A stretch of DNA of 64,000 nt from an uncultured Thermoplasmata archaeon (GTDB taxonomy: Archaea; Thermoplasmatota; Thermoplasmata; SG8-5). The notes under the pieces are model-generated. The model ran no database searches, was not told the origin of the DNA, and saw only the letters and a program-made list of their open reading frames with translations. Numbering within the stretch: position 1 is the first letter of the stretch; every line of letters begins with the position of its first letter. The stretch lies in NCBI GenBank assembly GCA_964354755.1, contig CAYHBA010000001.1, positions 224,009 to 288,008 on the forward strand. The letters are read 5' to 3'. This document shows, in pieces, positions 1 through 64,000 of this stretch. The position numbers were made by a program, and so were the translations under genes.

Positions 1-184
1 GCTGCTCCAGGTCCGGAGCCTCGCACTCCACCTTTTTAATTTTCAGGGGCTCGACTGTGGAAGCGTCGCACATCGTGTCGAAGAGGGCATAGGCCGCATT
101 CTCGAAAGCCTCGTCCATCGTCTTCCCGGAAGTCCTGATTAAAATATCGGCCGTGTGGTCGATTATCTGGTATCTCTCTGCCAT
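1..184 (-). CDS. Archease (RtcB cofactor), 5' end present, 3' end beyond window edge
   Basis: Minus-strand translation from ATG near 184 gives MAERYQIIDHTADILIRTSGKTMDEAFENAAYALFDTM..., matching the archease N-terminal HTADI motif. Not on the ORF track because it runs off the window. Confidence 0.7.
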   Translation of the reverse strand, partial: MAERYQIIDHTADILIRTSGKTMDEAFENAAYALFDTMCDASTVEPLKIKKVECEAPDLEQ

Positions 185-219
185 GGTGACTTGTATCTGT
201 TTCGCTGGTATTTATTACT

Positions 220-840
220 TCACCTTTCCCGCCTCTCCCTTCTCTTCCCCGGCTTGGCCTTCCTCTCGCGCTTCTCCTGCCAGACCACGAACTTGTAGCT
301 GAACACCACCAGGCCTATGAAGCCGAGTATTATCAGGACATAGTACAACGTGTAATCCTTCTCCGAGGCTTCATCGGTGTGGATTTCGACCGAATACTGG
401 ACGTCGATGCCTGAGGTGGAATTCACCTGGATGAAATAATCCCTTGAAAATCCATAGTCCGGGGGAAAGGTCCTCTCGAAATCAGTCACTGGCAGGGGTG
501 TGCTGAAGCTGACATAGTAGTTCAGCGGGTCCTCCATCTTGGACAGGTACACGGAGATATTGCCTTCCCCGACCACATGGAACTCGAAATGTATCTCCTG
601 GCCGATTTCCGCATGGACCACGTAGTATTTCCAGGGGTCCGCGGCAGTCACCGTGTCCGTGCTTTCATAGCCGGCCGGAGGGACCTCGATGGGCTCCGGA
701 ACCGTCTGAGCCAGAGCGGTCACCGATGACAGAATAATTGCCAAGGCCAAAAATACCGATAAAAATCTCAGAATCCCACCACCGCAGTCACTCTCAGCCC
801 CTGCTTCCTCTCTCCTGCACCGGCCACAATGATGCCGCAA
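220..840 (-). CDS. Hypothetical secreted/membrane-anchored protein with a signal-peptide-like segment and a C-terminal TM plus basic tail
   Basis: Track ORF 220..1011. An internal hydrophobic segment (ILRFLSVFLALAIILSSVTALA) suggests the true start is downstream. The only in-frame candidate is TTG near 840. The C-terminus has a TM helix plus a KRERK tail. Start is uncertain. Confidence 0.4.
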   Translation of the reverse strand: MRHHCGRCRREEAGAESDCGGGILRFLSVFLALAIILSSVTALAQTVPEPIEVPPAGYESTDTVTAADPWKYYVVHAEIGQEIHFEFHVVGEGNISVYLSKMEDPLNYYVSFSTPLPVTDFERTFPPDYGFSRDYFIQVNSTSGIDVQYSVEIHTDEASEKDYTLYYVLIILGFIGLVVFSYKFVVWQEKRERKAKPGKRRERRER

Positions 841-1694
841 TCCTTTCCGGCAAGCCTGGAAAACAGTTTCCCCAGCTCCTCCAGGTCCCCGTAGAGGCTC
901 CGGCCCTCTACAAAAAGGATGGCGGATTTCGGCTTCCTGGAGCCGAGGTCGAGCCACTTGGATTTCCCGAGGGTCTCGATGGCTGCGAACTCGGCATTCT
1001 CCCTGTCCCACTCGGCCGAGTCCATGGCCATGACCTTTCCCAGGGCCAGGTGTTTCTCCAGCATGCCAAGGTCATCCCTGCCGAATGACCTCAGGAAAAG
1101 GTTGACGGGCGAAGCCAGCACGCTGTTCATGACTATAAAGGCCCTGTTGATGGGCAAGTTGGGCGCTTCCGCCAGTATCATGTCGTTGGGTATGACCAGG
1201 GAGGCGTCCGCCACCTGGATGAGGGACTTCAGTTGCGCCGTGGCCCTGTCCTTCCTGGAACCGCCCTCCACGGAGAACGGGACGCTGGCGATGCAGAACC
1301 CGATGCTCCTGGATACTGCCGCCGCCCTGGCGCCCACTACCGCGCCCCAGCCCCCGCTCAGGCCCCCGAGGCCGGCAAGTATGAAAGTGATGTCCGCGCC
1401 TGCGAGAAACTGGGCCAGCTCCTTCTCGAACTCGCTTCCCGCCAGCCTCGCGGATTTGGAGGATATCATGGCGTCGGACTCCAGCTCCCTGGCGCTGGCC
1501 AGCATCTTTTTCTCTGTCCTGAGCAAGGCCATGGTCTGCTGCTCGGAGCCCACAGCCACCCGCATGGAATTGTCCGGAAGGAGACCTTCTGCCAGGATGT
1601 TGCATCCTGTCCCGCCGCAGCCGACGAAGGCGGCCTTCAGGGGCGGGCCTCTAGGGCTTTGGATGATAACTGGCTCGGGATTATCGAGAGACAT
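768..1694 (-). CDS. Divergent FtsZ/tubulin-superfamily GTPase
   Basis: N-terminal AAFVGCGGTGCNIL matches the FtsZ GGGTG-N box. ILAGLGGLSGGWGAVVG...IASVPFSVEGG...VIPND aligns to the FtsZ T4 region and to PFSFEG...VIPND. C-terminal RVTAVVGF resembles RVTVVATG. The T4 and T7 loops are non-canonical. Confidence 0.65.
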   Translation of the reverse strand: MSLDNPEPVIIQSPRGPPLKAAFVGCGGTGCNILAEGLLPDNSMRVAVGSEQQTMALLRTEKKMLASARELESDAMISSKSARLAGSEFEKELAQFLAGADITFILAGLGGLSGGWGAVVGARAAAVSRSIGFCIASVPFSVEGGSRKDRATAQLKSLIQVADASLVIPNDMILAEAPNLPINRAFIVMNSVLASPVNLFLRSFGRDDLGMLEKHLALGKVMAMDSAEWDRENAEFAAIETLGKSKWLDLGSRKPKSAILFVEGRSLYGDLEELGKLFSRLAGKDCGIIVAGAGERKQGLRVTAVVGF

Positions 1695-1889
1695 TGCAGA
1701 CTGTAATACCTGTGGAATTAAAAGGATTTGGAAAGTCCGTAGATTACCAATCTACGGTCCAAACCGTGTCTGCCGGCACATGTATCCAGTACCCGAGTAT
1801 TTTTCTTTAAATTTCCTGCGCTGGCTCGGGCTCCAAAGAAAAATATTCAGTAAATAAGAAACTCGCCACTCGCCTGCTCGGAAATTAGC

Positions 1890-4241
1890 CTACCAATCCA
1901 CTGTCCAGATGGTATCAGCCGGTACATGCACCCAGTATCCTTCTCCCGGCTTCATCACATAGTTCGGGCCAACCTCACTTATAAGAGAGGGAGAACCGGG
2001 GTCGTATGCCTCCACCCGGTCGGCGCCCGTGCCCCAGAGGGCGGTCGCGACATTTTGTTCTGTTTGGGTGGGGTAACCGACCAGGTTCCAGCCGGCATTT
2101 AATAATATATTCGTGGCGACCGGTACATTTCCATAGATTACCAGGTTACTCGATGAATTGGTAATGTGGAGCCAGAATCCCATCGTGTGGTCGATGCGGG
2201 CTAGGTCGTTGACTGAGCTTCCGACCCTGCAAGTCTTCCAGGGGTCCATAATGTCTGTGGCATTGTAATACTTGACAACGTCCCACTGGCCTGAGATGGA
2301 GGCCAGTACGTTTGGGATGGAGGAATCGGCCATTTCCAGGGGGATGGAGACGAGGTTCCAGCCAGCCGTCAGACTGATGTTGAATATTGTCAGTGGTTCC
2401 GAGTTCCAGGGGGTCATCAGCGGGTAGTTGTCCTGCGCCCCCGCACCGCCTCCGATGTTCATGTATGGAGTATCTCCAATTCCATCTGGAGGTGGAACAT
2501 CCTGGGTCGAAGTGCTGTTGAAGTCCACGCCAGTGTAGTCAGACCAATAGTTTCCACCGGAGGGATATGTTGAGTTCCATTGGTTCGTACCAGTGTCGTC
2601 AGAGGCTTGATTCGTGTTGTTGACGATGTTATTGTGATATATGGTGGTGCTACTGGAATAATTGAAGTAGACACCGTAGGCGGTGTTCGAGGAGATTGTG
2701 TTGTTAGCGATGGTATTGCCGTCGCTCTCCCAGGAGAGGCAGATGCCGTAACCGTTGTTCGAGGCGGTGTTGTCGGCAATGGTGTTGCTGCTGGAATAAT
2801 TGAGGTAGATGCCGTAGGCGGTGTTCGAGGAGATTGTGTTGTTGGCGATGGAGTTGCCGCTGGAGGAGGCGAGCTTGATGCCATACCAGATGTTCGAGGA
2901 AACGGTATTGTTAGCAATGGTGTTGTTGCTGGAAGAGCCAAGGGTGATGCCGTGATCGCTGTTCGAGGCAATGTTGCTAGTGATAGTGTTGCTACTGCAG
3001 GTGGCGAGAGAGATGCTGAAATCGCTGTTCGAGATGGTGTTGTTGGCGATGGTGTTGTTAGAGGAGCCAGAGCCAAGGGTGATGCCATACCAGTTGTTCG
3101 AGGAAACGGTGTTGTTGGCGATGGAGTTGTTGCTGGATGATCCGAGGAGTATACCGTAACCGCTGTTCGAGGCGGTGTTGTTGGCGATGGTGTTACTGCT
3201 GGAGAACTCGAGGCGAATGCCTCCTTGGTTGTTCGAGGCAATGTTGTTGGCGATGGTGTTGCTGATGGAGGAGTAGAGGGAGATGCCGAAGTTGTCGTTC
3301 GAGGAAGCGGTGTTGTTTGCGAGGAGGTTATTATCGGAGAATGCGAGAAGGATGCCAATGTTACCATCGCTAACATTCTGGTTCTCCACAATCACGTTTG
3401 TGCAGTTTGCGAGGATGACTTCACCAGCACCTGGTGGAATTGTGCCGCCGGATAGGTTCTTCCAATAATAAACTGGCTTCCCATTGACAGTATTTGATGT
3501 GTCGATAGTGTGTGTGTTAAAGTGCTCCTTTAGGTTGCCATAGATGAAAATCCCACAATCGACCATCGTGTTATCCGTTAGGGTGTTGCTGATGGACCAG
3601 TAGACGTAGATGCCGTGATTATCGTTGTTCGAGACGGTGTTGTTGACGATGGTGTTGCTGTTGGAGGAGTAGAAGTCGATGCCACCCCGGTTGTTCGAGA
3701 CGGTGTTGTTGGCGATGGTGTTGTTGCTGGAGACGTAGACATTGATGCCCCTATAGAAGTTCGAGGATGCAATGTTGTTGGCGATGGTGTTGCGATTAGA
3801 GGAATAGGTGAGTAAGATGCCGAAGAAGTTGTTTGATGCGTTGTTGCTCTCAATTTTGCCATTCGGGGTATTATACAAATATATTCCGGAATTTTCATAA
3901 TAGATTTTTGAATTTCCGCTCGCTTCATGCAAATAACAATCTCTCACCAAAAAATAATCCGTTGTATTCCCGATGTAGATACAATACCCATACCCAGTCC
4001 CGTTAATATCAAAATTCTCGATTAACCACGGATTCCCCGCAGTGCCATTCCCGCCCGTCACCTTCGGCGATGTGGCGAAATCCGCATTCGAGTTTATCCT
4101 GAACGGGGTGCTGGCAATGTAGGTCACACCATCTCTTACAACTTCTTTCCCCTCGACATTATTTCCAACATCGGTGGACATGGCCAAGGCTGACGCGACC
4201 AACGCCGCGCACAACCATACTGCAACCAGTTTCTTCCTCAT
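1890..4241 (-). CDS. Secreted cell-surface protein with right-handed parallel beta-helix (PbH1/NosD-like) repeats
   Basis: N-terminal signal peptide (MRKKLVAVWLCAALVASALA). About 25 tandem 22-23-aa repeats of the type NNTIANNT[AIV]SSN..YGI.L. The underlying DNA is near-periodic at 66-69 bp. Confidence 0.7.
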   Translation of the reverse strand: MRKKLVAVWLCAALVASALAMSTDVGNNVEGKEVVRDGVTYIASTPFRINSNADFATSPKVTGGNGTAGNPWLIENFDINGTGYGYCIYIGNTTDYFLVRDCYLHEASGNSKIYYENSGIYLYNTPNGKIESNNASNNFFGILLTYSSNRNTIANNIASSNFYRGINVYVSSNNTIANNTVSNNRGGIDFYSSNSNTIVNNTVSNNDNHGIYVYWSISNTLTDNTMVDCGIFIYGNLKEHFNTHTIDTSNTVNGKPVYYWKNLSGGTIPPGAGEVILANCTNVIVENQNVSDGNIGILLAFSDNNLLANNTASSNDNFGISLYSSISNTIANNIASNNQGGIRLEFSSSNTIANNTASNSGYGILLGSSSNNSIANNTVSSNNWYGITLGSGSSNNTIANNTISNSDFSISLATCSSNTITSNIASNSDHGITLGSSSNNTIANNTVSSNIWYGIKLASSSGNSIANNTISSNTAYGIYLNYSSSNTIADNTASNNGYGICLSWESDGNTIANNTISSNTAYGVYFNYSSSTTIYHNNIVNNTNQASDDTGTNQWNSTYPSGGNYWSDYTGVDFNSTSTQDVPPPDGIGDTPYMNIGGGAGAQDNYPLMTPWNSEPLTIFNISLTAGWNLVSIPLEMADSSIPNVLASISGQWDVVKYYNATDIMDPWKTCRVGSSVNDLARIDHTMGFWLHITNSSSNLVIYGNVPVATNILLNAGWNLVGYPTQTEQNVATALWGTGADRVEAYDPGSPSLISEVGPNYVMKPGEGYWVHVPADTIWTVDW

Positions 4242-4565
4242 TGCTCAATCCCACAGATATTTATCGATATCAAAATGTATATAGATGCTTATCGTATTTA
4301 TATGTTGAGCCTGGGACAAGTAGGCGGTTGGACCCGATGCCGGGGCTCCGAAGCCAGGTTGTATGTCGATTTAAACACCTCCCCGCCCTCCAGTTTTCAT
4401 AAAATAACATTCAGGCGAGGTTTCCTAAGGATGAAAACGGAATCGGTCATATCGCCAGATTCGTCCAATCTGGCGGTACAACCCCGCCCTTACAGGCGGG
4501 GTATGGTCGGGTTGGCAGGATTTATAGCAACAAACGTTATATATTCACCCTTCCTTCTAAACCCC

Positions 4566-5099
4566 ATGGCTAAGAAGAACGAACTGGGAATGGTCCATGT
4601 CTACACAGGGGACGGCAAGGGCAAGACAACCGCGTCGCTTGGCCTGGGAATGAGGGCCGCAGGGCACGGGTACAGGGTCCTGATGATCCAGTTCATGAAA
4701 GGGGACATCAAGTACGGGGAGCTGGAGGCGGCCAGGCATATACCCGGTTTTGAGATAAAGCAGTTCGGCAGGCCGGATTTTGTCGATAAGAAAAACCCCG
4801 CGCAGATCGACATAGACCTGGCCAGGAAGGGGCTGGAGCATGCCTGGGAGGTCATGAAAGCCGGAAAGATTGACATGCTCATCCTGGACGAGATAAACGT
4901 GGCTGTCGAGTGGGGGCTGGTTTCGGCTTCCGCCGTGGTGGAAATCGTCAAGGCCAGGCCAAGTAATATGGAAATTGTTCTGACAGGCAGGTACGCGCCC
5001 AGGGAATTCATAGAGCTGGCCGACACGGTAACAGAGATGAAAGAGGTCAAGCACCCTTACACGAAGAAGGTCATGGCCAGGAAGGGAGTGGAGTATTAG
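4566..5099 (+). CDS. cobA: ATP:cob(I)alamin adenosyltransferase (CobA/CobO/BtuR family)
   Basis: P-loop VYTGDGKGKTTASLG and a BtuR-like body. The internal ATG at 4566 matches the family length; the track ORF 4275.. is an N-terminal over-extension. Confidence 0.8.
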   Translation: MAKKNELGMVHVYTGDGKGKTTASLGLGMRAAGHGYRVLMIQFMKGDIKYGELEAARHIPGFEIKQFGRPDFVDKKNPAQIDIDLARKGLEHAWEVMKAGKIDMLILDEINVAVEWGLVSASAVVEIVKARPSNMEIVLTGRYAPREFIELADTVTEMKEVKHPYTKKVMARKGVEY

Positions 5100-6955
5100 T
5101 GTCCCCGAGCATGTGCAGGTTCCTGGCTCTCCAGATTTTGGCCGTGCTGATTCTTTCGGCACTAGCACTCCCGGGGGTTCATGGGCAGGGAGCCGATGAG
5201 AAATGGACCTTCATGGTCTACATGTCGGGCGACTCAAGCCTCGACGAGAACATGCCCGAAGACATCCGGGAGATGCAGTCCGTGGGCTCGTCCGAGATGC
5301 TGGACATCATTGTCCTGTACGATTCGTCAGGCTTCGATGACACGAAGCTCATGAAAGTGAATGCTGGGGGAACAGCCGACCTGGGACTTGGCCTAATAAA
5401 CCAGACATGGGCAGGCGAACTTGACCTGGGCGAGCCCGGGGTTCTGAGCCAGTTCGTGATATGGGCTGCGGAAACGTATCCGGCCGACAGGTACATGCTG
5501 GACCTCTGGGGCCACGGCAACGGCTGGCCAGGTATATGCCCGGACAAGGGGAACTACCTGACCCTGCCCGAGCTGAACACCGCTCTGGGGGCTGCCTCGG
5601 CCACAGGGCTCCAATTGGATCTGCTCAGCATGGACGCATGCCAGATGGGCATGATGGAGATAGCATACGATGTTCGCGACTATGCGGATTACGCCCTGCT
5701 CTCCCAGAAGGACATACCCGTGGACGGGTGGCCCTACGACCTTTTCCTGAGCAGGCTTGCAGGCAATGGCACCGTGGCCGGGAAGGGAGCGGCTATGATA
5801 GAGGACTATATCACGTGGGGGAAGGTGCACAGCTATTACTCGCTGACGCTGGCACTCATCGACCTCTCCGCGATGGAACAGCTTGCCGGGGCAGTCGACG
5901 GCTATGCCCTGGAGGCCATTTCGGATGCGGCATACTTCAACATGGAGTTCGCGGCGGCCAGGGGGCTCACCGAGAAATACGACGGCAACGCGCAGTACGA
6001 CCTAATCCATCTCCTGGAGAATGTCGACAACTGCACGCAATGCAAAAGCCTTGAGGCGCTGGCCGATGATGTCCGCTCGGCGTTCGCCGCCGCCGTTGTC
6101 CATGAGAACAGCTGGTCGAGCGCCACGGACCTGGAGAAGGCCAACCACGCCAACGGGCTCTCTGTCTGGTTCCCCATCAACGCCCCGACCTGGGACTATA
6201 TGGCGACATCGCTCGCCCGGGACACGCACTGGGACGAATTCCTGGGTTCCATGTCCGCATACTTCCAGCTTCCCGGAAGGATTGAAATTTCCTATGAAGC
6301 CGATGCGGAGCCACTGGATTCGGACGAGGACGGATTGTTGGATTCGGTGAGAATCACGCACGAATCGGCCGGGCAGAATGCCGCCAGGGTTGAGCTGTAC
6401 GGCCCTGACGGTTCTCTCTTCGCGAGGGAAACAATGGCCGGTGAAGGGGCCGCAGATATCGCGCTGGGAAACCTGGGCGCCTACCAGGCCGCAGCCTACC
6501 TCCGCGATGCGGACGGAATTCTGCTCAATTATTCATTTTTCGGCACTGGCCTTACAAAGGAGGGGCTCAGCGTCATATCCGGTCATGTCAAATCAGGCAC
6601 GGGCAGGGGCCAAAGATGGGTCAATATCGCCTTACTGGACGGGCAAGGAAACATTGTCAAATCCACTGTGACGGATTATTACGGATTCTACAGAATCGAG
6701 GTGGTCGTGCCCACTGACACGGACGGAACCGGTCTGGTTCTGGAATGCGGCCTGGGCCCGGACCGGGCAAATGTGACGGTGGGCAGCCTGGCTCCCGAAA
6801 ACGAGTACGATTTCACACTCTCGTCCGCTGGAATGGACGTGAAATGGATCGTCAGGGCCATAGGCATACTGAACCTATCGGGAATATGCTGCCTGGTCTA
6901 CTGGGCTGCCTGGGGCAGGCGTGAAAGGTCAAGGAAATTCGGCAAATCCCAATAG
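5099..6955 (+). CDS. Clostripain-like (C11 family) cysteine peptidase, secreted, with C-terminal TM anchor
   Basis: Signal peptide. His-Gly (DLWGHGNGW) and Ala-Cys (SMDACQMG) catalytic dyad motifs typical of C11/legumain-fold peptidases. C-terminal hydrophobic helix plus basic tail. The start may be ATG at 5111. Confidence 0.6.
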   Translation: MSPSMCRFLALQILAVLILSALALPGVHGQGADEKWTFMVYMSGDSSLDENMPEDIREMQSVGSSEMLDIIVLYDSSGFDDTKLMKVNAGGTADLGLGLINQTWAGELDLGEPGVLSQFVIWAAETYPADRYMLDLWGHGNGWPGICPDKGNYLTLPELNTALGAASATGLQLDLLSMDACQMGMMEIAYDVRDYADYALLSQKDIPVDGWPYDLFLSRLAGNGTVAGKGAAMIEDYITWGKVHSYYSLTLALIDLSAMEQLAGAVDGYALEAISDAAYFNMEFAAARGLTEKYDGNAQYDLIHLLENVDNCTQCKSLEALADDVRSAFAAAVVHENSWSSATDLEKANHANGLSVWFPINAPTWDYMATSLARDTHWDEFLGSMSAYFQLPGRIEISYEADAEPLDSDEDGLLDSVRITHESAGQNAARVELYGPDGSLFARETMAGEGAADIALGNLGAYQAAAYLRDADGILLNYSFFGTGLTKEGLSVISGHVKSGTGRGQRWVNIALLDGQGNIVKSTVTDYYGFYRIEVVVPTDTDGTGLVLECGLGPDRANVTVGSLAPENEYDFTLSSAGMDVKWIVRAIGILNLSGICCLVYWAAWGRRERSRKFGKSQ

Positions 6956-6985
6956 CTTATTACCTGGGCTGACGATTCCGTTCGG

Positions 6986-8209
6986 ATGAGGTTCAACGCG
7001 GATTTGCACATTCACGGCCGCTACTCAGCCGCCACGAGCTCGGACATGAATTTCCCCAATCTGGCAAAGGGCGCGGAGCAGAAAGGCGTCCAGCTCGTCG
7101 CCACCGGCGACTGCCTCCACCCGGGCTGGATGAAGGAAATCCGCGGGATGGAGGAAGTGGAGGAAGGCACGTTCCAGCAGGGCAAGACCAGGTTCTTTCT
7201 GACAACAGAAGTGGAGGCCGATAGACGGGTCCATCACCTGCTGATGTTCCCCTCGGTATCCAGCGTGGAGGATTTCACGGAGAGGCTGGGCGACGCCAAA
7301 CTGAGGTCTGACGGAAGACCCAGGATCCATTTCACCGGGGAAGAGCTGGCGCAGAGGGCAATTGACTCCGGAGCCCTCATCGGGCCGGCTCACGCGTTCA
7401 CGCCCTGGACGGGCGTTTACGCCCACTTCGGCTCCCTGAAGGGCTGCTACGGGGACCTGGCCTGTAAAATCCCCTACCTGGAGCTCGGCCTAAGCGCCAA
7501 CACAGATTACGGGGACCAGATTCCCGAACTGGCAGATGTCACATTCCTCACGAACTCGGACGCACATTCGCCCCAGCCAGTGAGGATAGGCAGAGAGTTC
7601 AACACTGTCGAGGCCAAGGACGCAACTTACCGGGAACTGGTCATGGCCATCGCTCGGAAGAAGGGCAGGAAGTTCGTTAGGAATGTCGGGCTGCCCCCCG
7701 AGGAAGGCAAGTACAACAGAAGCGCATGCTCTAGGTGCTACGCCCAGTTTGAACTGGACCGGGCGCTGGCGCTCAGGTGGAGGTGCCCCTGCGGCGGCAG
7801 CATCAAGAAGGGCGTGAGGGAAAGGGCACTGGAACTGGGCACCGGCAAGGTGAAACATCCCGACCACAGGCCCGAGTACGTGTACATGATACCGCTGGCC
7901 GAGATTATTGCCAAGGCAGTGGGACATTCATCGCCATTCACCGGGAGGGTGGACGAAATCTGGAGGGCGCTGGTCTCCGAACCGAGGACAGAGGTGGAGG
8001 TGCTCATGGAAATGCCAGCCGCTGACATCGGAAGGATAGCCGGGGAGGCCATCGCCGTGGCTGTGCAGGCCTTCAGGGGGGGGAAAATAAAAATAATCCC
8101 GGGCGGCGGGGGAAAGTACGGAACTATTCTGCTTCCTGGCCAGGAAAGACCTGCCATCCCCAAACCCGCCGGAAAGGGACAGAAGGACCTGTTCGATTTC
8201 GGGGGATAG
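6986..8209 (+). CDS. PHP-domain nuclease of the EndoQ / TIGR00375 family
   Basis: DLHIHGRYS, RRVHHLLMFP, GPAHAFTPWT, SDAHSP, Zn ribbon CSRCY...CPCGGSIKKGVRER, C-terminal IPGGGGKYG. The architecture matches archaeal endonuclease Q. Confidence 0.7.
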   Translation: MRFNADLHIHGRYSAATSSDMNFPNLAKGAEQKGVQLVATGDCLHPGWMKEIRGMEEVEEGTFQQGKTRFFLTTEVEADRRVHHLLMFPSVSSVEDFTERLGDAKLRSDGRPRIHFTGEELAQRAIDSGALIGPAHAFTPWTGVYAHFGSLKGCYGDLACKIPYLELGLSANTDYGDQIPELADVTFLTNSDAHSPQPVRIGREFNTVEAKDATYRELVMAIARKKGRKFVRNVGLPPEEGKYNRSACSRCYAQFELDRALALRWRCPCGGSIKKGVRERALELGTGKVKHPDHRPEYVYMIPLAEIIAKAVGHSSPFTGRVDEIWRALVSEPRTEVEVLMEMPAADIGRIAGEAIAVAVQAFRGGKIKIIPGGGGKYGTILLPGQERPAIPKPAGKGQKDLFDFGG

Positions 8210-8258
8210 GATTATTAGCGGCGATGCAATTTCCCCCCAATAATATTGAGGGGTAGGC

Positions 8259-9701
8259 ATGCCGGAAGACATTGTACTAGACAGGGATTTGGCCGTGAAG
8301 GCCGTGGACGCAGCGCTTGAAATGGGTGCGGAATATGCCGAGGCCAGGATGGAATCGTTCGTTTCGAACGGTCTCTTCCTGAAGAACGGGAACCCGGAGA
8401 TAGCCGGGTTCGGGACATACTCCGGCATGTGTGTAAGAGTGCTCATCCACGGGGGCATGGGCTTTGCATCGTCGGACATTCTCAACACCGATACAATGAA
8501 GTCCAGGGTCGAAACGGCCGTCAGGATGGCAAAGGCGTCGTCCAGGCTTGTCAGGGACAGGATAACGCTATCTGACGAGCCCACCCATGTCGCGGATTAT
8601 TCCGTTCCCCAGAAGAAGAAACTGGCCGATGTCGGGCTGGACGAGATTGTCAGCGCGCTCGGGCACATCGACAAGGCGATGACCGAAACTGCCCCGATCG
8701 TGAGCAGGTTCATGCAGCTGGTCATGGAGGAGAGGACCAAGTTCTTCGCCAACTCGGACGATTCGAGGATTTATTCTGTGATCCCGAGAATCGCCATCTT
8801 CACGATACCGACCATAAAGGACGGAGACAAGATGGCACAGGCCATGCTCCAGAGGGGGGTGTCAATGGGCTGGGAGTACATGGACCCCCTGGCCCGCGCC
8901 GAGGAGATATGCCACGAGATAGCCATGACGCACAAGAACATGAAGGAAGGCGTCAAGGCGCCTGCCGGAAAGATCGACATGGTGCTCGGCCCTGAAGTCG
9001 TGGGCATAGCCGCCCACGAGTCATGCGGCCATCCGTACGAAGCCGACCGCATATCAGGCAGGGAAGCCGCGCAGGCAGGAGAGTCATTCGTGAAGGCGGA
9101 CATGATGGGCACCAGGATTGGCAGCGACGCCGCCACCGTGGTGGACGACCCCACGCTCGAGAATTCCTACGGCTATTATCTGTACGACGATGAAGGCGTT
9201 AAGGCCAGGCCCAAGATCCTCATTAAAAACGGCATGATAAACGAGTTCCTGCATAACCGCGAGACCTCCTCGGCCATGGACATGGGCTCCAGCAACGGCG
9301 GGGCCAGGGCCAACAACTACAACCGCGAGGCAATTGTCAGGATGTCCAACACGTTTGTGGCGCCCGGAGACCATGCTGACGGGGAGCTGTTCGAGGGCAT
9401 AAAGCTGGGAGTTTACATGAAGAGCTTCATGGAATGGAACATCGACGACAAGCGTTACAACCAGCGTTATATCGGCAGGGAAGCTTATCTCATCGAGAAC
9501 GGGCAGGTCACGAGCCCAGTCAGGGCGCCGATACTGGAACTGACTACACCGGCGTTCTGGGCCGCGATCGACGCGGTCAGCAAGAAGCTGGAGTTCGCGG
9601 CCGCAACCTGCGGGAAGGGGGAGCCGGCCCAGGGCGTGCCCGTGTACACCGGAGGTCCGCACATCCGCCTGAGGGGCATCACCCTGGGGGTGGGAAAATG
9701 A
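8259..9701 (+). CDS. tldD: TldD-family metalloprotease
   Basis: HESCGHPYEADR (HExxxH) and the family-typical length. Translationally coupled (ATGA) to the downstream pmbA. Confidence 0.85.
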   Translation: MPEDIVLDRDLAVKAVDAALEMGAEYAEARMESFVSNGLFLKNGNPEIAGFGTYSGMCVRVLIHGGMGFASSDILNTDTMKSRVETAVRMAKASSRLVRDRITLSDEPTHVADYSVPQKKKLADVGLDEIVSALGHIDKAMTETAPIVSRFMQLVMEERTKFFANSDDSRIYSVIPRIAIFTIPTIKDGDKMAQAMLQRGVSMGWEYMDPLARAEEICHEIAMTHKNMKEGVKAPAGKIDMVLGPEVVGIAAHESCGHPYEADRISGREAAQAGESFVKADMMGTRIGSDAATVVDDPTLENSYGYYLYDDEGVKARPKILIKNGMINEFLHNRETSSAMDMGSSNGGARANNYNREAIVRMSNTFVAPGDHADGELFEGIKLGVYMKSFMEWNIDDKRYNQRYIGREAYLIENGQVTSPVRAPILELTTPAFWAAIDAVSKKLEFAAATCGKGEPAQGVPVYTGGPHIRLRGITLGVGK

Positions 9702-11038
9702 CCGACTGGTGCTCACTGAAGCCTGCCGAGCTGCCCGAGGCCATCGTGAAAAAAGCCCTCAAGATGGGCGCGGACGATGTCATATGCACATCCGAGACAG
9801 GCGACACCAAGCAGATAAGGTTCGCAAACAACTCGGTGACTGCTTCGAAGTCATGGGCCAGCACTGAAATAAACATTTACATCACCAAGGATAAGCGCAT
9901 ACTGTCCACGGACATTACAATGCTTTCTGAGATCGACAGAGCCCTCGACGAGCTGGCCAAGAGAGTGAAACTCATGGAGCCGAACGACGAGTTCGGCGGA
10001 ATCGCCCAGGGCATCGGAAAGTACAGGAAGGACATGGCCGATGCGACAATCGCGACCATGGTCGAGGAACTGTACGACCATGTGGACGCTGCCATAGCCT
10101 CCGCCCAAGAGGAAGGCGCCAGCAGGGTCGCCGGTGTCCTGTACTCCAAAACGCAGCAAGTTCGCTTGGCCACGTCGGGCGGCGCGGTCGGCTCCTACGG
10201 CGACTCGGCCCTGGAGATATCGGTCCGGGCCATGTCGGACGCCCAGAGCTCGGGGCACATGGTCCAGTCCGTCACCAGCCCATGGAGGTTCGACCCGGAA
10301 AGGGTCGGCAGGGAGGCCGGGAGGCTTGCCAGGGAATCCAGGAACCCTGAAACAGGCGAAGAGGGCAAATTCGACGTTGTTTTCTCGCAGATGATATTCG
10401 CCAACATTCTCGAACATGTCGGCGCTTCCTGTTCGGCCGGGACGGTCGATGCGGGAATTTCATTCCTCAAGGATTGCCTGGGAAAGGGCGTGGCAAGCCC
10501 CGAATTCAATTGTTATGACGACGGGACCGATCCGGAATCGATACTGTCCCCGCCTTTCGACCAGGAGGGGGTGCCCACCCGCAGGACCTCGCTGTTCGAG
10601 AAGGGTGTGCTGAAGAACTACCTGCATAACACCAGCACGGCCAAGCGGTACAATACCGCGTCCACGGGGAATTCCGGGCTGGTTTTCCCCAATCCCTGGA
10701 CAGTGTGCATGGAGCCGGGCATGAAAACCAAGGACCAGCTGATATCGCAGGTCGACAGGGGGTACTACATGACCAACACATGGTACACGCGGTTCCAGAA
10801 CTACCAGACCGGGGATTTCTCCACGATACCGAGGGACGCCATCTTCCGCATCGAGAAGGGCAGGCTCGTGGGCCCTGTGAAAGACATCAGGATATCCGAG
10901 AACATGCTGAACATCCTGAAGAATGTCAGGGCCGTGGGAAACGACCCGATGCTGGTGCACTGGTGGGAGGTCGAGAGCCCCGTAATATGCCCGCATGTGC
11001 TGGTGGAGAAGGTAAATATTACGAAGAGCACGCAGTAG
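9698..11038 (+). CDS. pmbA: PmbA/TldE-family protein
   Basis: Paralogous to TldD and lacks the HExxxH motif. ATG at 9698 overlaps the tldD stop. The track ORF 9434.. is an out-of-gene extension. Confidence 0.8.
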   Translation: MTDWCSLKPAELPEAIVKKALKMGADDVICTSETGDTKQIRFANNSVTASKSWASTEINIYITKDKRILSTDITMLSEIDRALDELAKRVKLMEPNDEFGGIAQGIGKYRKDMADATIATMVEELYDHVDAAIASAQEEGASRVAGVLYSKTQQVRLATSGGAVGSYGDSALEISVRAMSDAQSSGHMVQSVTSPWRFDPERVGREAGRLARESRNPETGEEGKFDVVFSQMIFANILEHVGASCSAGTVDAGISFLKDCLGKGVASPEFNCYDDGTDPESILSPPFDQEGVPTRRTSLFEKGVLKNYLHNTSTAKRYNTASTGNSGLVFPNPWTVCMEPGMKTKDQLISQVDRGYYMTNTWYTRFQNYQTGDFSTIPRDAIFRIEKGRLVGPVKDIRISENMLNILKNVRAVGNDPMLVHWWEVESPVICPHVLVEKVNITKSTQ

Positions 11039-11072
11039 ACTGCTATATTAAAAATTCAATGCAAAACAGCTG

Positions 11073-12941
11073 TTGTCAGGAAGCAAAAAAATGACATCAA
11101 TGGTTGATATGCTCCACATCTCTGCGAGGCCTTATACCCGCTGGTGGTGGTTCTCAGGGAAGATCAATGAAGAAGATGTGAAATATCAATTGGATTGGCT
11201 CAAAGAGAATTATTTTGGCGGGGTGGAAATTGCATGGATATACCCGCTCCCCGGTTCCGATCCCGGGCCAAAGTGGCTTTCTCAGGAATGGTCTGACATC
11301 GTCGCCTTTGCAAAAGGATATGCGGAAAAGATCGGCCTTGGTTGTGATTTCACCTTTGGTTCATTGTGGCCGTTCGGCGGTCCAATCGTGGATGAAATGG
11401 ATGCATCGAGGAATTTCCTGGGACTTTCAGAACAGAGAATAAAAAAATCATGGGCGGAGCGGGATTCACCTCCCAGCTATGTGCTCAATCATCTCGATCG
11501 TGCATCACTCAGTCGATATGCTGGCAAGATGGGCGCAGCCCTCTTTGACGCATTGAACATTGGACCGTCCGCGCTTTTCTGCGACTCTTGGGAAGTGGAC
11601 ACTGATATGCTCTGGACCGATGGCTTTGATGTGTCATTCGCACAAAGGTTCGGCTATGATGTTTCTCCCTACATGCAGAAGTTGGACGAGTTTCCCGATA
11701 TTCGATACGATTACCGGAAGTTGTTATCCGACTATGTGCTCAACGAGTTTTACATACCGTACACAAACAATTGTAATTTACTCAAAGGTATTTCCAGAGT
11801 TCAATGTCATGGCGCACCTACTGACCTCGTCGCCGCATATGCTGCAGCTAATATTCCAGAGAGCGAAGCAATCTTATTCGATCCGCACTTTTCCCAGTTC
11901 GCCTCTTCGGCTGCGACCCTCACGGGTAAAACGGTCGTATCTGCGGAATCCTTCACATGTCTCTATGGATGGAAACGATATCCCGGACCCGGCGATTTCC
12001 AAAACCACGAGCATGTCGCGGACATGAAATTAGTGGCCGACGCGCTTTTTGCCAATGGAATAAACCTGATAATCTGGCATGGCATGCCCTACAATCCAAA
12101 AGGCGGCAATAACAGATTTTACGCATCGGTACATGTCGGCCCGGACAGCTGTTTCATTGACGAACTCCCCGCATTCAATCGTTATCTCGAACGCATTAGT
12201 TCCTTTATGCGACTTGGACAGAATTTCACCGACATCGCGGTGTACCTTCCGCTTGAAGACAATTGGATGAAGAGTGTGCTGCCCGAGAAACTCCGCAGGC
12301 CGAGCGCGAAATACTTCTGGGAATTGCATTATCAAAGGATCCCTGAGAACTTGGTTGGGTATAGGCCCACCTGGATATCCAATTATTTTTTAAAGGACGC
12401 ACAGTATCGCAAGGATGGGCTGCATTGTGGCCGCGCCGTCTTTAGCTCCTTGTACATCGACGTGGAATGGCTTGATCACGAGGCGCTCTTGAACATTCTC
12501 TGTCTTGCAGAGAAGGGGCTTCCCATATGTCTCAAGAAAAGACCGAATCAACCAGGGCTGAAAAAGAATCCTGATTTCGATAAAAATCTCGCCAAACTAT
12601 TGGAACATCACAATGTGAGGGCCGACCTGCTGAAAATTAATAAACTTCCACCTTTGGTTGCGGGTGAAGAAATACCCGAGTTCTTCTGCCGGATTTCAAA
12701 GGAGGCAGCATTCATATTCTTCGCCCATCCAAAAACAAAGGAATTGAAATATCCTATGAAGTACGGACAATCGCTATGCGAAAAGTCCATTGAAATACCT
12801 ATAAAGGTCCATATTTTCAATAATAATATCAATGTAAGATTGGTATTCGAACCATATCAATCCATACTTCTGAGAATAAACAAGAATGGCGACACCTTTT
12901 TTGAGGATATACGATTTTTACCGAAAGAACCGATTCGATGA
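11073..12941 (+). CDS. Hypothetical protein, possibly glycoside-hydrolase-like
   Basis: Long ORF with host-like GC and codon usage. An N-terminal RWWWF motif is present. No confident family assignment from sequence alone. Confidence 0.45.
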   Translation: MSGSKKMTSMVDMLHISARPYTRWWWFSGKINEEDVKYQLDWLKENYFGGVEIAWIYPLPGSDPGPKWLSQEWSDIVAFAKGYAEKIGLGCDFTFGSLWPFGGPIVDEMDASRNFLGLSEQRIKKSWAERDSPPSYVLNHLDRASLSRYAGKMGAALFDALNIGPSALFCDSWEVDTDMLWTDGFDVSFAQRFGYDVSPYMQKLDEFPDIRYDYRKLLSDYVLNEFYIPYTNNCNLLKGISRVQCHGAPTDLVAAYAAANIPESEAILFDPHFSQFASSAATLTGKTVVSAESFTCLYGWKRYPGPGDFQNHEHVADMKLVADALFANGINLIIWHGMPYNPKGGNNRFYASVHVGPDSCFIDELPAFNRYLERISSFMRLGQNFTDIAVYLPLEDNWMKSVLPEKLRRPSAKYFWELHYQRIPENLVGYRPTWISNYFLKDAQYRKDGLHCGRAVFSSLYIDVEWLDHEALLNILCLAEKGLPICLKKRPNQPGLKKNPDFDKNLAKLLEHHNVRADLLKINKLPPLVAGEEIPEFFCRISKEAAFIFFAHPKTKELKYPMKYGQSLCEKSIEIPIKVHIFNNNINVRLVFEPYQSILLRINKNGDTFFEDIRFLPKEPIR

Positions 12942-13477
12942 CATCACTGACCTTTGAGTTACATTTTATCAAGACTCACCTGGGACGGCGGGGGAGCAAC
13001 ACCAGTTGCGACCAATCCAAATTATGAATCCAGCTGGGGAGCATACGACATGTAAACTACCAGCCCCTAAAGGGACTAGCGTTTGTTGCCAGGGCTGGAT
13101 GTTTACCTAGGCAGCCTTGCACCTGATTATCAAAGCTAAGATGCTTTGATTTCATATGATGGAAAATGTACGGTGCAAGGCGGTCTATCTTTTGCATGCA
13201 TTCGTGTAAAGGCCTTTCATCCCTGGCTTAAAATCCAGGGGGTTCGGAGCGACCACACTTGGTCGCGACTAAACCGAATCTTGGATTCGGTGATACCGGC
13301 CTTTATCACTAAGCAGCCATTGTGGCATTAGAAAATGTTATAAACGTCAGCAGCTTGGCGGTTGCACCCGAGAATAAACCATGCAGGAATAGCCAAGCCT
13401 GGTCTACGGCGCTAGATTCAGGGTCTAGTCCTTAGTGGTTCTCCGGTTCGAAGCGAAGGCGAACGGCAATTAATTGC

Positions 13478-13763
13478 AGTATCGTTCGCTGAGTTCAGGA
13501 CGAGAAACGGTTTCAAGCAACCTATAGCATTTCTCGTCCGTGACTGCATCGAGCTTGCTCGATGCAATTGAGCTGGACTTCGCGAACTTCCGGATTCCTG
13601 CATCTATTCTTTCCAATTTGCTGTATCGTTCGCTGAGTCAGGACGAGAAACGGTCGTCAACAACCCTGAGCATTTCTCGTCCGTGACCGAGTCGAGCTTA
13701 CTCGACTCGATGTTGGCAAAGTCCTTCGTGAAAATCCGGATTCCTGCATCACATTCTTTTGGT
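13478..13763. repeat. Two tandem copies of a ~143-bp unit, each containing two hairpins
   Basis: Units at 13478-13620 and 13621-13763 share cgttcgctgag..caggacgagaaacgg...catttctcgtccgtgac...cggattcctgcatc. Each has a 10-bp stem (ggacgagaaa/tttctcgtcc) and a perfect 22-24-nt palindrome. The palindrome sequence differs between copies. Confidence 0.8.
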
Positions 13764-13846
13764 GCGCAACACGGTTATTTCAGAGCAAGTTATAAAAACT
13801 CTTTATAGTATCATGTATTGGTGGAATTACCCGCGGGGGCAGCAGA

Positions 13847-15526
13847 GTGATTGACAAGGGCTTCAACTATCTGATTTACGAGGAGAAATCCGACATCGCG
13901 TTCAAGATGTTCACCGACCTCATCAGCTCTGGGTCTCCAGGCCTCTGCATAACCACGCTGTACCCTCAGAAACTTCAAAAGATGTACGGGATGGACAAAG
14001 CCCAGGTGCATTGGCTCTCGGACTCGACCGGCGACAAGGAAACCTTAAGCCCAACCAGGCTGGATTTCGAGATCACCAGGGTCATCAACAAGTTCATCAA
14101 GGGCGGGGGCGAACCCGTGTTCCTCCTGGACGGCATGGCCTACCTGTCCCTGGAGAACGATTACGACAAAGTGAGAAAATTCATCAAGCGCATCAACGAC
14201 ATGGCCTCCATGCACGATGCCACAATCATGATCGTGATAAATCCGGACTCCTTCTCCAAGGAGACCGTGGCCATGCTTGAGAAGGACTTCGACAAGATAG
14301 GGAGGCCAAATGAGCTCGACCCCTCCCTCGGAGGCGGGCATCCCGCGCCGGCTCCGACCGGGGCAACCCCGACCCATGCACCCATTCCGCCTGTCGTTTC
14401 CTCAGCCAGCCTGCGCATACAGATGCCTCCGGAATCGCCTGTCGATTTGCCCTTGGAGGAGGAACTGGAGCTCGAGATAGAAGACATTTACCTCATCCAC
14501 AGGGGGACAGGCACGCTCATCCAGCGCAGGACCTGGCGGGAGCAGGACCTCATCGACCCGGACCTCATAGGGGGGATGTTCCAGGCCATCCTCGATTTCA
14601 TAAGCAACTCTTTTGCCAGCAGCCAGGCGTCCGAGTTCAGCAGGATGGAGGTCAAGGGCTACATCATTTTAATTGCGGACGGCAAGTACATCTCCGAGGC
14701 TATTGTATTCTCGGGCAAGGCCGAGGAATACATACACAAGATCCTGAACGATATCAAGAGGGTGTTGAAAGAGAACATCGCCGACATCGAAGGCCAATAC
14801 GGAAACGTGTTCAAGAATTACGATGGCGATGTGAGCAAACTCAGGGGCACCAGGAAATCACTGGACGCTCTGGCTCTTGGCATCAACAAGGCACTCGAGC
14901 CGCATATGAAGAAGGGCGTGAAGAAGCACCTCACCGATGTCGAGAGGCGGCAGAGCCAGGAGAAGTACAACCAGGCGATTGCCCTCGGGAGGTCGAAGAA
15001 ATACGATGACGCCCTCAAGGCATACGACGAGGCCCTGGCCATAGACCCGTGCAATATCCAGTCGCTGTTCAACAAGGCGGTTGTCCTCCAAATGCTGGGC
15101 AGGGTGCCGGAGGCGCTTGTGTGCTACGACCGCGCCCTCGAGGTGAACCCGAACGATTCCGAGACCTGGGGCAACAGGGGCATAGCCCTCAGGAGCCTGG
15201 GAAGGACGGAAGAGGCCATTGAGTCATACTACAAGGGGCTGGGCATTAACCCCGGGGATTCGGCCCTGTGGAGCAACCTGGGGATCGCGCTGAGAAGCGT
15301 GGGCAGGGTCAAGGAGGCCATTGAGTGTTATGACAAAGCCCTGGAAATCAATCCGAGCGACGCGGGCGTGTGGAGCAACAAGGGCGTGGTCCTGGGCAGC
15401 ATGGGCCTTCTGAAGGAGGCCATCGAGTGCTACGACAAAGCCCTGGCAATCGACCCGGGCAGGAAGCTCGCCCAGAGAAACAGGGATATCGCAATAAAGG
15501 AATTGGAGAAGAGGAGTGTGAAATAG
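13847..15526 (+). CDS. DUF835 (degenerate KaiC/RecA-like) - Roadblock/LC7-like - TPR repeat protein
   Basis: N-terminal ~150 aa matches the archaeal DUF835 pattern (GSPGLCITT...VFLLDGMAYL...IMIVINP). The middle segment IYLIHRGTGTLIQ...KGYIILIADGKYISEAIVFSG has Roadblock/LC7 character. Six or more TPR repeats at the C-terminus. Confidence 0.6.
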   Translation: MIDKGFNYLIYEEKSDIAFKMFTDLISSGSPGLCITTLYPQKLQKMYGMDKAQVHWLSDSTGDKETLSPTRLDFEITRVINKFIKGGGEPVFLLDGMAYLSLENDYDKVRKFIKRINDMASMHDATIMIVINPDSFSKETVAMLEKDFDKIGRPNELDPSLGGGHPAPAPTGATPTHAPIPPVVSSASLRIQMPPESPVDLPLEEELELEIEDIYLIHRGTGTLIQRRTWREQDLIDPDLIGGMFQAILDFISNSFASSQASEFSRMEVKGYIILIADGKYISEAIVFSGKAEEYIHKILNDIKRVLKENIADIEGQYGNVFKNYDGDVSKLRGTRKSLDALALGINKALEPHMKKGVKKHLTDVERRQSQEKYNQAIALGRSKKYDDALKAYDEALAIDPCNIQSLFNKAVVLQMLGRVPEALVCYDRALEVNPNDSETWGNRGIALRSLGRTEEAIESYYKGLGINPGDSALWSNLGIALRSVGRVKEAIECYDKALEINPSDAGVWSNKGVVLGSMGLLKEAIECYDKALAIDPGRKLAQRNRDIAIKELEKRSVK

Positions 15527-15529
15527 GGG

Positions 15530-16822
15530 ATGAAAATGCTTGACAAGGGGCTGAGATATCTCATCTACGAGGCCAGGACCAATTTCACCTATGAGCTGTA
15601 CGCCGAGTTCCTGAAAACCGGCACGAAGGGGCTGTGCATCACCACAACTATACCCAAGAAGCTGGAGAAGGAATACGGCCTGAAGAACACGGAAATCGTC
15701 TGGATAACCGACATGGAAGGCGTGGAGAGCGCCTTTGACCCCAAAGACCTGAACAAGAAAATCTTGACCAGGGTGAAGCAGTTCACCGAAAGAAACAATG
15801 ACTGCGTCATTCTGATAGACGACCTCGGATACCTGATACTGGAGAACAGCTACACCGAGGTGAGCAAGTTCCTCGATGCCCTGAGCCAGTGCACGACAAA
15901 AGCCAAATGCACCCTCATGGTGCCGATCAACCCGGACTCTGTCACAAAGGAGATATCGAACGCACTGGTCAAGAAGTTCGACCAAGTTAAAGATGTAAGG
16001 AATTACATTCTCACTGGCAACAAGGTCGAATGCCCCGAATGCGGGGCCATGTGGCGGACCAATGTCGACGCATGCGACATCTGCGGCTACCAGTTCTCAG
16101 CGGAGACCAACAAGCCCGGGCTCACCACGGAGGAGAAGCCCATACCGAGGATGGAGGCAAAGGTCTCTGGCAAGCTCAGGGTCAAGCCCCCGGAGGAGGA
16201 TAAAAGGACGCCGGAACCGCCGCCACCGCTTGCCTACGATTTCGAGAACAGGCCTTCGGACGATTCCTGGTTCAACAGGGGCGTGGCCCTGGAGAAGATG
16301 GGGAAGAGCGAGCAGGCAGTGGAATGCTTCGACAAGGCGCTGGAGCAGAACCCGAACGATTCATGGGCATGGTTCAACAAGGGAGTGTCCCTTCACAGAC
16401 TCGGACTCCTGGGCGAGGCACTTTACTGCTATGACAAGGCCCTCACCTACAACCCGAACGATCCGGACTTACTATCGAACAAGGGCATTGCCCTCAGGAC
16501 GCTGGGCAGGGCGGACGAAGCCCTTCAATGCTACAAGAAAGCCCTGTCCATCAACCCGGCGGATTCGGGCATCTGGTCCAACATGGGCGTCACGTACCGG
16601 GTCATGGGCATGAACGATGCGGCGCTGGACGCGTACAACAAGGCCCTGACCATAGACCCCTATGATGTGGGAGTGTGGCTGAATAAGGCCGCCGCGCTTC
16701 AGTCGCAGGGCAAGTTCGACGAGGCAATTGTCTGCTACGAGGAAGTGCTGAGAATCAACCCGTACCACCCCGTCGCGCTGAGGAACAAGGAATTCGCAAT
16801 GTCTAGGACGCTGCGCAGCTGA
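15530..16822 (+). CDS. DUF835 - zinc ribbon - TPR repeat protein, paralog of the upstream gene
   Basis: N-terminal domain paralogous to 13847..15526 (GLCITTTIPKKLEKEYG...VILIDDLGYL). CPECG...CDICGY zinc ribbon. C-terminal TPR repeats. Confidence 0.6.
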   Translation: MKMLDKGLRYLIYEARTNFTYELYAEFLKTGTKGLCITTTIPKKLEKEYGLKNTEIVWITDMEGVESAFDPKDLNKKILTRVKQFTERNNDCVILIDDLGYLILENSYTEVSKFLDALSQCTTKAKCTLMVPINPDSVTKEISNALVKKFDQVKDVRNYILTGNKVECPECGAMWRTNVDACDICGYQFSAETNKPGLTTEEKPIPRMEAKVSGKLRVKPPEEDKRTPEPPPPLAYDFENRPSDDSWFNRGVALEKMGKSEQAVECFDKALEQNPNDSWAWFNKGVSLHRLGLLGEALYCYDKALTYNPNDPDLLSNKGIALRTLGRADEALQCYKKALSINPADSGIWSNMGVTYRVMGMNDAALDAYNKALTIDPYDVGVWLNKAAALQSQGKFDEAIVCYEEVLRINPYHPVALRNKEFAMSRTLRS

Positions 16823-16855
16823 GTTATAGACCTAAAACTATATTTTTGCCCCATC
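16823..16855. other. attL (B-O-P') of the integrated element
   Basis: tatagacctAAAACTATATttttgccccatc. The core AAAACTATAT is identical to the one at attR. The ttttgccccatc arm is the exact reverse complement of the attR arm gatggggcaaaa. Confidence 0.65.
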
Positions 16856-17076
16856 AAGGTATCTGGCTCGGCTCGAAAAGGTGCCGTACTCCGCAATTAT
16901 CCCGAAATCTATAGAATGGCACAGAAGCAGCATGCAAGACGCATAATTGAGTTTTACAGCAGCGAAAGCGCTGAATCCCCAACCGACCGCGAGACCGATT
17001 TTACTCAATTTCATTTCCATGACGTTGACGGGGGTGCAGGATAATCAGTCAAACGACGCGGAAACACTCGCCTGGG

Positions 17077-17232
17077 TTTTGTGTGTGTGCGGGGGTTGGG
17101 GCAACCCAGCTCAGCAAGGGTAAATCCGCACCAATCGACGACCAACTTAGAGGATACGCTGCTGACGCAGAAAAAGTTGGCTGGCCAGGCCTGTCGATAG
17201 GGTCAATCCGGAGTAATAGCACACACACAAAA
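17077..17232. repeat. Long-range inverted repeat at the provirus left end
   Basis: ttttgtgtgtgtgc (17077-17090) pairs with gcacacacacaaaa (17219-17232). The ~130-nt interior contains further short hairpins (ggggttggggcaaccc). Confidence 0.7.
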
Positions 17233-17311
17233 TTCATCAAGTTACAGGGAGACATAAAGGAAGCGCACAAAACTCCCGCCGATAACACAAAACTCGAACG
17301 GAGATGGGAAA

Positions 17312-17617
17312 ATGAAACAAAGTAGACAGAAATCGAATCTAAGGGAACGCTACGAGACAGTAGCCAACGCAATCAGAAAGACATGGCCAGCAGAGGCCAT
17401 AATCCCTGTAAGTGCAATCAGATTGCTGATGGAGCGCCTCGACGTGCACATGTGCGACGAGCGCACCCAGAACAAGAATCTTAATCGACTCATGAGCAGC
17501 CAGGTTTTCGGCGATGCCGTCCTGGAGCGCGTCGATAGCGGCAAGATGAAGGTTCTTTCGAGGACACAACTCACCATCGAGGACAGGTGCACGATAGTTG
17601 AGTTGGTGCAGCAATGA
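17312..17617 (+). CDS. Hypothetical provirus protein
   Basis: Track ORF of 101 aa, first gene rightwards of the left-end hairpin. Confidence 0.4.
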   Translation: MKQSRQKSNLRERYETVANAIRKTWPAEAIIPVSAIRLLMERLDVHMCDERTQNKNLNRLMSSQVFGDAVLERVDSGKMKVLSRTQLTIEDRCTIVELVQQ

Positions 17618-17808
17618 GAGCGGGCTACAGACGGATGAAGACCTGCCCGGAATGCAAAAGCTCGAAAGTGTCCATGGCCAATGGGGTATTTCGTTGCGGG
17701 GCCTGTGGATATTCTAATTGCCTGCCAAATGCAGATAATTCAAGGTTGGAGTTCAGAACATATAGGAGGAAGCAATTTGGCAAAGAAAGAGTCGATAAAA
17801 TACCATGA
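17614..17808 (+). CDS. Small zinc-ribbon protein
   Basis: CPEC...CGAC four-cysteine motif. Overlaps the next gene start, so either may be truncated. Confidence 0.3.
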   Translation: MRAGYRRMKTCPECKSSKVSMANGVFRCGACGYSNCLPNADNSRLEFRTYRRKQFGKERVDKIP

Positions 17809-18247
17809 AACCCTGATAATCGGGCTGAGTCAGGAAATTGCGGACCTGATGATGAAGGGCGGCATCGATGTCGTGGAGTTCAAGCTGCATTGTACTGATT
17901 TATCTCTGGTGGTTCTGACCTGCATATCTTCCCGCGTGAAGAAGGCAGACCATCAGGATCTTGTCAAGATGCTCAAGAAAGCCGGGCGCACCTATATCAC
18001 GCTGTTTCTTTCGGATGCCCAGATTCCAACGCTGATGGCCATCAGCGCAGATGTCGGTGGCATATCTGGCTCGTATCGTTGCCATCATGAAGGGATATTT
18101 GTCACGTATGAAGGAAAGACATTCAACATTCTGCTGAAGTTCGTGCATGAGAAAGTTGGCGCCAAGTTGCTGTTGAGCCAGAGACTTCAAGACGCGCTGG
18201 CTGAAAAGAATGGCGTCATCGAACGACAGGCCGCGACAATGGGATAA
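17777..18247 (+). CDS. Hypothetical protein immediately upstream of the large terminase, positional candidate for a small terminase subunit
   Basis: TTG start with a GGAGGA RBS 6 nt upstream. Ends 4 nt before the terminase start. No recognisable motifs. Confidence 0.35.
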   Translation: MAKKESIKYHETLIIGLSQEIADLMMKGGIDVVEFKLHCTDLSLVVLTCISSRVKKADHQDLVKMLKKAGRTYITLFLSDAQIPTLMAISADVGGISGSYRCHHEGIFVTYEGKTFNILLKFVHEKVGAKLLLSQRLQDALAEKNGVIERQAATMG

Positions 18248-18251
18248 TTGT

Positions 18252-19916
18252 ATGACTAACAATGCGCTCCTGAAAGCGCTTGTCAATCTCGAGAAGAGCG
18301 ACAACGAACGAACCCTCGCCCTCCGGAATGCAGTCACCTGGGCGATTAAATATGGCATTGTGCCGAGAGGACCCGAGGCAGGAAAGAAGTTCTCCTTCGC
18401 TGGCCGGCCATGGATGGTCGAACCGTATCTGGTATTGTCCCAGCCCCATGGCCGCGCCGTATTCGTGAAGGCTCGCCAGCTGGAGTTCTCGACCATGGCA
18501 ATCAACGTCGAGCACTACTGGGCGGACAAGCGGCCGTATACGGCCTGCGCCCATGTCTTCCCCACTGCCAAGCAGATGAACAAATTCTATGAGGAACGAT
18601 TAACGGTGATCTACCGCAAAGGCTCCAGATTCTTTGAAATGCTGGCCAACATGAAAGCCGATGGCATGGAAGTTCTGAACCGGAAGATGCACCTCTTCCG
18701 GAACAGCAGCTATTATTCCATGGAGTTCACGGTCGGCGAGAACGGGGGGAAATCCGAAGGTCTCAGGTCCCCAGCGCTGGACGTTCTGGCCTGCGATGAG
18801 CGCGCGGATTTCCCAGCTGATATTTCTCCAGTTCTGACGGAAGCTCTGAGCCACAGTGATATAAAAGTCCAGTTCGACCTGGGAACCCCGACCTACAACG
18901 ATACAGAGCTGGACAAGATGTGGAAGCTCAGCACTATGGAGGAATGGAAAGTTCATTGCAAGTCATGCGATCGCAAGCAAAATCTTACCATGGACAACCT
19001 CATGGCCAATGAATACGGGGAATATTTCAAAGGTTGCATAAATTGCCGTGCGGAGCTGGACACGACAATCGGCTCCTGGGTCGCCTTCAATCCGGAGGGA
19101 TTCTACCGAGGATTCCACCTCAACCAAATCGTAGCGCCCTGGGTATCCGCAAAGGAAATCCTGCAGAAAAAAGCAGAATACCTGCCCCGACGATTCGCAA
19201 ACGAGGTTATGGGCATGGCCTTTGTTGGGGATGAAAAGCTCCGCTTCAGAGCCAAGGTCATGGCCCGCGCCGATACCACAGGAGAATACCGACCGACAGT
19301 GATTTACGGAAATACCGTGGTAATCGGAGTCGATCACGGAAACTCGACCCGATGGATCGCAATATCCCGAAAAGAAGATGGGAAGACAGTCTGGCTTGAC
19401 ACTGGGGAGATCGACGATGTCGATATCAACAATCATGCGCTGAAGATCGCGGAGTTGGCGTATGGCTACGAGAGAAACAGCGTTCGCGTCGCCCTCATGC
19501 TCGATAGCGGTTATGGAAAGGCGCAGAACCAGAAGCTGATGAAGTTGTTCCCGCACCGGGCCTTTGCGGTCTTTTACGGCGGGGAGAAGATGACCCGCCC
19601 TGCATGGCAGGACAAACCCCTGGAACAACACGTCACAATCGAGCATACCAGTCTCTGCGAGAATGCCGAGCAATACCTGAACGCTGGAAACTTTGTCGTG
19701 CCTTTCGGGCAGGGAGGCATAGACTCGACGCGCTGGTCAAGTCTTCTTGATGAGTTCGACGCTGTGCGAGTTGAAGAAGAGGAGATAAAAACCGGGGGAA
19801 AGAAGCGGGTCTTCGTGACCAAACATGGGCACGGCTACATGGCCATGGCCTACGCCTTGCTCTGGTTCGAGAGAACCGGATTCAACCGGGAGCTGAGAAA
19901 GCCGAGGTCCGCATGA
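18252..19916 (+). CDS. Terminase large subunit (lambda GpA-like family)
   Basis: FAGRPWMVEPY...AVFVKARQLEFST resembles the GpA N-terminal ATPase region, and the length and position fit. Internal ATG at 18252 chosen over the track start 18210. Confidence 0.65.
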   Translation: MTNNALLKALVNLEKSDNERTLALRNAVTWAIKYGIVPRGPEAGKKFSFAGRPWMVEPYLVLSQPHGRAVFVKARQLEFSTMAINVEHYWADKRPYTACAHVFPTAKQMNKFYEERLTVIYRKGSRFFEMLANMKADGMEVLNRKMHLFRNSSYYSMEFTVGENGGKSEGLRSPALDVLACDERADFPADISPVLTEALSHSDIKVQFDLGTPTYNDTELDKMWKLSTMEEWKVHCKSCDRKQNLTMDNLMANEYGEYFKGCINCRAELDTTIGSWVAFNPEGFYRGFHLNQIVAPWVSAKEILQKKAEYLPRRFANEVMGMAFVGDEKLRFRAKVMARADTTGEYRPTVIYGNTVVIGVDHGNSTRWIAISRKEDGKTVWLDTGEIDDVDINNHALKIAELAYGYERNSVRVALMLDSGYGKAQNQKLMKLFPHRAFAVFYGGEKMTRPAWQDKPLEQHVTIEHTSLCENAEQYLNAGNFVVPFGQGGIDSTRWSSLLDEFDAVRVEEEEIKTGGKKRVFVTKHGHGYMAMAYALLWFERTGFNRELRKPRSA

Positions 19917-20215
19917 CCACCGAGGAAGAGATCAGAGAGCTGGAGAAGGTCCTGGCGGAGCTGAGGCGAAAGCCTTCTGACCGCCCGCAGGGAAACGCAA
20001 CTTCCTCGATTGATATCCTCCGATACCTTATCGGCCGGCCGGAGAAGCTCCGGGCAACGACCAAGATAATGAAGGCCTTCAACCTCTCTTACTCCATGTT
20101 CGTGGAGAGAATGTACATGTCCCTGGGCAAGGGCTGGATCGAGAAGGAGAGGAAAAACAACAGGGTGGTCTGGTCGGTCACGGAGGAGGGGAGGAAGATA
20201 TTGAGGGAGGAGTGA
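19913..20215 (+). CDS. Small winged-helix DNA-binding protein
   Basis: 100 aa with a wHTH-like IDILRYLIGRPEKLRATTKIMKAFNLSYSMFVERMYMSLGKGWIEKE segment. Confidence 0.4.
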   Translation: MTTEEEIRELEKVLAELRRKPSDRPQGNATSSIDILRYLIGRPEKLRATTKIMKAFNLSYSMFVERMYMSLGKGWIEKERKNNRVVWSVTEEGRKILREE

Positions 20216-22068
20216 AGTGGCAATCAATGCAACGGAGTTCCGACTTTTCGAATTATTTTATATATCCTCTGAATTATGCAGGTTCTATGAAAGCGGGAGC
20301 ATTTCCATTTAGTGTACTAAAAATGGAGGGGAGACTTACAATACCATTTTTCCAGCGAGGCTATATCTGGATAGAAGACAATTGGCAAGATTTACTCGAA
20401 GACATGGAAAGCGCAAACAAGAAACATTTCTGGGGATCATTAATTTTCAAACATGAAAAGGAAACAACCGGTGAACCAAAGAAAATTATCATCATCGACG
20501 GTCAACAAAGATTAACGACGATGAGTATAATGTTAAAGGCATTATACGATACATTCTCGCCGGGTATTAAGACAAGCACAAAATCAGTAGTAGAAGACTT
20601 GTTGTTATACAGGGTAAGTTCTACATCTCCAAAGTTTCAAGTCAGAATCCAACACTCACGTATTGACAGAAAATCCTATAAAAAGGTTATAACGTCTGGA
20701 TTAGGAGAAACAGAATTAACGGATGCTGAAATCAAAGATAATAATCCAATAATGAATTGCTACAGGTGGTATACTGAGAAACTTTCATCCAAAACCGAAA
20801 GTGCCCGGGAATTTATCTTCAACACCCTTACAAATATTGATAACAAAATGCTGGTCATCATCGACCTTGATGAAGATGATAATGAACAGACAATTTTTGA
20901 TACAATCAATACGGCAGGGGTAAGATTAACAAGTACTGACATTATAAAAAACAAACTCTTCCAAAAAGTCGTGGAATTATTCGATGAAGACCAGGCTATT
21001 GAGTATTATAAGAATACATGGGAGAATTGTTTTTTAAAGGATGAAGAAGCGAATGCTTATTGGCTTGGTGAGAGTTCAGAAGGAAGGATGACAAGGACCA
21101 ATAGCGATATTTTGCTCCATTCGGTAGCGGTTATCCAAGGATTTTACAATCCAGTGGATGATAAGCTCGGGGATTTACCCACCCGTTACAAGGAAAAAAT
21201 CGATGGATATGATTCATCAACCAAAGACAAACTCATTGAATTCATCAAAGAAATCAAAGCCTTTGCGACCATTTATAGGATGGATGTACCTGTATTCGAT
21301 AAAGACTTCCTATTGACATACACCAGGCAAGAGGAAAGATTGTTCCATATCCTCCATGAATTGAATATATCAACATTTCATCCTTACATACTATACATCC
21401 TGAAGAAATATCCCGCTGGGAGTGCGGAGAGAGCTAAAGGATTATACGACCTCGAAAAATTCGTCATGAGGAATATGATGGCGAAGAATCAAACAAGGAG
21501 CTATATCAATTATTGTAAAGAATTCATAGACGATCCATCTGAGATTATGAGGAAATATGCAAAGATAACTGATGCTGAAGTGGCTGCAGGTCTGAGGGAC
21601 ATCAGGACTAATGGAACCGCATCATTGATATTGTTCTGGATAGAGTTAAAACGGCTTGAAGACCCGCACGATGTCAAAGAGCTGCATTACCATTATTCCC
21701 TTGAACACATAATGCCTCAGAAGTGGGAGCCACATTGGACGGATCTTCCAACAACTCATACAGATGGCACGCCATTATCCGTTGACGAAATAGCTGAGGC
21801 CAAAGCTGAACGTTACAAACGCGTGTACTGGCTTGGCAATATGACTCTTCTCAGAACCAGGTTGAACTCTTCACTTAGGAATCATACCTATGAAAGAAAA
21901 ATGAATGGAGAGGGAAAGAAGAAAGGAATCAAGGATTATGCCTCTCTGACAATCACACGTGCAGACCTCGTAGAGCCTTTCCAAACGCTAGGGCAAACAA
22001 AATGGAATGAATCGAAGATAGAGGGACGAACTAGGAAACTTGAAGAGGAAATCAAGGCATTGTGGTAA
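20212..22068 (+). CDS. GmrSD-family type IV restriction endonuclease (DUF262 ParB-like NTPase + DUF1524 His-Me nuclease)
   Basis: Hallmark IIDGQQRLTT motif in the N-terminal domain. C-terminal HYHYSLEHIMPQKW matches the DUF1524 EHI.P nuclease motif. The gene is AT-rich. Confidence 0.8.
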   Translation: MKWQSMQRSSDFSNYFIYPLNYAGSMKAGAFPFSVLKMEGRLTIPFFQRGYIWIEDNWQDLLEDMESANKKHFWGSLIFKHEKETTGEPKKIIIIDGQQRLTTMSIMLKALYDTFSPGIKTSTKSVVEDLLLYRVSSTSPKFQVRIQHSRIDRKSYKKVITSGLGETELTDAEIKDNNPIMNCYRWYTEKLSSKTESAREFIFNTLTNIDNKMLVIIDLDEDDNEQTIFDTINTAGVRLTSTDIIKNKLFQKVVELFDEDQAIEYYKNTWENCFLKDEEANAYWLGESSEGRMTRTNSDILLHSVAVIQGFYNPVDDKLGDLPTRYKEKIDGYDSSTKDKLIEFIKEIKAFATIYRMDVPVFDKDFLLTYTRQEERLFHILHELNISTFHPYILYILKKYPAGSAERAKGLYDLEKFVMRNMMAKNQTRSYINYCKEFIDDPSEIMRKYAKITDAEVAAGLRDIRTNGTASLILFWIELKRLEDPHDVKELHYHYSLEHIMPQKWEPHWTDLPTTHTDGTPLSVDEIAEAKAERYKRVYWLGNMTLLRTRLNSSLRNHTYERKMNGEGKKKGIKDYASLTITRADLVEPFQTLGQTKWNESKIEGRTRKLEEEIKALW

Positions 22069-22091
22069 ACAAGAATGCAACCTAGCTGAAA

Positions 22092-22745
22092 TCACGAAAA
22101 TTTCGTCTCCATCATCCTATCGATTTCACCCTGCCCATATTTATTGATAACATAATCCATGTATTCTTCGATTCCCATCATTCTTGCGAGCTTATGTGAC
22201 CATCTTTTAAACTGTAGGTCTGAATAATAGAACATAGTATTCTTATCAAATGGCTCCACAATCCGGATTATGTATCCATCTTCGACAAATCCCACTCTAC
22301 GAATAGTCATCAACTCCCGAATTCGAACTCTCTTCCACCTGTCGGAATTATCAAAGTCGAGGACTATCTGCCCATTTATTAGTTCGAGGGGTATTTGGCG
22401 TGAGTTGGCAAGATTCTTGAAGTCGGAATCAATCTTCTCCATCAGTTTCTGAGTCATAACCCAGCATTTCTGATTGCCGTGGTATTTTCTTATCCATCTG
22501 ATTCGAGAGTTCATCAGGGCTTCGTATCTGATTTTAGGAATTTTTCCTATATTTTTACGAAGTGGAGCTGAGCCTGTTCTGTCTGTGATGTGGTTGGATA
22601 TAAAATCTCCATCATCCATTGTTATCAAATGAATGTCTCCCACACCCTCAAGGCAGAGTCCAAAAACCATTCCGTCCTTGGTTTGTCCATAAAACATAAT
22701 GCCTTTGTCCAGAGCAGTAATCTTAACGGTTTTCTTTTTCCCCAT
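22092..22745 (-). CDS. Hypothetical protein (AT-rich island)
   Basis: 217-aa ORF with no recognisable motif. Confidence 0.4.
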   Translation of the reverse strand: MGKKKTVKITALDKGIMFYGQTKDGMVFGLCLEGVGDIHLITMDDGDFISNHITDRTGSAPLRKNIGKIPKIRYEALMNSRIRWIRKYHGNQKCWVMTQKLMEKIDSDFKNLANSRQIPLELINGQIVLDFDNSDRWKRVRIRELMTIRRVGFVEDGYIIRIVEPFDKNTMFYYSDLQFKRWSHKLARMMGIEEYMDYVINKYGQGEIDRMMETKFS

Positions 22746-22805
22746 CTCAAGCCACGCTCACTTGACCGTTCATCAATCCTCGATGCCATTGCTGATAATT
22801 AAAGG

Positions 22806-23126
22806 TCACCCTTCAAAATAATTCCGTAATCTCTGCTCAATGACAGTGCAACCAAAATTGATAGGTTTATCAGTGATTTTCACAGTCACGATATTACCAG
22901 AGACACTATATGAACCAGATACCTTTCCTGAAAAACATCCACTCTGCGTATCCCCGCTAACTATTACACCGTTCCTCGCTGCTTCTTGTCTTACGTGTCC
23001 CAGAATTAAGTTTAAATCCATCCTGACTCGAATTGTAAATGTTGGACACCCGGACATAATAATAGTTAGGATTCCGGGCGATAAATAAATTGTGGTAAAA
23101 AAAAATAGGTCAGTGAGGGTTACCAA
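22806..23126 (-). CDS. Hypothetical protein
   Basis: 106-aa ORF. An alternative ORF exists on the opposite strand, so coding status is weak. Confidence 0.25.
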   Translation of the reverse strand: MVTLTDLFFFTTIYLSPGILTIIMSGCPTFTIRVRMDLNLILGHVRQEAARNGVIVSGDTQSGCFSGKVSGSYSVSGNIVTVKITDKPINFGCTVIEQRLRNYFEG

Positions 23127-23194
23127 TTAGACATCCAATTAACTTTTCTAATTGGACAGGAAAATATTTACAGTGTCAAGTCCATCCACGCCAT

Positions 23195-23548
23195 GTGAGA
23201 ATCAAGATATATGTCGGTACGGCCGCAGTGGGCGAAGGCGAACGGACGACCAGCACAGGCTACCATAGCACGCGTCTGACTTATTCCAAATTATATGACT
23301 GCCTCGATTCCACCGCCATGCATTCCGGGGATATGGAGGACGAATGCATCAAGACATTACATCTTGTAAGCCGGTTCGCAGAGGAGCATGGCCTGGAATT
23401 GAAGATGTACGATGTTTCGCACGATTATGCCGCTTTCAGGGCCTGGCTCGACAGAGTGAAATCCATACCCACCGTAATCATCGGAAAAAAGAAGTTCGAG
23501 GGTGTTCCGGAAATCGAGGAACTTGAAAAAGCCCTAAAAACCAATTAG
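23195..23548 (+). CDS. Thioredoxin/glutaredoxin-fold protein without a CxxC motif
   Basis: The C-terminal FRAWLDRVKSIPTVIIGKKKFEGVPEIEELEKAL is glutaredoxin-like. It is paralogous to 46247..46612 (FFKGVKILPTVIIGKHIL). The true start may be an internal ATG. Confidence 0.45.
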   Translation: MRIKIYVGTAAVGEGERTTSTGYHSTRLTYSKLYDCLDSTAMHSGDMEDECIKTLHLVSRFAEEHGLELKMYDVSHDYAAFRAWLDRVKSIPTVIIGKKKFEGVPEIEELEKALKTN

Positions 23549-23562
23549 AATTTATAAAAAAA

Positions 23563-23935
23563 GATAGGCAGGGATTTAGTCATTTCTGACATGGTTGGAG
23601 AGAGATTCCCTGCCCAAAGTGGGGAAGAGTTAAGCGTGATATTGCCCACATAAGCCTCAGCTTCCCGAAAAGGATAATAGTGCGGGGGGGATTTATAGAT
23701 ATAGATTGAAATTATGGAAATGAGAACCATAAATGAGATGAAATAACAAAACGGTAGAAAAAGAGAGGGCAGGGCATTTGGCCATTTCTGGCAATACATT
23801 GGGTAAAGACACCCTGCCCAAATTTTGGGGAAGAGTTGATCGTGAATATTCTGCCCACATAAATGCCTGCTTCCCGAAAAGGATAATAGGGCGGAGGGAT
23901 TTATAGGTTAGGGTTAGGTTGAAATTATGGTAGAA
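23563..23935. repeat. Duplicated ~160-bp structured leader
   Basis: Units at ~23563-23720 and ~23766-23935 share ggcaggg..catttctg.ca...ccctgcccaaa..tggggaagagtt...tgcccacataa...cttcccgaaaaggataatag..gg..gggatttatag...ttgaaattatgg. The second copy ends at the ATG of gene 23927. The first ends in a 9-codon mini-ORF. Confidence 0.75.
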
Positions 23936-24442
23936 GAAAAGGCAAAAGAGAAGAAAAAAGAAAATAATCCGGAGTTTGTTTTAACTGCCGCGACTATGAA
24001 TGCTATTGCGGATATAGTCAAATCACAAAAACGCACAGAAGATTTGGTTAGAGCTACAATGGCATCACAAAGTACATTGGCAACATTAAATCAAATCGCT
24101 CAAAATTCATTAGCAATACAGAGATTCATGGCCCCAACAATGAGCATCTTGGCCTCCCATTTAAATGAAAAAAAAGCAATGGAAAATTTACATCAACAAA
24201 TGCAATCTATAGCATGCTACGAAAAAACGTTATCTTCCCCCTCAATTGGATTAATAAAACCTGAAATGGCGATAATTGCCACAAATCAGCAAAAGATTGA
24301 TGAACGGTTGGATAGAATTGAAAAATTAGTAAAAAGAGTAATTCAATTACTTGGCGAAACCGAACTTTCTGAGGAACAAAAGAAACAACTCGAAAAATTA
24401 ATGAAAGAAATCAATGAAGAAACCGATAAAGCATACAGTTGA
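23927..24442 (+). CDS. Coiled-coil hypothetical protein
   Basis: 171 aa, K/E-rich with heptad character. Confidence 0.45.
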   Translation: MVEEKAKEKKKENNPEFVLTAATMNAIADIVKSQKRTEDLVRATMASQSTLATLNQIAQNSLAIQRFMAPTMSILASHLNEKKAMENLHQQMQSIACYEKTLSSPSIGLIKPEMAIIATNQQKIDERLDRIEKLVKRVIQLLGETELSEEQKKQLEKLMKEINEETDKAYS

Positions 24443-24942
24443 TTGGTAATTGAGGTGATGTTATTACTGGCAGACCAAGAAGACCAAGCCGAAAGGAAAT
24501 TGAAAAACAATCGGAAAAAGCCCGTAGAAGAGTTAAAACCGAACCAATAGAATAATGGAAATAAATAGCCATTATACTCTTAATCAGGCAACGGTTTCCT
24601 TTGTTGATAGTTGCATACGACTTTAGTAAGCAATGCAGGGAAAAGAAAGGCAAAATAAAAGCCGCCGCCCCTACCCTTTCAGCGTCATCCAGCGCAGTAT
24701 CAATAACGCCATTATTATCGCGTTCAGAAAAATTCCTGTGTTATAGCCAATACAAAAATTATAGACCATTCCGATCAAACAAATGAGAAGCCCGCTGCTC
24801 AGGATGGCTTTTATCACTCTTCCGTTCATCAATGCTCAATGCTATTGCTGATAGTTAAGGATTGGTAAAGAAAAGACTTGCCCGGAAGGGATAATTCGGA
24901 CCTAGGATCCAGAATGAAGGGGCGACTACGAAGTTTAGTGCA

Positions 24943-25293
24943 ATGACATTATGTAATAAACTGTTAAAGCATGTTAAATGTATGTTAATCATCTTTAAAT
25001 CGTATCATAACTATTTACAGTTAATGGACGAATCATTAGAAATAATCAACTGGTTGAAAAGTGGAAAATATAGAGTTCCAATGCTAAACGAATTACTATC
25101 TCCTAAATCGCCATCTGAACTTGCTGGCATTCTAAATATAAATCGTGCCTCTGTTAGTAGGATAATAAAGGATCTAACTAGTAAAAAATTGATAGATTGC
25201 ACTGAATCTGGTGCCAAAACAAAGTTATGTATTATTAATGAAAAAGGCAAACACATAATAAAACTCTTTTATGATATCGTGGGTGGTGGATGA
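24943..25293 (+). CDS. Winged-HTH transcriptional regulator, possible restriction-modification controller
   Basis: SPSELAGILNINRASVSRIIKDLTSKKLID is HTH-like. It lies immediately upstream of, and overlaps, the putative endonuclease gene. Confidence 0.45.
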   Translation: MTLCNKLLKHVKCMLIIFKSYHNYLQLMDESLEIINWLKSGKYRVPMLNELLSPKSPSELAGILNINRASVSRIIKDLTSKKLIDCTESGAKTKLCIINEKGKHIIKLFYDIVGGG

Positions 25294-26050
25294 TATAAAT
25301 ATTTCATTTCTTAAAAAGGCAATGGTGAATAGACGGGTACCAAAACCCGCTTCAGGCACGTTGTCTGGACACGCTGCTGGAGAACCCTTTGATAAACTTG
25401 TTTATCAATTAATTAAAGAAAAATATCCTAATAAAACTTTTAGGCAATATGAATACTTAAATAAATTATACCTTGATCATCCCAAGGTAACAACTTACAA
25501 AGATAGGTATAGTTTAATTTCATCTCCTGCATTGAGACTTTTATTAAATCGAGGCGTTGGTGTCACTAAAAAATGGACCTCTACTAATCAACTGAAAGAA
25601 AAGCAAGATGATACAGCTGATACATTATTGATTTCTGGAAATTTCCATCATATTATTGATGTAAAAACACGAAATATAGACAAAAAGGCACTTGCACCAA
25701 ATATTATTTCTGCTAAAAAGTTAGCAGAGATGTCTTTAATAATGATTAAAGAAACGGATTTTGATAGTTTTAAAATAACATACGTAGGTGTCGATTGGGC
25801 CCTTGAGGGGGCTTATTTAGTTTGTAGTAAAACAACAATGAAAGATATATTTCAGGCAACTCCCTCTTCCTTGTATATAAATTGGTCTGCAGCCAATCAA
25901 ATCCAGTTCCATGTTGAAAAACTTGACCAAAGTTATAAAAAAGGAATTAAGACTTGGTGTAAAGAATATCTCGCTCATTATGTCGAATCTGCAAATCATC
26001 GAATGAAACACTTTCGTAAGAAATTTATTAAACCATTCGATATCGATTAG
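25271..26050 (+). CDS. Putative type II restriction endonuclease (PD-(D/E)xK candidate)
   Basis: ADTLLISGNFHHIIDVKTR has PD...(D/E)xK spacing. The gene is convergent with and abuts the methyltransferase gene. Confidence 0.45.
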   Translation: MISWVVDDINISFLKKAMVNRRVPKPASGTLSGHAAGEPFDKLVYQLIKEKYPNKTFRQYEYLNKLYLDHPKVTTYKDRYSLISSPALRLLLNRGVGVTKKWTSTNQLKEKQDDTADTLLISGNFHHIIDVKTRNIDKKALAPNIISAKKLAEMSLIMIKETDFDSFKITYVGVDWALEGAYLVCSKTTMKDIFQATPSSLYINWSAANQIQFHVEKLDQSYKKGIKTWCKEYLAHYVESANHRMKHFRKKFIKPFDID

Positions 26051-27835
26051 TTAATAAATCATGGAATCTAAAATTTTATCGATATCTTCCTTTCCTTTAC
26101 TTGATTGTGTTTTAATTATGTGGTCTACTATCTTCACGATTTTATTATGTATGGCAACTTCATTATCATTTGACCAGTCGATTAATCTTATGGGTATTTT
26201 TGAAAGTGGTTTTTCAGAAAATTCAAGTACGCCACCTCTTGCTAAGCCTTGATATTTTAACCAAGTTAATATGGTGTTTGAATTTAGTTGGGCTAGAATG
26301 AATCGAATATCCTCCTTTACCCATTGTTTTAAAACGATACCAGTTACATCTTGTGTCGGATAAAATTGCCCCTGGATATATGAAAAACGAGCATAATTTC
26401 TCTTATCAATTCGTTCTTTACATGGACAGAATATTTTAGAATCGTTTGTATGAAACAATTCCCAATTTCTTAAGAACACCCATTGCCACCAGGGAATATT
26501 ACGATTATAGGAATATCTGGCATTTAATTTTTCTTTGTGTTTTAATAGTTGATTATATACATGTGGCATCTTCTCTTTTAATTCCCTCTCTGAATGAAGA
26601 TTGTTAAGGAAGATATAGGGGGTATATCCAGTAGCCCAATATTGTTTAAGATCATACGCTTTTATTACGTTGATAATGTATGATTTTTCTGTCTTATTAA
26701 GTGTGTTCAAATCTGAGAGTTGGAATGCTCGGTCCAATCCGCTTACAAGACCATTTCCTATTTCTGCAATATCTCCGAGTCTAATATTTCTCTCAAGATT
26801 GAAATCCTCATTTATCTTTAAGGTTGGATTAGAGAGTGTATAGTATTTCGTTCCAGTAAAATTAATTTCGGAACATATATTTTTAGGGATATCCAATTCC
26901 TCTAAATCGTCTTTCGTGAAAAGTTTAGCTAAGCTATAATAATCTGTTTTTCCATTTAATGTACATTTTACTTTAGGAGAATATATGTGTTTTGTTTGTT
27001 TCAAAACAGAAATTATTGCTTCATATTGTGGTGGAATAATGTTCCAGGGCTGTCCGTTATGAAATTGATGGTGAAGGTATGCTTCATAAATATCTTCGTT
27101 CAGATAAGGATTTCTACTTGATAATTTATTGAGTATTACTGAAATTTCCTCTAGATGGGTAGCTGTTAATCGTTTCTTACTATTTACATTTACAACGAGG
27201 ATGGGCATATTTTGTTTTTTGATACTTTTAATGAATTTAAAGATAATGATCGAGGAGGACACATTATCAAATATCCTCATTTCATTAAAATTAATTATGT
27301 GTGTGATAGTTCCATTTTCTGTGAGAAAACGTCGTAATTTGCTGGCATGAAGGGTTTTTAACCAAAATCCCGGAGTAATAAAAATTAATTCTCCGTTTTC
27401 TTTTAATGCGTCTACAGATGAATAAATAAAGGGATATAGTAAATCTGCCAGGCTGTTCAATCGTTCTTTCCAGATTTCATTTTCTGTTAAATATTGTTGA
27501 AAATCTTTAGGCATGTTTTTCCATCTTACATATGGAGGATTCCCAATTACTAAATCGTAATGATTTTGTAATTCGAGCTTTAAGAAATCTGTATATTTCA
27601 TTTCTATCTTGGATTTATTGTCTAATGTATTATCAATTTCAAATGCATCGATATTATGGTAACCTAATTGTGATAAAATTTCAAGAAAGACTCCTTCGCC
27701 TGCTGATGGCTCACAAATTAGTTGTTTTTCCTTTATTGATGAAAGAGACACCATGAACTTGACAACAATTTCTGGGGTGAATATTTGTCCATACTGTTTT
27801 TCTTTTTCAACCATGATTACCACATCAATTAACAT
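26051..27835 (-). CDS. Type II N6-adenine DNA methyltransferase (gamma class, TaqI-like) with C-terminal target-recognition domain
   Basis: Motif X IFTPEIVVKFMV, motif I CEPSAGEGVFL and motif IV VIGNPPYV, in that order. Confidence 0.8.
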   Translation of the reverse strand: MLIDVVIMVEKEKQYGQIFTPEIVVKFMVSLSSIKEKQLICEPSAGEGVFLEILSQLGYHNIDAFEIDNTLDNKSKIEMKYTDFLKLELQNHYDLVIGNPPYVRWKNMPKDFQQYLTENEIWKERLNSLADLLYPFIYSSVDALKENGELIFITPGFWLKTLHASKLRRFLTENGTITHIINFNEMRIFDNVSSSIIIFKFIKSIKKQNMPILVVNVNSKKRLTATHLEEISVILNKLSSRNPYLNEDIYEAYLHHQFHNGQPWNIIPPQYEAIISVLKQTKHIYSPKVKCTLNGKTDYYSLAKLFTKDDLEELDIPKNICSEINFTGTKYYTLSNPTLKINEDFNLERNIRLGDIAEIGNGLVSGLDRAFQLSDLNTLNKTEKSYIINVIKAYDLKQYWATGYTPYIFLNNLHSERELKEKMPHVYNQLLKHKEKLNARYSYNRNIPWWQWVFLRNWELFHTNDSKIFCPCKERIDKRNYARFSYIQGQFYPTQDVTGIVLKQWVKEDIRFILAQLNSNTILTWLKYQGLARGGVLEFSEKPLSKIPIRLIDWSNDNEVAIHNKIVKIVDHIIKTQSSKGKEDIDKILDSMIY

Positions 27836-28030
27836 CTATTTAACTATTGTTTAACATCTATGTTCATCAACTGTGATTAATTCATTCAAATATTTAAGCA
27901 AGAAGGTGGGAAGACACCATAACTAAATTCATCCGAAATGGCTAACTCAAGGTCATCCCGCCGCGAGGCCAGATATTTGCAATTAGGTGAAATACCCTTT
28001 TAATACCACAAGCTGATTTTAATCGGCCTG

Positions 28031-29467
28031 ATGACCAAAGGTTCTGGAACAGGCAGGATGAGCATGGCCGGCATCAGCGAGATGCACCGCTCCAAGTGGA
28101 TGGGCGGCGGCCAGCAGTTTTTTCCGATGTCCCAATATTCCGGGAAATCCGGGGGGGCTTTTCAATCCGGGATCACCGACAAGAAGCTCATCGACATGTT
28201 TCTGAGAGACGAGATGGCTTACCGGATTGTCCGCGATTTCGCTGTTGATCCTCTGAAGAAGGGCTTTTCTGTCCAGGCCGCAGAGGATGACGGGGGGAAG
28301 TTCAAGGAGGATTGCTCGAAGATTCTTTCCTCTGTCGATACCATCAAGAAGCTGGGTTCTGCCAGGGTGCTGTCCAGACTGGCTGGGTTCAGCTTATTGC
28401 TGCTTGGGACAGAAGATTCCGCGCCTTCCGACAAGCCACCGGAGAACGTCAGGCGGCTGGCGTTTCTCAAGCCGGTGAGCAAGTGGAATGTCCGGGCCAT
28501 GCACCAGGATACTGATGCGTCTAGTCCTACCTTCGGGGAGATTATAGCGTATGACATCGCCAGCACCCTGCAGGGCGGGCTTACCGACACCAAAACAGTT
28601 TCTGCTGCCAGGGTCATTCACATTACGAACGACGAATTTGATTCTGATCCTCGCGGAGTCTCCACGCTGTTTCCTCTCTTCGATATCCAGAACATCAAGA
28701 AGGAAACCGATGCTGCTTTGGGGGAATCGGCTGTCAGGAACGCCGAGCCCTGGCGCGTTGTTACATTGCCTCCGGATGCGGACGAGGCCGAGGCGCAGGC
28801 TGTGGAAGATGAACTCTATGGTGGCAGGCGCAACATCTTCATCCAGCCGGGAACAGGGAACGACCAGACGGATTACAAATGGAAGCAGTTGCCCCCGAAC
28901 ACCATCAATCCGAAGGACTGGGTTGACTGGGTGAACACCCGCATTGCAGGCGGCTCCGGAATGCCGAAGACCATGCTCGAAGGCGCGACTCCCGGCAGCG
29001 TCACAGGTTCATGGGTCAGCCAGGCAGACTATTGGAAGAAATGCGGGGAGATGCAGGAAACGGATATTACGCCTATCATCGGCGAGTTGGTCCGCAGACT
29101 GCAGGGCTGGGGGCTTCTGGAAGAAAAGGATTTCGAGGTCTGCTGGCCGACATTGTGGGAGCTGGACGACAAGGAGCTTGCCGCAGTCGCCAACCTTCAG
29201 GCCAATGCATTTGCCAAGGTCGTGGCCGCGGCCAAGGACTTGTTCGAATTGCCGAAGGCCGGGGAACTCATGACCTGGGGCATAGACCAGCAGGGATTCT
29301 ATCTGGAATACGGAAAAGATTCTGGGCGGTACTACCCGATAGCAAACATGAGCAAGACCGGAATGAAGGTGCAGACCGGAGCCATCCGGCAGAGGAAGAA
29401 TGTTAAAAACAATCCTCAGAATGAAAGGATAAGGGAAGAACACGCGGGAGGCGGAACGCATGTCTAA
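28031..29467 (+). CDS. Putative portal protein
   Basis: 478 aa. It is the first gene of the morphogenesis block and is followed by scaffold/protease and capsid genes. The call rests on size and order only. Confidence 0.5.
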   Translation: MTKGSGTGRMSMAGISEMHRSKWMGGGQQFFPMSQYSGKSGGAFQSGITDKKLIDMFLRDEMAYRIVRDFAVDPLKKGFSVQAAEDDGGKFKEDCSKILSSVDTIKKLGSARVLSRLAGFSLLLLGTEDSAPSDKPPENVRRLAFLKPVSKWNVRAMHQDTDASSPTFGEIIAYDIASTLQGGLTDTKTVSAARVIHITNDEFDSDPRGVSTLFPLFDIQNIKKETDAALGESAVRNAEPWRVVTLPPDADEAEAQAVEDELYGGRRNIFIQPGTGNDQTDYKWKQLPPNTINPKDWVDWVNTRIAGGSGMPKTMLEGATPGSVTGSWVSQADYWKKCGEMQETDITPIIGELVRRLQGWGLLEEKDFEVCWPTLWELDDKELAAVANLQANAFAKVVAAAKDLFELPKAGELMTWGIDQQGFYLEYGKDSGRYYPIANMSKTGMKVQTGAIRQRKNVKNNPQNERIREEHAGGGTHV

Positions 29468-30521
29468 CACGCCTCAACCCAGGATAATGATGGCCGAGAT
29501 AATCGGCGAGCCGCGCGTGAATGTTAAAGGCCCCTATGGGCCTGAGGTTTTGGTCAAGGCCGTGATAACGCAGGAAGGCGTTCATAATGGCAGCTACAAG
29601 AATGCCGAAGAGATTGTCAAGATGGCTCGGTTCGGGCAGCACCGATGGGTCTGCGATTCCCACCCCTGGACGATTCTCGTGGCTTCGCCAACTGACATCA
29701 AGGGGTATCAGGATAATATTGCTATTGAAACAGTCGTCATGAAAAAGAACGACCTGACCATGGAAGTGCCGAGAGTCACCGCCGACTTACATGTTGTTCA
29801 GGAATGGGCGCCCGAGCTTTTCAAGGACGTTTCCGAGGGGAAGCGCAAGGCAGTTTCCATCGGTTACTGGGCGCAGATTTCCGAAGAGGAAGGCGACTTC
29901 ATGGGCGACCATTACACCGAGATGGAGAAGGAGATGGTCCAGGACCACACCGGAATTTTGAGACCGGACGAGAAGCCGGCTTGCGAATTTGCATTGATAA
30001 ACAACGCCATGAAAATGATGACCAAACAGCGCGTTGCTGGAACAAGGTCCGCCTTGGGCGGACAGGGAGGGGTCGATATGGGTGACCCGATCATTGAAAA
30101 AGACAAACAAGAGACACCGCCCAAACCCGCAGAGGCAGCAGAGCTGCCATGCGGGGCAACTGGCGGACTGAAGGAAACAGCGCCGGCCGAGGACATGGCC
30201 AAGAGGATAACGGAGCTTGAAAAGAGGGACAAAGCGAACACCGAACTCCTGGCCAGGCTGAAGGCCGAGAAGGACGCTGAGGAAAGAGCGAAGGTGAAGG
30301 AACTCGCGAAGGAACTTGCCGACATCACCGGGCAGAAGCCCGAGGTGTTTGAGGAAATGTCCTTTGAGGAGATAAAGTCGCACCTGGGGACGGCACAGAA
30401 CGCACGCGTGACCATACACAACGAGTTTAGAGGCGCTGGAGCCGCTAATCTCGGCGGAAAGGGCGCGGAACCGACTTCAAACGGTCTCACCTGGGACCCT
30501 GTGAAGAAGGCGTGGTTTTAG
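29460..30521 (+). CDS. Putative prohead protease/scaffolding protein
   Basis: Globular N-terminal domain plus a C-terminal K/E-rich coiled coil (TELEKRDKANTELLARLKAEKDAEERAKVKELAKEL). Lies between portal and capsid. Confidence 0.4.
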   Translation: MSNTPQPRIMMAEIIGEPRVNVKGPYGPEVLVKAVITQEGVHNGSYKNAEEIVKMARFGQHRWVCDSHPWTILVASPTDIKGYQDNIAIETVVMKKNDLTMEVPRVTADLHVVQEWAPELFKDVSEGKRKAVSIGYWAQISEEEGDFMGDHYTEMEKEMVQDHTGILRPDEKPACEFALINNAMKMMTKQRVAGTRSALGGQGGVDMGDPIIEKDKQETPPKPAEAAELPCGATGGLKETAPAEDMAKRITELEKRDKANTELLARLKAEKDAEERAKVKELAKELADITGQKPEVFEEMSFEEIKSHLGTAQNARVTIHNEFRGAGAANLGGKGAEPTSNGLTWDPVKKAWF

Positions 30522-30533
30522 GAGGCAAGTGAG

Positions 30534-31493
30534 ATGATAATTTCAGCAATAATTCTGATGGCCGCATTGGTCGCAGTCACGATCAACATGGCCTATACAG
30601 GAGTGAGAGCGCCGTCCAACGGGATAATCGCGCAGGGCGAACCCCTGTACGAGATATTGAAAGTCGAGACGGCAACCAACATGTACCCGGGGCGATGGGT
30701 TACAAGAGGCACGAATAACGACGACGTAATCGTCGGGGCGCTGGACAAGTCACCGGGCGGATGGCTTGGATTCGAGTACACGCCGAACAACTACATAGAC
30801 GGCCATACCGAAGACACGATATACTCGGCCAGCGACATGGTCGCAGTGTACTACGGCGGGAAATTCTGTCTGGTGGCCAGTCTTGCAGCGGGCTTCAACG
30901 TCTACAAGTATGACGGGCTGGCGAATTGGTCGGATGGCCAACTGGCTGGACCGTGCGAACCAGGCAATGGCGGGGTTTGGCTCAAGGTGCCGTTCACCAA
31001 CAGCGCCGCAGCAGTCCACGACACAGGCATCGACCTTCCTGCGGACATTGTCATCGCGGACGTTCTCATCGACGTGACGACCGGAGTGGCAGGCTCAAGC
31101 ATCGAAGTTGGATTCATCAACGCCGTGGAAAGCGGGGACGAGGACGGCCTTGTGGATGCGGCAAGCTGCGTGAACGCAGTGAAGCTCAGACCGGGAGTGA
31201 CAGTCACGACCGGCTCGAACACCAAGTACATGGCATCGACCACGCGCGGCGTTTTGCTGGCGGATTTCCAGGCCGGCTCGGATGTCGACCAGGACGAGGG
31301 CGTGTATGCCGAAAAGACGTACCGCACTGACGGCACAATCAAGTCGCTAACCTACACCACATCCAATCACGCGGTAGTGGGAAACATCTGGCTGCTTCTT
31401 CAGAACCCAACGCTCAAAGTCATCGCCACAGCGGAAGAGAATAAGGACGCAAGCTCAGCGGCTGCGGACATCGTGGTCCGGAGCATCATCTAG
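30534..31493 (+). CDS. Hypothetical head-associated protein with N-terminal hydrophobic segment
   Basis: 319 aa in the head module. Confidence 0.35.
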   Translation: MIISAIILMAALVAVTINMAYTGVRAPSNGIIAQGEPLYEILKVETATNMYPGRWVTRGTNNDDVIVGALDKSPGGWLGFEYTPNNYIDGHTEDTIYSASDMVAVYYGGKFCLVASLAAGFNVYKYDGLANWSDGQLAGPCEPGNGGVWLKVPFTNSAAAVHDTGIDLPADIVIADVLIDVTTGVAGSSIEVGFINAVESGDEDGLVDAASCVNAVKLRPGVTVTTGSNTKYMASTTRGVLLADFQAGSDVDQDEGVYAEKTYRTDGTIKSLTYTTSNHAVVGNIWLLLQNPTLKVIATAEENKDASSAAADIVVRSII

Positions 31494-31504
31494 GAGGAGA
31501 AAAC

Positions 31505-32497
31505 ATGAACAACAACATACCGAAAGGAGTGGTTCTGAACCAACCGGTTTCAACGGTCTTCAACGCGAACAACCCTGGCGCGGCCTTCGGGAAGTTCCCG
31601 ATGGCGTCTGCGAACAGGCTCGCGAACGTGCTGACGAACAGCATGCTCTCCACGGAGGAATGGAGGGAGCTGGAGACGGAAGTCAAAATCGCCGCCAGGG
31701 AGCAGATGGTCGGCCGGATGCTATTCGGCAGGGACAAGACAAACCCGCTCGGCTTGGGAATCGAACGCTACGACTTCGACAAGCTGAGCGAGCTTGGCGA
31801 GGCAGTAAGCTCCTACGGCTTCCAGGAGACAGCTAGGGACATTCCCCACAAGACGCGCGCCACAGTCAACCTGCTCGTGCATCAACTGGACTGGTTCATC
31901 AACCGCAGGACGCTGGAAGCAACAATCGCGAGCGGCCAGAGGATGGACCTCGCGACCATGAAGGGCGCGGCCTACAGGGTGGCCCAGAAGGAGAACGTCT
32001 GCTTAATAGAAGGGCTGACCCAGGACGGCACGAACTACGATGAAAGCGGCCTGTACCAAGGCGCAGGGAACTCCGAGGCGACAAGCTTGGATTACGGCAC
32101 TGTGGCGAACATAGTCACATCAATCAACAACGCCGGCGCACTTCTCAAGACCGACAACATCCCGGAGCCGTACCAACTTGTCCTCAATCCGACCCAGGAA
32201 GGCCAGACCCGCGCCCTGATATCGGGCAGCGACAAGTCATACTACCAGTGGATAGTCGAGAGGATAGGAATCTCCGGAACGCCCGGACAGATATTCTCGA
32301 CGCCGTCCATGACAGCAGGCAACGGAATCCTCATGGCCACGCCGGGCAAGGACTGGTTCAAGCACATCGTCGGATGGGACTTGGACACGTGGGTTTGCGA
32401 AGTCGGACCGATGAGGGATCTGTGGGCGAAGACCTTCATAATCAGCGCGGTGGCGTACTACGACAACAACTCGGTCTGCCAGCTGACGACCATCTAA
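31505..32497 (+). CDS. Putative major capsid protein
   Basis: 330 aa, strong RBS, in the canonical position after the scaffold. Size is typical of HK97-fold capsid proteins. Confidence 0.5.
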   Translation: MNNNIPKGVVLNQPVSTVFNANNPGAAFGKFPMASANRLANVLTNSMLSTEEWRELETEVKIAAREQMVGRMLFGRDKTNPLGLGIERYDFDKLSELGEAVSSYGFQETARDIPHKTRATVNLLVHQLDWFINRRTLEATIASGQRMDLATMKGAAYRVAQKENVCLIEGLTQDGTNYDESGLYQGAGNSEATSLDYGTVANIVTSINNAGALLKTDNIPEPYQLVLNPTQEGQTRALISGSDKSYYQWIVERIGISGTPGQIFSTPSMTAGNGILMATPGKDWFKHIVGWDLDTWVCEVGPMRDLWAKTFIISAVAYYDNNSVCQLTTI

Positions 32498-32509
32498 GGA
32501 GGCGGAGGC

Positions 32510-32872
32510 ATGGCAAACAAGGAGACAAGGATGATCCCCTGCAAGGTCAAGCAAGGCAAGACGATCGCAATCGGGTACATGGAAGGCGGCAGCGTCAACG
32601 GACAGCCAATGGTCGAGTTCGACCCCGAGGGTGGCGCGCCCATGAGGTACGTGATGAAGGGCGGGGAGACTGCCTCCCTACCCGAAGCGTTCTTCAGACG
32701 CCACAACACACATTTCGAGCTGATAGCGGCCACTGTCGACGAGTTCGTTGAAAGAGAATCGGCGCTGGCGGAAAGGGAAGCATCCCTGGATGCATGGGCA
32801 GCGGAACTCGATGCCAAAAAGAAAGAACTGGACAGCCAGGCCAGGGCAGCCAAGCCCAAGAAGGCGAAGTAA
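32510..32872 (+). CDS. Hypothetical small head protein
   Basis: 120 aa with a C-terminal K/E-rich tail. Confidence 0.35.
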   Translation: MANKETRMIPCKVKQGKTIAIGYMEGGSVNGQPMVEFDPEGGAPMRYVMKGGETASLPEAFFRRHNTHFELIAATVDEFVERESALAEREASLDAWAAELDAKKKELDSQARAAKPKKAK

Positions 32873-32935
32873 TCAAGCGAATGGCGGGGAAAGCTCCCCG
32901 CCACCTTTTCATTTTACCATCAGGAGAGATTCAAA

Positions 32936-33250
32936 ATGTCACCGGAACAGATGATCATAGCAATTGCATGTTATACCGGAGTGTTCGCGGCAGCAGCGTT
33001 GCCATACTTCCGCAAGAAAGATATCGCGACTTGGGACCGCAAGTACACCTACGTTGTAGTGTTTGCTTGCATTTTAAGCGCGGTAACTCTCGAGACCACC
33101 ATACTGCAGTATGCAGAGAGCGTTACGCAATTTAACGGCCTTCTAGCCCCATTGCTCACGGCGTTCATGGCCGGCTTCGGATTCCAGGCCGGAACCGCAG
33201 AGGCCATGAAGATTCTCGAAGAGATGAAGAATCGCCTGCCGGGGGGGTAA
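32936..33250 (+). CDS. Small membrane protein (2-3 TM), holin-like candidate
   Basis: Hydrophobic segments IIAIACYTGVFAAAALPYF, YVVVFACILSAVTL and LLAPLLTAFMAGFGF. Confidence 0.3.
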   Translation: MSPEQMIIAIACYTGVFAAAALPYFRKKDIATWDRKYTYVVVFACILSAVTLETTILQYAESVTQFNGLLAPLLTAFMAGFGFQAGTAEAMKILEEMKNRLPGG

Positions 33251-33254
33251 GAAC

Positions 33255-33599
33255 ATGACCAACGGCGCGATGGATGCGGCGGCATTCAACGAGATGGACG
33301 AAAGCGCCCAGCACATGCATCTGTACCAGCGCCTGGTGAGCATCGAGTCTGCCATGAAAAGCGTGGGGCTTTCGGCACAGAATGCCGCAAGGAGCGCCGA
33401 CAATGCGAGGTCCGGCATTGCCGCGGAGATCGAGAAACACGCGATATCATGCCTCACGGCGCGCAAGGAAGAGGCCGATGCAGTTGAAAAGGTCGTGAGC
33501 AAGGGCGACCGCTCGCTGCAACTCGCCTACGGTGTCATCGTGCTGCTGACAGGGCTCGTGACGTTCGCGTTCGGATACATTCTCAACGGGGTGATATGA
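33255..33599 (+). CDS. Hypothetical protein with C-terminal TM
   Basis: 114 aa ending in a hydrophobic segment VIVLLTGLVTFAFGYIL. Confidence 0.3.
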   Translation: MTNGAMDAAAFNEMDESAQHMHLYQRLVSIESAMKSVGLSAQNAARSADNARSGIAAEIEKHAISCLTARKEEADAVEKVVSKGDRSLQLAYGVIVLLTGLVTFAFGYILNGVI

Positions 33600-34021
33600 T
33601 GGCCTACGGCAGCCGGGAAAGAGTCAAGGAACTCTGCGGCATCAAATCCACGAACACGAATCACGATAATGAAATCGACGATTATCTCGCGGAGCTGAGC
33701 CGCTCTATGGTCGATAATGCGCTCCGGGCGGCAGGCGCCATCGTGCCGTTGGCATCCGTGCCCAGCGAGATTGACGACGCCGCCAACAACCTGGCGGCAG
33801 GCGCATTCGATGAGGACCAAGTCGGCAGGAAAAGCGGGGAGCGCGCATGGACAGACCCGAAGAGCAAGCGCGGCCAGGAGATGTTGAAAACATACATCTC
33901 AGGCCATTATCGCGGTGCCGGAGAGGGCTGTGGCCCTGGAGGACGGCGGCTGATATTCAGGCGCGTCCGGAGTCCGTATGAATCCGGAGGACGCGTTCAC
34001 GACCAAGAGGAACCGCTATGA
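33596..34021 (+). CDS. Hypothetical head-tail joining protein
   Basis: 141 aa. Assigned by position between the head and tail blocks only. Confidence 0.3.
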   Translation: MMAYGSRERVKELCGIKSTNTNHDNEIDDYLAELSRSMVDNALRAAGAIVPLASVPSEIDDAANNLAAGAFDEDQVGRKSGERAWTDPKSKRGQEMLKTYISGHYRGAGEGCGPGGRRLIFRRVRSPYESGGRVHDQEEPL

Positions 34022-34309
34022 CCGCGCTCGATGACTTCGTGGGCAGAGCCAGGGAGACGGTAGTCAACGACCGCCTGCCTGCGATCGCCGAGGCGGAATT
34101 GAAACGAAGCCTGGCGTTCATCATGGGGGGCTTATGAAGAAGTACCATTACAAGGTCAATATCGTAGAAACTCATGTCCATGAGGACATACTACAACTGG
34201 ACCCCGATGCAGAACTGCCAGAAGGCTGTGTGATGGATTGGGACAGGCCAAATGGGAAGGTCAAGATAACCAGCCCCACTAAAATACCAGGCTTGGAGGA
34301 GGAAGAGTA

Positions 34310-35032
34310 ATGGGCTGGTATGACAAGATGGAGGACACCGATGAACTGAACCTGTCCAGCCATGTCCCCGATGGCGGAGGCACATGGACGCAGGTAACTT
34401 ACACCAATGGAACAGCGAAGATTGATACTGCTCAGAAATTCGCTGGCAATTCATCAGCCAGGTTTTACTTATCAGGCACTAATCCCTTCCTGTACATGAG
34501 ATGCTCCATTACCGGGGTAATGGCAGATACATTTTATTGGAGAGTGAGATGGGATAACATAGGAAACAATCATTTAGTTCAGGGCATCCTGGGAACTGCA
34601 GCTGAAAAGTGGGGCCCGACATGGTATATTTATGGGGCATCAGGAACGCTATATTATGGTTCAGGGGTTTCCTACATAACTACTGGAAAGAATTTATCTA
34701 TTAACACTTGGTATGAATTAAAGGCCGAGTTCAACTGCACGACCAAGACTTATCTACTCTGGATTAAGGGGGGAACCTATGCGGATTGGACATTGGCCTG
34801 GGGGTCAGTAACATGGAAGGCCTTTTACAATAGCTTAGATGATTTTTCAGGAGGCATTACCAGAGTAGGCATAAGGACATTCCTAAATGGTGGGACAGGG
34901 ACCAAGAATTCATGGTGGGATGATTTATCTTTCGGTGAAATCGGAGCACATGACGCATATCTAAAGGTTGATGGCACAGCCTGGGCCGGGGATAATATTG
35001 CCACTAAAATAGATGGTGAGGTATTCACATGA
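34310..35032 (+). CDS. LamG/concanavalin-like lectin-fold protein (fibre or receptor-binding candidate)
   Basis: TWYELKAEFNCTTKTYLLWIKGG matches the LamG pattern TW..V.I..D....TY..WLNG. Paralog of 40847..41533. Confidence 0.5.
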   Translation: MGWYDKMEDTDELNLSSHVPDGGGTWTQVTYTNGTAKIDTAQKFAGNSSARFYLSGTNPFLYMRCSITGVMADTFYWRVRWDNIGNNHLVQGILGTAAEKWGPTWYIYGASGTLYYGSGVSYITTGKNLSINTWYELKAEFNCTTKTYLLWIKGGTYADWTLAWGSVTWKAFYNSLDDFSGGITRVGIRTFLNGGTGTKNSWWDDLSFGEIGAHDAYLKVDGTAWAGDNIATKIDGEVFT

Positions 35033-36522
35033 CAACGGCCACCTTGACCACCTATGCAGATAGTGGCTACGCTACCAGTCAAAGTGTATTCAAAGAGGGG
35101 GATACAATATATGCGGATGGCTACCTGACTGAGAGTGCAGCTACAATTAATACGAATGTCCTGCTGGAAGTCTATAATGATGCTGGCGTTAAGCAGGGTA
35201 GCAGTGTTATTAATGACACTTACAGCTTTAGCACAGCAGCAGTAAGGCTTGTTACCATTCATGGGCTTACCATCAGTTTTGCATGTCCTTCCACTGAGGG
35301 AAGCTATTACCTTAAATTAACTATCTCTGGCACAGGTGTAGAAACATATTATGTCTATGTTAGGTTCCAAGTCAGGAAGGTACAGATATACACTCAATCT
35401 GCGAATCCATACCTAGCCACAAGCAGCACCATCTCAGCGGAGATTGAGAAGGGGAACCTTGTAGGCTTCGATGGTGTTCTCAGTGTGCCACCCTGCACCT
35501 TAGATATAGTCGGCAGTATCTACACTGCGGATAATGTATTAGTCGAAGCCGATATATTCTCATTCAATCATACTTATGGGGGGGCTAGCTATACTGATTA
35601 CCTGGCTGCATTAAACGGGGGAACTAAACCTACCTGGGATACCACAGGCCATGACGCAGGCAGCTATTTCCTACTGATTGCATTCAGTGGCACAGGCTTC
35701 ACTTCCAGCAATGAACGTGTGTTTTTCCATATCCAAGAGGCCCAGCCCACAATATCAAGTCCGGCCATCAGCGCCGCCAGCATCACGCAGGACGAACAGG
35801 CGACCATAACCGCCACCTTCACAAACGCCACACGAGCCTGGGTCACAATCATAGATGCCGATGGCCTCGTTGAACATTCCAAGGACATGACAATCGCGGC
35901 AGGGGCCGGAACCTGCACAATACCGGGAAGATACCTCACGCCAGCAGTTTACGCGGCCGGGCAGATCGAGATTCACGCGGTCGACAGCACCGGGGCGATT
36001 GCCGCCCTGGATGAAACGCTGGAATTGGAAGTCACCGCTTCCGCATCCGCTCTCCTCATCCGGGTTGCCGAAGCTTTGCAGTTGTTAATCCGGACAGATT
36101 CACGTTTTTCAGACATCGAAGATGAAGACATCATCATCGCCGCCCATGCCAATGAAGCTGGAAAGGCCATGGGCCAGAAATCCATTGTCCTGATTCCGTT
36201 GCGCCAGGTATCGCAGGAATCGACATGCTCTCTGGATGAAAACAAACTCGTCATCTGGGCTGTATCGGTGGTTTATGACAGCAGAACCGATAGGGAAGAC
36301 TATCAGCCGCTGGAGGACATTGAAGAAATGATGGCCAATCTCAAACAACTTATTCGGGAGCAGGACGACGATCCTGACGAACGGCTCTCAGGCATCGCGC
36401 AGAGCATTCATGCGACATCGATGGGAGACGAGAACATGAACAAGCGCGGCGGGACCGTGCTCGTGGGATATACGGAGATCATAGTCACGGTTCTGACAGA
36501 CGAGAACGGAGAACCCCAATGA
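35029..36522 (+). CDS. Structural protein with beta-rich, Ig-like repeats
   Basis: 497 aa, T/S/A-rich. Confidence 0.4.
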   Translation: MTTATLTTYADSGYATSQSVFKEGDTIYADGYLTESAATINTNVLLEVYNDAGVKQGSSVINDTYSFSTAAVRLVTIHGLTISFACPSTEGSYYLKLTISGTGVETYYVYVRFQVRKVQIYTQSANPYLATSSTISAEIEKGNLVGFDGVLSVPPCTLDIVGSIYTADNVLVEADIFSFNHTYGGASYTDYLAALNGGTKPTWDTTGHDAGSYFLLIAFSGTGFTSSNERVFFHIQEAQPTISSPAISAASITQDEQATITATFTNATRAWVTIIDADGLVEHSKDMTIAAGAGTCTIPGRYLTPAVYAAGQIEIHAVDSTGAIAALDETLELEVTASASALLIRVAEALQLLIRTDSRFSDIEDEDIIIAAHANEAGKAMGQKSIVLIPLRQVSQESTCSLDENKLVIWAVSVVYDSRTDREDYQPLEDIEEMMANLKQLIREQDDDPDERLSGIAQSIHATSMGDENMNKRGGTVLVGYTEIIVTVLTDENGEPQ

Positions 36523-36534
36523 GGAGGAACATGC

Positions 36535-36774
36535 ATGGCAAAGAAAAATAATGACAAAATCCCGGCCTATTTCAGGAACACAGGAGGCCCGCAGATAGTG
36601 ACCTTGCACGGCCCTGTGAAAGCCGGCGAGGTGATGACCACCGATAATCCGACAGTAGCGAAAGGACTCAGGAGCCATTCGCGTTATCGGGAGGTTTCAA
36701 AATCGGAATATGACAAATACAAGAAGACTGCAAGCCCAGAGTTCAGAACCGGGGAGGAGACATGGCGAGAATAG
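36535..36774 (+). CDS. Small hypothetical protein
   Basis: 79 aa with a strong RBS (ggaggaacATG). Confidence 0.3.
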   Translation: MAKKNNDKIPAYFRNTGGPQIVTLHGPVKAGEVMTTDNPTVAKGLRSHSRYREVSKSEYDKYKKTASPEFRTGEETWRE

Positions 36775-37718
36775 TGAAGTACGTCGGACTCGGCGAGGAA
36801 GCCACAGCCCTCACCGAAGCCAGCTCAAAGAATGTTTATCTCGATGTCATAGACTTCGACGCCGGCCAGAACCAGCAATGGGAGAACGAAGGCGGCGTGG
36901 CCAACAGCTATGTTTCGGACAAGAACATGATGGCCGAAGACGCATCGCCCAGGTTCAACTTCCCAATCGGGCCGGAGAGCGGCATCGGCTGGCTTTTGAA
37001 ATGGTTTCTCGGAGACCCGACAAGCACGCAGCAAGAGACCAGCATCGCCTACGAACACGAGTTCGAATCCGATGACGCGCTGAAGACATTCACCGTTTTC
37101 GCGGGAAGCGAAGACCTCACAGAGGAACCGTATCCTGGCCAGTCCGGAGACGTGCTTGGCTTATCCTGCCAGAAAGGCGGGGTGCTCATGGGTTCATTGT
37201 CCGCTTACGGTTTGAACAAAGCCGCTGACAACGCACTCGCGGCGGCAAGCTTCAGCGGCCTGAAATCGTTCAGGTTCAGGGACATGACGTTCAAAGCAGA
37301 CACCGTCGCCAAATCATCCTGTGTCCAATCGATGTCCATGAAACTGGACCAGGGGCTTGCGAAGAACATGCACACGTCCGGAAGCGCAGCCCTGCAAAAC
37401 CGGGCCAAGCACACCGTCAGACTCATCACCGGAACCGTGGAGTTCAGCAAGTACGACTCGGCCCTGCGCACCGCTCACAACAACAAGACCGCCGTCGCGC
37501 TCGAGTTCGCATGGACCGGCGCCTTGATCGTTGATACGTATTACTACAAACTGACAATCACGCTTCCCTCGGCATATATCACAAGCTATCGCCATCCAGT
37601 CAAAGGCCGCGCCATCGAGATGCACACATTCGGTTTCGAGGCAAAGAACGATCCGACCGAGGGCTCCGAGATCAATGTGAAACTGGTCAACACGGAAACC
37701 GATTATCCAGATGCCTGA
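36762..37718 (+). CDS. Putative major tail protein
   Basis: 318 aa, immediately followed by overlapping chaperone-like ORFs. Assigned by position only. Confidence 0.35.
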   Translation: MARIVKYVGLGEEATALTEASSKNVYLDVIDFDAGQNQQWENEGGVANSYVSDKNMMAEDASPRFNFPIGPESGIGWLLKWFLGDPTSTQQETSIAYEHEFESDDALKTFTVFAGSEDLTEEPYPGQSGDVLGLSCQKGGVLMGSLSAYGLNKAADNALAAASFSGLKSFRFRDMTFKADTVAKSSCVQSMSMKLDQGLAKNMHTSGSAALQNRAKHTVRLITGTVEFSKYDSALRTAHNNKTAVALEFAWTGALIVDTYYYKLTITLPSAYITSYRHPVKGRAIEMHTFGFEAKNDPTEGSEINVKLVNTETDYPDA

Positions 37719-37730
37719 GCCGGAGGAAAA

Positions 37731-38204
37731 ATGACAGAAAGAATCGGCCGCCGAAGAAAAGACTGGCATGTCGAAGTCGAGGAAGAGGACGGTACATTCA
37801 CCACAATCAGCGGGAGATATGCCGGGCAGATGGACATAGCGTTTTCGTTGATGTCCGCAGAGCAAAACCCCAGGACATACATCGCCATGCTCCAGAAAGA
37901 ATTGTTCCAGCGCTGCGTAACTTCTCATAAGATGTTTGCCAATCCGCTGGACAAACATGTTCTCACTGAGGAAACATTCGATTCATCCAATCCGACGCAC
38001 ATGCTCATCAGCGAGCTGGAGGACGACGCCCAACGTTCGCTGCTCTGGACAATGGCCCCGTTCATGAAAGAGCTTGCCGAGAAAGAATCTGCTCCGGAGC
38101 AGAAGGAGGGCCAGGCGCTTGCCGAGAGATTTCGACAGGAAAAACCTCATCAGGATAACGAAGCTTGCGAAACTGACAGGCCAGATGCCGCACGTTCTGG
38201 CTGA
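37731..38204 (+). CDS. Putative tail assembly chaperone
   Basis: Acidic 157-aa protein whose 3' end overlaps a second ORF in another frame (38074..38397), reminiscent of the G/GT frameshift arrangement. Confidence 0.35.
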   Translation: MTERIGRRRKDWHVEVEEEDGTFTTISGRYAGQMDIAFSLMSAEQNPRTYIAMLQKELFQRCVTSHKMFANPLDKHVLTEETFDSSNPTHMLISELEDDAQRSLLWTMAPFMKELAEKESAPEQKEGQALAERFRQEKPHQDNEACETDRPDAARSG

Positions 38205-38397
38205 ATACTATAACGCCCACCAATGGGAATACGGCTTTGACATCGCGGCATACGAAATTATGTCCGATTCGGAAAAGATAACGACCAGCCGACGAAACAT
38301 GGGCGTCCAGAACTTCACCGAGGAACAATGCGACAAGATGGTTCAAGAACGAAATGCCTGGATGAAAAACCTCAGGGAGAAATCATGGGACTCGTAA
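38074..38397 (+). CDS. Overlapping ORF, possible frameshift extension of the tail chaperone
   Basis: Overlaps 37731..38204 by ~130 nt in a different frame. Confidence 0.25.
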   Translation: MPRKNLLRSRRRARRLPRDFDRKNLIRITKLAKLTGQMPHVLAEYYNAHQWEYGFDIAAYEIMSDSEKITTSRRNMGVQNFTEEQCDKMVQERNAWMKNLREKSWDS

Positions 38398-40850
38398 GAC
38401 AGATGGAAGACCTGCAAATCGTGTTCACCAGCCGGGATGAACTGACAGAGAACACTCTGACAGCCGAAGACATCTCGGAAGTCAGGATAAACGAACAGGA
38501 TCTGGTCGGCGGCAGGGCGAAGATAAGAATCAGGAACAAAGCCGGCAGCAATAAATCGAAATTCTACGAGGGCTACAAGGTCGATGTAAAAATCCAATGG
38601 GTCGGCGGCTCTTTAACAAGTTTCTGGCTCGGGAGAATCACCAAGAAACTGCCTGCGAATGATTTGTATCAACGGCAATGCATCACACTCGACGCAGTCG
38701 ATGAAGGCACATGGACGCTAAGCGGAATTAATACAACAACTTATCACACGCATGCAAGCGTCGATGTCGGAGTCATTGTAAAGGCACTTTTGGACACATA
38801 CACAACTTTCGACACAGCCAACATCAACCAGACCACAGGAACGACAATCAGCATTTCCATCCAGACCGGAAGAAACATCATGGACATAATCCGGGAACTC
38901 ATCAGCGGGACAAACAATTCATTTTACATTGATGAGACCGGGCATGCCTACCTTATTGAACGTGGAGCCAGCTCTTCCTATACTTTGGGAGAACTCAGTG
39001 GAAGAACCTTCGATGTGGACCGCGACATCTACAGCATCAAGAATGACATTTTGGTCAAAGGCTCATACATCGCCGACGCCACAAGCACCAGCCAGGAAGG
39101 CCCTCCGGACGGGTACTGGAACATAGACAACAGCACCTACAGACGGAAAATAAAATTCACGCCGACCGGCACGATGATACAGGCAGCAATCATGGCATAC
39201 AATTCCGCAGCCAGCGACCATAACCTCATGATACGCATCCAGCCTGATAACGGCGCAGGAACCGGGCCAGTGGATATCGCGAACTATTCCGCAGACATAG
39301 CGACCGTATTCGTACCGAACTCGGTAATAAACACAGAGGAAGCCGAGGCAGTCGGCGGGGATATCAACGCAAACCTGATCGACGGCGTTGTCGATTACTG
39401 GATTATCGTCGAAAGCGACAGCGCGACCGGGAACTTATTGACGGTCGGATATAAAACCGTCTCCGCTGTCAACACCCTGATTTACGAAGTCTATACAAGG
39501 GAAGAACTGATAAACACGCCCGGAACCGGGACGGACGCGGAGAGTATCGCTAAGCATGGAACTCGGGCTTACACACATATTGACAGAACGCTCTCATCAC
39601 AGGACGAAGTCGATGAGAAGGCCGCAGCTCTGCTCATCGAATACAAAGACCTTGCCAACACAGTGAAAGGCGAATTGCTCACAGACATATTCACCGGCGC
39701 CCATGCGAGAGTCGGCCAGGGCGTCACTGTCAATTTGCCGGATGAAGAGGTCGATGGCAACGTTCTTGGCATCATCGGGATAGTCTGGTCCATCCGGACC
39801 GAGAACGGAACATATCTGGACATCCCGAACTTGATACTCTCGGACACACCGCCTCCGCTGGATGATGCGGATTGGGCGGCACAGATCGGAAGACAGATGG
39901 ATTCCATCAGCAATTCCGTCTCGGTCATTCAGGCAACATCCAGAAGTATTCCGATGCACGCAATCGGCGGGACCAGGCACAGCCCCAGCACATTGGCAGC
40001 TCTAAATGCCCTGATATCCGACAATGATTTAGTCGGCGACGATGACGCCAGGCTCAGCGACGCCAGAACACCTCTGGCTCATGACCACGAAGGAGTCGAT
40101 ATTAAAAGCACAGGGGAAACTGGCACAGCTAAATTCTTAAGGGTAGACGGAGACGATACTTGCTCATGGCAGCCAATCCCGGCAGCCGACCCTCCGGAAG
40201 GAACGGCTGTGAAGTCCACAGGGGAAACCGGGACCTCGAAATTCTTAAGGATTGATGGCGACGATACCTGCTCGTGGCAGGAACCATCTTCACTGGACAC
40301 TACAGCCATCCATAAGGCCACAGACGGTGAAATAGCCGCTATGGATGATAAGACCCCGCCAGTGGATGCTGATATGTTAGTGATAGAAGACAGTGAGGCC
40401 AGTGATGCCAAGAAGAAGCTGACCCTGGCCAATCTAAAAGCATATATCGGTGGCGGGGCCAGTGGTGAAGAAGTGGTCATTACCTGCTATAATGACACTG
40501 GTGACCAGATAATTAAAGGGTCCATCTGCTATGTGTCTGATGATAACGGTGGCACACCCATGATAGCCCTGGCCAAGGCTGATGCCGTGGCCACCACCAG
40601 GGGCATGCTGGTTATGCCTAAGGATGACATAGACGACGAAGGCACCGGTGAATGCGTGGTGATAGGCCCGGTGGATGAATTTAGTGAACTAACTACAGGC
40701 ATGCCAGTCTATATAAGCGAGGCATCAGCCGGGGTCATCACACAGACCATACCCAGCACTGCAGGCCACTATGTCAGGATAGCGGGCTATGCTCTCAGTG
40801 CAACAGTGGTGTACTTCCTGCCTGATGGCACCTACATCAAAAGAAGGTGA
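38385..40850 (+). CDS. Large tail/baseplate-fibre protein with two C-terminal 24-aa tandem repeats
   Basis: 820 aa and beta-rich. Repeats STGETGTAKFLRVDGDDTCSWQPIP and STGETGTSKFLRIDGDDTCSWQEPS. The protein is not alpha-helical, so it is not a classical tape measure. Confidence 0.45.
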   Translation: MGLVRQMEDLQIVFTSRDELTENTLTAEDISEVRINEQDLVGGRAKIRIRNKAGSNKSKFYEGYKVDVKIQWVGGSLTSFWLGRITKKLPANDLYQRQCITLDAVDEGTWTLSGINTTTYHTHASVDVGVIVKALLDTYTTFDTANINQTTGTTISISIQTGRNIMDIIRELISGTNNSFYIDETGHAYLIERGASSSYTLGELSGRTFDVDRDIYSIKNDILVKGSYIADATSTSQEGPPDGYWNIDNSTYRRKIKFTPTGTMIQAAIMAYNSAASDHNLMIRIQPDNGAGTGPVDIANYSADIATVFVPNSVINTEEAEAVGGDINANLIDGVVDYWIIVESDSATGNLLTVGYKTVSAVNTLIYEVYTREELINTPGTGTDAESIAKHGTRAYTHIDRTLSSQDEVDEKAAALLIEYKDLANTVKGELLTDIFTGAHARVGQGVTVNLPDEEVDGNVLGIIGIVWSIRTENGTYLDIPNLILSDTPPPLDDADWAAQIGRQMDSISNSVSVIQATSRSIPMHAIGGTRHSPSTLAALNALISDNDLVGDDDARLSDARTPLAHDHEGVDIKSTGETGTAKFLRVDGDDTCSWQPIPAADPPEGTAVKSTGETGTSKFLRIDGDDTCSWQEPSSLDTTAIHKATDGEIAAMDDKTPPVDADMLVIEDSEASDAKKKLTLANLKAYIGGGASGEEVVITCYNDTGDQIIKGSICYVSDDNGGTPMIALAKADAVATTRGMLVMPKDDIDDEGTGECVVIGPVDEFSELTTGMPVYISEASAGVITQTIPSTAGHYVRIAGYALSATVVYFLPDGTYIKRR

Positions 40851-41533
40851 GGTTGATGACTTATGAATATTTTAAGTGGGATAGCACCTTAGAAGGCTGG
40901 CATCAAATTCTTTCATTATATTCCACTTGGACCATAGGTGTGTCAGCCACACATTACCATAGCAGCCCTAAGTCACTCAGACTTTTGTGGACCTCTGGAG
41001 GTTCCGATGCCTTCAGCTACTATCAGCATAGTGGGAATGCTATATCGGTAGGTTACTTTACTTTCTGGGTATATAGAACTGGGGGTAGTGTAGTCATGGT
41101 GCTAAATTCAAACATTACTGTGAATGCTGGTGTCGCTAACCCACCCACACCCTTTACTGATTGGAATGCAGCGATTGATATGGCAGGCACCGGGAATAAG
41201 GTGTATTACAGAAGCAGTGCTGGGGCCTGGGTGGATACTGGGGCTACAGCTGCAGCGAATACCTGGCATAGGGTGGATATTAGAATAGACTGCACCAATG
41301 ACACATATAGTGCCTGGCTAAATGGTGTCAAAATAGTGGATGAAGTGGCAGTAGCTAACAGCTTCACTGATGTACAGATGACCTATGTATGGGCATCTGG
41401 GACAGGTGGATATTACCTTGATGATGTGGAAATAGACGGGGTAGGGCCTCTGGAAGTCAATGAAGTCAGCTGGTGGTCTGAAATAAACGAAGTGGACATT
41501 TCAAACATATCAGAACTGAACGAGGTCAGCTGA
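40847..41533 (+). CDS. LamG-like lectin-fold tail fibre/receptor-binding candidate
   Basis: NTWHRVDIRIDCTNDTYSAWLNGVKIV. Paralog of 34310..35032. Confidence 0.5.
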   Translation: MRLMTYEYFKWDSTLEGWHQILSLYSTWTIGVSATHYHSSPKSLRLLWTSGGSDAFSYYQHSGNAISVGYFTFWVYRTGGSVVMVLNSNITVNAGVANPPTPFTDWNAAIDMAGTGNKVYYRSSAGAWVDTGATAAANTWHRVDIRIDCTNDTYSAWLNGVKIVDEVAVANSFTDVQMTYVWASGTGGYYLDDVEIDGVGPLEVNEVSWWSEINEVDISNISELNEVS

Positions 41534-41669
41534 CGTCCCGCGCCGCAGCGCTTCACATCGTTCGCGCACGAACGTAGGAGCGCCCGGTGCAGAACGCAAG
41601 GTGGCGCTCACCCTGCTACTGTCGCAGGAAACACGTAAAGAAATAAAACAATGAACAGGAAGTGATAGC

Positions 41670-42146
41670 ATGGAAGAAGACATACTGAACAAGATACTCA
41701 GAAGAACGAGAGAAAGTTCCGGCATACCACCCGGAGAAGCAGACCAATACGCCCTGGTCGGAGAGTCCGGCCCGGAAGCCATCGTCCCGATGTACCGTGA
41801 CGGCATCAGGAAGTCCTTGGCGCTCATGTCCGGGGTCACCACCCATACATACAATGTAAGCGGCGGCAGCATCGAAGAACTGAACGAATACGGCCGAGGG
41901 TCAACACCCGGATACTCCAGCGTCCGACCGCTGGGGGACTTTGTGTCCAGGCCGGGACAGCCAGCGCAGCCAATCAGCCAGGACGATACCGTCTTCGGCA
42001 TGAAGGACCCGGCCGGCCTCAATTCGGGAACTACCGTCACCATCACGATTGGCACGATAATCGCCAGCGGGGAAGACGAAGGAAGAGCGGCGGCCAAGGC
42101 CTTCAAGGAAGAGATGGCACGCAGAGGCGTCCAGTTCTCCAGGTAG
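41670..42146 (+). CDS. Hypothetical protein
   Basis: 158-aa ORF. Confidence 0.35.
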   Translation: MEEDILNKILRRTRESSGIPPGEADQYALVGESGPEAIVPMYRDGIRKSLALMSGVTTHTYNVSGGSIEELNEYGRGSTPGYSSVRPLGDFVSRPGQPAQPISQDDTVFGMKDPAGLNSGTTVTITIGTIIASGEDEGRAAAKAFKEEMARRGVQFSR

Positions 42147-42154
42147 GTGATGAC

Positions 42155-42844
42155 ATGGGCAACCTATCATCTGGAGATATCACGGAAATCCGGCTGTATT
42201 ATTCCAACCACCCGAAGGAATCTTACGAAGACATAGCCAGGCATTTCAATCTCTCCAAAGGCACGATATGGCGGATTGTCAACAAAGGGGATCCTGTCGG
42301 TCCCGATGCCCCTTCTAAGCGCGTGCGCGGGGAAACGAGTTTGAACGATAATGCGGAACACTCCTCAGAGGTGGCTGTCCGAGAGCAGCCAAGGACGGAG
42401 GCGCTCATCGCAGGGGCCAAGAATGAGGGCAAGGAGATAATGAAGAAGCTCGACGAGCTGCTCCGTGGGCAGGATGCCCGGTTGAACAAGGTCCTGGAGG
42501 CCGAGCGGGACTTCAGGCAAGCGCTGAAGGACAAAGGCATGGATTCCGAGGAGAGGTATCGGCTGGAGAAGGAGATGAACAAGGACTACAATGTCGCTAT
42601 CCTAGGGCTGAAATCCACACTGCACCAGATGGCCGAACTTTCGCGGAGCATCAACATCTTCGTGGACAACCGCAAGGTTCTCAATGTCACATACGAGCAG
42701 TTGCCGCCGATGGCCAGGCAGCGCATGGATGAAGCAGTAACCGAACGCCTAATCGGTGACATGTGGCCGCTGATGTGCCCGGAGTGCAAGGCCAGGTTCA
42801 TCGAGCTGACTAAGGTACAACCCATAGAGCCGGGGGAGCCGTGA
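42155..42844 (+). CDS. HTH - coiled-coil - zinc-ribbon protein
   Basis: N-terminal HTH (SYEDIARHFNLSKGTIWRIV), a central coiled coil, and a C-terminal CPECKARF. Confidence 0.45.
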   Translation: MGNLSSGDITEIRLYYSNHPKESYEDIARHFNLSKGTIWRIVNKGDPVGPDAPSKRVRGETSLNDNAEHSSEVAVREQPRTEALIAGAKNEGKEIMKKLDELLRGQDARLNKVLEAERDFRQALKDKGMDSEERYRLEKEMNKDYNVAILGLKSTLHQMAELSRSINIFVDNRKVLNVTYEQLPPMARQRMDEAVTERLIGDMWPLMCPECKARFIELTKVQPIEPGEP

Positions 42845-43101
42845 CCGGGGCATGCCCTCTTTCAACCTGTAGTCTGGCTCATCTGGACGCTAGTATCCCT
42901 TTCCGATTTCGCTTCGGTTTCAACGCTTTTTTATTGGGTTGATGTGCGCCACCGCTCAGGTGGCACACCGCGCCGAAGCCCTAACAAAATCGTTCTGCGG
43001 CGGCGCTTTGTTCGAAGGCACTTGCCGCACCGGGACTGTGTTTGGGTCTCTCCAGGTGGGGCATGCCAGTATGGGGGTGAGGGGTATGCTGCAACCTTTG
43101 A

Positions 43102-44748
43102 TTATTTCGACTCTTTTCCCATGAACGGATACTTGTAATCCGTAGGTGGCAGCAGGTTCTCCTTGATTGTTCTTGGGCTGACCCAGCTCAGGAGATTGAG
43201 GTATGAGCCTGACTTGTCGTTTGTTCCGGAGCACCTCGCGCCTCCGAACGGCTGCTGGCCCACGACTGCGCCCGTGCATTTGTCGTTTATGTAGAAGTTG
43301 CCAGCCGCGTTCCGCAGTATCTCTGAAGCTTTTACAATGGCATTTCTGTCCTTCGCGAATATCGCTCCTGTAAGAGCATAAGGCGATGTCTGGTCGCAGA
43401 GCCGGAGCGTCTCTTCGTACATCTTGTCCTTGTAGACATAAATCGTCAGTACGGGACCAAATATCTCCTCCTCCATGGTCTTGAAGTGCGGGTCCAGAGC
43501 CTGTATGAGGGTCGGCTCGATGAAGTATCCCTTGGATGAATCGGCCTTTCCGCCAAATATTATCTTTGCGTCCTTGGACTGACGCGCTATTTCAATGTAC
43601 CCAGAAATAGTCTCGAATGCCGATTTGTCTATGACCGCATTCACAAAATTACCAAAGTCCTGGACATCGCCGGTTTTAATCTCCTTAAGCATCTGGATGC
43701 ATTTCGCTTTAACGGGCTCCCAGAGGGATTCAGGGATGTAAGCCCTGGATGCGGCAGAGCATTTCTGGCCCTGGTACTCGAATGCGCCCCGGACCAGTGC
43801 CGTGGCGACTGAATCAGCCTCGGCCGAAGGGTGTACGAAGATGAAATCCTTGCCGCCGGTCTCGCCCACCAGCTTCGGATAGGATGAATACACACTTAGA
43901 TTCTCTCCGAGCGTTCTCCAGAGCTTGCTGAAGACTGCTGTCGAGCCAGTGAAATGAATACCAGCTAACCTTCGATCGTTCAGTGCGATGTTTCCAACAA
44001 CCTCGCCGGAGCCGGGGACGAAGTTTATCACGCCGTCCGGAAAACCCGCTTCCTTGAATATCTCCATTAGGAAATAGTTTGAGAGGAGCGATGTCGTCGC
44101 TGGCTTCCAGAGCACGACATTGCCCATTATCGCCGGAGCGGTCGGAAGATTTGCTCCAATGGCGGTGAAATTGAACGGAGTAACCGCGAAAACGAAACCC
44201 TCCAGTGGTCGGTATTCAACTCGGTTAAGCGTTCCGAGCGAGGCTTCCGGCTGGTCTGCGTAAATCTTCTGGAGATAATAGGCATTGAATCTAAGAAAAT
44301 CTATTGTCTCGCATGCTGCGTCAATCTCTGCCTGGAAAGCGTTCTTGCTTTGACCAAGCATGGTCGCGGCATTGATGAGGAACCGGTGTTTCTTGGAAAT
44401 CAATTCAGCGGCCTTGAGCGCTATTGTCCCGCGTTCCTCCCAGGGAAGGGCTTCCCAGTCGGATTTTGCCGCGATTGCGCAGTCTATCGCTTCCTTGACC
44501 AGTTCAGGTGTCACTTTGTGATATTCGGCAAGTATGTGTTTATGGTCATGGGGCATGACGACTTTGCCCTTGTCGCCTGTCGGAACCTTTCTCCCGCCGA
44601 TGACTGGCATGATTTCTATCTTGCTGTTCTCTATATCTCTCATTGCCTGGATGATGGCTTTTCGCTCCGGACTTCCGGGGGCGTAGTTGAGAACTGGTTC
44701 GTTCGCTGGCCTGGGTATGTTGATGATTGATTCATTCATAATAAACAC
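43102..44748 (-). CDS. 1-pyrroline-5-carboxylate dehydrogenase (aldehyde dehydrogenase superfamily, RocA/PruA-like)
   Basis: The N-terminal NEPVLNYAPGSPERKAI motif is typical of the P5CDH subgroup. ALDH catalytic Cys/Glu regions are present. GC is visibly lower than in host genes. Confidence 0.75.
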   Translation of the reverse strand: MFIMNESIINIPRPANEPVLNYAPGSPERKAIIQAMRDIENSKIEIMPVIGGRKVPTGDKGKVVMPHDHKHILAEYHKVTPELVKEAIDCAIAAKSDWEALPWEERGTIALKAAELISKKHRFLINAATMLGQSKNAFQAEIDAACETIDFLRFNAYYLQKIYADQPEASLGTLNRVEYRPLEGFVFAVTPFNFTAIGANLPTAPAIMGNVVLWKPATTSLLSNYFLMEIFKEAGFPDGVINFVPGSGEVVGNIALNDRRLAGIHFTGSTAVFSKLWRTLGENLSVYSSYPKLVGETGGKDFIFVHPSAEADSVATALVRGAFEYQGQKCSAASRAYIPESLWEPVKAKCIQMLKEIKTGDVQDFGNFVNAVIDKSAFETISGYIEIARQSKDAKIIFGGKADSSKGYFIEPTLIQALDPHFKTMEEEIFGPVLTIYVYKDKMYEETLRLCDQTSPYALTGAIFAKDRNAIVKASEILRNAAGNFYINDKCTGAVVGQQPFGGARCSGTNDKSGSYLNLLSWVSPRTIKENLLPPTDYKYPFMGKESK

Positions 44749-44989
44749 CGTTATTCTGGGCCAAGTATATCGGCTATATTAATGTGATGTTGAACCAATT
44801 TCAATACGTTGAATGATGTGATTTTTCACGACCTTGGGATGCAAAAGCGTATAATTATAATGTTTCAATTATATATTCGAGCCAGCCATCTATGATTCAA
44901 ACTTCGTCTGATGCAACAACGGACGGCAGAAGGCACATACAACGGAACCGCTGGCCCTCCCCCCACCCGCACCGCGCTGGAACCCCTTT

Positions 44990-45335
44990 TCCTATCATTC
45001 CAGTCTTTCGTTCATGCCTGCTTCCGGTCTGGCCACCTTTTCTCCCGTGAATCCGGTGAGAAAAGTTGTCTCAAACAAACATCGGCACCTGTGCCTCGGG
45101 TGTAAAGGAAGCAGAGGCGAGCATGAACGACCAGCCAGTTTGGCTTGGATATTCCCGCGAATATCGGGAATGGAAAGCCTGGAACGAGTCGGTGAAGGAG
45201 CTGGTTTGAATGGCTATGGAATCGATTAGCTGTGATGGCATGCCAGAGGTCTTTCCGGGGGATTTCCCCCGGAAGCCACCACAGCCTTTCCATAATCCAT
45301 TCAACACGCAAGCCAGCTTCGAGGTGATTCAATGA
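44990..45335. repeat. Repeat R1, copy a (copy b at ~46728-47060): structured leader plus two conserved tiny ORFs
   Basis: The first ~230 bp are near-identical between copies (ccagtctttcgttcatgc...ggaagcagaggcgagcatgaacgacc...gagctggtttgaatggc). The second small ORF and the rest of the unit diverge, as detailed in the R1 finding. Confidence 0.85.
45123..45209 (+). CDS. Candidate 28-aa Trp-rich peptide (MNDQPVWLGYSREYREWKAWNESVKELV)
   Basis: Conserved in copy b (MNDRPIWLSYSREYREWKAWNESVKELV) with two synonymous and three conservative changes. Preceded by two hairpins and GGAAGCAGAGG. Its stop is immediately followed by the ATG of a second small ORF (45210-45335). Confidence 0.35.
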   Translation: MNDQPVWLGYSREYREWKAWNESVKELV

Positions 45336-45604
45336 GGGCATCGTCGCCGCACTGGCTTCGGGTGCTTCAATATCTGAATCACTTCAATCCAGACGACCTG
45401 GATTTCGTGGCACCCTTCGACATAACGCAGAACGGGATCGCCGATGCCCTCGGAATCACCCGGCCGCATGCGAGCCTCGTGTTAAAGAAACTCATCACGG
45501 ATGGTTTCGTGGAGCGAAAGATGCTCCATATCAGAGGAGGCCGCAGACGAAGGCTGGCTTACATTATCAGCCCCTCTGGGATTCAGGTGGTGAGAGCTTG
45601 CTAG
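45332..45604 (+). CDS. Winged-HTH transcriptional regulator
   Basis: 90 aa. ADALGITRPHASLVLKKLITDGFVERK is an HTH plus wing. Its ATG overlaps the stop of the upstream tiny ORF (ATGA). Confidence 0.5.
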   Translation: MRASSPHWLRVLQYLNHFNPDDLDFVAPFDITQNGIADALGITRPHASLVLKKLITDGFVERKMLHIRGGRRRRLAYIISPSGIQVVRAC

Positions 45605-45939
45605 GCCAAGTGACGCTCGGCCAGCTCGCAGATGTTACGCGGGGGAATCGTGACATCTCCCTGCAAGTCGATGATATCCTGATCCGGCGGGTGTCCGGCT
45701 CCATAGAGAAACTTGGCGAACCTGTGATAATTGGCGACAGTCGGACACCCTGGCCGGGGAATCCGGACACCTTCATTCATATTCGAGTGTCCAGGAGAGA
45801 TGTACTATTCCCCCGCTATCTGTACTATCTTCTCCAGCACCTGAACCAGAGCGGCCAGTTCCAGCGCATCGCGCAGGGTTCGGTCCAGCAGTTCATCCGC
45901 GTCCGTGACGTCGAGGCGATCGGGCTGAGGCCGGGGTGA
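45598..45939 (+). pseudogene. Fragment of a type I restriction-modification specificity subunit (HsdS half)
   Basis: VTLGQLADVTRGN...DILIRRVSG...LFPRYLYYLLQHLNQSGQFQRIAQGSVQQFIRVRDVEAIGL matches the HsdS target-recognition-domain pattern. No hsdM or hsdR nearby. A shorter copy of the 3' end occurs at ~47170-47255. Confidence 0.6.
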
Positions 45940-46190
45940 CGGCGCCCGACTGCTCGGGCGGCACCAATAAGCGCTGGCTTTGCTGCCAGAGACGAACGCA
46001 AAGCCAGGCGATTAAAGGTGCCGCCCTCGCACGACGATGGTCGTGCGCGCGTTGTTAACATACTCCTTACATACGATATGCAATTATATAGCTACAAGCC
46101 TCGTCTGTAAGGACGGGGTTATGTTAACTAATACTAACGGATATAAACTATATATACCTGTTATCGGATAATGGGAACACGTGACTTGGC
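45846..46190. repeat. Repeat R2, copy a (copy b at ~47170-47530): HsdS 3' fragment, hairpin element, inverted-repeat module and promoter
   Basis: Long direct repeat. It contains a nested hairpin (45955-46027), a 75-bp element with GTTAACAT/ATGTTAAC termini (46054-46128), a TATA-like box (aaactatatatacc) and a conserved leader (ggataatgggaacacgtgacttg). Each copy precedes a different gene. Confidence 0.85.
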
Positions 46191-46246
46191 GTAGCGGAGG
46201 AGTGCCCGGTTAGGAACGTGAATTTGGGGATGGCCAGTTAGGTGAA

Positions 46247-46612
46247 GTGATGATAATTGAACTCTACCTAGACTCAGATAAAGGCGCTGTGAAAGGTGAA
46301 GGTACTGGAAACCTTCCATGGTCTATGAGAGCGGGTTGGACACCAACAAAGGATTCTTCACTTAATGTTAAGATGGCATTCGTCAATTTTACCGATGAAG
46401 AAAATGAATTGAGGACTCGACTTGACCGAATTGCTACCGAACACAATCTCGAAATAATTCTATATGACACAGCGCGGACTCGGTATGCAATGCGAGCTTT
46501 TTTCAAAGGAGTGAAGATATTGCCAACCGTAATTATTGGTAAACATATACTGACTGGCAAAATTACTGAAGCTCAGATAATCAAAGTAATAAATGAGCAA
46601 TCTAATGTTTGA
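46247..46612 (+). CDS. Thioredoxin/glutaredoxin-fold protein without CxxC, paralog of 23195..23548
   Basis: HNLEIILYD...MRAFFKGVKILPTVIIGKHILTGKITEAQI aligns with the 23195 product. AT-rich and driven by the R2 promoter. Confidence 0.5.
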   Translation: MMIIELYLDSDKGAVKGEGTGNLPWSMRAGWTPTKDSSLNVKMAFVNFTDEENELRTRLDRIATEHNLEIILYDTARTRYAMRAFFKGVKILPTVIIGKHILTGKITEAQIIKVINEQSNV

Positions 46613-47548
46613 AAATAGATACAAAAAGTAGGCTGCAACATCCGCCTTTTGCTATACTTAACAACCATACTTAACATCACCGCTAGCCCGCCCCCTCCTC
46701 CGCCCTGCACTGGCCCTCCTCTACCCCCAGTCTTTCGTTCATGCCCTGCTTCCGTCCAGCCACCCTTTCTCCCGTGAATCCGGTGAGAAAAGTTGTCTCA
46801 AACAAACATCGGCACCTGTGCCTCGGGTGTAAAGGAAGCAGAGGCGAGCATGAACGACCGGCCAATTTGGCTTAGCTATTCCCGCGAGTATCGGGAATGG
46901 AAAGCCTGGAACGAGTCGGTAAAGGAGCTGGTTTGAATGGCAATGGAACCAGTCGACTCCCTTGATTGTGATTGGCCGGGGAGTGTTCCCTGGCCATTCC
47001 CGCCTGAAAAGGCGGTCTCCTCTGGGGGGCGGGCGCGGTATTGCCTAACGTGAGTCTGGCGCGCCCACGCGCCAGTGTTGTACCGAGCGAGCAGGTGAGG
47101 GCGAGTTTTCTTGTTTACTGAATATTTTTCTTTTGGAGCCCGAGCAAGCGCAGCGAGGTCAAAAGAAAAATACTCGCGGCCAGTTCCAGCGCATCGCCCA
47201 GGGGTCGGTCCAGCGATTTATTCGGGTTCGGGATGTCGAGGCGATCGGGCTGATTCTGGCTTGACATCCAGCTACACTCGGGCGGTGCCAATAAACGCTG
47301 GCTTAGCTGCTAGAGACGAACGCAAAGCCAGGCGATTAAAGGCACCGCCCTCGCACGCCAGGCAAGGCTGGTCGCGCGTGCGCATTGTTAACATACTCCT
47401 TACATACGATATGCAATTATATAGCTACAAGCCTCGTCTGTAAGGACGGGGTTATGTTAACTGATATTAACTGATATTAACTGATATAACCTATATATAT
47501 CTGATATCGGATAATGGGAACACGTGACTTGCGAGGGAGTGAATAGCT

Positions 47549-48478
47549 TTGAAGGAGATGGGCCTGACTGGCATCGATATTAGAAACTATGATAAAACGA
47601 TAGATATCGACAATTTTGTCCGGTTTTACAATCATGCTCATTCGGATTATCCATCACATAATACTCTAACTGCTGACATCGCGCAGCAATATATTTTTGG
47701 AAAACCAGGGTATGATTCTCAATCACATTTTCTAGCAATCAAGGATTCAGAGATCATCGGAAGTGTCAAAGGGGAGATATTTGCTGGAAAAAGAGGAATT
47801 ATTGGAATGATAATTAGTCCAGAACACCGTATGCTTGGGATTGAAGATGTCCTTTACAAGCTGGTTATGAATTACTATCGTCAGAAAGGATTGGATGAAG
47901 CCGGAGTCCATGTTGATTCGTCATTTCCAAAAATGATTGATTTCTACAAGTCACATGGATTTACCATTTGGAAAATATCATACCAGATGTCATGTAAATT
48001 AAAGCAATCTATGAAAACTAGTTCTAAAATGGCAGCAGGTTATCATATTGGACCATCCAATCAAAATGAGATTGATAAGGTAAGGAATGTCTTAGCAATT
48101 GGTTTTGAAAATGAGCATGTAGAGGAAATAATTGGTGAATTTGACCGACTTCTCCAAGAAAAGGGTTTTGATATAAGTGGAATAATTGTGGCAAGGAAAA
48201 GCAACGATGTCATTGGACTGATATTTAATTTCATCCATCCAGCGATGCCGGATAGAGGATTTGTTACATGGATTGCTGTGATTCCATCAGAGAGAAACAA
48301 GGGTGTGGGAAAATCCCTATTATCATCGGGATTGTCTTGGATGAAAGAGAAAGGCGCTTTGACTGTGGAATTGAATGTCGATTTAAAGAATCCCAGCGCA
48401 TTAAAATTATATCAAGACTGTGGGTTTGAAGTAGTATCTGAAACTAATATTATGCAAAAGGCCCATCTCCGTTTGTAA
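47549..48478 (+). CDS. GNAT-family N-acetyltransferase (two GNAT-like halves)
   Basis: Acetyl-CoA-binding-like motifs (KRGIIGMIISPEHRMLGIED and RGFVTWIAVIPSERNKGVGKSLL). AT-rich and driven by the R2 copy b promoter. Confidence 0.65.
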   Translation: MKEMGLTGIDIRNYDKTIDIDNFVRFYNHAHSDYPSHNTLTADIAQQYIFGKPGYDSQSHFLAIKDSEIIGSVKGEIFAGKRGIIGMIISPEHRMLGIEDVLYKLVMNYYRQKGLDEAGVHVDSSFPKMIDFYKSHGFTIWKISYQMSCKLKQSMKTSSKMAAGYHIGPSNQNEIDKVRNVLAIGFENEHVEEIIGEFDRLLQEKGFDISGIIVARKSNDVIGLIFNFIHPAMPDRGFVTWIAVIPSERNKGVGKSLLSSGLSWMKEKGALTVELNVDLKNPSALKLYQDCGFEVVSETNIMQKAHLRL

Positions 48479-48524
48479 GTTGAACGACCGAGCTCGGCCA
48501 TGAACATCTGGAAACGACGAGAGG

Positions 48525-48730
48525 CCGCGTGGATGCCTCGCCGGAGGATTGCGTCCTTGCACTGCCGCTCATCGAGCAATCCGCACGGATGCGAGCCACC
48601 GTTTTCCCAACGTTACGGCGAAGCAGCCACGAGTACAACGAAGGGACGGGGAGTGTGAACGAAAGGCTTATTATCTGCCTTTCGCATTCACTTGGGGCAA
48701 GTGGCTACTGGCTAAGGCTGTGTGCCCGTT
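48525..48730. repeat. Repeats R_A/R_B, copy 1 (further copies at ~49500-49670 and ~50620-50800)
   Basis: R_A (gaatgcctcgccggag...caagccacc...ttacggcgaagcagc.acgagtacaacg.agg..gggag) and R_B (acgaaag.cttatta...gcattcacttgg...ctgtgccc) recur around the nucleotidyltransferase and membrane-protein genes. The last copy ends in a long palindrome (ggggcggggagcgggtttaatgca...tgcattaaacccgcacaccgcccc). Confidence 0.8.
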
Positions 48731-49520
48731 TCAAATCAATTAAATATTTCTCTGCTACTTCAAGCCATTTGATTTTATCATCTTTTGAGATCACTTGTTG
48801 TCTACGTAGCTTTAATGAATAGTGCACAATGTGTTTTTCATTGTTTTTGAATGCCATTGCTATTTCAGAGTAGCCATTGACTGACTTGTTATCACTCACA
48901 AGATGCAGTTCAATATCAGCGATGTAAAAGATTACCTTAATAAAATCTTTGAATGTGAAGTCAGGGCAAATTTGGTCTTTTTCTTTAAATGTATCTTTAT
49001 GCTCATAAAATATATCAATATGATATTCCAATTCGTTTCTCAGAGTCGCTGGCTTGATTGAAAATTCATTAAAGTTTAACTGTTTTCCATGTACTAATTT
49101 CGCTTTCTTAAGGAAGTTAATGAATACCGGCAATTCGATATTTTCCATTATACTCCCTTTGGATTCCCCACCGAAAAATTCGTCATAACTCATCATGCCA
49201 ATGTCAATTTTGTGAGCAGAGCGAATTTTATTATTCAGAATTTCGTTCAATTGCGTCTCATTAGTAAAATCATAACTGGACTTCATTACACCGATAAAAT
49301 CGATATCGCTGTTATTTATCATGTCTTTTGTGATAAAAGAACCAATAACATAAAGAGAGATTAAATTATCCCCAGTATGCTTTAATATCGTATTTTTAAT
49401 TTCATTAATGAGTTTTTCATCATTCATAAATACCAAATAGATTTCAAGATTATATAGATGTCTCTTAACAAGGGCATGCAACCGAATGATAATTAAGGGA
49501 GCCACCTCCGCCGTGACCAC
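48705..49520 (-). CDS. Polymerase-beta-superfamily nucleotidyltransferase (ANT/LinB-like or defence-type)
   Basis: GSFITKDMINNSDIDF matches the minimal nucleotidyltransferase GS...DxD signature. AT-rich. The true start is probably the internal MNDEKLINE near 49440. Confidence 0.55.
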   Translation of the reverse strand: MVTAEVAPLIIIRLHALVKRHLYNLEIYLVFMNDEKLINEIKNTILKHTGDNLISLYVIGSFITKDMINNSDIDFIGVMKSSYDFTNETQLNEILNNKIRSAHKIDIGMMSYDEFFGGESKGSIMENIELPVFINFLKKAKLVHGKQLNFNEFSIKPATLRNELEYHIDIFYEHKDTFKEKDQICPDFTFKDFIKVIFYIADIELHLVSDNKSVNGYSEIAMAFKNNEKHIVHYSLKLRRQQVISKDDKIKWLEVAEKYLIDLKRAHSLSQ

Positions 49521-49714
49521 CTTGTATTGACGAGAGGTGGCGTTGATGCCCCAGCTAAGCCAGGCAATGAATTGAGCCCCAACGGATTCTATTCACAACG
49601 AAAGCCTTATTACCGGACGGATGCATTCACTTGGAGATGGACGTTTCAGTCGTAGGTTCTGTGCCCCCCAAATCCTTAATAAAAATTTCATTAATATGGA
49701 TATAGGAGCTACTG

Positions 49715-50614
49715 ATGATTATTAAATTCGATATTAACTATATTTTGAAGGTCGTTTTAAAGAGCTTCATTTGTTCAATTTTGCTAATTGTCGGCATGAT
49801 AGTTGGGGGAATTGTGGCAATAACCTTAGGACTGACTCAACCAACAATGCCAGCATCAATTGATACAAATTTAACAATTATTCTAATGATACCTGCGGGA
49901 ATGATAATCTCTATAGTCCTTGGAGAGCTTTTTAAGAAATTAAATCAAGGTTTCCTAGAGCGATTTGTTTGCATATTTCTTTTCAACTACATTATCTATT
50001 TTTTGCTCCAAGTCTTTGAATCGGTTATCTTTACTACAATGATGAATTTAAATTTCGGGATTGTAATGGATATTTTTCCTTCCCTGTTTATTTCGTTAGC
50101 GATAGCCAAAATGTGGAAACCCATCAAGGAAGACCGTAGCCTTAGAACTGAAGCCAAAAGTTACTTTGCTAAAAGAAAAACCTTGGACTGGACATGGAGA
50201 TTTGTATTGGCTTGGCTCGCATATGTACCTTTATATTACTTTATAGGTGTGGCAATTAGCCCGTGGGTTCTTCCATATTATAGTGATCATAGCTTGGAGT
50301 TAGGCATTATTCTTCCTGATGTATCTGAAATGATTGCCCTGCAGTTCATACGGAGTGCTTTTTTCCTTTTCGCAGCAATGCTAGTGATAATAATGTGGAA
50401 GGGAACCAAACAATCACTTCGGTTGTGGCTCGGTTTCTCAATTTTCGTACAAGTGGCTGTAATTCCATTAATCGTCGGACATTGGCTCCCAATCGGATTG
50501 AGAATACCACATGCTATTGAGTTGACTATCGACTCCTTCGTTCAAGCAATAATTTATGTGGGACTTTTATTTATTAACAATCCTAGTCCTAATAGTGTTG
50601 TATCCAAGAATTGA
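49715..50614 (+). CDS. Polytopic membrane protein (about 8 predicted TM)
   Basis: 299 aa, strongly hydrophobic and AT-rich. Divergent from the nucleotidyltransferase gene. Confidence 0.5.
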   Translation: MIIKFDINYILKVVLKSFICSILLIVGMIVGGIVAITLGLTQPTMPASIDTNLTIILMIPAGMIISIVLGELFKKLNQGFLERFVCIFLFNYIIYFLLQVFESVIFTTMMNLNFGIVMDIFPSLFISLAIAKMWKPIKEDRSLRTEAKSYFAKRKTLDWTWRFVLAWLAYVPLYYFIGVAISPWVLPYYSDHSLELGIILPDVSEMIALQFIRSAFFLFAAMLVIIMWKGTKQSLRLWLGFSIFVQVAVIPLIVGHWLPIGLRIPHAIELTIDSFVQAIIYVGLLFINNPSPNSVVSKN

Positions 50615-50948
50615 AGAGTATACGAGAGAACCGCTTGAATGCCTCGCCGGAGCTTTGTATCCTGGTAGCGACGAGATTCGCCAACAAAGCGTACGGTTGC
50701 AAGCCACCATATTCCTGATGTTACGGCGAAGCAGCTACGAGTACAACGCAGGGGCGGGGAGCGGGTTTAATGCACAATGCGAATTGGGGTTGCATTAAAC
50801 CCGCACACCGCCCCGACCCTTCATTCAACGTGAAGACACCTTGAAGCTAATTGCTTCTACATCTTTTCAGGTAACGCCTCAATATTCCACGAGTATTCCT
50901 CAGGGATGCAGCGCCCATGGGGGCCTGTGGCTTGTCCTTGTTGAGTGA

Positions 50949-51392
50949 TTGACCCGCGACAGCCCCCCACACCCCCACCCCTTCGGAATGATGGTCTCTG
51001 TGCAACCGCTTCGCTCTTGGTTTATGAAGTGTGGACATCCCCCTGGATGTATGTGTGGCGATACTTTCGCCCACCCCTTGCGCCCGGTTAAATATTCTCC
51101 GGGAATTATCAATCCGGGAGGTAATAGCTTGGAAAATTCAGTCAAGATATTCTGCAAGCAGGGAAAGAGTCAATATTTGGTGAGCGAGACGAATGTCGAG
51201 CTTTTCTTGTCCAGAATGAAAGTGTCATGGGTCCAGGACAGATGCTTCATCACCTTTGCAACCCCCGAAGGCGGCGTGGAGCTCGAGCTGCCCCGGAGCA
51301 GTACGATTGACATGATTGAGTCGCTGATCATGATGCTGCCGCATGAGGATATCCAGGAACTGCTCGCGGGGATGAGCGAGGTAATGGCATGA
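50949..51392 (+). CDS. Hypothetical protein
   Basis: 147 aa with a TTG start on the track. The N-terminal part is low-complexity and the true start may be internal. Confidence 0.3.
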   Translation: MTRDSPPHPHPFGMMVSVQPLRSWFMKCGHPPGCMCGDTFAHPLRPVKYSPGIINPGGNSLENSVKIFCKQGKSQYLVSETNVELFLSRMKVSWVQDRCFITFATPEGGVELELPRSSTIDMIESLIMMLPHEDIQELLAGMSEVMA

Positions 51393-51397
51393 GACGG

Positions 51398-51571
51398 TTA
51401 TTCCTTGGTGTAGACCCGCTCTTCTCTCGCTAGGGCTTCGAGGCGTAACCTTATGGCTTCCTTTATGAAATCCGTAGGTGTGGAATAACCCAGGCCAGCT
51501 TTCTCAATGAATACTTCAACACGGTCGAGCAAGTCAGCCGGTATGCTTACGGTTCTTACAGGGGTTCGCAT
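51398..51571 (-). CDS. Ribbon-helix-helix (CopG/Arc-like) DNA-binding protein, 57 aa
   Basis: MRTPVRTVSIPADLLDRVEVFIEKAGLGYSTPTDFIKEAIRLRLEALAREERVYTKE is a canonical RHH beta-strand plus two helices. Below the 60-aa track cutoff. Coordinates are accurate to ±1-2 nt. Confidence 0.55.
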   Translation of the reverse strand: MRTPVRTVSIPADLLDRVEVFIEKAGLGYSTPTDFIKEAIRLRLEALAREERVYTKE

Positions 51572-51680
51572 GTGTTACCCATAACGCACAGGACATATAA
51601 ATCTTTCGTATCAATCACTTGTCAATTACTTGTAGCATAATTTATTTATATGAAATAGACCTTACAGGTGATTGATAAAT

Positions 51681-51821
51681 ATGGGAAAATTCAGAACGAT
51701 AAGTCTGCCTGGCGACCTTTACAAACAAATCGAAAAAAAGGTTAAAGAGGGAAATTACAACACTATTACCGAATTTGTCAAAGAGGCTATCAGGCTCAGA
51801 CTGGAAGCAATGAACGGGTAG
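51681..51821 (+). CDS. Ribbon-helix-helix protein, 46 aa, divergent paralog of the 51398..51571 gene
   Basis: MGKFRTISLPGDLYKQIEKKVKEGNYNTITEFVKEAIRLRLEAMNG. It shares EFVKEAIRLRLEA with the partner. The intergenic region carries the inverted repeat atcaatcac...gtgattgat. Confidence 0.5.
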   Translation: MGKFRTISLPGDLYKQIEKKVKEGNYNTITEFVKEAIRLRLEAMNG

Positions 51822-51840
51822 AGAAAGGAGCCGTGGAGCC

Positions 51841-52461
51841 ATGGTGTTGCAAACAACAGCGCTGGGGGGCGCAGGGAATGATCGCATGAATGTTGAGGAA
51901 ATAGTCGAAAATATTATCGGCCTGACCACAGCGATCAAGGAAATCAGCGAGACAATCCAGGAACGGGCGCAACCATATGCAGACCGCTTGAAGGCTCTCC
52001 AGGAAGAGATGGACCGGGATCTGTCGGAATTGAAGGCGCAGTCCGAGAAAATGAAACTGGAACTGGCCGAAGACAAGACTCTATTGATAGAGCACTGGCC
52101 GGTGGACAGCGGCAGGATAGAAACGCGGGGATGGACAATCGACAGGAAGGAACGGAAGAGCGTGGAGATTGTTGATGAATTTTCATTGATGGATACCTTA
52201 CTGGAGGTGCTGCCTCAAAATAAGATGCCCTGCAACATAGCCTGGAACAAAACCAAGCTGGCCAAATTGATTGATGATGGCGTGATACCAGAAGAACAAG
52301 CCCGTTCAACCGTGACTATCAGCATCGCCATTACTCCGCCGGCATCCGCAGATGACGAAGAGACTGCCAACGAGGAACGCGCAGATAGAGACCGACTTGT
52401 TCAGGTGGACAGAGCCGCCAGAGGCCATTACAGCACATTGTCGGGGGCCGGAAACCCATGA
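51841..52461 (+). CDS. Hypothetical protein (coiled-coil N-terminus)
   Basis: 206 aa with an RBS (gagaaaggag) ahead of the ATG. The overlapping minus-strand ORF 51642..52076 is low-complexity and probably spurious. Confidence 0.4.
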   Translation: MVLQTTALGGAGNDRMNVEEIVENIIGLTTAIKEISETIQERAQPYADRLKALQEEMDRDLSELKAQSEKMKLELAEDKTLLIEHWPVDSGRIETRGWTIDRKERKSVEIVDEFSLMDTLLEVLPQNKMPCNIAWNKTKLAKLIDDGVIPEEQARSTVTISIAITPPASADDEETANEERADRDRLVQVDRAARGHYSTLSGAGNP

Positions 52462-52688
52462 CCCTCAACAACCCCAAGGGCACGAACGACCGAGGCCGAC
52501 TGATAACCTATACAGTCCATGATCTCGCAACCGGGCTCGAGTTGTTCTACTTCCAGGGAAAACGATTTTCCGCCCAAGCTGCGGCACGCGAGGCCATCAG
52601 CCGGAAGATAGTGCTGCCGGTCGAGGTCCGCTGGATAACCGCCAACCGTTGGGGATTCAATACCCAGCATCGGATGGTGAGCGCGTGA
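52458..52688 (+). CDS. Small hypothetical protein
   Basis: 76 aa, translationally coupled to its neighbours. Confidence 0.3.
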   Translation: MTLNNPKGTNDRGRLITYTVHDLATGLELFYFQGKRFSAQAAAREAISRKIVLPVEVRWITANRWGFNTQHRMVSA

Positions 52689-52918
52689 CCACTGAGCCTC
52701 GCCGCGGCCCGTTCTCCCTCAACCAAGCTCTATGGATACAGGATTGTCAAATCTGCCCCTATTGCGGCTGGAGACGCGGGGACATGCACCCGATACTTCT
52801 CAAACCTATATGCGCCCACCAGGTCCTTGCCGGCGAGGTCATCCGGAGTCACATGCGGGCTGCTGAGAGTAATGTCATTTTCATTACAGCCGACAAACTG
52901 GCGGAGGCAATGCTGTGA
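52649..52918 (+). CDS. Small zinc-finger protein
   Basis: CQICPYCGW...C..H motif. Confidence 0.3.
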   Translation: MGIQYPASDGERVTTEPRRGPFSLNQALWIQDCQICPYCGWRRGDMHPILLKPICAHQVLAGEVIRSHMRAAESNVIFITADKLAEAML

Positions 52919-52960
52919 ACGGCTGCGGCGAGGGAAACGGTACATGCACCAGCACAACAA

Positions 52961-54007
52961 ATGAGCCCCTCGAAGCCGCTCAGCTGGGGTATAATCCCCA
53001 ATCGCTGCAGCCAAATTATTTATCGAAGCAATCGATACGGAGGGAGGCAGATGCCAAGACAGGAAACGTATCTGTGCCGAATAGATCAATGGGAAGCAAA
53101 ACTGAACCAGAGCAGGAAGTCGCCATACACGGTCGCCAGCTATACCGCGGCGGCCAGGTTGGCGCGCAGGATACTGATGGAGAACGGAATCCAGACAGCC
53201 CCCAAGAAACTGTCGCAGGAGGATATCGAACTCATTTATCGGAACCTGCACAACAGCGCCTACAAGATGGGCGTGAAGGACTTCCTCAGGTTCGTGGAAA
53301 ACCCGTATGTGGAACGCGCGGACACCGGCCCGGCTCCGAAGTGCATGAACAAGGCGGACTGGTTGGACAGGGACACGGACGAAGACCGAATAGTCTGGGA
53401 GACGGCGATGAACTCGCCGCTGTTCGAGAAGGTCATTGTCCACTTCGAACTACACCTGGGAATGAGGCGGGGCGGCTGCAAGCGGCTGCTGATGTCCTAC
53501 TACTTGGGCAGACACATGATAGTCCTGGAAAAAGGACGGGAAGGCGGAAAGTTCCGAACCATCCCAGTACACCCGTTCACCAAGGACATCATGCGGGAAG
53601 TGAAGGACTTCAGGGCGGACACCCTGGAGCCGCACGCTTTCAGGAACGGCCTGAAGGTCCCAGAAAAGGTCATCGCCTGGCCGAACCACCACAAGATAAC
53701 CACCCCCTCGGACAACACCCTGAATATACTGCTGAAGAACGTCAGCAGAAAGGCGGGGATAGAGTTCAGCCACCACACCCTGCGGAGGACCTGCGCCAGG
53801 AACCTCTACTTAGAGATGGTGGAACGGGGCAAGGTGAACCTAGCTGCGATACAGCGGTTCTTAGGCCACGAATCCATGGAAATGACCGTGAAATACTTGG
53901 GCATCAACATGGTCGACATGGAGGAGATGATGTCGATAGGCTCCCAAAGGTTCCAAAAACCGATAAATTCGCCGGACTGCACCGAAACGCCAGTAGCCAG
54001 CCTTTAG
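52961..54007 (+). CDS. Tyrosine recombinase/integrase
   Basis: Box I GMRRGGCKRL (Arg), HHTLRRTCARN (His-x-x-Arg), GHESMEMTVKYL (His...Tyr). The stop lies 1-2 bp before the attR arm. The start may be the internal ATG ~90 nt downstream. Confidence 0.8.
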   Translation: MSPSKPLSWGIIPNRCSQIIYRSNRYGGRQMPRQETYLCRIDQWEAKLNQSRKSPYTVASYTAAARLARRILMENGIQTAPKKLSQEDIELIYRNLHNSAYKMGVKDFLRFVENPYVERADTGPAPKCMNKADWLDRDTDEDRIVWETAMNSPLFEKVIVHFELHLGMRRGGCKRLLMSYYLGRHMIVLEKGREGGKFRTIPVHPFTKDIMREVKDFRADTLEPHAFRNGLKVPEKVIAWPNHHKITTPSDNTLNILLKNVSRKAGIEFSHHTLRRTCARNLYLEMVERGKVNLAAIQRFLGHESMEMTVKYLGINMVDMEEMMSIGSQRFQKPINSPDCTETPVASL

Positions 54008-54035
54008 ATGGGGCAAAACTATATATTCGGAATAT
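54007..54035. other. attR (P-O-B') of the integrated element
   Basis: gatggggcaaaaCTATATattcggaatat. The arm gatggggcaaaa is the exact inverse of the attL arm, and the core AAAACTATAT is shared. Confidence 0.65.
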
Positions 54036-54080
54036 CCTATGATGTACTTGCGCGTGCGCGCATGAGGGGCAGGAAGAAAG

Positions 54081-56012
54081 ATGGCTTGGTTCGACAAAAA
54101 GAAAAAGGATGAGGACACTGGTCACGGTCTTGACAGCAACATCGGTACGACCGGCGCCCTGACCGAATCCAAGAAGGGCGGTCTTTTCCCCGGGAAAAAG
54201 GAGACACATAAGCCAGCTCCGAAGAAGGCCCCTGCGGATTCCATCAGATGCGGAATATGCGACTCGCTGTCGCCGGCCGGAAGCGCTGAATGCATAACCT
54301 GCGGCGGCGCCCTGGGTGATTCTGATGTGTCTGAGCCAGGAGCCCGGGCCGTACAGCCGGAGACCGTTCAAAAGCCGATTCCGGTCCCGGCCGGACCGCC
54401 GGCGGGAAAGCCTAAGAAAGCGCCTCGGCCATTGCCTGAGGCTGAGCCTGAGCCTGAAAAATTCCAACCTGCCTGGACACCGCTGCCCGATGAGGAGAGG
54501 AAGGTCGCGGAGAGAGAGGTCAACGAACATATCAAAATACTTCACAAGGTTTTGCAGAAGAATCAGATTACCAGGGAGGAGTATGACAGGCGCGTCAAAC
54601 AGTTGAAGGTGGACAGGCACCTGGAACCGCCTATGCCCAAGGCAAAGCCGGCACCAAAACCTGTCAGGGCGCCGACCCAGGCACTGCCTCCGAAGGAGAA
54701 GGCCGCCCCTGCGCGGGAGCCCGAGAGAAAGGCGCAGCCCGAGCTTGTCCAGGACGAGCTGACTCCAGAGGAAGTCCAACTGCAGACAGAGCTTGTGGGC
54801 ATAGACAGGGAGAAGGCCCTCGACAAGGAGATCGACGAGATACTGCCCATGGAGCTTCTGGCCCTGGAGGAGATTGTCGTGGAGGCCGAGGAGGAGCCCG
54901 AAACCAGGCCAACCCCCAAATCCCAGGCGGAGGCCGAGCCCGAGAGGAAGGTCGGATTCCTGGCTTCCAGGAAGATATTCGGCGACAAGGCCAAGCAGCT
55001 CGAGGAATGGGAGGCGCAGCTCAGAGCCGAGGAGCAGAACATCCAGGCTATGAAGGCGGCACTGGACAACAGGGAAACCAAGCTCCAGGAGAAGGACCTG
55101 GGGATCCAGACGGAACTGCAGATACTCCAGACCAAGAAAAAGGACATGACAATCCGCATCCAGAACCTTGACAAAAAGGAGGCGGAGCTCCAATCCCTCG
55201 GCGGAAAGCTGGCGCACCGCAACGAAGAGCTGGACATAATGGCCGCCGAGATATCGAAGCGCGAGGAGGATCTCACTGGCAGGACAGAGACCCTGGGCAA
55301 GAGGGAATCGGAACTTGCTGACAAGACGCTCATGTTCGAGAAGAAGGAAAGGGACATCGTGGCCAGGGAGAGCGAGACCCGTGAGAAATGGCTGGAGATG
55401 CGGGAGTTCGACCGCAAGATAACGACCCGCGCCGAGGAGCTGGATGCCGCAGAGGAGGAGATGAACGAGAAGCGTGCCGCCCAGAGGAAGCGGGATTCGG
55501 AACTTGACGACAAGCGCAGGGAACTGGATGCCAGGGGCAGGGAGCAGGAGGCGAAGGTCAGGGAGCTTGCCTCGCTCGGGGAGCAGATCGCCCAGAAGGA
55601 GGAGAAGCTGATACAAAATGTTGAGGCGAACCAGACAAGAGCCAACGAGCTGGATGACAGGGAGGAATCGCTGCAGGCCAGGAAGGAAGAGCTTGACACG
55701 CTGGGCACTGACCTCCGGGAGAGGGAGGAGAGCATGGAGGCCTGGAAGAAGCGGCTCGAGGCAAAGGAGAACGAGCTTACTGTGAAGAATAACGAACTAG
55801 CTGGCAAGGAAGGGGCCATCAGGACGGCCGAGAGGGATCTCGACGGCAAGAGGGAGAAGCTCAAGGCCAGGATACAGGAGATAAAGAATCTCGAGGAGCG
55901 CACCCTGCTCAGGAAGAGGGAAGTAGATGAGATAGAACTCATGCTCATCCAGAAGGAAAACGAACTGTTCAACAGGGAACAGGGCCTCTCCAGAAAGGAA
56001 GCCGCGAAGTGA
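54081..56012 (+). CDS. Zinc-ribbon protein with very long charged coiled-coil
   Basis: CGICD...CITCGG at the N-terminus, followed by ~450 aa of E/K/R-rich heptad sequence. Confidence 0.5.
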   Translation: MAWFDKKKKDEDTGHGLDSNIGTTGALTESKKGGLFPGKKETHKPAPKKAPADSIRCGICDSLSPAGSAECITCGGALGDSDVSEPGARAVQPETVQKPIPVPAGPPAGKPKKAPRPLPEAEPEPEKFQPAWTPLPDEERKVAEREVNEHIKILHKVLQKNQITREEYDRRVKQLKVDRHLEPPMPKAKPAPKPVRAPTQALPPKEKAAPAREPERKAQPELVQDELTPEEVQLQTELVGIDREKALDKEIDEILPMELLALEEIVVEAEEEPETRPTPKSQAEAEPERKVGFLASRKIFGDKAKQLEEWEAQLRAEEQNIQAMKAALDNRETKLQEKDLGIQTELQILQTKKKDMTIRIQNLDKKEAELQSLGGKLAHRNEELDIMAAEISKREEDLTGRTETLGKRESELADKTLMFEKKERDIVARESETREKWLEMREFDRKITTRAEELDAAEEEMNEKRAAQRKRDSELDDKRRELDARGREQEAKVRELASLGEQIAQKEEKLIQNVEANQTRANELDDREESLQARKEELDTLGTDLREREESMEAWKKRLEAKENELTVKNNELAGKEGAIRTAERDLDGKREKLKARIQEIKNLEERTLLRKREVDEIELMLIQKENELFNREQGLSRKEAAK

Positions 56013-56569
56013 TTTCCATGCCCCATGTCAAGGGAATTCATCTGGCAAATGTTTTCAGGTTCGTAAGGTGGAAGCGCGGCCTTCTGGGCCTCAAGCGGTT
56101 CCAGGACGACATAAAGAATCTCCCGAACTGCTCAAAAGCAGACGAGAACACCTTCGTGGAGAGCAACTGGTACGACTACGAGCTGTACATGGAACTCCTG
56201 GCCTCCGCGGACAGGATATGCGGCAGCGGGGACATGTCCAAGATATTCGAGATAGGCGTGTGGAACATACGGAACCTGGGGCACCTGAGCTACATGGCCA
56301 GGAACCCGGACATCAGGGAGTTCATCAAGGGCGCGGTCACGGGCTGGCACAATGTCTATGATTTCGGCGGGGTCGAGCTGGTCGAGGACAACCCCAAGAA
56401 AATCATAATGCGGTACAGGGGCTTCCCGGACGCACCGGAGAAATGCCAGTACTTCAGAGGCAGCCTCACCGGTATGATGGAGATATGCGGACTCGAGGGA
56501 AAGGTCGAGCATACGGCCTGCAACACGAAGGGCTCCGAGTACTGCGAGTTCGTGCTGAGCTGGCAGTGA
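56009..56569 (+). CDS. V4R-domain protein
   Basis: GSLTGMMEICGLEGKVEHTACNTKGSEYCEFVLSW fits the V4R (4-vinyl reductase) Cys pattern. Translationally coupled to the upstream coiled-coil gene. Confidence 0.5.
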   Translation: MISMPHVKGIHLANVFRFVRWKRGLLGLKRFQDDIKNLPNCSKADENTFVESNWYDYELYMELLASADRICGSGDMSKIFEIGVWNIRNLGHLSYMARNPDIREFIKGAVTGWHNVYDFGGVELVEDNPKKIIMRYRGFPDAPEKCQYFRGSLTGMMEICGLEGKVEHTACNTKGSEYCEFVLSWQ

Positions 56570-56774
56570 ACGAAATTCCTGCCAATGCCATCATACCCTG
56601 CCTGATTGTTATCATTCTCCCATCCGAGGGCGGGGTCGTGACCCGGTTGACGGAACCGGGTTGGTGATGATTGAGTTCATTCCTAGGAAACCTCGGGGCT
56701 TGCCCCGGGGAGGTGTTAAAACCGGCATTCGACCCGGTCCTGGGATTCTGGCATCGGCCAAGATATAGTTATGC

Positions 56775-57137
56775 ATGAATAACAAACATATTTATGCCAC
56801 AGATGCATACAGCATATGTCGTGAACATATGAAAGACATGAAATGCATATCTTGCGGTAAGACTGCCAGACCAGCGAAACTCAGCTTCCAGGGCAGGAAG
56901 ATAGACGGATGGAAATGCACATGCGGCGAGGAGTACTTCGAGCCGGAGCAGGCGCAGAGAATTCTGCTGCTCAACCAGGTCAGGAAGGAAGTCTACCGGG
57001 CCAAGCTGGGCAGGATCAGGAGCAACCTTATCCTGCGCATACCCAAGGCCGTCGCGGATGCCCTTGAGCTGAGGGCCGGGGAGGAAGTCACCCTCAGGGT
57101 GGAGAGTGGCGGGGAGATAAGGGTGATGATTGGGTAA
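56775..57137 (+). CDS. Zinc-ribbon plus AbrB/MazE-type swapped-hairpin DNA-binding protein
   Basis: CISCGK...CTCGEE ribbon. The C-terminal LRIPKAVADALELRAGEEVTLRVESGGEIRVM matches the AbrB/SpoVT motif. Confidence 0.5.
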   Translation: MNNKHIYATDAYSICREHMKDMKCISCGKTARPAKLSFQGRKIDGWKCTCGEEYFEPEQAQRILLLNQVRKEVYRAKLGRIRSNLILRIPKAVADALELRAGEEVTLRVESGGEIRVMIG

Positions 57138-57151
57138 TGGGCTAAGGCTTT

Positions 57152-58147
57152 CTAATACTCCAGCGCTGCGAAAAGGATTTCCGCAAATGCTCCAGCACGT
57201 TCTTTCGCGCATACATATGCGACCGCATCCGGGTCCCCGCATTCCGCTTCCGATGCTTTGGCCCCGAAGGCCTTCGCGCATTCTCTGGCCCTGGCGATTC
57301 CCTTGGCTCCCGCCCCGGACCTGAAAACGGCCACTATGCGCATCCTGTCTTCCCCGGCAGGGCTCGAAGCCAGCCCCAGGAATTCGGGCATCTTCTCATG
57401 CCCGGCCTGTCCTATGAGCGTTCCTTCACTATCATTGAAAGTGGAGCGCACCCTGATGCGCAGCCCGGCCGATTTCGCGAGCAGCGCTGACTTATCGTGG
57501 AGCACCCTGGCCCCGTGTTTGGCCAGCCTGAACATCGAATCATAGTCAAGGAATTTCATGTAAGGCGCGCCTTTCACAAGGCGCGGGTCTGCCTTGGCTA
57601 CGCCCAGCACGTCCTTGTAGATGTCCACGAAATCTGCTCCCATAGCCGCTCCTATCGCGACCGCGCTGGTGTCGCTGCCTCCGCGCCCCAGCGTCAGAAT
57701 GTTTCCTGTCCTGTCAACGCCCTGGAAGCCGGATACCACCGGCACCTTGCCGGTCTTGAGGACCGCCCTGATGGGCTTGGGGTCCACCTTGCCGGGGACG
57801 GCATCGCCGAAAGGCCCTTCCGCAGCGAGGCCGGCAGTATGGGCGGTCATGGGGACTGCCGGAATTCCCTTCGAGTCCAGCAGGGAGGCTATTACACAGG
57901 CCGAAATGACCTCTCCGGACGAGGCCAGCAGGTCTTTTGTCAGCCCGTCCGCGCCTCCGGGGAATTCGCCCAGCAGGTCCAGAAGCGTGTCCGTGGCGTA
58001 GGGGTCGCCTTTTCTGCCCATGGCCGAGACTACTAGGACGACTTTGTCTCCGTTGGCCTTGGCCTTCTGGACTTTTCCGGCGAGCAGCTCTCTCGAAGCT
58101 GCGTCGGCCAGCGATGTGCCCCCGTACTTCTGGACAATCAGCGCCAT
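57152..58147 (-). CDS. Aspartate kinase (amino-acid kinase family)
   Basis: IVQKYGGTSLADA start and VVSAMG motif. Adjacent to asd and hom. Confidence 0.75.
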   Translation of the reverse strand: MALIVQKYGGTSLADAASRELLAGKVQKAKANGDKVVLVVSAMGRKGDPYATDTLLDLLGEFPGGADGLTKDLLASSGEVISACVIASLLDSKGIPAVPMTAHTAGLAAEGPFGDAVPGKVDPKPIRAVLKTGKVPVVSGFQGVDRTGNILTLGRGGSDTSAVAIGAAMGADFVDIYKDVLGVAKADPRLVKGAPYMKFLDYDSMFRLAKHGARVLHDKSALLAKSAGLRIRVRSTFNDSEGTLIGQAGHEKMPEFLGLASSPAGEDRMRIVAVFRSGAGAKGIARARECAKAFGAKASEAECGDPDAVAYVCAKERAGAFAEILFAALEY

Positions 58148-59170
58148 TCAGACCTTCCTTGAATGCAGCCCTTTTGCGACGAGGGTTTCGGCAATCTGCA
58201 CGGCGTTCAGGGCCGCGCCTTTCAGCAGGTTATCGGAAACGACCCAGATATTGAGCCCGTTCGGAACGGTCGTGTCCCTGCGGATGCGCCCGACGAAGGT
58301 CTCATAGCGCCCGTCGCAGTCCAGCGGAGTCGGGTAAACGAGCTTGGACGGATCGTCCATCACGAGGATGCCTGGCGCTTTTCTGAGCAACTTCACGACT
58401 TCCTCCACCTTGAAAGGTTTCTCTGTCTCGATGTTGACTGATTCTGAATGTCCCCTGATCACACCGACGCGGACAGCCGTGGGGCTCACTGATATGGCTG
58501 GGTCCAGAATCTTGTGCGTCTCGTTGACCATCTTCATCTCTTCCTTCGTATAGCCGTTCTCCAGGAAGTCGTCGATGTGCGGAATCAGGTTGAAGAATAT
58601 CTGCCGCGGATAGACCTTCACTTCGATGGGCCTGCCTTCGGAGTACTGCTTCGCCTGGCTTTTCAGCTCGGCTATTGCCGGGGCTCCGGTCCCGGATACT
58701 GCCTGGTAGGTCGAAACGACGATTCTTTTGATCTTGTACGCGTCGTGGATGGGCTTTGCAGCCACGAGCATCTGGATGGTCGAGCAGTTTGGGTTGGCGA
58801 TGATGCCCTTGTGCCCGTCCAGGGCCTGAGGGTTCACTTCCGGGATGACCAAAGGAATGCCCGGTTCCATGCGCCATGCCGCGGAGTTGTCTATGACGAC
58901 CGCGCCTTCCTTGACGGCGACGGGCGCGAGGGCCAGACTGGCCTCTGTGCCAGCCGAGAACAGGGCTATGTCCACGTCCTTGAAGGCGCCGGCCTTCGCG
59001 GCGCGGACAGTGACTTCCTTTCCATTGTAGGTTACTTTCTTGCCGGCCATGGATTCGATATCCATCGGGATGAATGCCGAGACCGGGAACTTCCTCTTCT
59101 CGAGGGTCTTTGTCATCTCTGTTCCGACTGCGCCCAGCGCGCCTACCACTGCTACCCTGTATCTGTCCAT
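58148..59170 (-). CDS. asd: Aspartate-semialdehyde dehydrogenase
   Basis: VVGALGAVG Rossmann fold, NPNCSTI active-site Cys motif and AVSGTG. Confidence 0.85.
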   Translation of the reverse strand: MDRYRVAVVGALGAVGTEMTKTLEKRKFPVSAFIPMDIESMAGKKVTYNGKEVTVRAAKAGAFKDVDIALFSAGTEASLALAPVAVKEGAVVIDNSAAWRMEPGIPLVIPEVNPQALDGHKGIIANPNCSTIQMLVAAKPIHDAYKIKRIVVSTYQAVSGTGAPAIAELKSQAKQYSEGRPIEVKVYPRQIFFNLIPHIDDFLENGYTKEEMKMVNETHKILDPAISVSPTAVRVGVIRGHSESVNIETEKPFKVEEVVKLLRKAPGILVMDDPSKLVYPTPLDCDGRYETFVGRIRRDTTVPNGLNIWVVSDNLLKGAALNAVQIAETLVAKGLHSRKV

Positions 59171-59181
59171 CTGTTTCCCTC

Positions 59182-60222
59182 CTACATTTCCTTATGCATG
59201 TTCAGGACGTCGATGAGTATGGCGAAACCTGTCTCTGTTTTGCCTGCGCCTGGACCTTGGATGGTCACTGCGCCCGAGAGATCTGTTTTGAAGGTGAGGG
59301 CATTCACCGCGCCGCCGACCCCCGCCAGAGGGTCGCTCAGGTCAAGTTTGACCGGTTTCACGGAGGCTATGATCTTGCCGTGCTCCTTTTTGGTGGAGCC
59401 TATGAGCTTGTACCTCATGCCCTCGGCCTTGGCCTTCTGTATATCCTCGATCGTGATGCCGGAGATTCCGACCCTCTCCTGCGCATCCGCGGGCGAGATG
59501 CTTCCCCCCAGAACCACATTGGACAGGATGACGACCTTGGCCAGGGCGTCGAAGCCTTCGACGTCCGCGGTTGGATCCGCTTCCGCGTACCCGAGCTTCT
59601 GGGCCAGGGCCAGGGCGTCGGCGTAGCTCATGTTCTCCTCCTCCATCTTCGTGAGCATGAAATTGGTCGTGCCGTTCAGTATGCCCCTGATCTCCTGTAC
59701 ATCGTTCCCTGCCAGGCAATACTCCAGAAGGTCGAATATCGGCGTGCCGGACATGACCACGCCCTCGTACCTGAACAGGACATTGTTCACCTCGGCCAGC
59801 CTGTGCAGTTCCTTGCAATGGAGCGCAACCGGGCCCTTGTTGGTCGTCGCCACGCACATGCCTCTCTCGAAAGCCTTTTTGATATGGCTGGTTGCTGGTT
59901 CCCCTGTTTTAATATCCGTGTAGGTGACCTCGACCATGATGTCGGCCTCGGCCTGCTCCAGCATCTCCAGGGAGTTCAGACCGACAACGGCGCCGTTCGC
60001 CGGGAAGTCATGGACTGTGCCTTTGGACCTGACATGCTCCAGGAACTTGGCCATGTCCATCCCGTCAGGGACAAGAACCGAGCCCTTCACCATATCTGCT
60101 ACACCCACCAGGACAGGCTCGAAATCGAACTCCTGTTCCAGCAATTCCTTCTTTTTCACCAGTATCTCCAGGAATCCCTGGCCCACCACCCCGCACCCTA
60201 TCAGAACCATTCTCCTCTGCAT
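59182..60222 (-). CDS. hom: Homoserine dehydrogenase
   Basis: LIGCGVVGQG NAD-binding N-terminus and overall homoserine-dehydrogenase pattern, in an operon with asd and aspartokinase. Confidence 0.8.
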   Translation of the reverse strand: MQRRMVLIGCGVVGQGFLEILVKKKELLEQEFDFEPVLVGVADMVKGSVLVPDGMDMAKFLEHVRSKGTVHDFPANGAVVGLNSLEMLEQAEADIMVEVTYTDIKTGEPATSHIKKAFERGMCVATTNKGPVALHCKELHRLAEVNNVLFRYEGVVMSGTPIFDLLEYCLAGNDVQEIRGILNGTTNFMLTKMEEENMSYADALALAQKLGYAEADPTADVEGFDALAKVVILSNVVLGGSISPADAQERVGISGITIEDIQKAKAEGMRYKLIGSTKKEHGKIIASVKPVKLDLSDPLAGVGGAVNALTFKTDLSGAVTIQGPGAGKTETGFAILIDVLNMHKEM

Positions 60223-60352
60223 GATTTTTCACCTTGTCCAGCAATGAACGGATGTGATTATATAATTTTATCTTATCTGATTATTCGTGCGAAGGTTTTA
60301 TATCCAAGAGTATGTTATATTTCATCGAAATAAATAATCGGAGCACTGGACA

Positions 60353-62347
60353 ATGGAAAAGGATTTGTGCAAGCTGCCGCCGGATGAGTGGATCCAGAAC
60401 CTCAAGTTCGAGACCACAGACCAGGTCAAGATTCCCCCAAGCCTTGCTGACCAGGTGATAGGCCAGGAGGACGCCGTCTACGTGATAAAGAAGGCGGCCG
60501 AGCAGAAGCGCCATGTCCTCCTCATCGGGGAGCCGGGAACAGGCAAGTCCATGCTGGCCAACGCCATGGTCGATTACCTCCCGAAAGGCGAGCTGGAGGA
60601 CGTCATAGCCTATCCCAACCTGGAGGACCCCAACGAGCCCATAATCAAGGTCGTGCCCGCAGGAAAGGGCAAGGAGATTGTCTCGGCGCAGAAGGCCGAG
60701 GTAATGCTGAGGCAGAGCCAGAAGTTCCAGACAATGTTCACAATTATCTTCCTGATAGTCGGCTTCGCAATCATCATGTTCATCATAGACCCGAACCACA
60801 ACCCGATGTGGATTTTCTTCGGGATACTGGCTGCGGTTTTCATCTACATGGCGACGAGGATGCCGGGAGCCCAACGCCAGGAGATCGGGCAGGTTCCGAA
60901 GCTGCTCATGTCGCACCTTCCGACAGACAAGCCCCCGTTCATCGATGCGACAGGCGCGCATGCCGGCGCCCTTCTGGGCGACGTGAAGCATGACCCGTTC
61001 CAGAGCGGCGGGCTCGAGACTCCCCAGCATGACCGCGTCGAAGTGGGTGCGATACACAAGGCCAACAAGGGCGTTCTTTTCGTGGACGAGATAAACATGC
61101 TCAAGATGGAGAGCCAGCAGAGCCTCCTCACAGCCCTCCAGGAGGGCAAGTTCCCCATTGTCGGGCAGAGCGAGCGCAGTTCGGGAGCCATGGTGAAGAG
61201 CCAGCCTGTCCCATGCAGCTTCGTGCTTGTGGCCGCTGGAAACCTGGACTCGATATACGGCTCAAAGGACGAGAACGGCATCCAGCACGGCGGCATGCAC
61301 CCGGCCCTGAGGTCCAGGATACGCGGCTACGGTTACGAGACATACATGAAGACTGTCATGCCAGATTCCGACGACAATAGAAAGAAGCTCATCAGGTTCG
61401 TCGCGCAGGAAGTGGTGAAGGACAAGAAAATCCCCCATTTCACGAAGGATGCGGTCGCCGAGATCATCAGGGAGGCGCAGAGGCGCTCGGGCCGCAGGGG
61501 CCATCTCACGCTGAGGCTCAGGGAGCTGGGCGGGCTCATCAGGGTCAGCGGCGACATCGCCAAAGAGAACCATCTGCCATTCGCCACCAAGGAAGAGGTC
61601 CTGCAGGCAAAGAAGGTCGCGCGCTCGCTTGAGCAGCAGATAGCGGACCGCATGGTGGAGCAGAACAAGGAGTACGCGACGCTGCTGACAGAAGGAACGG
61701 CAGTCGGGCTGGTGAACGGCCTAGCAGTGTTCCAGGGCGACGGCTCGCTTGCGGAATATTCAGGCATGGTCCTGCCCATCGCAGCGGAGGTCACCCCGGC
61801 CCAAGTCAAAAATGGCGGTGTGATAATTGCCACGGGTCGTCTCGGCGAGATAGCCAAGGAGGCCGTGCAGAATGTTTCAGCTGTCATCAAGAAGATGACG
61901 GGCGAGGACATTTCCAATCACGATGTGCATGTGCAGTTCGTGGAGTCCAAGTCAGGAATCGAAGGCGATTCCGCATCCATTTCAGTCGCCACGGCCGTGT
62001 TTTCAGCGCTCGAGGGCATCGAGGTGGACCAGAGCCTGGCCATGACGGGTTCGCTCAGCGTCAGGGGCAAGGTTCTTCCGGTCGGCGGCGTCACCGCGAA
62101 GATAGAAGGCGCCGCAGAAATGGGGCTGAAGAAGGTCCTGATACCCAGGGCCAACATGAAGGACGTACTGCTGGATGACAAGTACATCGGCAAGATAGAG
62201 ATCATTCCAGTCGACACGTTGAGCGACGTTCTGCAGCATGCGTTTGTCGGCAAGAAGAAAGACAGCCTTGTGAAGAAGCTGGCCGCTGTCGTGCCACTGA
62301 GTGCAAGTGTAGTACTGCCAATCCAGACAGACAGAGTACCATCCTGA
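60353..62347 (+). CDS. lonB: Archaeal membrane-bound Lon protease (LonB)
   Basis: AAA+ Walker A GEPGTGKS. Two TM helices are inserted in the ATPase domain ([17 protein letters not shown] / [15 protein letters not shown]). C-terminal Lon protease domain with the Ser-Lys region. Confidence 0.85.
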
Positions 62348-62359
62348 GAGGGGATACCG

Positions 62360-62551
62360 ATGTGCGGTTTCATGTTCGAGGGCTTGTCCGAAGATGAGGA
62401 GGAGGACAAATTCGTCGGAAGGGAATGCTACGTTTTCAATAACACCCTGGGAATTTCCCTCGATGACGACAGGTGCGAGCACTGCCGGCATTATCTCACG
62501 CTGCAATGCAAGCATATCCATGAATTCGTCGACGAGGACGGTGACGCTTGA
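62360..62551 (+). CDS. Small Cys/His-containing protein
   Basis: 63 aa with C..H.....C.H spacing. Coupled between lonB and nadM. Confidence 0.3.
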   Translation: MCGFMFEGLSEDEEEDKFVGRECYVFNNTLGISLDDDRCEHCRHYLTLQCKHIHEFVDEDGDA

Positions 62552-63060
62552 GGACAGGTTTGTTCCTCGGAAGGTTCCAGCCGTTCCACAATGGCCATCT
62601 CGAAGTCATAAAGGAGATAGCCCCGCAGGTGGACAAGCTGGTCATAGGGATAGGCAGCGCCCAGGACAGCCACACCCTGGAGGACCCGTTCACGGCCGGG
62701 GAGCGCCATCTGATGATTTCCGAGACTCTGGACGAGCTGGCCATAACTCACTATTTCCTCATACCTATAGTGGACATAAACAGGTACTCGGTCTGGGTGA
62801 GCCATGTCAGGTCGCTGGTCCCGCCGTTCCAGGTGATTTTCACGAACAACGACCTCACTGCCAGATTGTTCGCGGAGGCAGGGGTGGAGGTCGTGCGGCC
62901 AAAGCAGTACAACAGGGAGATGTACACGGGCCGGAAGGTTAGGAGCATCATGCTGCAGCAGGGAAATTGGGAGGCGCTGGTGCCTTCGGGCACTGTGAAA
63001 GTTGTGAAGGCCATCGGCGGCATCAGGCGCATCAGGGAGCTGGCCGGGGAAACCCCATGA
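62548..63060 (+). CDS. nadM: Nicotinamide-nucleotide adenylyltransferase (archaeal NadM type)
   Basis: GRFQPFHNGH (H/T-x-G-H) nucleotidyltransferase motif and archaeal NMNAT length. Confidence 0.8.
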   Translation: MRTGLFLGRFQPFHNGHLEVIKEIAPQVDKLVIGIGSAQDSHTLEDPFTAGERHLMISETLDELAITHYFLIPIVDINRYSVWVSHVRSLVPPFQVIFTNNDLTARLFAEAGVEVVRPKQYNREMYTGRKVRSIMLQQGNWEALVPSGTVKVVKAIGGIRRIRELAGETP

Positions 63061-63530
63061 AGCCGGAAGAGAGGCTCGGGGAACTGCTCACCTCGAAAGG
63101 CCTCACATTGGCCGTGGCCGAGTCCTGCACCGGCGGCCTGCTGGGCAAGACAATCACGGACATGCCTGGCTCCTCCGCATACTTCCTCGGGGGCATCACC
63201 GCCTATTCGGATTCATCCAAGGTCGAGATTCTGGGCGTCCCGGCCCAGACCGTGGAAAGATTCGGAGCGGTTTCCGAGCGCACCGCCGTCTGCATGGCCA
63301 AGGGCATACTGAACAATTTCGCCTGCGACATCGGGATAGGGGTCACGGGAATAGCTGGGCCGGGCGGAGGCACCGAGGAAAAGCCTGTGGGCACCGTATT
63401 CATCGCGGTGGCCAGCGACGACCGGGAGCTGGCCAGAGGTTTTGCATTCAAAGGAAAGAGGCAGGAAATCAGGGAATCCGCGGCCGGCGCAGCCCTGGAA
63501 CTGGCATGCGAGTTCCTCGCGGGGGAATGA
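63057..63530 (+). CDS. CinA C-terminal domain protein (PncC-like NMN deamidase)
   Basis: TLAVAESCTGGLLG...GITAYSD...GIGVTGIAGPGG. The ATG overlaps the nadM stop. The track ORF 62967.. is over-extended. Confidence 0.75.
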   Translation: MKPEERLGELLTSKGLTLAVAESCTGGLLGKTITDMPGSSAYFLGGITAYSDSSKVEILGVPAQTVERFGAVSERTAVCMAKGILNNFACDIGIGVTGIAGPGGGTEEKPVGTVFIAVASDDRELARGFAFKGKRQEIRESAAGAALELACEFLAGE

Positions 63531-63533
63531 GCC

Positions 63534-64000
63534 ATGGAAGTCCGTTGGAACGTGGACAGGAAAATCCACAACCAGGCCTGGAAGCCCATCCGGGCCATGT
63601 CAGCGAAAGTCTCCGTCATGGCCAAAGGCGCGAAGCGCATCGTGGACCTGGGAGGCGGTTCCGGTTGGTTCGGCCTGCACCTTGCCATGGCCCACAAGGA
63701 TGCCGAAGTGATTTCGGTTGACACGGCGCCCAGGCTCGGTCAGGACAGGGTAAGGCACATCAAGGGCAGCGTCCTGGACATACCCTTGGAATCAGGATCC
63801 GCGGATATCGTAGGAGCAAATGCAATCCTCCACCATGTACCGGACGACCTGGACAAATGCGTCTCGGAAATATCCAGGATAATGAAACCGGGCGGGATAT
63901 TCCTGGCCCAGGAGCCTCTCGCAGGAAATCCCCCTGCACGATGGATTCGGGGCTGGGTGAGGACCAGCGCCCACGAGGAAGGCGAAAGACCGCTTCCCTA
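63534..64000 (+). CDS. Class I SAM-dependent methyltransferase, 3' end beyond window
   Basis: Motif I VDLGGGSGWFG and the post-I acidic loop. Truncated by the window edge. Confidence 0.6.
   Translation, partial: MEVRWNVDRKIHNQAWKPIRAMSAKVSVMAKGAKRIVDLGGGSGWFGLHLAMAHKDAEVISVDTAPRLGQDRVRHIKGSVLDIPLESGSADIVGANAILHHVPDDLDKCVSEISRIMKPGGIFLAQEPLAGNPPARWIRGWVRTSAHEEGERPLP

Follow-up and report, generated by a model that had tools for sequence, protein, structure and literature searches.

Between a gene for a GH106-like protein (11073-12941) and one for a DUF835-TPR protein (13847-15526), the 64-kb stretch of Thermoplasmata DNA analyzed here (the window) holds some 900 bp in which the longest open reading frame spans no more than 61 codons. 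What does this hairpin-dense gap encode? A preliminary description called it gene-free and proposed a structured RNA of 300-400 nt, a regulatory array for DUF835 or a replication-associated element. Protein genes are indeed absent, but a tRNA gene is present. We conclude, with a probability of roughly 85%, that the region encodes a tRNA-Leu(CAG) split at T-loop position 59/60 by a long structured intron with a bulge-helix-bulge (BHB) splice motif, and that the cassette containing most of this intron is duplicated in tandem.

Two parts of the gap fold markedly better than shuffled sequence. Folding of 12960-13340 gave z scores of -5.4 on the plus strand and -5.8 on the minus strand, and folding of 13383-13748 gave -5.7 and -6.4, respectively; no shuffle scored as low in any of these cases. 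Since folding energy fits both strands equally well, strand choice rests on the exons, CUUG tetraloops and G-U pairs described below, and all features are given on the plus strand. The proposal of a structured RNA holds insofar as the region acts at the RNA level, as indicated by covarying helices, CUUG tetraloops of hairpin P3 and G-U pairs on the plus strand. It fails as a single RNA of 300-400 nt over 13000-13450, a stretch that instead comprises an element of ~270 bp, a putative tRNA promoter and the tRNA 5' exon. A coding remnant was rejected, as 12900-13900 is stop-rich in all six frames, and peptide likeness between the two repeat units follows from DNA identity alone.

Exons and predicted intron of the tRNA-Leu(CAG) gene

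The 5' exon (13383..13452) contains the acceptor 5' strand, D arm, anticodon arm, long variable arm and T-stem 5' strand, and ends with T-loop bases 54-59 (UUCGAA). The 14-nt 3' exon, TCCGGATTCCTGCA, supplies T-loop base 60, the T-stem 3' strand, the acceptor 3' strand and the discriminator A. It occurs twice with the same sequence, at 13589..13602 and 13735..13748. Joined in silico to either copy, the 5' exon yields a canonical tRNA-Leu(CAG) that is accepted by ARAGORN. No gap is needed to align the spliced product with the tRNA-Leu(CAG), free of introns, at the orthologous locus of two relatives (L042 and L041), and differences from these orthologues in the acceptor, anticodon and T stems are compensatory. 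A TATA-like box, GTTATAAACG, at 13337..13346, ~38 nt 5' of the mature 5' end, is the putative promoter and would provide the transcription start signal. The block TT(A/T)TAAAC-N-CAGC...CTTGGCGGTTG.ACCCGAGAA is kept 5' of the tRNA in L036, L005 and L037.

Standard tools do not see this gene. ARAGORN reports no tRNA in the unspliced window, and none at related loci unless these are spliced first. Rfam scans returned noise only, both for the whole window at the gathering score and for 12700-14000 at E <= 10; at related loci, Rfam detects only intronless tRNAs and one with a canonical intron. The gene escapes detection because a structured intron of 136 bases occupies its T-loop. The preliminary description had made its candidates depend on the region not being a known housekeeping RNA. 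In substance it is one despite the matchless Rfam scan, because the repeat is part of a tRNA-Leu(CAG) gene. Its further remark that nothing resembled RNase P, SRP RNA or a riboswitch agrees with covariance-model scans, which found no match.

Silence of the tRNA finders would also be expected of a dead gene, in which an element had inserted into the T-loop and gene, insert and duplicate were decaying while the cell used another tRNA-Leu. Relatives do hold decayed cassettes or relics (L005 modules 2-3, L041, L047 and L028), and the locus is a rearrangement hotspot. Nevertheless, the exons here are intact and covary with their orthologues, both cassettes retain a perfect 3-4-3 BHB, and all copies of the 3' exon are identical whereas other cassette parts diverge by ~20%. 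Moreover, the interrupted gene is kept in at least seven related contigs, with no second tRNA-Leu in the DNA examined for each; in the present genome, of which the window covers 64 kb, a second intact tRNA-Leu(CAG) may lie elsewhere. We therefore judge a dead gene very unlikely.

The first candidate intron, found by a scripted BHB search and supported by RNAalifold, spans 136 nt (13453..13588). Its central BHB helix pairs 13447-13450 with 13583-13586 and is flanked by bulges at 13451-13453 and 13587-13589. Inside the intron follow a closing helix (13454-13458 with 13578-13582) and three hairpins: P1 (13459-13465 with 13483-13489), P2 (13498-13507 with 13530-13539) and P3 (13545-13554 with 13557-13566), the last capped by a CUUG tetraloop. 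A P2 extension pairs 13495-13497 with 13541-13543 and leaves G 13540 bulged. P2 corresponds to the hairpin noted earlier in each repeat unit: the perfect 10-bp stem, GGACGAGAAA/TTTCTCGTCC, was correctly described, but the loop has 22 nt and not 25. P3 corresponds to the earlier palindromes, TGCATCGAGC-TT-GCTCGATGCA in one unit and CGAGTCGAG-CTTA-CTCGACTCG in the other, which differ in sequence and are self-complementary in both, as had been observed.

Whether ended at the first or the second cassette, the candidate intron has a strict 3-4-3 BHB, a closing helix of 5-6 bp and a 5-bp T stem. This is an hBHBh' arrangement with bulge CU|U or AA|U, helix UUCG:CGAA or UUCG:UGAA, and bulge AA|G. In four relatives (L005, L036, L037 and L039) the 5' bulge has 2 nt or a 1-nt bulge on the opposite strand is needed, which represents a relaxed motif. 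The RNAalifold consensus of 10 homologous introns recovers the T stem, bulge, 4-bp helix, bulge, closing helix and P1-P3, with 17 of its 36 pairs compensatory. Covariation with homologous regions, a check suggested by the preliminary description, is pronounced in P2: 96.5% of its cells are paired and 8 of 13 pairs are changed on both sides. The P2 covariation score of 0.512 compares with 0.167 in shuffles, none of 500 reaching the observed value, and it collapses when the register is slid. P2 members outside the orthologous locus were retrieved with a pattern that held the P2 arms fixed, so the apparent invariance of GGACGAGAAA across orders is partly ascertainment.

These features suggest the following pathway. 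In the precursor, UUCG of the T-loop would find its partner near the 3' splice site, where cassette 1 offers CGAA and cassette 2 UGAA as the end of the intron, and CGAAG at the intron start would pair with CUUCG; together with the T stem, this would create a BHB of 3-nt bulge, 4-bp helix and 3-nt bulge, with P1, P2 and P3 extending from the closing helix within the intron. The archaeal splicing endonuclease EndA would cut 3' of A13452 and 3' of 13588, or alternatively of 13734, and the RNA ligase RtcB would join the exons to give a tRNA whose T-loop reads UUCGAAU, as is normal. The excised intron would probably leave as a circle. Of the window ORFs scanned against Pfam, none was identified as an EndA gene.

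The duplicated cassette

The tandem repeat seen in the preliminary description is borne out by within-window BLAST, which aligns 13474-13612 with 13618-13759 at 80.6% identity (E 5e-27), and by a repeat search that found three in-register blocks with spacings of 143-146; Tandem Repeats Finder did not report the 2 x ~144-bp repeat. No further copy of the cassette was found elsewhere in the 64-kb window by BLAST and pattern searches. What repeats is a cassette, duplicated in tandem at the DNA level, that comprises most of the intron and the 14-nt 3' exon, that is, the P1 loop, P2, P3, the 3' splice-site strand, the 3' exon and a short trailer.

The intron part of cassette 2 occupies 13623..13734. 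It holds only the 3' strand of P1 (13627-13633), followed by P2 (13641-13650 with 13673-13682), P3 (13688-13696 with 13701-13709), the closing strand CCTTCG (13723-13728) and the BHB helix strand TGAA (13729-13732). Paired with the 5' exon, it yields a 3-4-3 BHB as good as that of cassette 1, in which case the intron runs from 13453 to 13734 (282 nt). Duplication would thus provide the precursor with two interchangeable 3' exons and two equivalent 3' splice sites. Trailer and duplication junction, read from the sequence as TCTATTCTTTCCAATTTGCT (13603..13622), have no more than short runs of T, which makes it plausible that transcription continues into cassette 2. The same junction sequence lies between the cassettes of L036, and its trailer part also lies 3' of the third, decayed module of L005. 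A terminal trailer with a T4 run, TCACATTCTTTTGGTGC (13749..13765), is a likely terminator; L036 and L037 have the same trailer behind their final or single cassette. Across the five cassettes that the window and L036 have between them, the 14-nt 3' exon does not vary, against ~20% divergence in the remaining cassette parts.

Could the repeated 3' exons instead be scars of site-specific integration, left when intron-bearing attP elements recombined with the gene, as for tRNA-Thr of Caldiarchaeum? In a published model of tRNA intron gain, recombination of an intron-bearing attP with an intronless attB creates direct repeats of a tRNA fragment (PMC3293823), and direct repeats of the tRNA 3' end are what we observe here and in L036, L047 and L028. 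A provirus of ~37 kb lies 3 kb downstream, and the type of the first cassette differs between the window and L036. However, only 132 nt separate the repeats, with no ORF, element body or integrase among them; compared with att-site duplication of the SSV/pNOB8 type, the 3' exon direct repeats are present and the integrase-encoding element between them is absent. Every internal junction reads TTCTTTCCAATTTGCWG|TATCG, which is what a single tandem duplication would leave once amplified. Furthermore, the provirus uses another site, with its own 13-bp repeat (16834-16846 and 54015-54027), the region has no match in phage and plasmid collections, and the P2 pattern has none in viral contigs. On this evidence we consider integration scars an unlikely source of the repeats.

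The position of the array directly upstream of the DUF835 gene and its perfect palindromes speak for the earlier proposal that the two units are palindromic operators for a dimeric DUF835 regulator or, alternatively, a replication-associated element. Nothing points to a replication role. As for regulation, the palindrome sequence varies freely while complementarity is kept, as one expects of a single-stranded fold but not of a DNA site recognized by its sequence. From 13788 on, downstream of the array, lie a TATA and a leader that are conserved and belong to the DUF835 gene itself, and this promoter region is unchanged in relatives where the tRNA is inverted, intronless or replaced (L039, L041, L042, L043, L044 and L047). 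The array is conserved in neither position nor orientation, and L042 lacks the hairpin module altogether while the DUF835 TATA and leader are kept throughout. In addition, the same hairpins reside inside tRNA-Arg and tRNA-Met genes away from DUF835. These proposals have, in our estimation, a negligible chance of being correct.

Locus states in relatives and the P1-P2-P3 module

A tRNA-Leu(CAG) gene with a duplicated intron cassette, our preferred reading, is one of several states of this locus among genomes whose neighboring proteins are 76-96% identical. The orthologous locus has no intron in L041, L042 and L047, a D-loop intron only in L040, a 46-nt T-loop intron with P1 alone in L044, L045 and L046, the full T-loop intron in L005, L037 and L039, and three cassettes in L036. 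The tRNA is inverted in L039, L041, L044 and L047, and tRNA-Ala takes the place of tRNA-Leu in L043. L036, L037 and L039 come from the ENA samples ERZ27247977, ERZ27315071 and ERZ27315072, respectively. Introns of the same type at 59/60 also interrupt tRNA-Arg(CCG), tRNA-Met(CAU) and tRNA-Arg(UCG) in SG8-5 and Methanomassiliicoccales-related metagenome-assembled genomes (MAGs), and a truncated intron copy adjoins a tRNA-Ile gene. As far as sequence comparison can tell, this type of T-loop intron, enlarged and tandemly amplified with its 3' exon, shows gain, enlargement and loss of a tRNA intron among close relatives.

Within the intron, P2-P3 is predicted to be cargo. This role and its dispensability for splicing are indicated by a relative that would splice at the same site with a 46-nt, P1-only intron, and by P1-P2-P3 modules that other relatives retain downstream of the tRNA gene with no 3' exon next to them. 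These observations raise the question of whether the tRNA is mainly a host, with P1-P2-P3 acting as a functional, probably circular small RNA or as a selfish mini-element expressed via BHB splicing, its duplication raising dosage. Besides the 46-nt introns of L044-L046, in which splicing would need no P2-P3, the covariation of P2 favors this idea, as do modules in L005 and L040 that have no 3' exon beside them, follow a T run and a TATA-like box and show compensatory changes in P1. A further point in its favor is that two copies of the 8-bp direct repeat TGGCAAAG flank P2-P3 in type A introns; the 46-nt intron keeps one copy. This repeat could equally have mediated a deletion, and the ends of the P2-P3 module show no terminal inverted repeats of the MITE type. 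Set against the idea are also the absence of C/D boxes and of any Rfam match, the resemblance of the L005 modules without 3' exon to decayed cassettes, and the part that ascertainment plays in cross-order invariance of P2. We regard a hosted RNA as possible but doubtful.

Several known RNA types were considered for the module and rejected. A box C/D guide RNA is disfavored by the lack of RUGAUGA in 13453-13760, where only three CUGA occur, and by the lack of a weighty Rfam snoRNA match. Against an H/ACA guide RNA, inspection by eye showed neither a pseudouridylation pocket in P2 nor an ACA box behind it. A K-turn at the P2 junction, a hammerhead and other small ribozymes misfit the sequence by eye and have no Rfam match. 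A self-splicing group I or II intron has no Rfam match to its ribozyme core, and 136 nt is too short for one.

The upstream, hairpin-dense part of the gap is a separate element, which we term Element H (13040..13311). An inverted-repeat search over 13000-13300 recovered all the nested inverted repeats noted in the preliminary description. Element H folds into hairpins at 13052-13106, 13108-13187 and 13205-13311 and carries a nested insert of ~52 nt (13246-13297) with the motif GGAGCGACC..GGTCGCGACTAAACCG and a hairpin CCGAATC..GATTCGG. The element is missing from the corresponding site of L036, the closest relative, where the flanks are 92% identical. It is found at a different position of the locus in L041 (6251-6448), with 84% identity over 199 nt; all 51 predicted pairs are kept between the two, 2 of them by compensatory change. 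L037 also has the insert motif, as do D-loop introns of L034 and L040. Two 20-21-mers of Element H had no match in viral contigs. A hidden multi-intron or permuted tRNA in 12945-13350 was rejected: removing up to three BHB-like segments in 4,275 combinations, with both strands covered, produced nothing that ARAGORN called a tRNA.

A more speculative proposal, which we consider rather unlikely, is that P1-P2-P3, perhaps with the hairpin pair 'motif M', constitutes a new class of small structured RNA in and around Thermoplasmata tRNA genes. Its members would be expressed through BHB splicing and circularised, could persist outside introns downstream of tRNA, and would be spread or amplified at the DNA level together with the tRNA 3' end. 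If this were true, duplication of the 3' exon around the palindromic UUCGAA of the T-loop would be a general route by which archaeal tRNA introns are gained and enlarged.

Implications and comparison with known systems

The origin of archaeal tRNA introns is an old open question, and one locus here displays all states: no intron, a minimal intron, an intron with predicted cargo, amplified cassettes with alternative 3' exons, and decayed cassettes. With all of these at one locus, the DNA-level route of intron gain becomes directly testable. A candidate route begins with duplication of the 3' exon, proceeds through BHB pairing aided by the self-complementary UUCGAA T-loop, and ends with decay of one copy. 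The covarying P2 hairpin is a candidate new structured RNA or protein-binding site, and long T-loop introns in Methanomassiliicoccales-related lineages bear on the BHB substrates of euryarchaeal-type endonucleases. There is also a practical consequence. tRNA genes of this Thermoplasmata group escape both ARAGORN and the Rfam tRNA model, so MAG completeness estimates and inferences on codon usage that count tRNAs will be wrong; annotation would be repaired by a covariance model built on this intron.

Non-canonical BHB introns are known from Thermoproteales, Thaumarchaeota, Korarchaeota and ARMAN (SPLITS and tRNAscan-SE 2.0 literature), and similar introns in different tRNAs of Thermoproteales have been taken as evidence of intron transposition (PMC4033280). 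The introns described here likewise lie outside 37/38, are bounded by a BHB, are presumably cut by EndA, escape standard tRNA finders and recur in different tRNAs. They differ in length, at 129-146 nt versus 'less than 100 nt' (PMC4033280), in a three-hairpin architecture kept across orders, and in tandem amplification of intron and 3' exon together. Thermoplasmata are not among the clades with non-canonical or multiple tRNA introns in two reviews (PMC4033280, PMC8450103). In the literature library searched, we found no paper linking tRNA introns to Thermoplasmata tRNA genes; the two terms co-occur in one paper, PMC11291895, on Asgard archaea.

Another changing locus is tRNA-Thr(GGU) of Caldiarchaeum subterraneum (Sugahara et al. 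2012, PMC3293823), where the repeats are copies of a 5' fragment and lie on either side of a 1.8-kb insert that encodes a recombinase. In both cases the intron content of one tRNA gene varies among close genomes, a direct repeat of a tRNA fragment adjoins the gene, and recombination of DNA, as opposed to an RNA process, accounts for intron gain. Unlike in Caldiarchaeum, the 3' exon repeats here lie ~130 nt apart with nothing inserted, and occur in up to three copies, all predicted to be splice-competent. For the excised intron, a parallel is offered by the tRNA intronic circular RNAs (tricRNAs) of animals, introns that persist after excision as stable circles (PMC4536317). A similar circular fate is proposed here for an intron of 136 or 282 nt, in archaeal hosts.

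In Haloferax and other Euryarchaeota, the tRNA-Trp intron carries a box C/D guide RNA. Both introns enclose a structured RNA with sequence conservation of its own that splicing releases or, in our case, would release; ours differs in residing in the T-loop and not at 37/38, and in having neither a C box (RUGAUGA) nor an Rfam snoRNA match. Finally, split and tri-split tRNA genes of Nanoarchaeum and Caldivirga produce halves that are joined through a BHB. There, as predicted for the duplicated cassette, BHB pairing can join alternative halves to one partner; unlike split tRNAs, the pieces here lie in cis on what would be one transcript, and identical alternative 3' exons would lead to a single tRNA.

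An interrupted tRNA-Leu(CAG) gene

All ORFs between the GH106-like gene (11073-12941) and the first DUF835-TPR gene (13847-15526) were 61 amino acids or shorter, an Rfam search of the window returned no match, and ARAGORN reported 0 tRNAs on the unspliced window. We scanned one genome per species for the hairpin pattern GGACGAGAAA-N18-30-TTTCTCGTCC and obtained 31 matches. Five were in Thermoplasmata metagenome-assembled genomes (MAGs), each with a loop of exactly 22 nt and with recognizable pieces of a tRNA around the hairpin. In the window, 13383-13452 corresponds to the 5' portion of a class II tRNA, comprising acceptor strand GCAGGAA, D arm, anticodon arm with CAG, long variable arm, T-stem strand TCCGG and T-loop TTCGAA. 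The tRNA 3' end TCCGGATTCCTGCA is present twice (13589-13602 and 13735-13748), and the 5' part joined to either copy yields a tRNA-Leu(CAG) accepted by ARAGORN. Contigs of relatives sharing this gene neighbourhood were reached via DUF835-TPR protein homologues. The spliced tRNA aligned without a gap to the intronless genes at this locus in two of them (L042 and L041), with compensatory differences in the acceptor, anticodon and T stems. A TATA-like box at 13337-13346, the putative tRNA promoter, is conserved in three others (L036, L005 and L037). The feature is an interrupted housekeeping gene, real and functional-looking. Its kind, the bulge-helix-bulge (BHB) tRNA intron, is already known; the variant is new.

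Several elements of the preliminary description were recovered. The tandem repeat is real (13474-13612 versus 13618-13759, 80.6% identity, E 5e-27), with three in-register blocks spaced by 143-146 nt; Tandem Repeats Finder did not pick it up at 13474-13759. The 10-bp stem GGACGAGAAA/TTTCTCGTCC is perfect in each unit, but encloses a loop of 22 nt instead of the claimed 25. An inverted-repeat search found a perfect palindrome in each unit, differing in sequence between the two copies as described, and every nested inverted repeat noted for 13000-13300. Fold energies were far below those of shuffled controls for both 12960-13340 (z = -5.4 on the plus strand, -5.8 on the minus strand) and 13383-13748 (z = -5.7 and -6.4, respectively). 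The gap had been called gene-free; it holds no protein gene, but the interrupted tRNA-Leu(CAG) gene occupies 13383-13748, and the new regulatory or replication element proposed there is instead this gene.

Splice motif, intron hairpins and duplicated 3' exons

The exon-intron boundaries form a strict BHB motif. A 5-bp T stem is followed by a 3-nt bulge on the 3' strand (CU|U in the first cassette, AA|U in the second), a 4-bp helix pairing UUCG (13447-13450) with CGAA (13583-13586) or UGAA (13729-13732), a 3-nt bulge on the 5' strand (AA|G, 13451-13453), and a closing helix of CGAAG with CUUCG or CGAAGG with CCUUCG. A cut following base 2 of each bulge regenerates the T-loop UUCGAAU, which places the intron at position 59/60. 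Its length is 136 nt with the first 3' exon (13453-13588) and 282 nt with the second (13453-13734).

Three hairpins extend from the closing helix: P1 (13459-13465 with 13483-13489); P2, a 3-bp extension, bulged purine, 10-bp stem and 22-nt loop; and P3, the palindrome, usually capped by a CUUG tetraloop. An RNAalifold consensus of 10 homologous introns recovered the T stem, BHB, closing helix and P1-P3, with compensatory changes in 17 of 36 predicted pairs. Among 11 distinct P2 sequences, 96.5% of cells were paired and 8 of 13 pairs had changed on both sides. Extension variants were UCA:UGA, CAC:GUG and CGC:GCG, and the stem varied between GAGAAA:UUUCUC and GAAUUU:AAAUUC or GGAUUU:AAAUCC. The P2 covariation score was 0.512 versus 0.167 in shuffles, a value reached by none of 500, and pairing fell below 50% in all slid registers. 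P1 and P3 sequences are unrelated between introns, yet form hairpins of 7-11 bp every time. Folding energy alone does not tell the strands apart; the tRNA-sense strand fits the G-U pairs and CUUG loops.

The duplicated unit extends from the P1 loop to a trailer of ~20 nt and takes in the P1 3' strand, P2, P3, the 3' splice-site strand and the 3' exon. Cassette 2 has neither the 5' strand of the closing helix nor that of P1 and thus duplicates the 3' part alone. The two 3' exons are identical and each forms a BHB with the single 5' exon. Only T2-T3 runs follow the first 3' exon, whereas a T4 run follows the second, in a trailer that also closes the array in relatives; read-through into cassette 2 is therefore plausible from sequence. 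Beyond the exons, BHB geometry, covariation and comparative series observed here, the established archaeal pathway suggests how the gene would be expressed. Transcription would start from the TATA-like box, the intron would fold to present both splice sites in a BHB, EndA would cleave, RtcB would ligate the exons while the intron circularises, and end processing and CCA addition would follow.

Flanking elements and neighbouring genes

The single structured RNA of 300-400 nt proposed upstream did not hold up: the stretch resolves into a hairpin-rich sequence that we term Element H (13040-13311), the tRNA promoter and the 5' exon. Element H had no Rfam match, and no tRNA could be assembled from 12945-13350. 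The closest relative, L036, aligns to the window up to 13037 and from 13314 on, with the ~275 bp between replaced by 25 unrelated bases. In L041 (6251-6448), Element H recurs with 84% identity over 199 nt, located behind the DUF835 pair rather than ahead of the tRNA. Both copies retain all 51 predicted pairs, two with compensatory changes and three switching between G-U and A-U. By sequence comparison, Element H is a conserved structured element whose position shifts between genomes. The window copy has ~52 nt extra (13246-13297), which recurs downstream of the L037 tRNA (82% identity). The core of this segment, RAGCG-hairpin-CGCGACUNANCCG, contains a covarying hairpin and has four occurrences in 371 kb (window 13246-13297; L037 3734-3788; L034 2162-2191; L040 2603-2632). 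All four are on the tRNA-sense strand within or adjoining a tRNA-Leu gene, two in flanking elements and two in the D-loop introns of L034 and L040, where the motif is preceded by a duplicate of the initial ~10 nt of exon 2.

We found no support for the idea that the repeat controls DUF835. This gene is equipped with a TATA box (13790-13800) and leader of its own, and orthologous loci align to the window from ~13733-13836 onward, mostly from 13791; further upstream, their tRNA is inverted, intronless or replaced by tRNA-Ala. In SG8-5 contig L043 (1-400), an intronless tRNA-Ala(GGC) and four tandem ~100-bp units precede the DUF835 orthologue. The two adjoining DUF835-TPR genes are paralogues, kept as a pair at all related loci; repeated ~190-nt segments within the first (15167-15460, ~71% identity) are TPR units.

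The GH106-like gene (G+C 0.35-0.52 versus 0.58-0.63 in its neighbours) was found only in the window and L036 among the orthologous loci compared; elsewhere a TldD/PmbA pair or a zinc-ribbon PQ-rich membrane protein adjoins the tRNA. Region 11040-13037, with this gene, appears to have been inserted recently next to the tRNA gene. As listed, the TldD/PmbA-family ORFs at 8259-9701 and 9434-11038 share 268 nt; the true start of the second is probably further downstream, given an orthologue of 430-446 amino acids in L037 and L039. Relative to L036, 16847-54014 is a ~37-kb insertion bounded by a 13-bp direct repeat, AAAACTATAT.. (16834-16846/54015-54027). It is a head-tailed provirus encoding terminase (18210-19916), portal (28031-29467), HK97-fold capsid (31505-32497) and tail tube (36762-37718), and also GmrSD (20212-22068) and a HincII-like endonuclease with methylase (25271-27835); no integrase was found among its ORFs tested against Pfam. 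Small intergenic elements carry tandem heptamers (GGGTCTA or TTAGATC/TTAGATT) at one boundary and the same heptamers inverted at the opposite one, around a central GC-rich hairpin (L037 3700-3900 and 7020-7260; L044 1110-1250; L040 2330-2460; L041 6040-6080). Their repeat number is unequal in the near-identical contigs L044 and L045, and they are a MITE-like family near tRNA-Leu and DUF835 loci.

Intron turnover in relatives and comparison with known systems

L036 (96% protein identity, flanks 92% nt) has three cassettes in the order A-A-B, versus B and then a hybrid in the window. Its third copy is 93% identical to window copy 1; identity between its first two copies is 99%, and these match the single intron of L005 at 91%. 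L005 (flanks 77% nt) has two more P1-P2-P3 modules, whose closing strand and 3' exon have been lost, the third module still followed by the shared trailer. Single introns also occur in L037 (88% protein identity), with a compensated P2 variant, and L039 (88%), where the tRNA is inverted and P2 is degenerate (2 of 10 stem pairs mismatched). In L044-L046 (85%), the intron at this position measures 46 nt and consists of closing helix and P1 alone, with a textbook BHB; compared with it, the extra P2-P3 segment of type A introns sits between two TGGCAAAG copies. Splicing does not need P2-P3. L040 (81%) lacks the T-loop intron and has a D-loop intron, together with a P1-P2-P3 module without 3' exon behind a T9 run and TATA-like box. 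L041 (78%) is intronless with a P1 relic, and L042 (76%) is intronless. In L047 (77%; 3520-3745, minus strand), an intronless gene is followed by a relic of half a T-loop, ~90 nt and a second 3' exon. This series points to fast turnover of introns and cassettes at the tRNA-Leu(CAG) locus.

The same architecture at 59/60 occurs in tRNA-Arg(CCG) and tRNA-Met(CAU) of 'Candidatus Proteinoplasmatales' SG8-5 (L009, L014) and in tRNA-Arg(UCG) of Methanomassiliicoccales archaeon UBA280 and a relative (L021, L035). SG8-5 tRNA-Leu(CAA) (L034 2103-2405), missed by ARAGORN and Rfam, has introns of 98 nt in the D-loop and 120 nt in the T-loop, the latter with homologous P1, P3 and closing helix and a different P2. 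In L028 (1090-1390, minus strand), a complete tRNA-Ile(GAU) precedes a truncated intron copy with a second 3' end; this tRNA carries a canonical 32-nt intron. In both L028 and L047, the relic (partial T arm, intron-like sequence and second 3' end) lies within ~20-30 nt of the tRNA gene. Distant members were found using the P2 arms as search key, so the apparent constancy of GGACGAGAAA between orders partly reflects ascertainment; at the orthologous locus, reached with a protein key, the upper half of P2 varies with compensation.

Since one sequence is common to all internal junctions, the array looks like the product of one tandem duplication. Cassettes may then have amplified, diverged and recombined with one another, which would account for the mosaic make-up of window copy 2 and for L036 having its cassettes in another order. 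Duplications of the 3' end are recurrent among relatives. Because UUCGAA is self-complementary, the original T-loop segment and a duplicate of it can pair, so that a BHB would readily arise once the 3' end is duplicated. We hypothesize that 3' end duplication offers a way for introns to be gained and lengthened.

Non-canonical BHB introns and multi-intron tRNAs have been described in Crenarchaeota, Thaumarchaeota, Korarchaeota, Nanoarchaeota, ARMAN and Methanopyrus (PMC4033280, PMC8450103), and a review gives archaeal tRNA introns as <100 nt (PMC4033280). For Caldiarchaeum, it has been proposed that introns are gained when recombination with a mobile element leaves tRNA fragments behind as direct repeats (PMC3293823). 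In the literature library searched, we found no paper connecting tRNA introns to Thermoplasmata. The present intron differs from known archaeal BHB tRNA introns in its host lineage, Thermoplasmata, and in its greater length (136 or 282 nt versus <100 nt). It further departs from known systems in its conserved three-hairpin cargo, in the tandem arrays of splice-competent 3' exons, and in the full set of intermediate states found at one locus.

Follow-up and report, generated by a model that had tools for sequence, protein, structure and literature searches.

Attachment sites at both ends of a head-tailed provirus in a Thermoplasmata chromosome and the viral attP site reconstructed from them

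The integration of phage lambda, a temperate tailed virus, depends on an int gene located beside attP and on an intergenic attB, with core-type inverted binding sites around a short overlap and with a short common core in attP and attB. The core sites of lambda are imperfect, the overlap is 7 bp and the common core 15 bp, and about 240 bp of arm-type sites are bound by an extra N-terminal domain of Int. Cre/loxP and Flp/FRT possess perfectly symmetric arms (13-8-13) and a spacer whose asymmetry dictates the direction, and recombine identical sites without directionality control. Among archaeal viruses, tyrosine recombinases for chromosomal integration are encoded by the SSV type (‘suicidal’ integrases), for which attP lies inside the int ORF, the gene is split on integration, and a tRNA gene usually serves as target. 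In archaea and bacteria, dif sites consist of inverted repeats in an 11-6-11 arrangement, with cleavage at either edge of the spacer (PMC8371274). psiM100, a tailed prophage of the archaeon Methanothermobacter wolfeii, occupies an AT-rich intergenic att site, and transcription of the adjacent gene is reportedly unaffected (PMC8371274).

The provirus described here, found within a stretch of 64,000 nucleotides from an uncultured Thermoplasmata archaeon (hereafter, the window), resembles lambda and psiM100 as a temperate head-tailed virus in an intergenic site, but the host of psiM100 belongs to another phylum and its att sequences are unrelated. Its predicted attP core differs from that of lambda in being a perfect 12-6-12 palindrome, and shares with the Cre and Flp sites the symmetric arms and the direction-setting asymmetric spacer, but here attP alone is symmetric. 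The tyrosine recombinase and the inverted arms around a 6-bp spacer (12-6-12 in the reconstructed attP, 9-6-9 in relatives) are likewise features of XerA/dif and XerCD/dif, a mechanistic resemblance and not membership: the enzyme is virus-encoded and is not a XerA orthologue, its role would be integration and not dimer resolution, and a symmetric attP would be paired with a weakly similar, asymmetric attB in place of two identical dif sites. Assignment to the SSV type was rejected, since the int ORF is intact at attR, with only the last base of the stop codon overlapping the arm; the target also differs in being intergenic.

In line with the provirus and the tyrosine-recombinase integration proposed by the initial annotation, positions 16844-54024 very probably represent a 37.2-kb temperate head-tailed archaeal virus inserted in the Thermoplasmata chromosome by its own tyrosine integrase (Table 1). 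The interpretation is supported by the results below, and the biology is ordinary.

Table 1. Positions of the provirus, its attachment sites and the flanking host genes in the window
Feature	Position	Strand	Evidence or remarks
Host DUF835-TPR gene, left flank	15530..16822	+	Pfam DUF835 plus TPR
attL (B-O-P')	16823..16855	+	host arm tatagacct; core AAAACTATAT 16834-16843; viral arm TTTTGCCCCATC 16844-16855
Integrated head-tailed provirus	16844..54024	+	37,181 bp with one core copy counted
Short conserved region or 42-aa ORF beside attP' (..QKQHARRIIEFYSS..)	16916..17044	+	also conserved past attP in L002 and L003
First clear provirus gene, 101 aa	17312..17617	+	BLASTP 42% identity, E 8e-31 to L002 homologue
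Large terminase subunit (gpA-type ATPase)	18210..19916	+	Pfam PF05876, 6e-11
Low-GC cargo island	20212..27835	.	restriction enzyme, endonuclease and methyltransferase genes
GmrSD-type type IV restriction enzyme	20212-22068		cargo island
HincII-like endonuclease	25271-26050		cargo island
Eco57I-type methyltransferase	26051-27835	minus	cargo island
Portal protein	28031..29467	+	Pfam PF06381, 2e-23
HK97-fold major capsid protein	31505..32497	+	Pfam PF04454, 6e-18; encapsulin/linocin models
Tail genes	36762..40850	+	PHROG matches
Minor tail protein	36762-37718		PHROG 290, 5e-20
840-aa tail protein	38328-40850		PHROG 21962, 5e-5
Tyrosine integrase	53051..54007	+	Pfam PF00589; PHROG 1; conserved catalytic residues
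attR (P-O-B')	54007..54035	+	viral arm GATGGGGCAAAA 54007-54018; core AAAACTATAT 54015-54024; CTATAT 54019-54024; host arm attcggaatat
Conserved block upstream of downstream host gene	54015..54080	+	ungapped alignment: window, L020, L022, L030
Host zinc-ribbon (CGIC...CITCG) coiled-coil gene, right flank	54081..56012	+	translation

The 10-bp core that had been claimed to be identical at both ends is present in the window in these two copies only (expected 0.03), and the adjoining 12-mers, claimed to be exact reverse complements, occur once each and in opposite orientation. The left core starts 11 nt past the TGA (16820-16822) of the DUF835-TPR gene. At the right end the first G of the 12-mer (54007) doubles as the final G of the TAG (54005-54007) that ends the integrase gene, so that the start of attR, placed by the initial annotation 1-2 bp after the stop codon, in fact overlaps it by 1 nt. 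The claim that such an arrangement is improbable by chance was borne out for the combined layout but not for the 12-bp inverted match alone: a total of 246 exact 12-bp inverted pairs are present in the window, whereas 12-bp inverted arms with an identical 6-mer directly outside both were found in a single instance in the window and in 7 of 300 shuffled windows (mean 0.023), and the extra AAAA match lowers the shuffle expectation for the layout about 256-fold. The attL junction was assembled independently from two sequencing runs at 100% identity (L001, ERR3804374; L031, ERR3804373). The observed junction motifs are confirmed to be real.

An empty attB had been predicted for related genomes, and was found in two of them. 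On a 361-kb contig (L020) with 92-93% nucleotide identity to the window and synteny from the PmbA/TldD genes through LonB, and in the same arrangement in L021, the TPR gene and the coiled-coil gene are adjacent, with a single AAAACTATAT in the spacer of 75 bp, and the 37,181-bp element is missing as a block. The context in L020 is a lone ...acctAAAACTATATattcg... between the flanking genes. The site of L020 and L021 reads gagttaaacctAAAACTATATattcgaaatgtcc, the predicted attB being gttatagacctaaaactatatattcggaatatcc; an uninterrupted run of 19 bases spanning the junction is identical in both, and the differences, SNPs or an indel, lie in the flanks. The host alignment between the window and L020 ends at 16846 and picks up again at 54015, with the BLAST breakpoints inside the core, and its start on the right side is exactly 54015 for L020, L021 and L022. 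DUF835-TPR orthologues were located directly upstream of the coiled-coil gene in L020-L025 and L030, and the orthologue of the latter follows immediately after the TPR gene at the empty-site loci. In L022-L024, which are less closely related, acctAAAACTATATATTCGGAATA is found equally far from the ATG. Relative to the uninterrupted site of L020 and L021, the provirus is thus a precise insertion bounded by a direct repeat, of which both the empty site and the boundaries were directly observed.

The provirus (GC content 48% vs 56% in the flanks) carries the hallmarks of a Caudoviricetes provirus, namely a large terminase, a portal, an HK97-fold capsid protein and tail proteins, and its recombinase gene is intact. 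The large terminase is at most 28% identical to deposited phage terminases, and the capsid protein shows no detectable similarity to deposited phage or archaeal viruses; its match to the NCBIfam encap_f1 model (8e-19) is below the model cutoff. An unlikely possibility, but one of some weight, is that the att sites are genuine relics of a provirus now defective, domesticated or decaying, that neither excises nor forms virions. The genome is broken by two low-GC cargo regions at 20-28 kb (between terminase and portal) and 46-51 kb and contains internal duplications, no excisionase or replication genes were recognised in the element, and the exact first gene was found on two contigs, both of the attL form and neither of the attP form. 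Against decay stand the perfection of both att sites, the intact int ORF with all catalytic residues, the full-length terminase, portal, capsid and tail ORFs, and the presence of capsid proteins at least 90% identical on several metagenome contigs. The provirus may still be capable of excision.

The integrase ORF is open from 52961, and a start at M31 (53051) agrees with its homologues. The protein scored 43.4 bits against Pfam PF00589 (cutoff 27.1) and 3e-18 against the PHROG 1 integrase. R169/R170, K191, H272, R275, H303 and Y312 are invariant in eight homologues, and the catalytic residues align with the RHRH-Y of Pyrococcus abyssi XerA, the closest solved structure (4a8e). The best NCBIfam match was also the XerA model (NF040815), but with 38.9 bits against a cutoff of 220, and on this basis a XerA orthologue was rejected. 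A word-indexed search of 5.8 billion proteins detected only about 15 homologues. The presence of a recombinase with the full catalytic residue set next to attR supports the reading of the ends as products of tyrosine-recombinase integration.

For this virus the perfect 12-6-12 attP is reconstructed from attL and attR, and the palindromic site so predicted was matched in layout, though not as the exact 30-mer, by two metagenomic relatives. In L002 and L003, of which the integrases are 45-50% identical to that of the provirus, the stop codon of int precedes an imperfect 9-6-9 palindrome, GATGGTGTACAA-CCCGGT-TTGCACACC or GATGGTGTATTA-CCCGGT-TTACACACC, beyond which lies a homologue of the provirus left end (16856-16960 of the window); in L002 a homologue of the 101-aa first gene comes after int and the attP-type site. 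The joined ends of these relatives display the layout of an unintegrated attP. The two arms vary in concert from element to element, at arm positions 6 (G:G to T:T), 8 (C:C to T:T) and 10 (A:A to C:C or T:T), as observed in a set of three elements. Symmetry is kept in the relatives over only about 9 bp per arm, which is probably the length of the functional arm. The exact 30-mer and a family-level degenerate attP pattern were both absent from IMG/VR; another degenerate pattern, used in the metagenome and genome scans, was able to match left flanks of the attL or attB type only. The short conserved region beside attP' may represent a small gene or else contain accessory binding sites.

The same ends may also be read as CTATAT-TTTTGCCCCATC ... 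GATGGGGCAAAA-CTATAT, that is, as 12-bp terminal inverted repeats with a 6-bp target-site duplication generated by a transposase or casposase-like enzyme in place of the integrase, and the single CTATAT at the empty site agrees with this reading. A tyrosine recombinase with a 6-bp overlap yields, however, the identical layout, and it is a catalytically complete enzyme of this type that adjoins the right end. When the larger ORFs were scanned with Pfam and PHROG, no DDE transposase or Cas1 was detected, several ORFs being unannotated (e.g. 35029-36522 and 49715-50614), and the element was not classed as a transposon or casposon. Furthermore, in the relatives the two ends meet at a 6-bp spacer immediately behind int, as expected of attP, the identity between target and element runs 4 bp (AAAA) past the 6-mer, and the B' arm matches P' at 6 of 12 bases. 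Transposition is therefore a very improbable origin. No more credit can be given to insertion of a dif-mimicking passenger (IMEX-like) by the host chromosomal XerA, in favor of which the predicted attP has an architecture like the 11-6-11 of dif (PMC8371274) and XerA is the nearest solved relative of the integrase. The element carries its own recombinase, which falls far below the XerA model cutoff, and attP begins at the stop codon of its gene; this linkage is kept in L002 and L003, in which the arms differ along with the integrase, and attB is asymmetric, promoter-like and intergenic, with no dif-type dyad symmetry. That the motif pair arose by chance, as the abundance of 12-bp inverted matches might suggest, and that the real borders lie elsewhere, has a negligible probability and is already refuted by the unique combined layout, rare in shuffles, and by the empty-site alignments that break exactly within the 10-bp core.

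For integration by the viral enzyme, the following mechanism is proposed. On the circular viral genome, the first base of attP would be the last of the int stop codon, and the site would be composed of two inverted arms (12 bp and perfect here, about 9 bp in the relatives) around the asymmetric 6-bp spacer CTATAT, with both arms bound by integrase monomers. The chromosomal attB, (a)cctAAAA-CTATAT-ATTCGgAA, would be bound likewise through its weakly similar arms. Cleavage at either edge of the 6-bp overlap, followed by strand exchange via a Holliday junction, would constitute a conservative site-specific recombination that generates the hybrid attL and attR sharing the 10-bp core, the orientation of insertion being set by the asymmetric spacer.

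The target was stated by the initial annotation to be intergenic, not a tRNA, and to overlap a TATA-like promoter region, and both statements agree with the present results. No tRNA gene was found in the window, the empty site being a spacer between protein genes, and the element was thus not classed among those targeting tRNA. The distance from the core start to the ATG of the coiled-coil gene is 66 nt in all four lineages compared (window, L020, L022 and L030), and the TATATA within the core is invariant among them. Judging from this conservation and from sequence resemblance, the conserved block on which attB lies is probably the promoter and 5' leader of the downstream host gene. Since attR keeps the core and all downstream sequence, the host gene should retain its promoter.

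As a tentative and rather doubtful extension, this rare lineage might represent a minimal lox/dif-like integrase that requires nothing beyond a dyad-symmetric attP of 30 bp, without arm-type sites, possibly specialised for a conserved archaeal BRE/TATA promoter block over tRNA. If so, the host promoter would be reconstituted at attR upon integration and attL would gain a new TATA element that faces outward, and the enzyme could provide a compact tool for site-specific integration in Thermoplasmatota and other archaea. As a separate observation, more distant relatives of the integrase adjoin tRNA 3' ends.

Both junctions of the provirus were read in the sequence, and the strings reported in the initial annotation were found at both ends. 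At the left end, the TGA of the host DUF835-TPR gene (16820-16822) is followed by gttatagacct, the 10-bp core AAAACTATAT (16834-16843) and the arm TTTTGCCCCATC (16844-16855). At the right end, the integrase stop codon TAG (54005-54007) is followed by the arm GATGGGGCAAAA (54007-54018), CTATAT (54019-54024) and attcggaatat. This arm had been correctly placed at the end of the integrase gene, but it shares one base with the stop codon instead of starting 1-2 bp after it. The core 10-mer occurs twice in the window, at the two junctions only (chance expectation, 0.03), and the exact 12-mer only at the same junctions, once on each strand. The combination of a 12-bp inverted and a 10-bp direct match had been considered very unlikely by chance. 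The 12-bp match alone is unremarkable, as a total of 246 exact 12-bp inverted pairs exist in the 64-kb window, but 12-bp inverted arms that both have the same 6-mer directly outside are found once in the window, and of 300 shuffled windows 7 contained this layout. Given the four additional matching bases (AAAA) and the position at the integrase stop codon, the probability of a chance origin of this layout is negligible. Two independent run-level assemblies (L001 and L031) contain attL at 100% identity, which excludes an artefact of assembly from a single dataset.

An empty attB in host relatives had been set beforehand as the test of these borders. Loci without the provirus were located through the members, on other contigs, of the 90% cluster of the DUF835-TPR protein. 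L020, a 361-kb JGI contig, is syntenic with the window, from the genes for peptidase and PmbA/TldD through aspartate kinase, ASD, HSD and LonB, and carries only 75 bp (spacer, tgagttaaacctAAAACTATATattcgaaatgtcc) between the TPR gene and the zinc-ribbon/coiled-coil orthologue; the same spacer and gene order were found in L021 from a different sample. By BLAST (92-93% identity), L020 aligns with the window up to 11315 (window 16846) and again from 11303 (window 54015), the two alignments overlapping in the core only. In both empty loci, therefore, the flanking genes are adjacent, a single core copy is present and the breakpoints fall in the core, as predicted. The attB reconstructed from the window shares with L020 and L021 19 contiguous identical bases spanning the junction. 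Three more distant loci (L022-L024; 80-83% identity) have a longer spacer, yet retain acctAAAACTATATATTCGGAATA, and a fourth lineage (L030) has an empty site with the diverged core ATGAGTATAT. The spacer upstream of attB in L022 (11310-11590), and likewise in L023 and L024, is about 350 bp long with three copies of a repeat of about 60 nt (cagaccctagaccctttatcccattttgaatacg...). The window encodes an archaeal LonB, and the members of its 90% cluster carry the names Thermoplasmata or Thermoplasmatota, which identifies the host as a Thermoplasmata archaeon. No relative was detected by an aspartate kinase query of species-representative genomes, and a homologue search with the 643-aa coiled-coil protein gave no match, the candidates being probably saturated by low-complexity words.

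The target is intergenic and not a tRNA gene, as initially proposed: the window includes no tRNA, and in L020 the site lies in a spacer between protein genes. An ungapped alignment of 105 bp upstream of the coiled-coil gene, from the window (attR) and three empty-site lineages, indicated that TATATA within the core is invariant, that the core starts 66 nt before ATG in all four sequences, and that conservation runs on from the core to the start codon. The proposed overlap with a TATA-like promoter region of this gene thus stands as to sequence and position; as to function, the region would be compatible with an archaeal promoter of the BRE/TATA type plus leader. At attR, integration replaces only the bases upstream of AAAA, keeping the core and all downstream sequence, and the host coiled-coil gene probably keeps its promoter after integration. 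Within the window the core does not recur as a widespread motif: a single similar element was identified, AACTATATA at 46146, which lies upstream of one of the provirus genes.

Joining the 54024 side to the 16844 side gives the predicted attP, GATGGGGCAAAACTATATTTTTGCCCCATC. Its arrangement was found in L002 and L003, two short metagenomic contigs carrying the closest integrase relatives (45-50% identity). The integrase stop codon directly precedes an inverted repeat with a 6-bp spacer, GATGGTGTACAA-CCCGGT-TTGCACACC in L002 and GATGGTGTATTA-CCCGGT-TTACACACC in L003, and in both the repeat is followed by DNA aligning to the left end of the provirus (16856-16960). The next gene of L002 encodes a homologue of the first provirus gene product (42% identity, E 8e-31). 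In these relatives, therefore, the integrase gene, attP and left-end genes form one contiguous stretch, and the window represents the same circle opened at the palindrome. In this sample of three elements, changes are symmetric on both arms at positions 6 (G:G versus T:T), 8 (C:C versus T:T) and 10 (A:A, C:C, T:T), as would be expected if one protein reads both arms. Only about 9 bp of each arm are symmetric in the relatives, and the outermost 3 bp of the perfect 12-mer may therefore be functionally dispensable. Just inside attP', about 100 bp are conserved at the DNA level in the three elements (window 16916-17044, L002 1150-1230, L003 1330-1383). This region, readable as a short peptide (..Q.QHARRI.E.YSS..; a 42-aa open reading frame at 16916-17044 in the window), may represent either a small gene or accessory sites of the arm type, to which the integrase would bind. 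JGI sample 3300013133 is the source of both L002, with its attP-form related virus, and L030, with its diverged empty site, a co-occurrence that fits differing att specificities inside the virus group.

Whereas the attP arrangement was thus recovered in relatives, the exact 30-bp palindrome had no match in IMG/VR, nor did a family-level degenerate attP or the conserved left-end motif. Neither these searches nor the contigs carrying the first provirus gene yielded this virus in attP form. A degenerate att pattern gave chance matches in bacterial contigs only, in metagenomes and genomes; GRSCW, at the left of the pattern, agrees only with GACCT in the host-side flank of attL, so that attP, attR and the slightly different attB of L020 were outside its reach. 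One attL match over 23 nt (L006) was rejected as unrelated, based on its 37% GC and absence of tblastx similarity.

The integrase probably starts at 53051 (M31), where its homologues start, giving a protein of 318 aa. An alignment with seven homologues showed R, K, HxxR, H and Y to be invariant, and these residues coincide with the catalytic ones of Pyrococcus abyssi XerA, the sole solved structure that sequence comparison could detect (E 8e-6). Assignment as a XerA orthologue was rejected (score, 38.9 bits; NCBIfam cutoff, 220). The family is rare, with 15 proteins at E 1e-5 in a word-indexed search. More distant relatives (32-36% identity) adjoin sequences resembling tRNA 3' ends (GGGTTCAAATC..; ..GGGATTTGAACCC), and the intergenic palindromic site is therefore a feature of the close subfamily. 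A Lamassu-like LmuB_C gene and a reverse transcriptase accompany the integrase in one of these distant elements (L026/L027), for which one source record has the bacterial name Peribacteraceae.

The integrase would bind the inverted arms and cut at the edges of the asymmetric 6-bp overlap, in standard tyrosine-recombinase integration. Dyad-symmetric sites with a 6-bp spacer are likewise the norm for Xer-like enzymes, and dif-type 11-6-11 sites are cleaved at the spacer edges (PMC8371274). Binding by the integrase, the points of cleavage, the promoter role of the core and excision are inferences. Dependence on the host Xer is improbable: physically and in evolution, the site goes with the integrase that the element itself encodes, and attB lacks dyad symmetry. 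The junctions can also be read as terminal inverted repeats with a 6-bp target duplication made by a transposon, but this reading was rejected: no transposase (or Cas1) was found among the scanned open reading frames, an intact recombinase adjoins the end, and the ends are joined in relatives. A mere coincidence of motifs is ruled out by the unique layout and the integrase stop position. For integration by the provirus integrase, the mechanism is of the textbook type and the biology unsurprising; the initial annotation had interpreted it correctly and on sound reasoning. With respect to present inducibility, the intact att sites and integrase gene speak in favour, whereas the lack of an attP-form contig in our searches and the sizeable cargo insertions speak against.

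Tailed archaeal proviruses with intergenic att sites are already known, psiM100 being an example (PMC8371274), and border mapping by cross-genome attB alignment is now in use at scale (PMC13626063). A 2026 survey gave 30 proviruses in about 7,300 genomes for Thermoplasmatota and Nanobdellota jointly (PMC13573593). Against deposited sequences, identity was at most 28% for the terminase and 25% for the integrase; no deposited phage gave a match to the capsid protein, and neither the capsid protein nor the integrase (single sequence or three-sequence alignment) matched IMG/VR. On these comparisons, the virus is distant from all deposited ones, and this specific virus and its integrase lineage are new. 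Base-pair-exact borders, attL, attR, attB and a predicted attP are thus available for a head-tailed provirus of Thermoplasmata, a host group with few reported, providing a simple, testable pair of recombinase and site and an example of integration at a promoter-like target.

The GC content is 48% in the provirus and 56% in the flanks, with two markedly low-GC stretches inside the provirus. One low-GC island (31-43%; 20212-27835) lies between the terminase and portal genes, and its predicted products identify it as restriction-type defence cargo aboard the provirus. The aldehyde dehydrogenase gene looks like metabolic cargo.

Predicted genes of the provirus and loci of distant integrase relatives
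Feature	Position	Strand	Remark
gpA-type large terminase	18210-19916		
GmrSD-type type IV restriction enzyme	20212-22068		
Small CARF/CasR-like wHTH protein	24943-25293		
HincII-like type II endonuclease	25271-26050		
Eco57I-type methyltransferase	26051-27835	minus	partner of HincII-like endonuclease
Portal	28031-29467		
DUF2213 protein	29460-30521		
HK97-fold capsid protein	31505-32497		matches encapsulin/linocin models
Tail proteins	36762-37718, 38328-40850		
Aldehyde dehydrogenase, full length	43102-44748	minus	PF00171, 2e-101; between tail module and regulatory region
GNAT acetyltransferase	47549-48478		near aldehyde dehydrogenase
Pol-beta-type nucleotidyltransferase	48705-49520	minus	near aldehyde dehydrogenase
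Tyrosine recombinase (ORF)	52961-54007		far right of provirus
Distant integrase relatives next to tRNA 3' end-like sequences	L026/L027 2096-9457 and 10900-10977; L028 10681-10760		

Rfam identified no RNA family anywhere in the window. Inside the provirus, a block is duplicated with 83-88% identity (45851-46188 and 47176-47531; also 44947-45221 and 46679-46948). Each copy includes a hairpin of about 80 nt (45953-46033; MFE -60.6 kcal/mol and z -5.0 for the folded 111-nt stretch 45940-46050), followed by the TATA-like AAACTATATATA upstream of the next gene. Two compensatory base-pair changes distinguish the stems (GGCACC...GGTGCC versus GGTGCC...GGCACC), and the block had no Rfam match even at E <=1; a structured RNA and a regulatory element are both conceivable. 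A 90-nt stretch of the provirus (47088-47176) recurs inverted, at 88% identity, in host DNA at 1794-1880, in the gap separating two convergent genes some 15 kb to the left of the provirus. The host copy contains TTTTTCTTT...AAAGAAAAA and therefore looks terminator-like; the stretch is either a small element common to both or a sign of exchange between host and virus. A long host open reading frame (1890-4241, minus strand) is made up of degenerate 66-69-nt repeats (families D1-D5), and probably corresponds to the terminal part of a giant NosD/beta-helix surface protein found at the same position in L022.

What the first reader, a model, noticed from the sequence alone, without database searches (positions are those of the whole stretch)
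19913..27900. Low-GC defence island inserted between terminase and portal: GmrSD type IV nuclease plus a complete type II restriction-modification system
In tailed viruses terminase and portal genes are normally adjacent. Here ~8 kb of visibly AT-rich DNA separates them. It carries a DUF262/DUF1524 GmrSD-like nuclease (DGQQR and EHI.P motifs), a wHTH regulator, a PD-(D/E)xK endonuclease candidate convergent with a gamma-class NPPY N6-adenine methyltransferase, Trx-fold and coiled-coil genes and several small ORFs. The contrast with the high-GC structural genes implies recent cross-lineage acquisition. A provirus arming its host with both a modification-dependent nuclease and a modification-based system is a notable anti-virus arsenal for an archaeal virus.
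Basis: partly seen in the sequence, partly recalled or inferred. Interest (0 to 1): 0.65.

Follow-up and report, generated by a model that had tools for sequence, protein, structure and literature searches.

The report
Swappable defence island in archaeal provirus
A 7.7-kb AT-rich block between the DNA-packaging and portal genes of a tailed virus integrated in an archaeal chromosome carries two intact DNA-cutting immunity systems, and the closest related virus carries different restriction systems at the same spot, so this is a gene-swapping hotspot of a kind well known in bacterial viruses.

Summary
Window 20218 to about 27926-27956 is a low-GC block (GC 0.30-0.43, GC3 0.25-0.45; flanks GC3 0.67-0.81) between the large terminase plus a conserved wHTH gene and the portal gene.

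It encodes:
- an intact single-chain GmrSD-family type IV enzyme with DGQQR and EHIMP motifs;
- a complete HincII-family type II restriction-modification system. A wHTH gene overlaps a REase (Pfam 4e-94, about 50% identical to crystallised HincII, catalytic D/D/K kept), convergent with a gamma-class NPPY m6A methyltransferase.

The closest relative (TerL 92%, portal 93% identical, dN/dS about 0.06) carries different low-GC cargo at the same junctions: HsdM/HsdS and a HinfI-type system.

Corrections:
- The first wHTH gene (19913-20215) is backbone, not cargo.
- The island is a mosaic of at least three modules. They are separated by conserved scaffold pieces: a 52-aa membrane-protein gene and a roughly 100-nt promoter-like element, both partly duplicated.
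- "Recent cross-lineage" acquisition is not shown. The nearest REase homologue is 57% identical, and the cargo shares the host's GATC depletion.

This is a new member of a known kind, a virus-borne defence hotspot, and is moderately interesting.

The parts
18210..19916 (+). Large terminase, GpA type. Conserved left flank of the hotspot.
   Evidence: Pfam GpA_ATPase 6.4e-11. 92% aa identity to L002, dN/dS 0.058.
19913..20215 (+). 100-aa winged-helix protein. A backbone gene and the left anchor of the hotspot, not cargo.
   Evidence: HTH_45 3.5e-7. GC3 0.81. 86% identical in L002 and 67% in L003, directly after TerL in both. Backbone homology ends at 20217.
20212..22068 (+). Single-chain GmrSD-family type IV restriction enzyme: DUF262 NTPase domain plus DUF1524 His-Me nuclease domain. 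The true start is probably the ATG at 20289, behind a TATA-like box.
   Evidence: GmrSD_N 4.9e-33 and GmrSD_C 1.7e-16. PADLOC Orf5 3.1e-44 over the full length and HEC-06 2.7e-43. DGQQR and EHIMP...N motifs. TATA-like box about 30 nt upstream of the ATG near 20289 (the script's index was one base off).
22092..22745 (-). o217: conserved protein of unknown function, convergent with GmrSD in the same compositional module.
22758..22802 (.). 45-nt duplicate of the 5' end and upstream region of the S52 gene. Marks the right edge of the GmrSD module.
   Evidence: the repeat finder D2, 84% identical to 24814-24858.
22806..23126 (-). o106: doubtful ORF with a TTG start and no homologues found.
23195..23548 (+). 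Trx117: thioredoxin-fold protein without a CxxC motif. Intermediate GC.
   Evidence: Thioredoxin_3 2.6e-6. GC3 0.59. The sequence has no CxxC.
23592..23695 (+). R element, copy A: conserved non-coding promoter-like element, with no ORF of 25 aa or more downstream.
   Evidence: blastn to L002 6729-6827 and L009 530-635 at 86-87%. Alignment. No + strand ORF of 25 aa or more follows.
23799..23925 (+). R element, copy B. Ends in a TTTATA box 27 nt before the o171 ATG, followed by TAGGTTGAAAT.
   Evidence: (D1, D11, D12).
23927..24442 (+). o171: low-GC protein that looks helical from its sequence; function unknown.
   Evidence: No family hits. GC3 0.28.
24671..24829 (-). S52: conserved 52-aa hydrophobic protein, probably with two transmembrane segments. 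A resident gene of the hotspot.
   Evidence: 83% nt and 83% aa identity to L002 6500-6658, dN/dS 0.165.
24943..25293 (+). wHTH116: small winged-helix regulator in the position of an R-M controller (C) protein. The likely start is the ATG at 25027. Its 3' end overlaps the REase start by 23 nt.
   Evidence: HTH_Crp_2 and MarR_2 hits, below the Pfam cut-offs. Csa3/Lrs14-type HTH hits. TATA-like box about 30 nt upstream of the ATG near 25027. ATGTTAA repeats at 24971 and 24982. Not homologous to the Xre-type C protein of L014.
25271..26050 (+). HincII-family type IIP restriction endonuclease (PD-(D/E)xK). Predicted target GTYRAC or a subset of it.
   Evidence: Pfam Endonuc-HincII 4.2e-94 over 1-244/247. 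PDB HincII 1.1e-78. D114/D127/K129 equivalents conserved and Gln138 replaced by Leu.
26051..27835 (-). Cognate gamma-class N6-adenine DNA methyltransferase, convergent with the REase. Stop codons abut, with no intergenic gap.
   Evidence: Eco57I 4.4e-24 and N6_Mtase 1.1e-11. PADLOC MTase_II 1.7e-147. Motif I before NPPY. Resembles M.TaqI and CamA. 40% identical over the full length to the MTase paired with the closest REase relative.
27836..27956 (.). MTase 5' region with two ATGTTAA motifs, and the right junction of the island.
28031..29467 (+). Portal protein. Conserved right flank of the hotspot.
   Evidence: Phage_portal_3 1.7e-23. 93% identical in L009 and L010, dN/dS 0.060.

Best explanation
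The region is a variable accessory hotspot in the packaging-head module of a head-tailed virus integrated in an archaeal, methanogen-type chromosome. It lies between the conserved TerL-wHTH unit and the portal gene. In this copy it holds two independent, apparently intact DNA-targeting immunity systems.

1. GmrSD-family type IV enzyme. It has a DUF262 NTPase domain with DGQQR and a DUF1524 His-Me nuclease domain with EHIMP...N. By analogy with GmrSD, BrxU and HEC-06, it should cut invading DNA that carries modified bases.

2. HincII-type type IIP restriction-modification system. The gamma-class methyltransferase marks an adenine in GTYRAC-like sites on the resident DNA. The REase dimer cuts unmethylated sites on incoming DNA. 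A small wHTH protein, co-transcribed with the REase and overlapping its start, occupies the place of the Xre-type controller protein found in the closest relatives. It probably times REase expression, with the ATGTTAA repeats in both 5' regions as candidate operators.

Together the two systems would cover unmodified invaders and invaders that escape by hypermodification.

Cargo is exchanged by recombination between related viruses at conserved anchors: the end of the wHTH gene, the S52 gene, the R promoter-like element and the portal upstream region.

Shown here: composition, gene identities, motifs, intactness, the junctions, and different cargo in a relative. Inferred: expression in the lysogen, enzymatic specificities, the regulatory role of the wHTH protein, the recombination mechanism, and benefit to the host.
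For: - Composition and junctions.
- GmrSD: both domains present. Full-length match to a PADLOC GmrSD-like model and to HEC-06. Motifs present. HEC-06 was shown experimentally to defend against phages and to need the DGQQR and EH residues (10.1101/2024.01.29.577857).
- REase: full-length HincII Pfam match at 4e-94. PDB HincII at 1e-78 with catalytic D/D/K conserved, and these residues are invariant in 121 family members.
- MTase: motif order I then IV, with a C-terminal TRD. The same regulator-REase-convergent-MTase architecture occurs with the closest REase relative, and that MTase is 40% identical at E 2e-139, so R and M are a co-inherited pair.
- Hotspot: a relative with TerL 92% and portal 93% identical carries HsdM+HsdS and an N6_N4 MTase plus HinfI REase at the same junctions, also at low GC, with no cargo in common.
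- The backbone is under strong purifying selection, with dN/dS 0.06-0.14 at dS 0.5-0.8. Both lineages therefore maintain functional particles while the cargo turned over completely.
- Scaffold pieces are shared and partly duplicated at module borders.
- TATA-like boxes lie 27-32 nt before the likely starts of GmrSD, o171 and wHTH116.
Against: - No functional data of any kind.
- GTYRAC is not depleted in host or virus DNA: 36 observed against 39-44 expected. There is therefore no footprint of long exposure to this REase.
- The REase has Leu where 116 of 121 relatives have the DNA-intercalating Gln138, so its specificity or activity may differ.
- The hotspot comparison rests on one related lineage. 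It was seen as two unjoined contigs from one sample plus one contig from a second sample. More distant TerL relatives in MAGs were uninformative.
- No integrase, replication or lysis genes were recognised in the window. The element may be defective or domesticated.
- The wHTH hits are below the Pfam cut-offs. The overall ATGTTAA count is not significant on its own: 4 observed against 1.5 expected, with 130 of 2000 shuffles reaching 4.
Confidence: 0.75

Rival explanations
1. The systems serve the virus rather than the host. The type II R-M system acts as an addiction module: loss of the provirus dilutes the methylase and the REase then kills the cell. It may also act during lytic growth to degrade host or competitor DNA. 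GmrSD excludes superinfecting rivals. The genes are the same; the beneficiary and the timing differ.
For: The cargo sits inside the late packaging-head operon, with genes on both strands and their own TATA-like promoters. The closest HincII-type R-M relative also lies next to phage genes: Terminase_4, Mu_F and an integrase fragment. Post-segregational killing by type II R-M systems is established knowledge and was not tested here.
Against: Nothing here separates this reading from host defence, and the two are not exclusive. No anti-restriction or host-takeover genes were recognised in the island.
Confidence: 0.35
2. The virus-like cluster is a defective or domesticated remnant (a gene-transfer-agent-like or cryptic element). 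The low-GC block is then an ordinary chromosomal defence island that accumulated in dispensable DNA, not cargo carried by a transmissible virus.
For: No integrase, att site, tRNA, replication or lysis genes were recognised in the 64-kb window. The recognisable virus genes are limited to about 17.0-42.8 kb and are flanked by host-like genes: DUF835-TPR on the left and aldehyde dehydrogenase on the right. Distant TerL relatives in MAGs look like remnants, with a split TerL in L007 and no portal nearby.
Against: TerL, portal and the DUF2213 protein show dN/dS 0.06-0.14 at dS 0.5-0.8 against the relative, so the particle genes are maintained by selection. The same junctions hold different cargo in the relative, which fits exchange between replicating elements. 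Many archaeal virus genes have no recognisable families, so a missing integrase hit is weak evidence.
Confidence: 0.2
3. The low GC reflects a standing pool of AT-rich accessory genes circulating within this virus-host lineage, not a recent transfer from a distant low-GC organism.
For: - The island modules are about 3-fold depleted in GATC, like host and backbone: 10 observed against 34-36 expected.
- The islands of the relative show the same depletion, whereas the nearest R-M relatives L014 and L015 show none.
- The relative's cargo is also low-GC.
- No REase homologue is above 57% identity.
- The modules differ in GC3: 0.41-0.45, 0.59 and 0.25-0.28. This argues for several acquisitions at different times.
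Against: GC3 of 0.25-0.28 in the R-M module against 0.67-0.81 in neighbouring genes shows almost no amelioration. The GATC counts per module are small: 3, 2 and 5.
Confidence: 0.5

Closest known systems
HincII / HindII restriction-modification system (Haemophilus influenzae; GTY/RAC, m6A)
   Same: The REase matches the Pfam HincII model over its full length (4e-94). It is about 50% identical to crystallised HincII with the catalytic Asp/Asp/Lys conserved. It is adjacent to an N6-adenine methyltransferase with NPPY.
   Different: - Leu replaces the intercalating Gln138, the only such case among 121 family members.
- A winged-helix regulator precedes the REase, where the closest relatives have an Xre-type C protein.
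- The MTase has an insertion of about 64 aa relative to its nearest relative.
- The system lies in an archaeal provirus.
- The recognition sequence is untested.
GmrSD-family type IV restriction enzymes (Eco94GmrSD, BrxU, SspE, HEC-06)
   Same: Fused DUF262 and DUF1524 architecture with DGQQR and (D/E)H..P nuclease motifs. The best PADLOC matches include HEC-06, which has been shown to defend against phages.
   Different: No significant sequence match to any solved structure. Only 25-28% identical to the few phage-borne homologues in GenBank. The target modification is unknown. The gene is paired with an uncharacterised convergent gene, o217.
Prophage-encoded defence hotspots (P2/P4 hotspots; Rousset et al. 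2022, PMC9122126)
   Same: Conserved flanking core genes, complete turnover of cargo between close relatives, and cargo dominated by restriction-type defence systems.
   Different: - The location is between large terminase and portal.
- The host is archaeal.
- The hotspot contains conserved internal scaffold elements (S52 and R) that are partly duplicated at module borders.
- Only one related lineage was available for comparison.
C-protein-controlled type II R-M systems (for example Esp1396I and PvuII)
   Same: A small DNA-binding protein gene lies immediately upstream of the REase gene and overlaps it, with the MTase convergent. Repeated short motifs occur in both 5' regions.
   Different: The regulator is a winged-helix protein of MarR/Lrs14/Csa3-HTH type, not an Xre-type HTH. 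No palindromic C-box was found, and regulation is untested.

Membership tests
GmrSD family (type IV restriction) | N-terminal DUF262 (GmrS) domain with a DGQQR motif | tested here: met
   GmrSD_N 4.9e-33, residues 38-250. IIIIDGQQRLTT in the translation.
GmrSD family (type IV restriction) | C-terminal DUF1524 (GmrD) His-Me/HNH nuclease domain with a (D/E)H..P ... N motif | tested here: met
   GmrSD_C 1.7e-16, residues 455-610. LEHIMPQ, LGNMTLL and LNSSLRN in the translation.
GmrSD family (type IV restriction) | Cleavage depends on modified bases in the substrate | not testable with these tools
   Needs purified enzyme and modified DNA substrates.
HincII family of type II REases | Full-length match to the family model | tested here: met
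   Pfam PF09226, 315 bits, residues 14-257 to model 1-244/247. PDB 2gig and 1kc6 at 1e-78.
HincII family of type II REases | Catalytic PD-(D/E)xK residues Asp114, Asp127 and Lys129 (HincII numbering) | tested here: met
   DTAD and DVK are conserved, and these residues are invariant in 121 aligned members including the window protein.
HincII family of type II REases | Intercalating Gln138. This is a hallmark of the HincII mechanism, not strictly required for family membership. | tested here: not met
   Leu at this column. 116 of 121 members have Gln, and the window protein is the only one with Leu.
HincII family of type II REases | Recognition and blunt cleavage of GTY/RAC | not testable with these tools
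   Site statistics are uninformative: 36 observed against 39-44 expected outside the island.
Complete type II R-M system | Adjacent intact REase and DNA MTase that are inherited together | tested here: met
   Both ORFs are intact with abutting stop codons. The same pairing and orientation occur in L014, L015 and L016, with the REase 57% and the MTase about 40% identical.
Gamma-class N6-adenine DNA methyltransferase | AdoMet motif I (xxGxG) N-terminal to catalytic motif IV (NPPY), with the target-recognition domain C-terminal | tested here: met
   EPSAGEGVF at about residues 42-50, GNPPY at about 98-102, and a C-terminal 240 aa conserved with relatives. Best solved relatives are CamA and M.TaqI.
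C-protein-controlled R-M | Xre-type HTH controller protein with palindromic C-box operators | tested here: not met
   The upstream gene is a winged-helix protein with no similarity to the HTH_3 protein of L014. Only direct ATGTTAA repeats were found, and they are not significant by count. The arrangement resembles C-control, but the protein is not a member of the family.
Virus-borne defence hotspot | Conserved flanks with different cargo in related elements | tested here: met
   The L002, L009 and L010 junctions lie at window 20217 and 27957. No cargo protein is shared. Only one related lineage was available.
Integrated, complete provirus | Integrase, att sites, and replication and lysis modules | tested here: inconclusive
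   None was recognised in the window. The structural genes are under purifying selection.

The most novel reading that the evidence does not exclude
The terminase-portal gap of this methanogen-type virus lineage may be a dedicated cargo platform rather than a passive insertion site. A resident small membrane-protein gene (S52) and a conserved promoter/leader element of about 100 nt (R) would supply both expression signals and recombination anchors. R ends in TATA-N-TAGGTTGAAAT-ATG. Homology breaks exactly where the cargo begins in all four copies, and a fragment of R sits at the relative's left junction. Defence cassettes would then be swapped behind a fixed promoter, in the way integron cassettes are. 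Within this platform, o217 would be a new defence or anti-defence partner of GmrSD: it is confidently folded, has no structural relatives, and is convergent with GmrSD. The Q138L REase would have a narrowed specificity.
Probability: 0.15. Interest if true: 0.6.

Novelty: new member of a known kind. Interest (0 to 1): 0.42.

Why it matters
- Defence hotspots carried by temperate viruses are well documented in bacteria. Documented examples with defined junctions in archaeal tailed proviruses are few.
- This locus gives precise junctions and a natural cargo swap, with type IV plus HincII-type R-M in one lineage and type I plus HinfI-type R-M in the other. It also gives conserved internal anchors.
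- These flanks could be used to mine methanogen viruses for new immunity genes. Candidates here are o217, o171 and Trx117.
- It predicts a testable methylation motif (m6A in GTYRAC-like sites) for the host.
- It offers a natural Q138L variant of a structurally well-studied REase.

Tried and rejected
- **Source contig.** Exact-sequence look-ups of window proteins returned nothing.
- **More relatives.** IMG/VR has no close relative of TerL, portal or S52. TerL relatives at 32% identity in Methanosarcinales and Methanocellales MAGs have no recognisable portal nearby, and the candidate ORFs of about 400 aa are not portals. They could not be used to test the hotspot at greater depth.
- **Adjacency baseline.** In ten distant GpA-type relatives an ORF of 530-1050 aa starts within about 1.1 kb of the TerL stop. 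Pfam recognised only one of these as a portal, and three carry LAGLIDADG or Hint insertions. This is suggestive only.
- **R element as a structured RNA.** No Rfam hit. No compensatory changes on either strand, though only four copies were available.
- **R core in public collections.** The exact 21-mer gave only short, uninformative matches in metagenomes and none in IMG/VR.
- **GTYRAC avoidance as a footprint of the REase.** Absent.
- **o217 function.** No family hit, no PDB sequence hit, and only weak fold matches. Its neighbours on two short contigs are unrelated unknowns.
- **Second low-GC region at 46-51 kb.** No convincing defence hits; only a weak PDC-S09 match for a Pol-beta-type nucleotidyltransferase.
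- **AFDB fold library.** Unavailable.

Full report
**1. Observation**

The 1-kb GC profile shows eight consecutive windows (20001-28000) at 0.31-0.43, flanked by 0.53-0.59. At 300-nt resolution the fall begins at about 20150-20300 and the recovery at about 27800-28000. Third-position GC separates the genes cleanly:

| Gene | GC3 |
|---|---|
| TerL | 0.67 |
| wHTH100 | 0.81 |
| portal | 0.69 |
| MCP | 0.80 |
| GmrSD | 0.41 |
| o217 | 0.45 |
| o106 | 0.35 |
| o171 | 0.28 |
| wHTH116 | 0.26 |
| REase | 0.25 |
| MTase | 0.27 |
| Trx117 | 0.59 |

The block is real and far beyond chance. It is also compositionally heterogeneous.

**2. Gene content**

Pfam identifies the flanks as a GpA-type large terminase (18210-19916) and a Phage_portal_3 portal (28031-29467). 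These are followed by a DUF2213 protein, an HK97/Linocin-fold capsid protein and, further on, a tail tube protein.

Inside the block:
- **20212-22068.** Carries GmrSD_N (4.9e-33) and GmrSD_C (1.7e-16). It matches PADLOC GmrSD-like models over the full length: Orf5 at 3.1e-44, HEC-06 at 2.7e-43. It shows IIIIDGQQRLTT, LEHIMPQ and the downstream Asn motifs.
- **25271-26050.** Matches the HincII endonuclease model end to end (4.2e-94). It aligns with crystallised HincII at 1e-78 with the DTAD and DVK catalytic residues in place.
- **26051-27835 (-).** An Eco57I/N6_Mtase-type enzyme with motif I (EPSAGEGVF) ahead of NPPY. Its nearest solved relatives are CamA and M.TaqI. It is therefore a gamma-class m6A methyltransferase.
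- **Trx117.** A weak thioredoxin-fold hit with no CxxC motif.
- **o217, o106, o171.** No family hits in Pfam, PADLOC, NCBIfam or PHROGs.

**3. What belongs to the island**

A metagenome contig, L002, encodes a TerL 92% identical to the window's, followed by the same 100-aa wHTH gene (86% identical). GC then drops immediately to 0.30-0.38, and the genes are HsdM- and HsdS-like.

A second contig from the same sample, L009, has a portal 93% identical to the window's. A near-identical contig from another sample, L010, matches it. Upstream of that portal lie an N6_N4 methyltransferase, a 436-aa unknown, a HinfI-family REase and two small genes.

blastn places the end of left-flank homology at window 20217, the stop codon of the wHTH gene. 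Right-flank homology resumes at 27957; MAFFT extends it weakly to about 27927. No cargo protein of the window has a match in L002, L009 or L010.

The wHTH gene at 19913-20215 is therefore backbone. The variable region is 20218 to about 27926-27956.

The backbone genes show dN/dS 0.06-0.14 at dS 0.5-0.8. The two lineages are well diverged, both maintain their particle genes, and the cargo has turned over completely.

**4. The island is a mosaic with conserved scaffold pieces**

Three short stretches inside the window's island are shared with the relative's island.

- **S52.** Window 24646-24873 matches L002 6475-6695. It encodes, on the minus strand, a 52-aa hydrophobic protein with conservative substitutions and dN/dS 0.165. 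It is a resident gene of the hotspot.
- **R element.** An element of about 100 nt occurs twice in the window (23592-23695 and 23799-23925) and once each in L002 and L009. It has an invariant core followed by a purine-rich stretch, a TTTATA-like box and TAGGTTGAAAT. In copy B the o171 ATG follows directly. Similarity among the four copies ends at about the start codon, and the downstream genes differ in every copy. No Rfam family matches, and no covariation supports a structured RNA.
- **Duplicates at borders.** A 45-nt duplicate of the S52 5' end and upstream region sits at 22758-22802, at the right edge of the GmrSD-o217 module. The 11-mer TAGGTTGAAAT also lies exactly at L002's left junction.

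Together with the three GC3 classes, this argues for several insertions or exchanges at conserved anchors rather than a single insertion. The recombination mechanism is inferred, not shown.

**5. The R-M system in detail**

Among 5.8 billion proteins the REase has one identical entry, from an NCBI contig of 385 kb that is presumably the source genome. Otherwise there is nothing above 57% identity. The named hits are bacterial: CPR lineages, Flavobacterium, Gammaproteobacteria and Bellilinea.

The closest relative, L014 to L016 (GC about 0.26), has the same layout. A 72-aa Xre-type HTH gene precedes the REase, and a 530-aa MTase is convergent. That locus lies next to phage genes: Terminase_4, Mu_F and an integrase fragment. 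The MTases are 40% identical over their full length (E 2e-139), and the window protein has an insertion of about 64 aa. R and M are therefore a co-inherited cognate pair.

The upstream regulator is not homologous. The window has a winged-helix protein with weak MarR, Lrs14 and Csa3-HTH similarity. Its probable start, the ATG at 25027, lies 25-32 nt downstream of a TTTAAAT box, and its end overlaps the REase start by 23 nt.

All four ATGTTAA heptamers in the 3.1-kb module lie in the two 5' regions, in the same orientation relative to each gene and spaced 11 and 22 nt apart. The count alone is not significant: 4 observed against 1.5 expected. I treat them as candidate operators only.

In an alignment of 121 family members the catalytic residues are invariant. 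The window enzyme is the only one with Leu at the Gln138 position, where 116 have Gln. Gln138 is the residue HincII inserts into the base stack (PMC3025569). Q138F is reported to sharpen preference for GTTAAC and GTCGAC (PMC2909958, citing Joshi et al. 2006). The specificity is therefore most likely GTYRAC or a subset of it; this is untested.

GTYRAC sites are not depleted outside the island (36 observed against 39-44 expected). Only two lie in the island, both in the GmrSD gene.

**6. Origin**

The composition is clearly foreign to the backbone, but recency is not demonstrated. GATC is about 3-fold under-represented in host DNA, virus backbone and every island module: 10 observed against 34-36 expected for the whole island. 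The islands of L002 and L009 show the same depletion. The nearest R-M relatives, L014 and L015, show none.

The cargo therefore probably comes from an AT-rich accessory pool that has long lived under the same GATC-directed pressure, rather than straight from a distant low-GC organism. The per-module counts are small, so this is suggestive.

**7. Context and caveats**

The host is inferred to be archaeal and methanogen-like on four lines of evidence:
- an archaeal LonB at 60353-62347;
- two DUF835-TPR proteins;
- TATA-box and near-leaderless gene starts;
- distant TerL relatives in Methanosarcinales and Methanocellales MAGs.

No tRNA, integrase, replication or lysis genes were recognised. The recognisable virus genes span about 17.0-42.8 kb. 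Whether the element is inducible is unknown.

No HincII-family REase occurs in 50,697 deposited phage genomes. GmrSD-like genes occur in only eight, at 25-30% identity.

**8. Verdict**

The gap between TerL-wHTH and portal is a variable defence hotspot. In this copy it carries a GmrSD-family type IV enzyme and a complete HincII-type R-M system.

Each component belongs to a known family, and virus-borne defence hotspots are an established concept in bacteria (PMC9122126). The finding is therefore a new member of a known kind. The points of modest novelty are:
- the archaeal setting and the terminase-portal location;
- the conserved internal scaffold, S52 and R;
- the winged-helix replacement of the controller protein;
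- the unique Q138L substitution;
- the uncharacterised o217 family.

Noticed in passing
whole window; also L002 and L009: GATC is about 3-fold under-represented everywhere: 90 observed against 246-335 expected outside the island, and 10 against 34-36 inside it. CTAG is also low. This points to long-standing GATC-directed restriction pressure in this lineage. The low-GC cargo shares the depletion, whereas the nearest R-M relatives L014 and L015 do not.
   Followed up: partly
window 23592-23695 and 23799-23925; L002 6689-6833; L009 492-636: R is a conserved non-coding element of about 100 nt, found only in these hotspots. It ends in a TATA-like box and TAGGTTGAAAT just before a start codon. The downstream gene differs in every copy. 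The 11-mer also sits exactly at L002's left island junction (L002 2942). There is no Rfam match and no covariation.
   Followed up: partly
window 24671-24829 (-); L002 6500-6658 (-): S52 is a conserved 52-aa hydrophobic protein, probably with two transmembrane segments, resident in the hotspot of both lineages (83% identical, dN/dS 0.165). A 45-nt copy of its 5' end and upstream region is duplicated at window 22758-22802.
   Followed up: partly
window 25271-26050, residue aligned with HincII Gln138: This REase is the only one of 121 aligned HincII-family members with Leu at the DNA-intercalating Gln138 position. The engineered Q138F variant is reported to narrow HincII specificity.
   Followed up: partly
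window 22092-22745 (-): o217 belongs to a small uncharacterised family of about 57 representatives, with nearly invariant His39, His52, Glu121 and Trp137. Its AlphaFold model is very confident (pLDDT 94.6), but it has no convincing structural relative in the PDB or BFVD.
   Followed up: partly
window 46247-50614: A second low-GC stretch (GC 0.33-0.39, GC3 0.32-0.37) lies just beyond the virus-like genes. It holds a tandem-GNAT acetyltransferase, a Pol-beta-type nucleotidyltransferase (weak PADLOC PDC-S09 hit) and unknowns. It may be another accessory island.
   Followed up: partly
window 13847-16822: Two tandem paralogous genes encode DUF835 plus TPR-repeat proteins (559 and 430 aa, GC3 0.79). 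They lie immediately upstream of the virus-like region.
   Followed up: no
window 17000-42900: No integrase, att site, tRNA, replication or lysis gene was recognised around the packaging, head and tail genes. The element may be defective, domesticated, or simply too divergent to annotate. Genes at 34310-36522 and 40847-41533 also have lowered GC3 (0.44-0.54).
   Followed up: partly
L014 4070-6649 (GCA_019057995.1), also L015 and L016: The closest HincII-type R-M relative is in contigs of about 26% GC and also sits among phage genes (Terminase_4, Mu_F, an integrase fragment). It has an Xre-type C protein where the window has a winged-helix protein.
   Followed up: partly
L020, L022, L036 (IMG/VR): In distant GpA-type relatives the large ORF directly after TerL, presumably the portal, carries LAGLIDADG or Hint (intein-like) insertions.
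   Followed up: no
L007 9809-11506; L005 17009-19096: In Methanocellales and Methanosarcinales MAGs the TerL homologues look like remnants. TerL is split into two ORFs in L007, and no portal is nearby. L005 has a 695-aa N6_N4 DNA methylase 5.5 kb downstream of TerL.
   Followed up: partly
window 23127-23194: The divergent intergenic region between o106 and Trx117 contains an inverted repeat, CCAATTA-N7-TAATTGG. It may be an operator.
   Followed up: no
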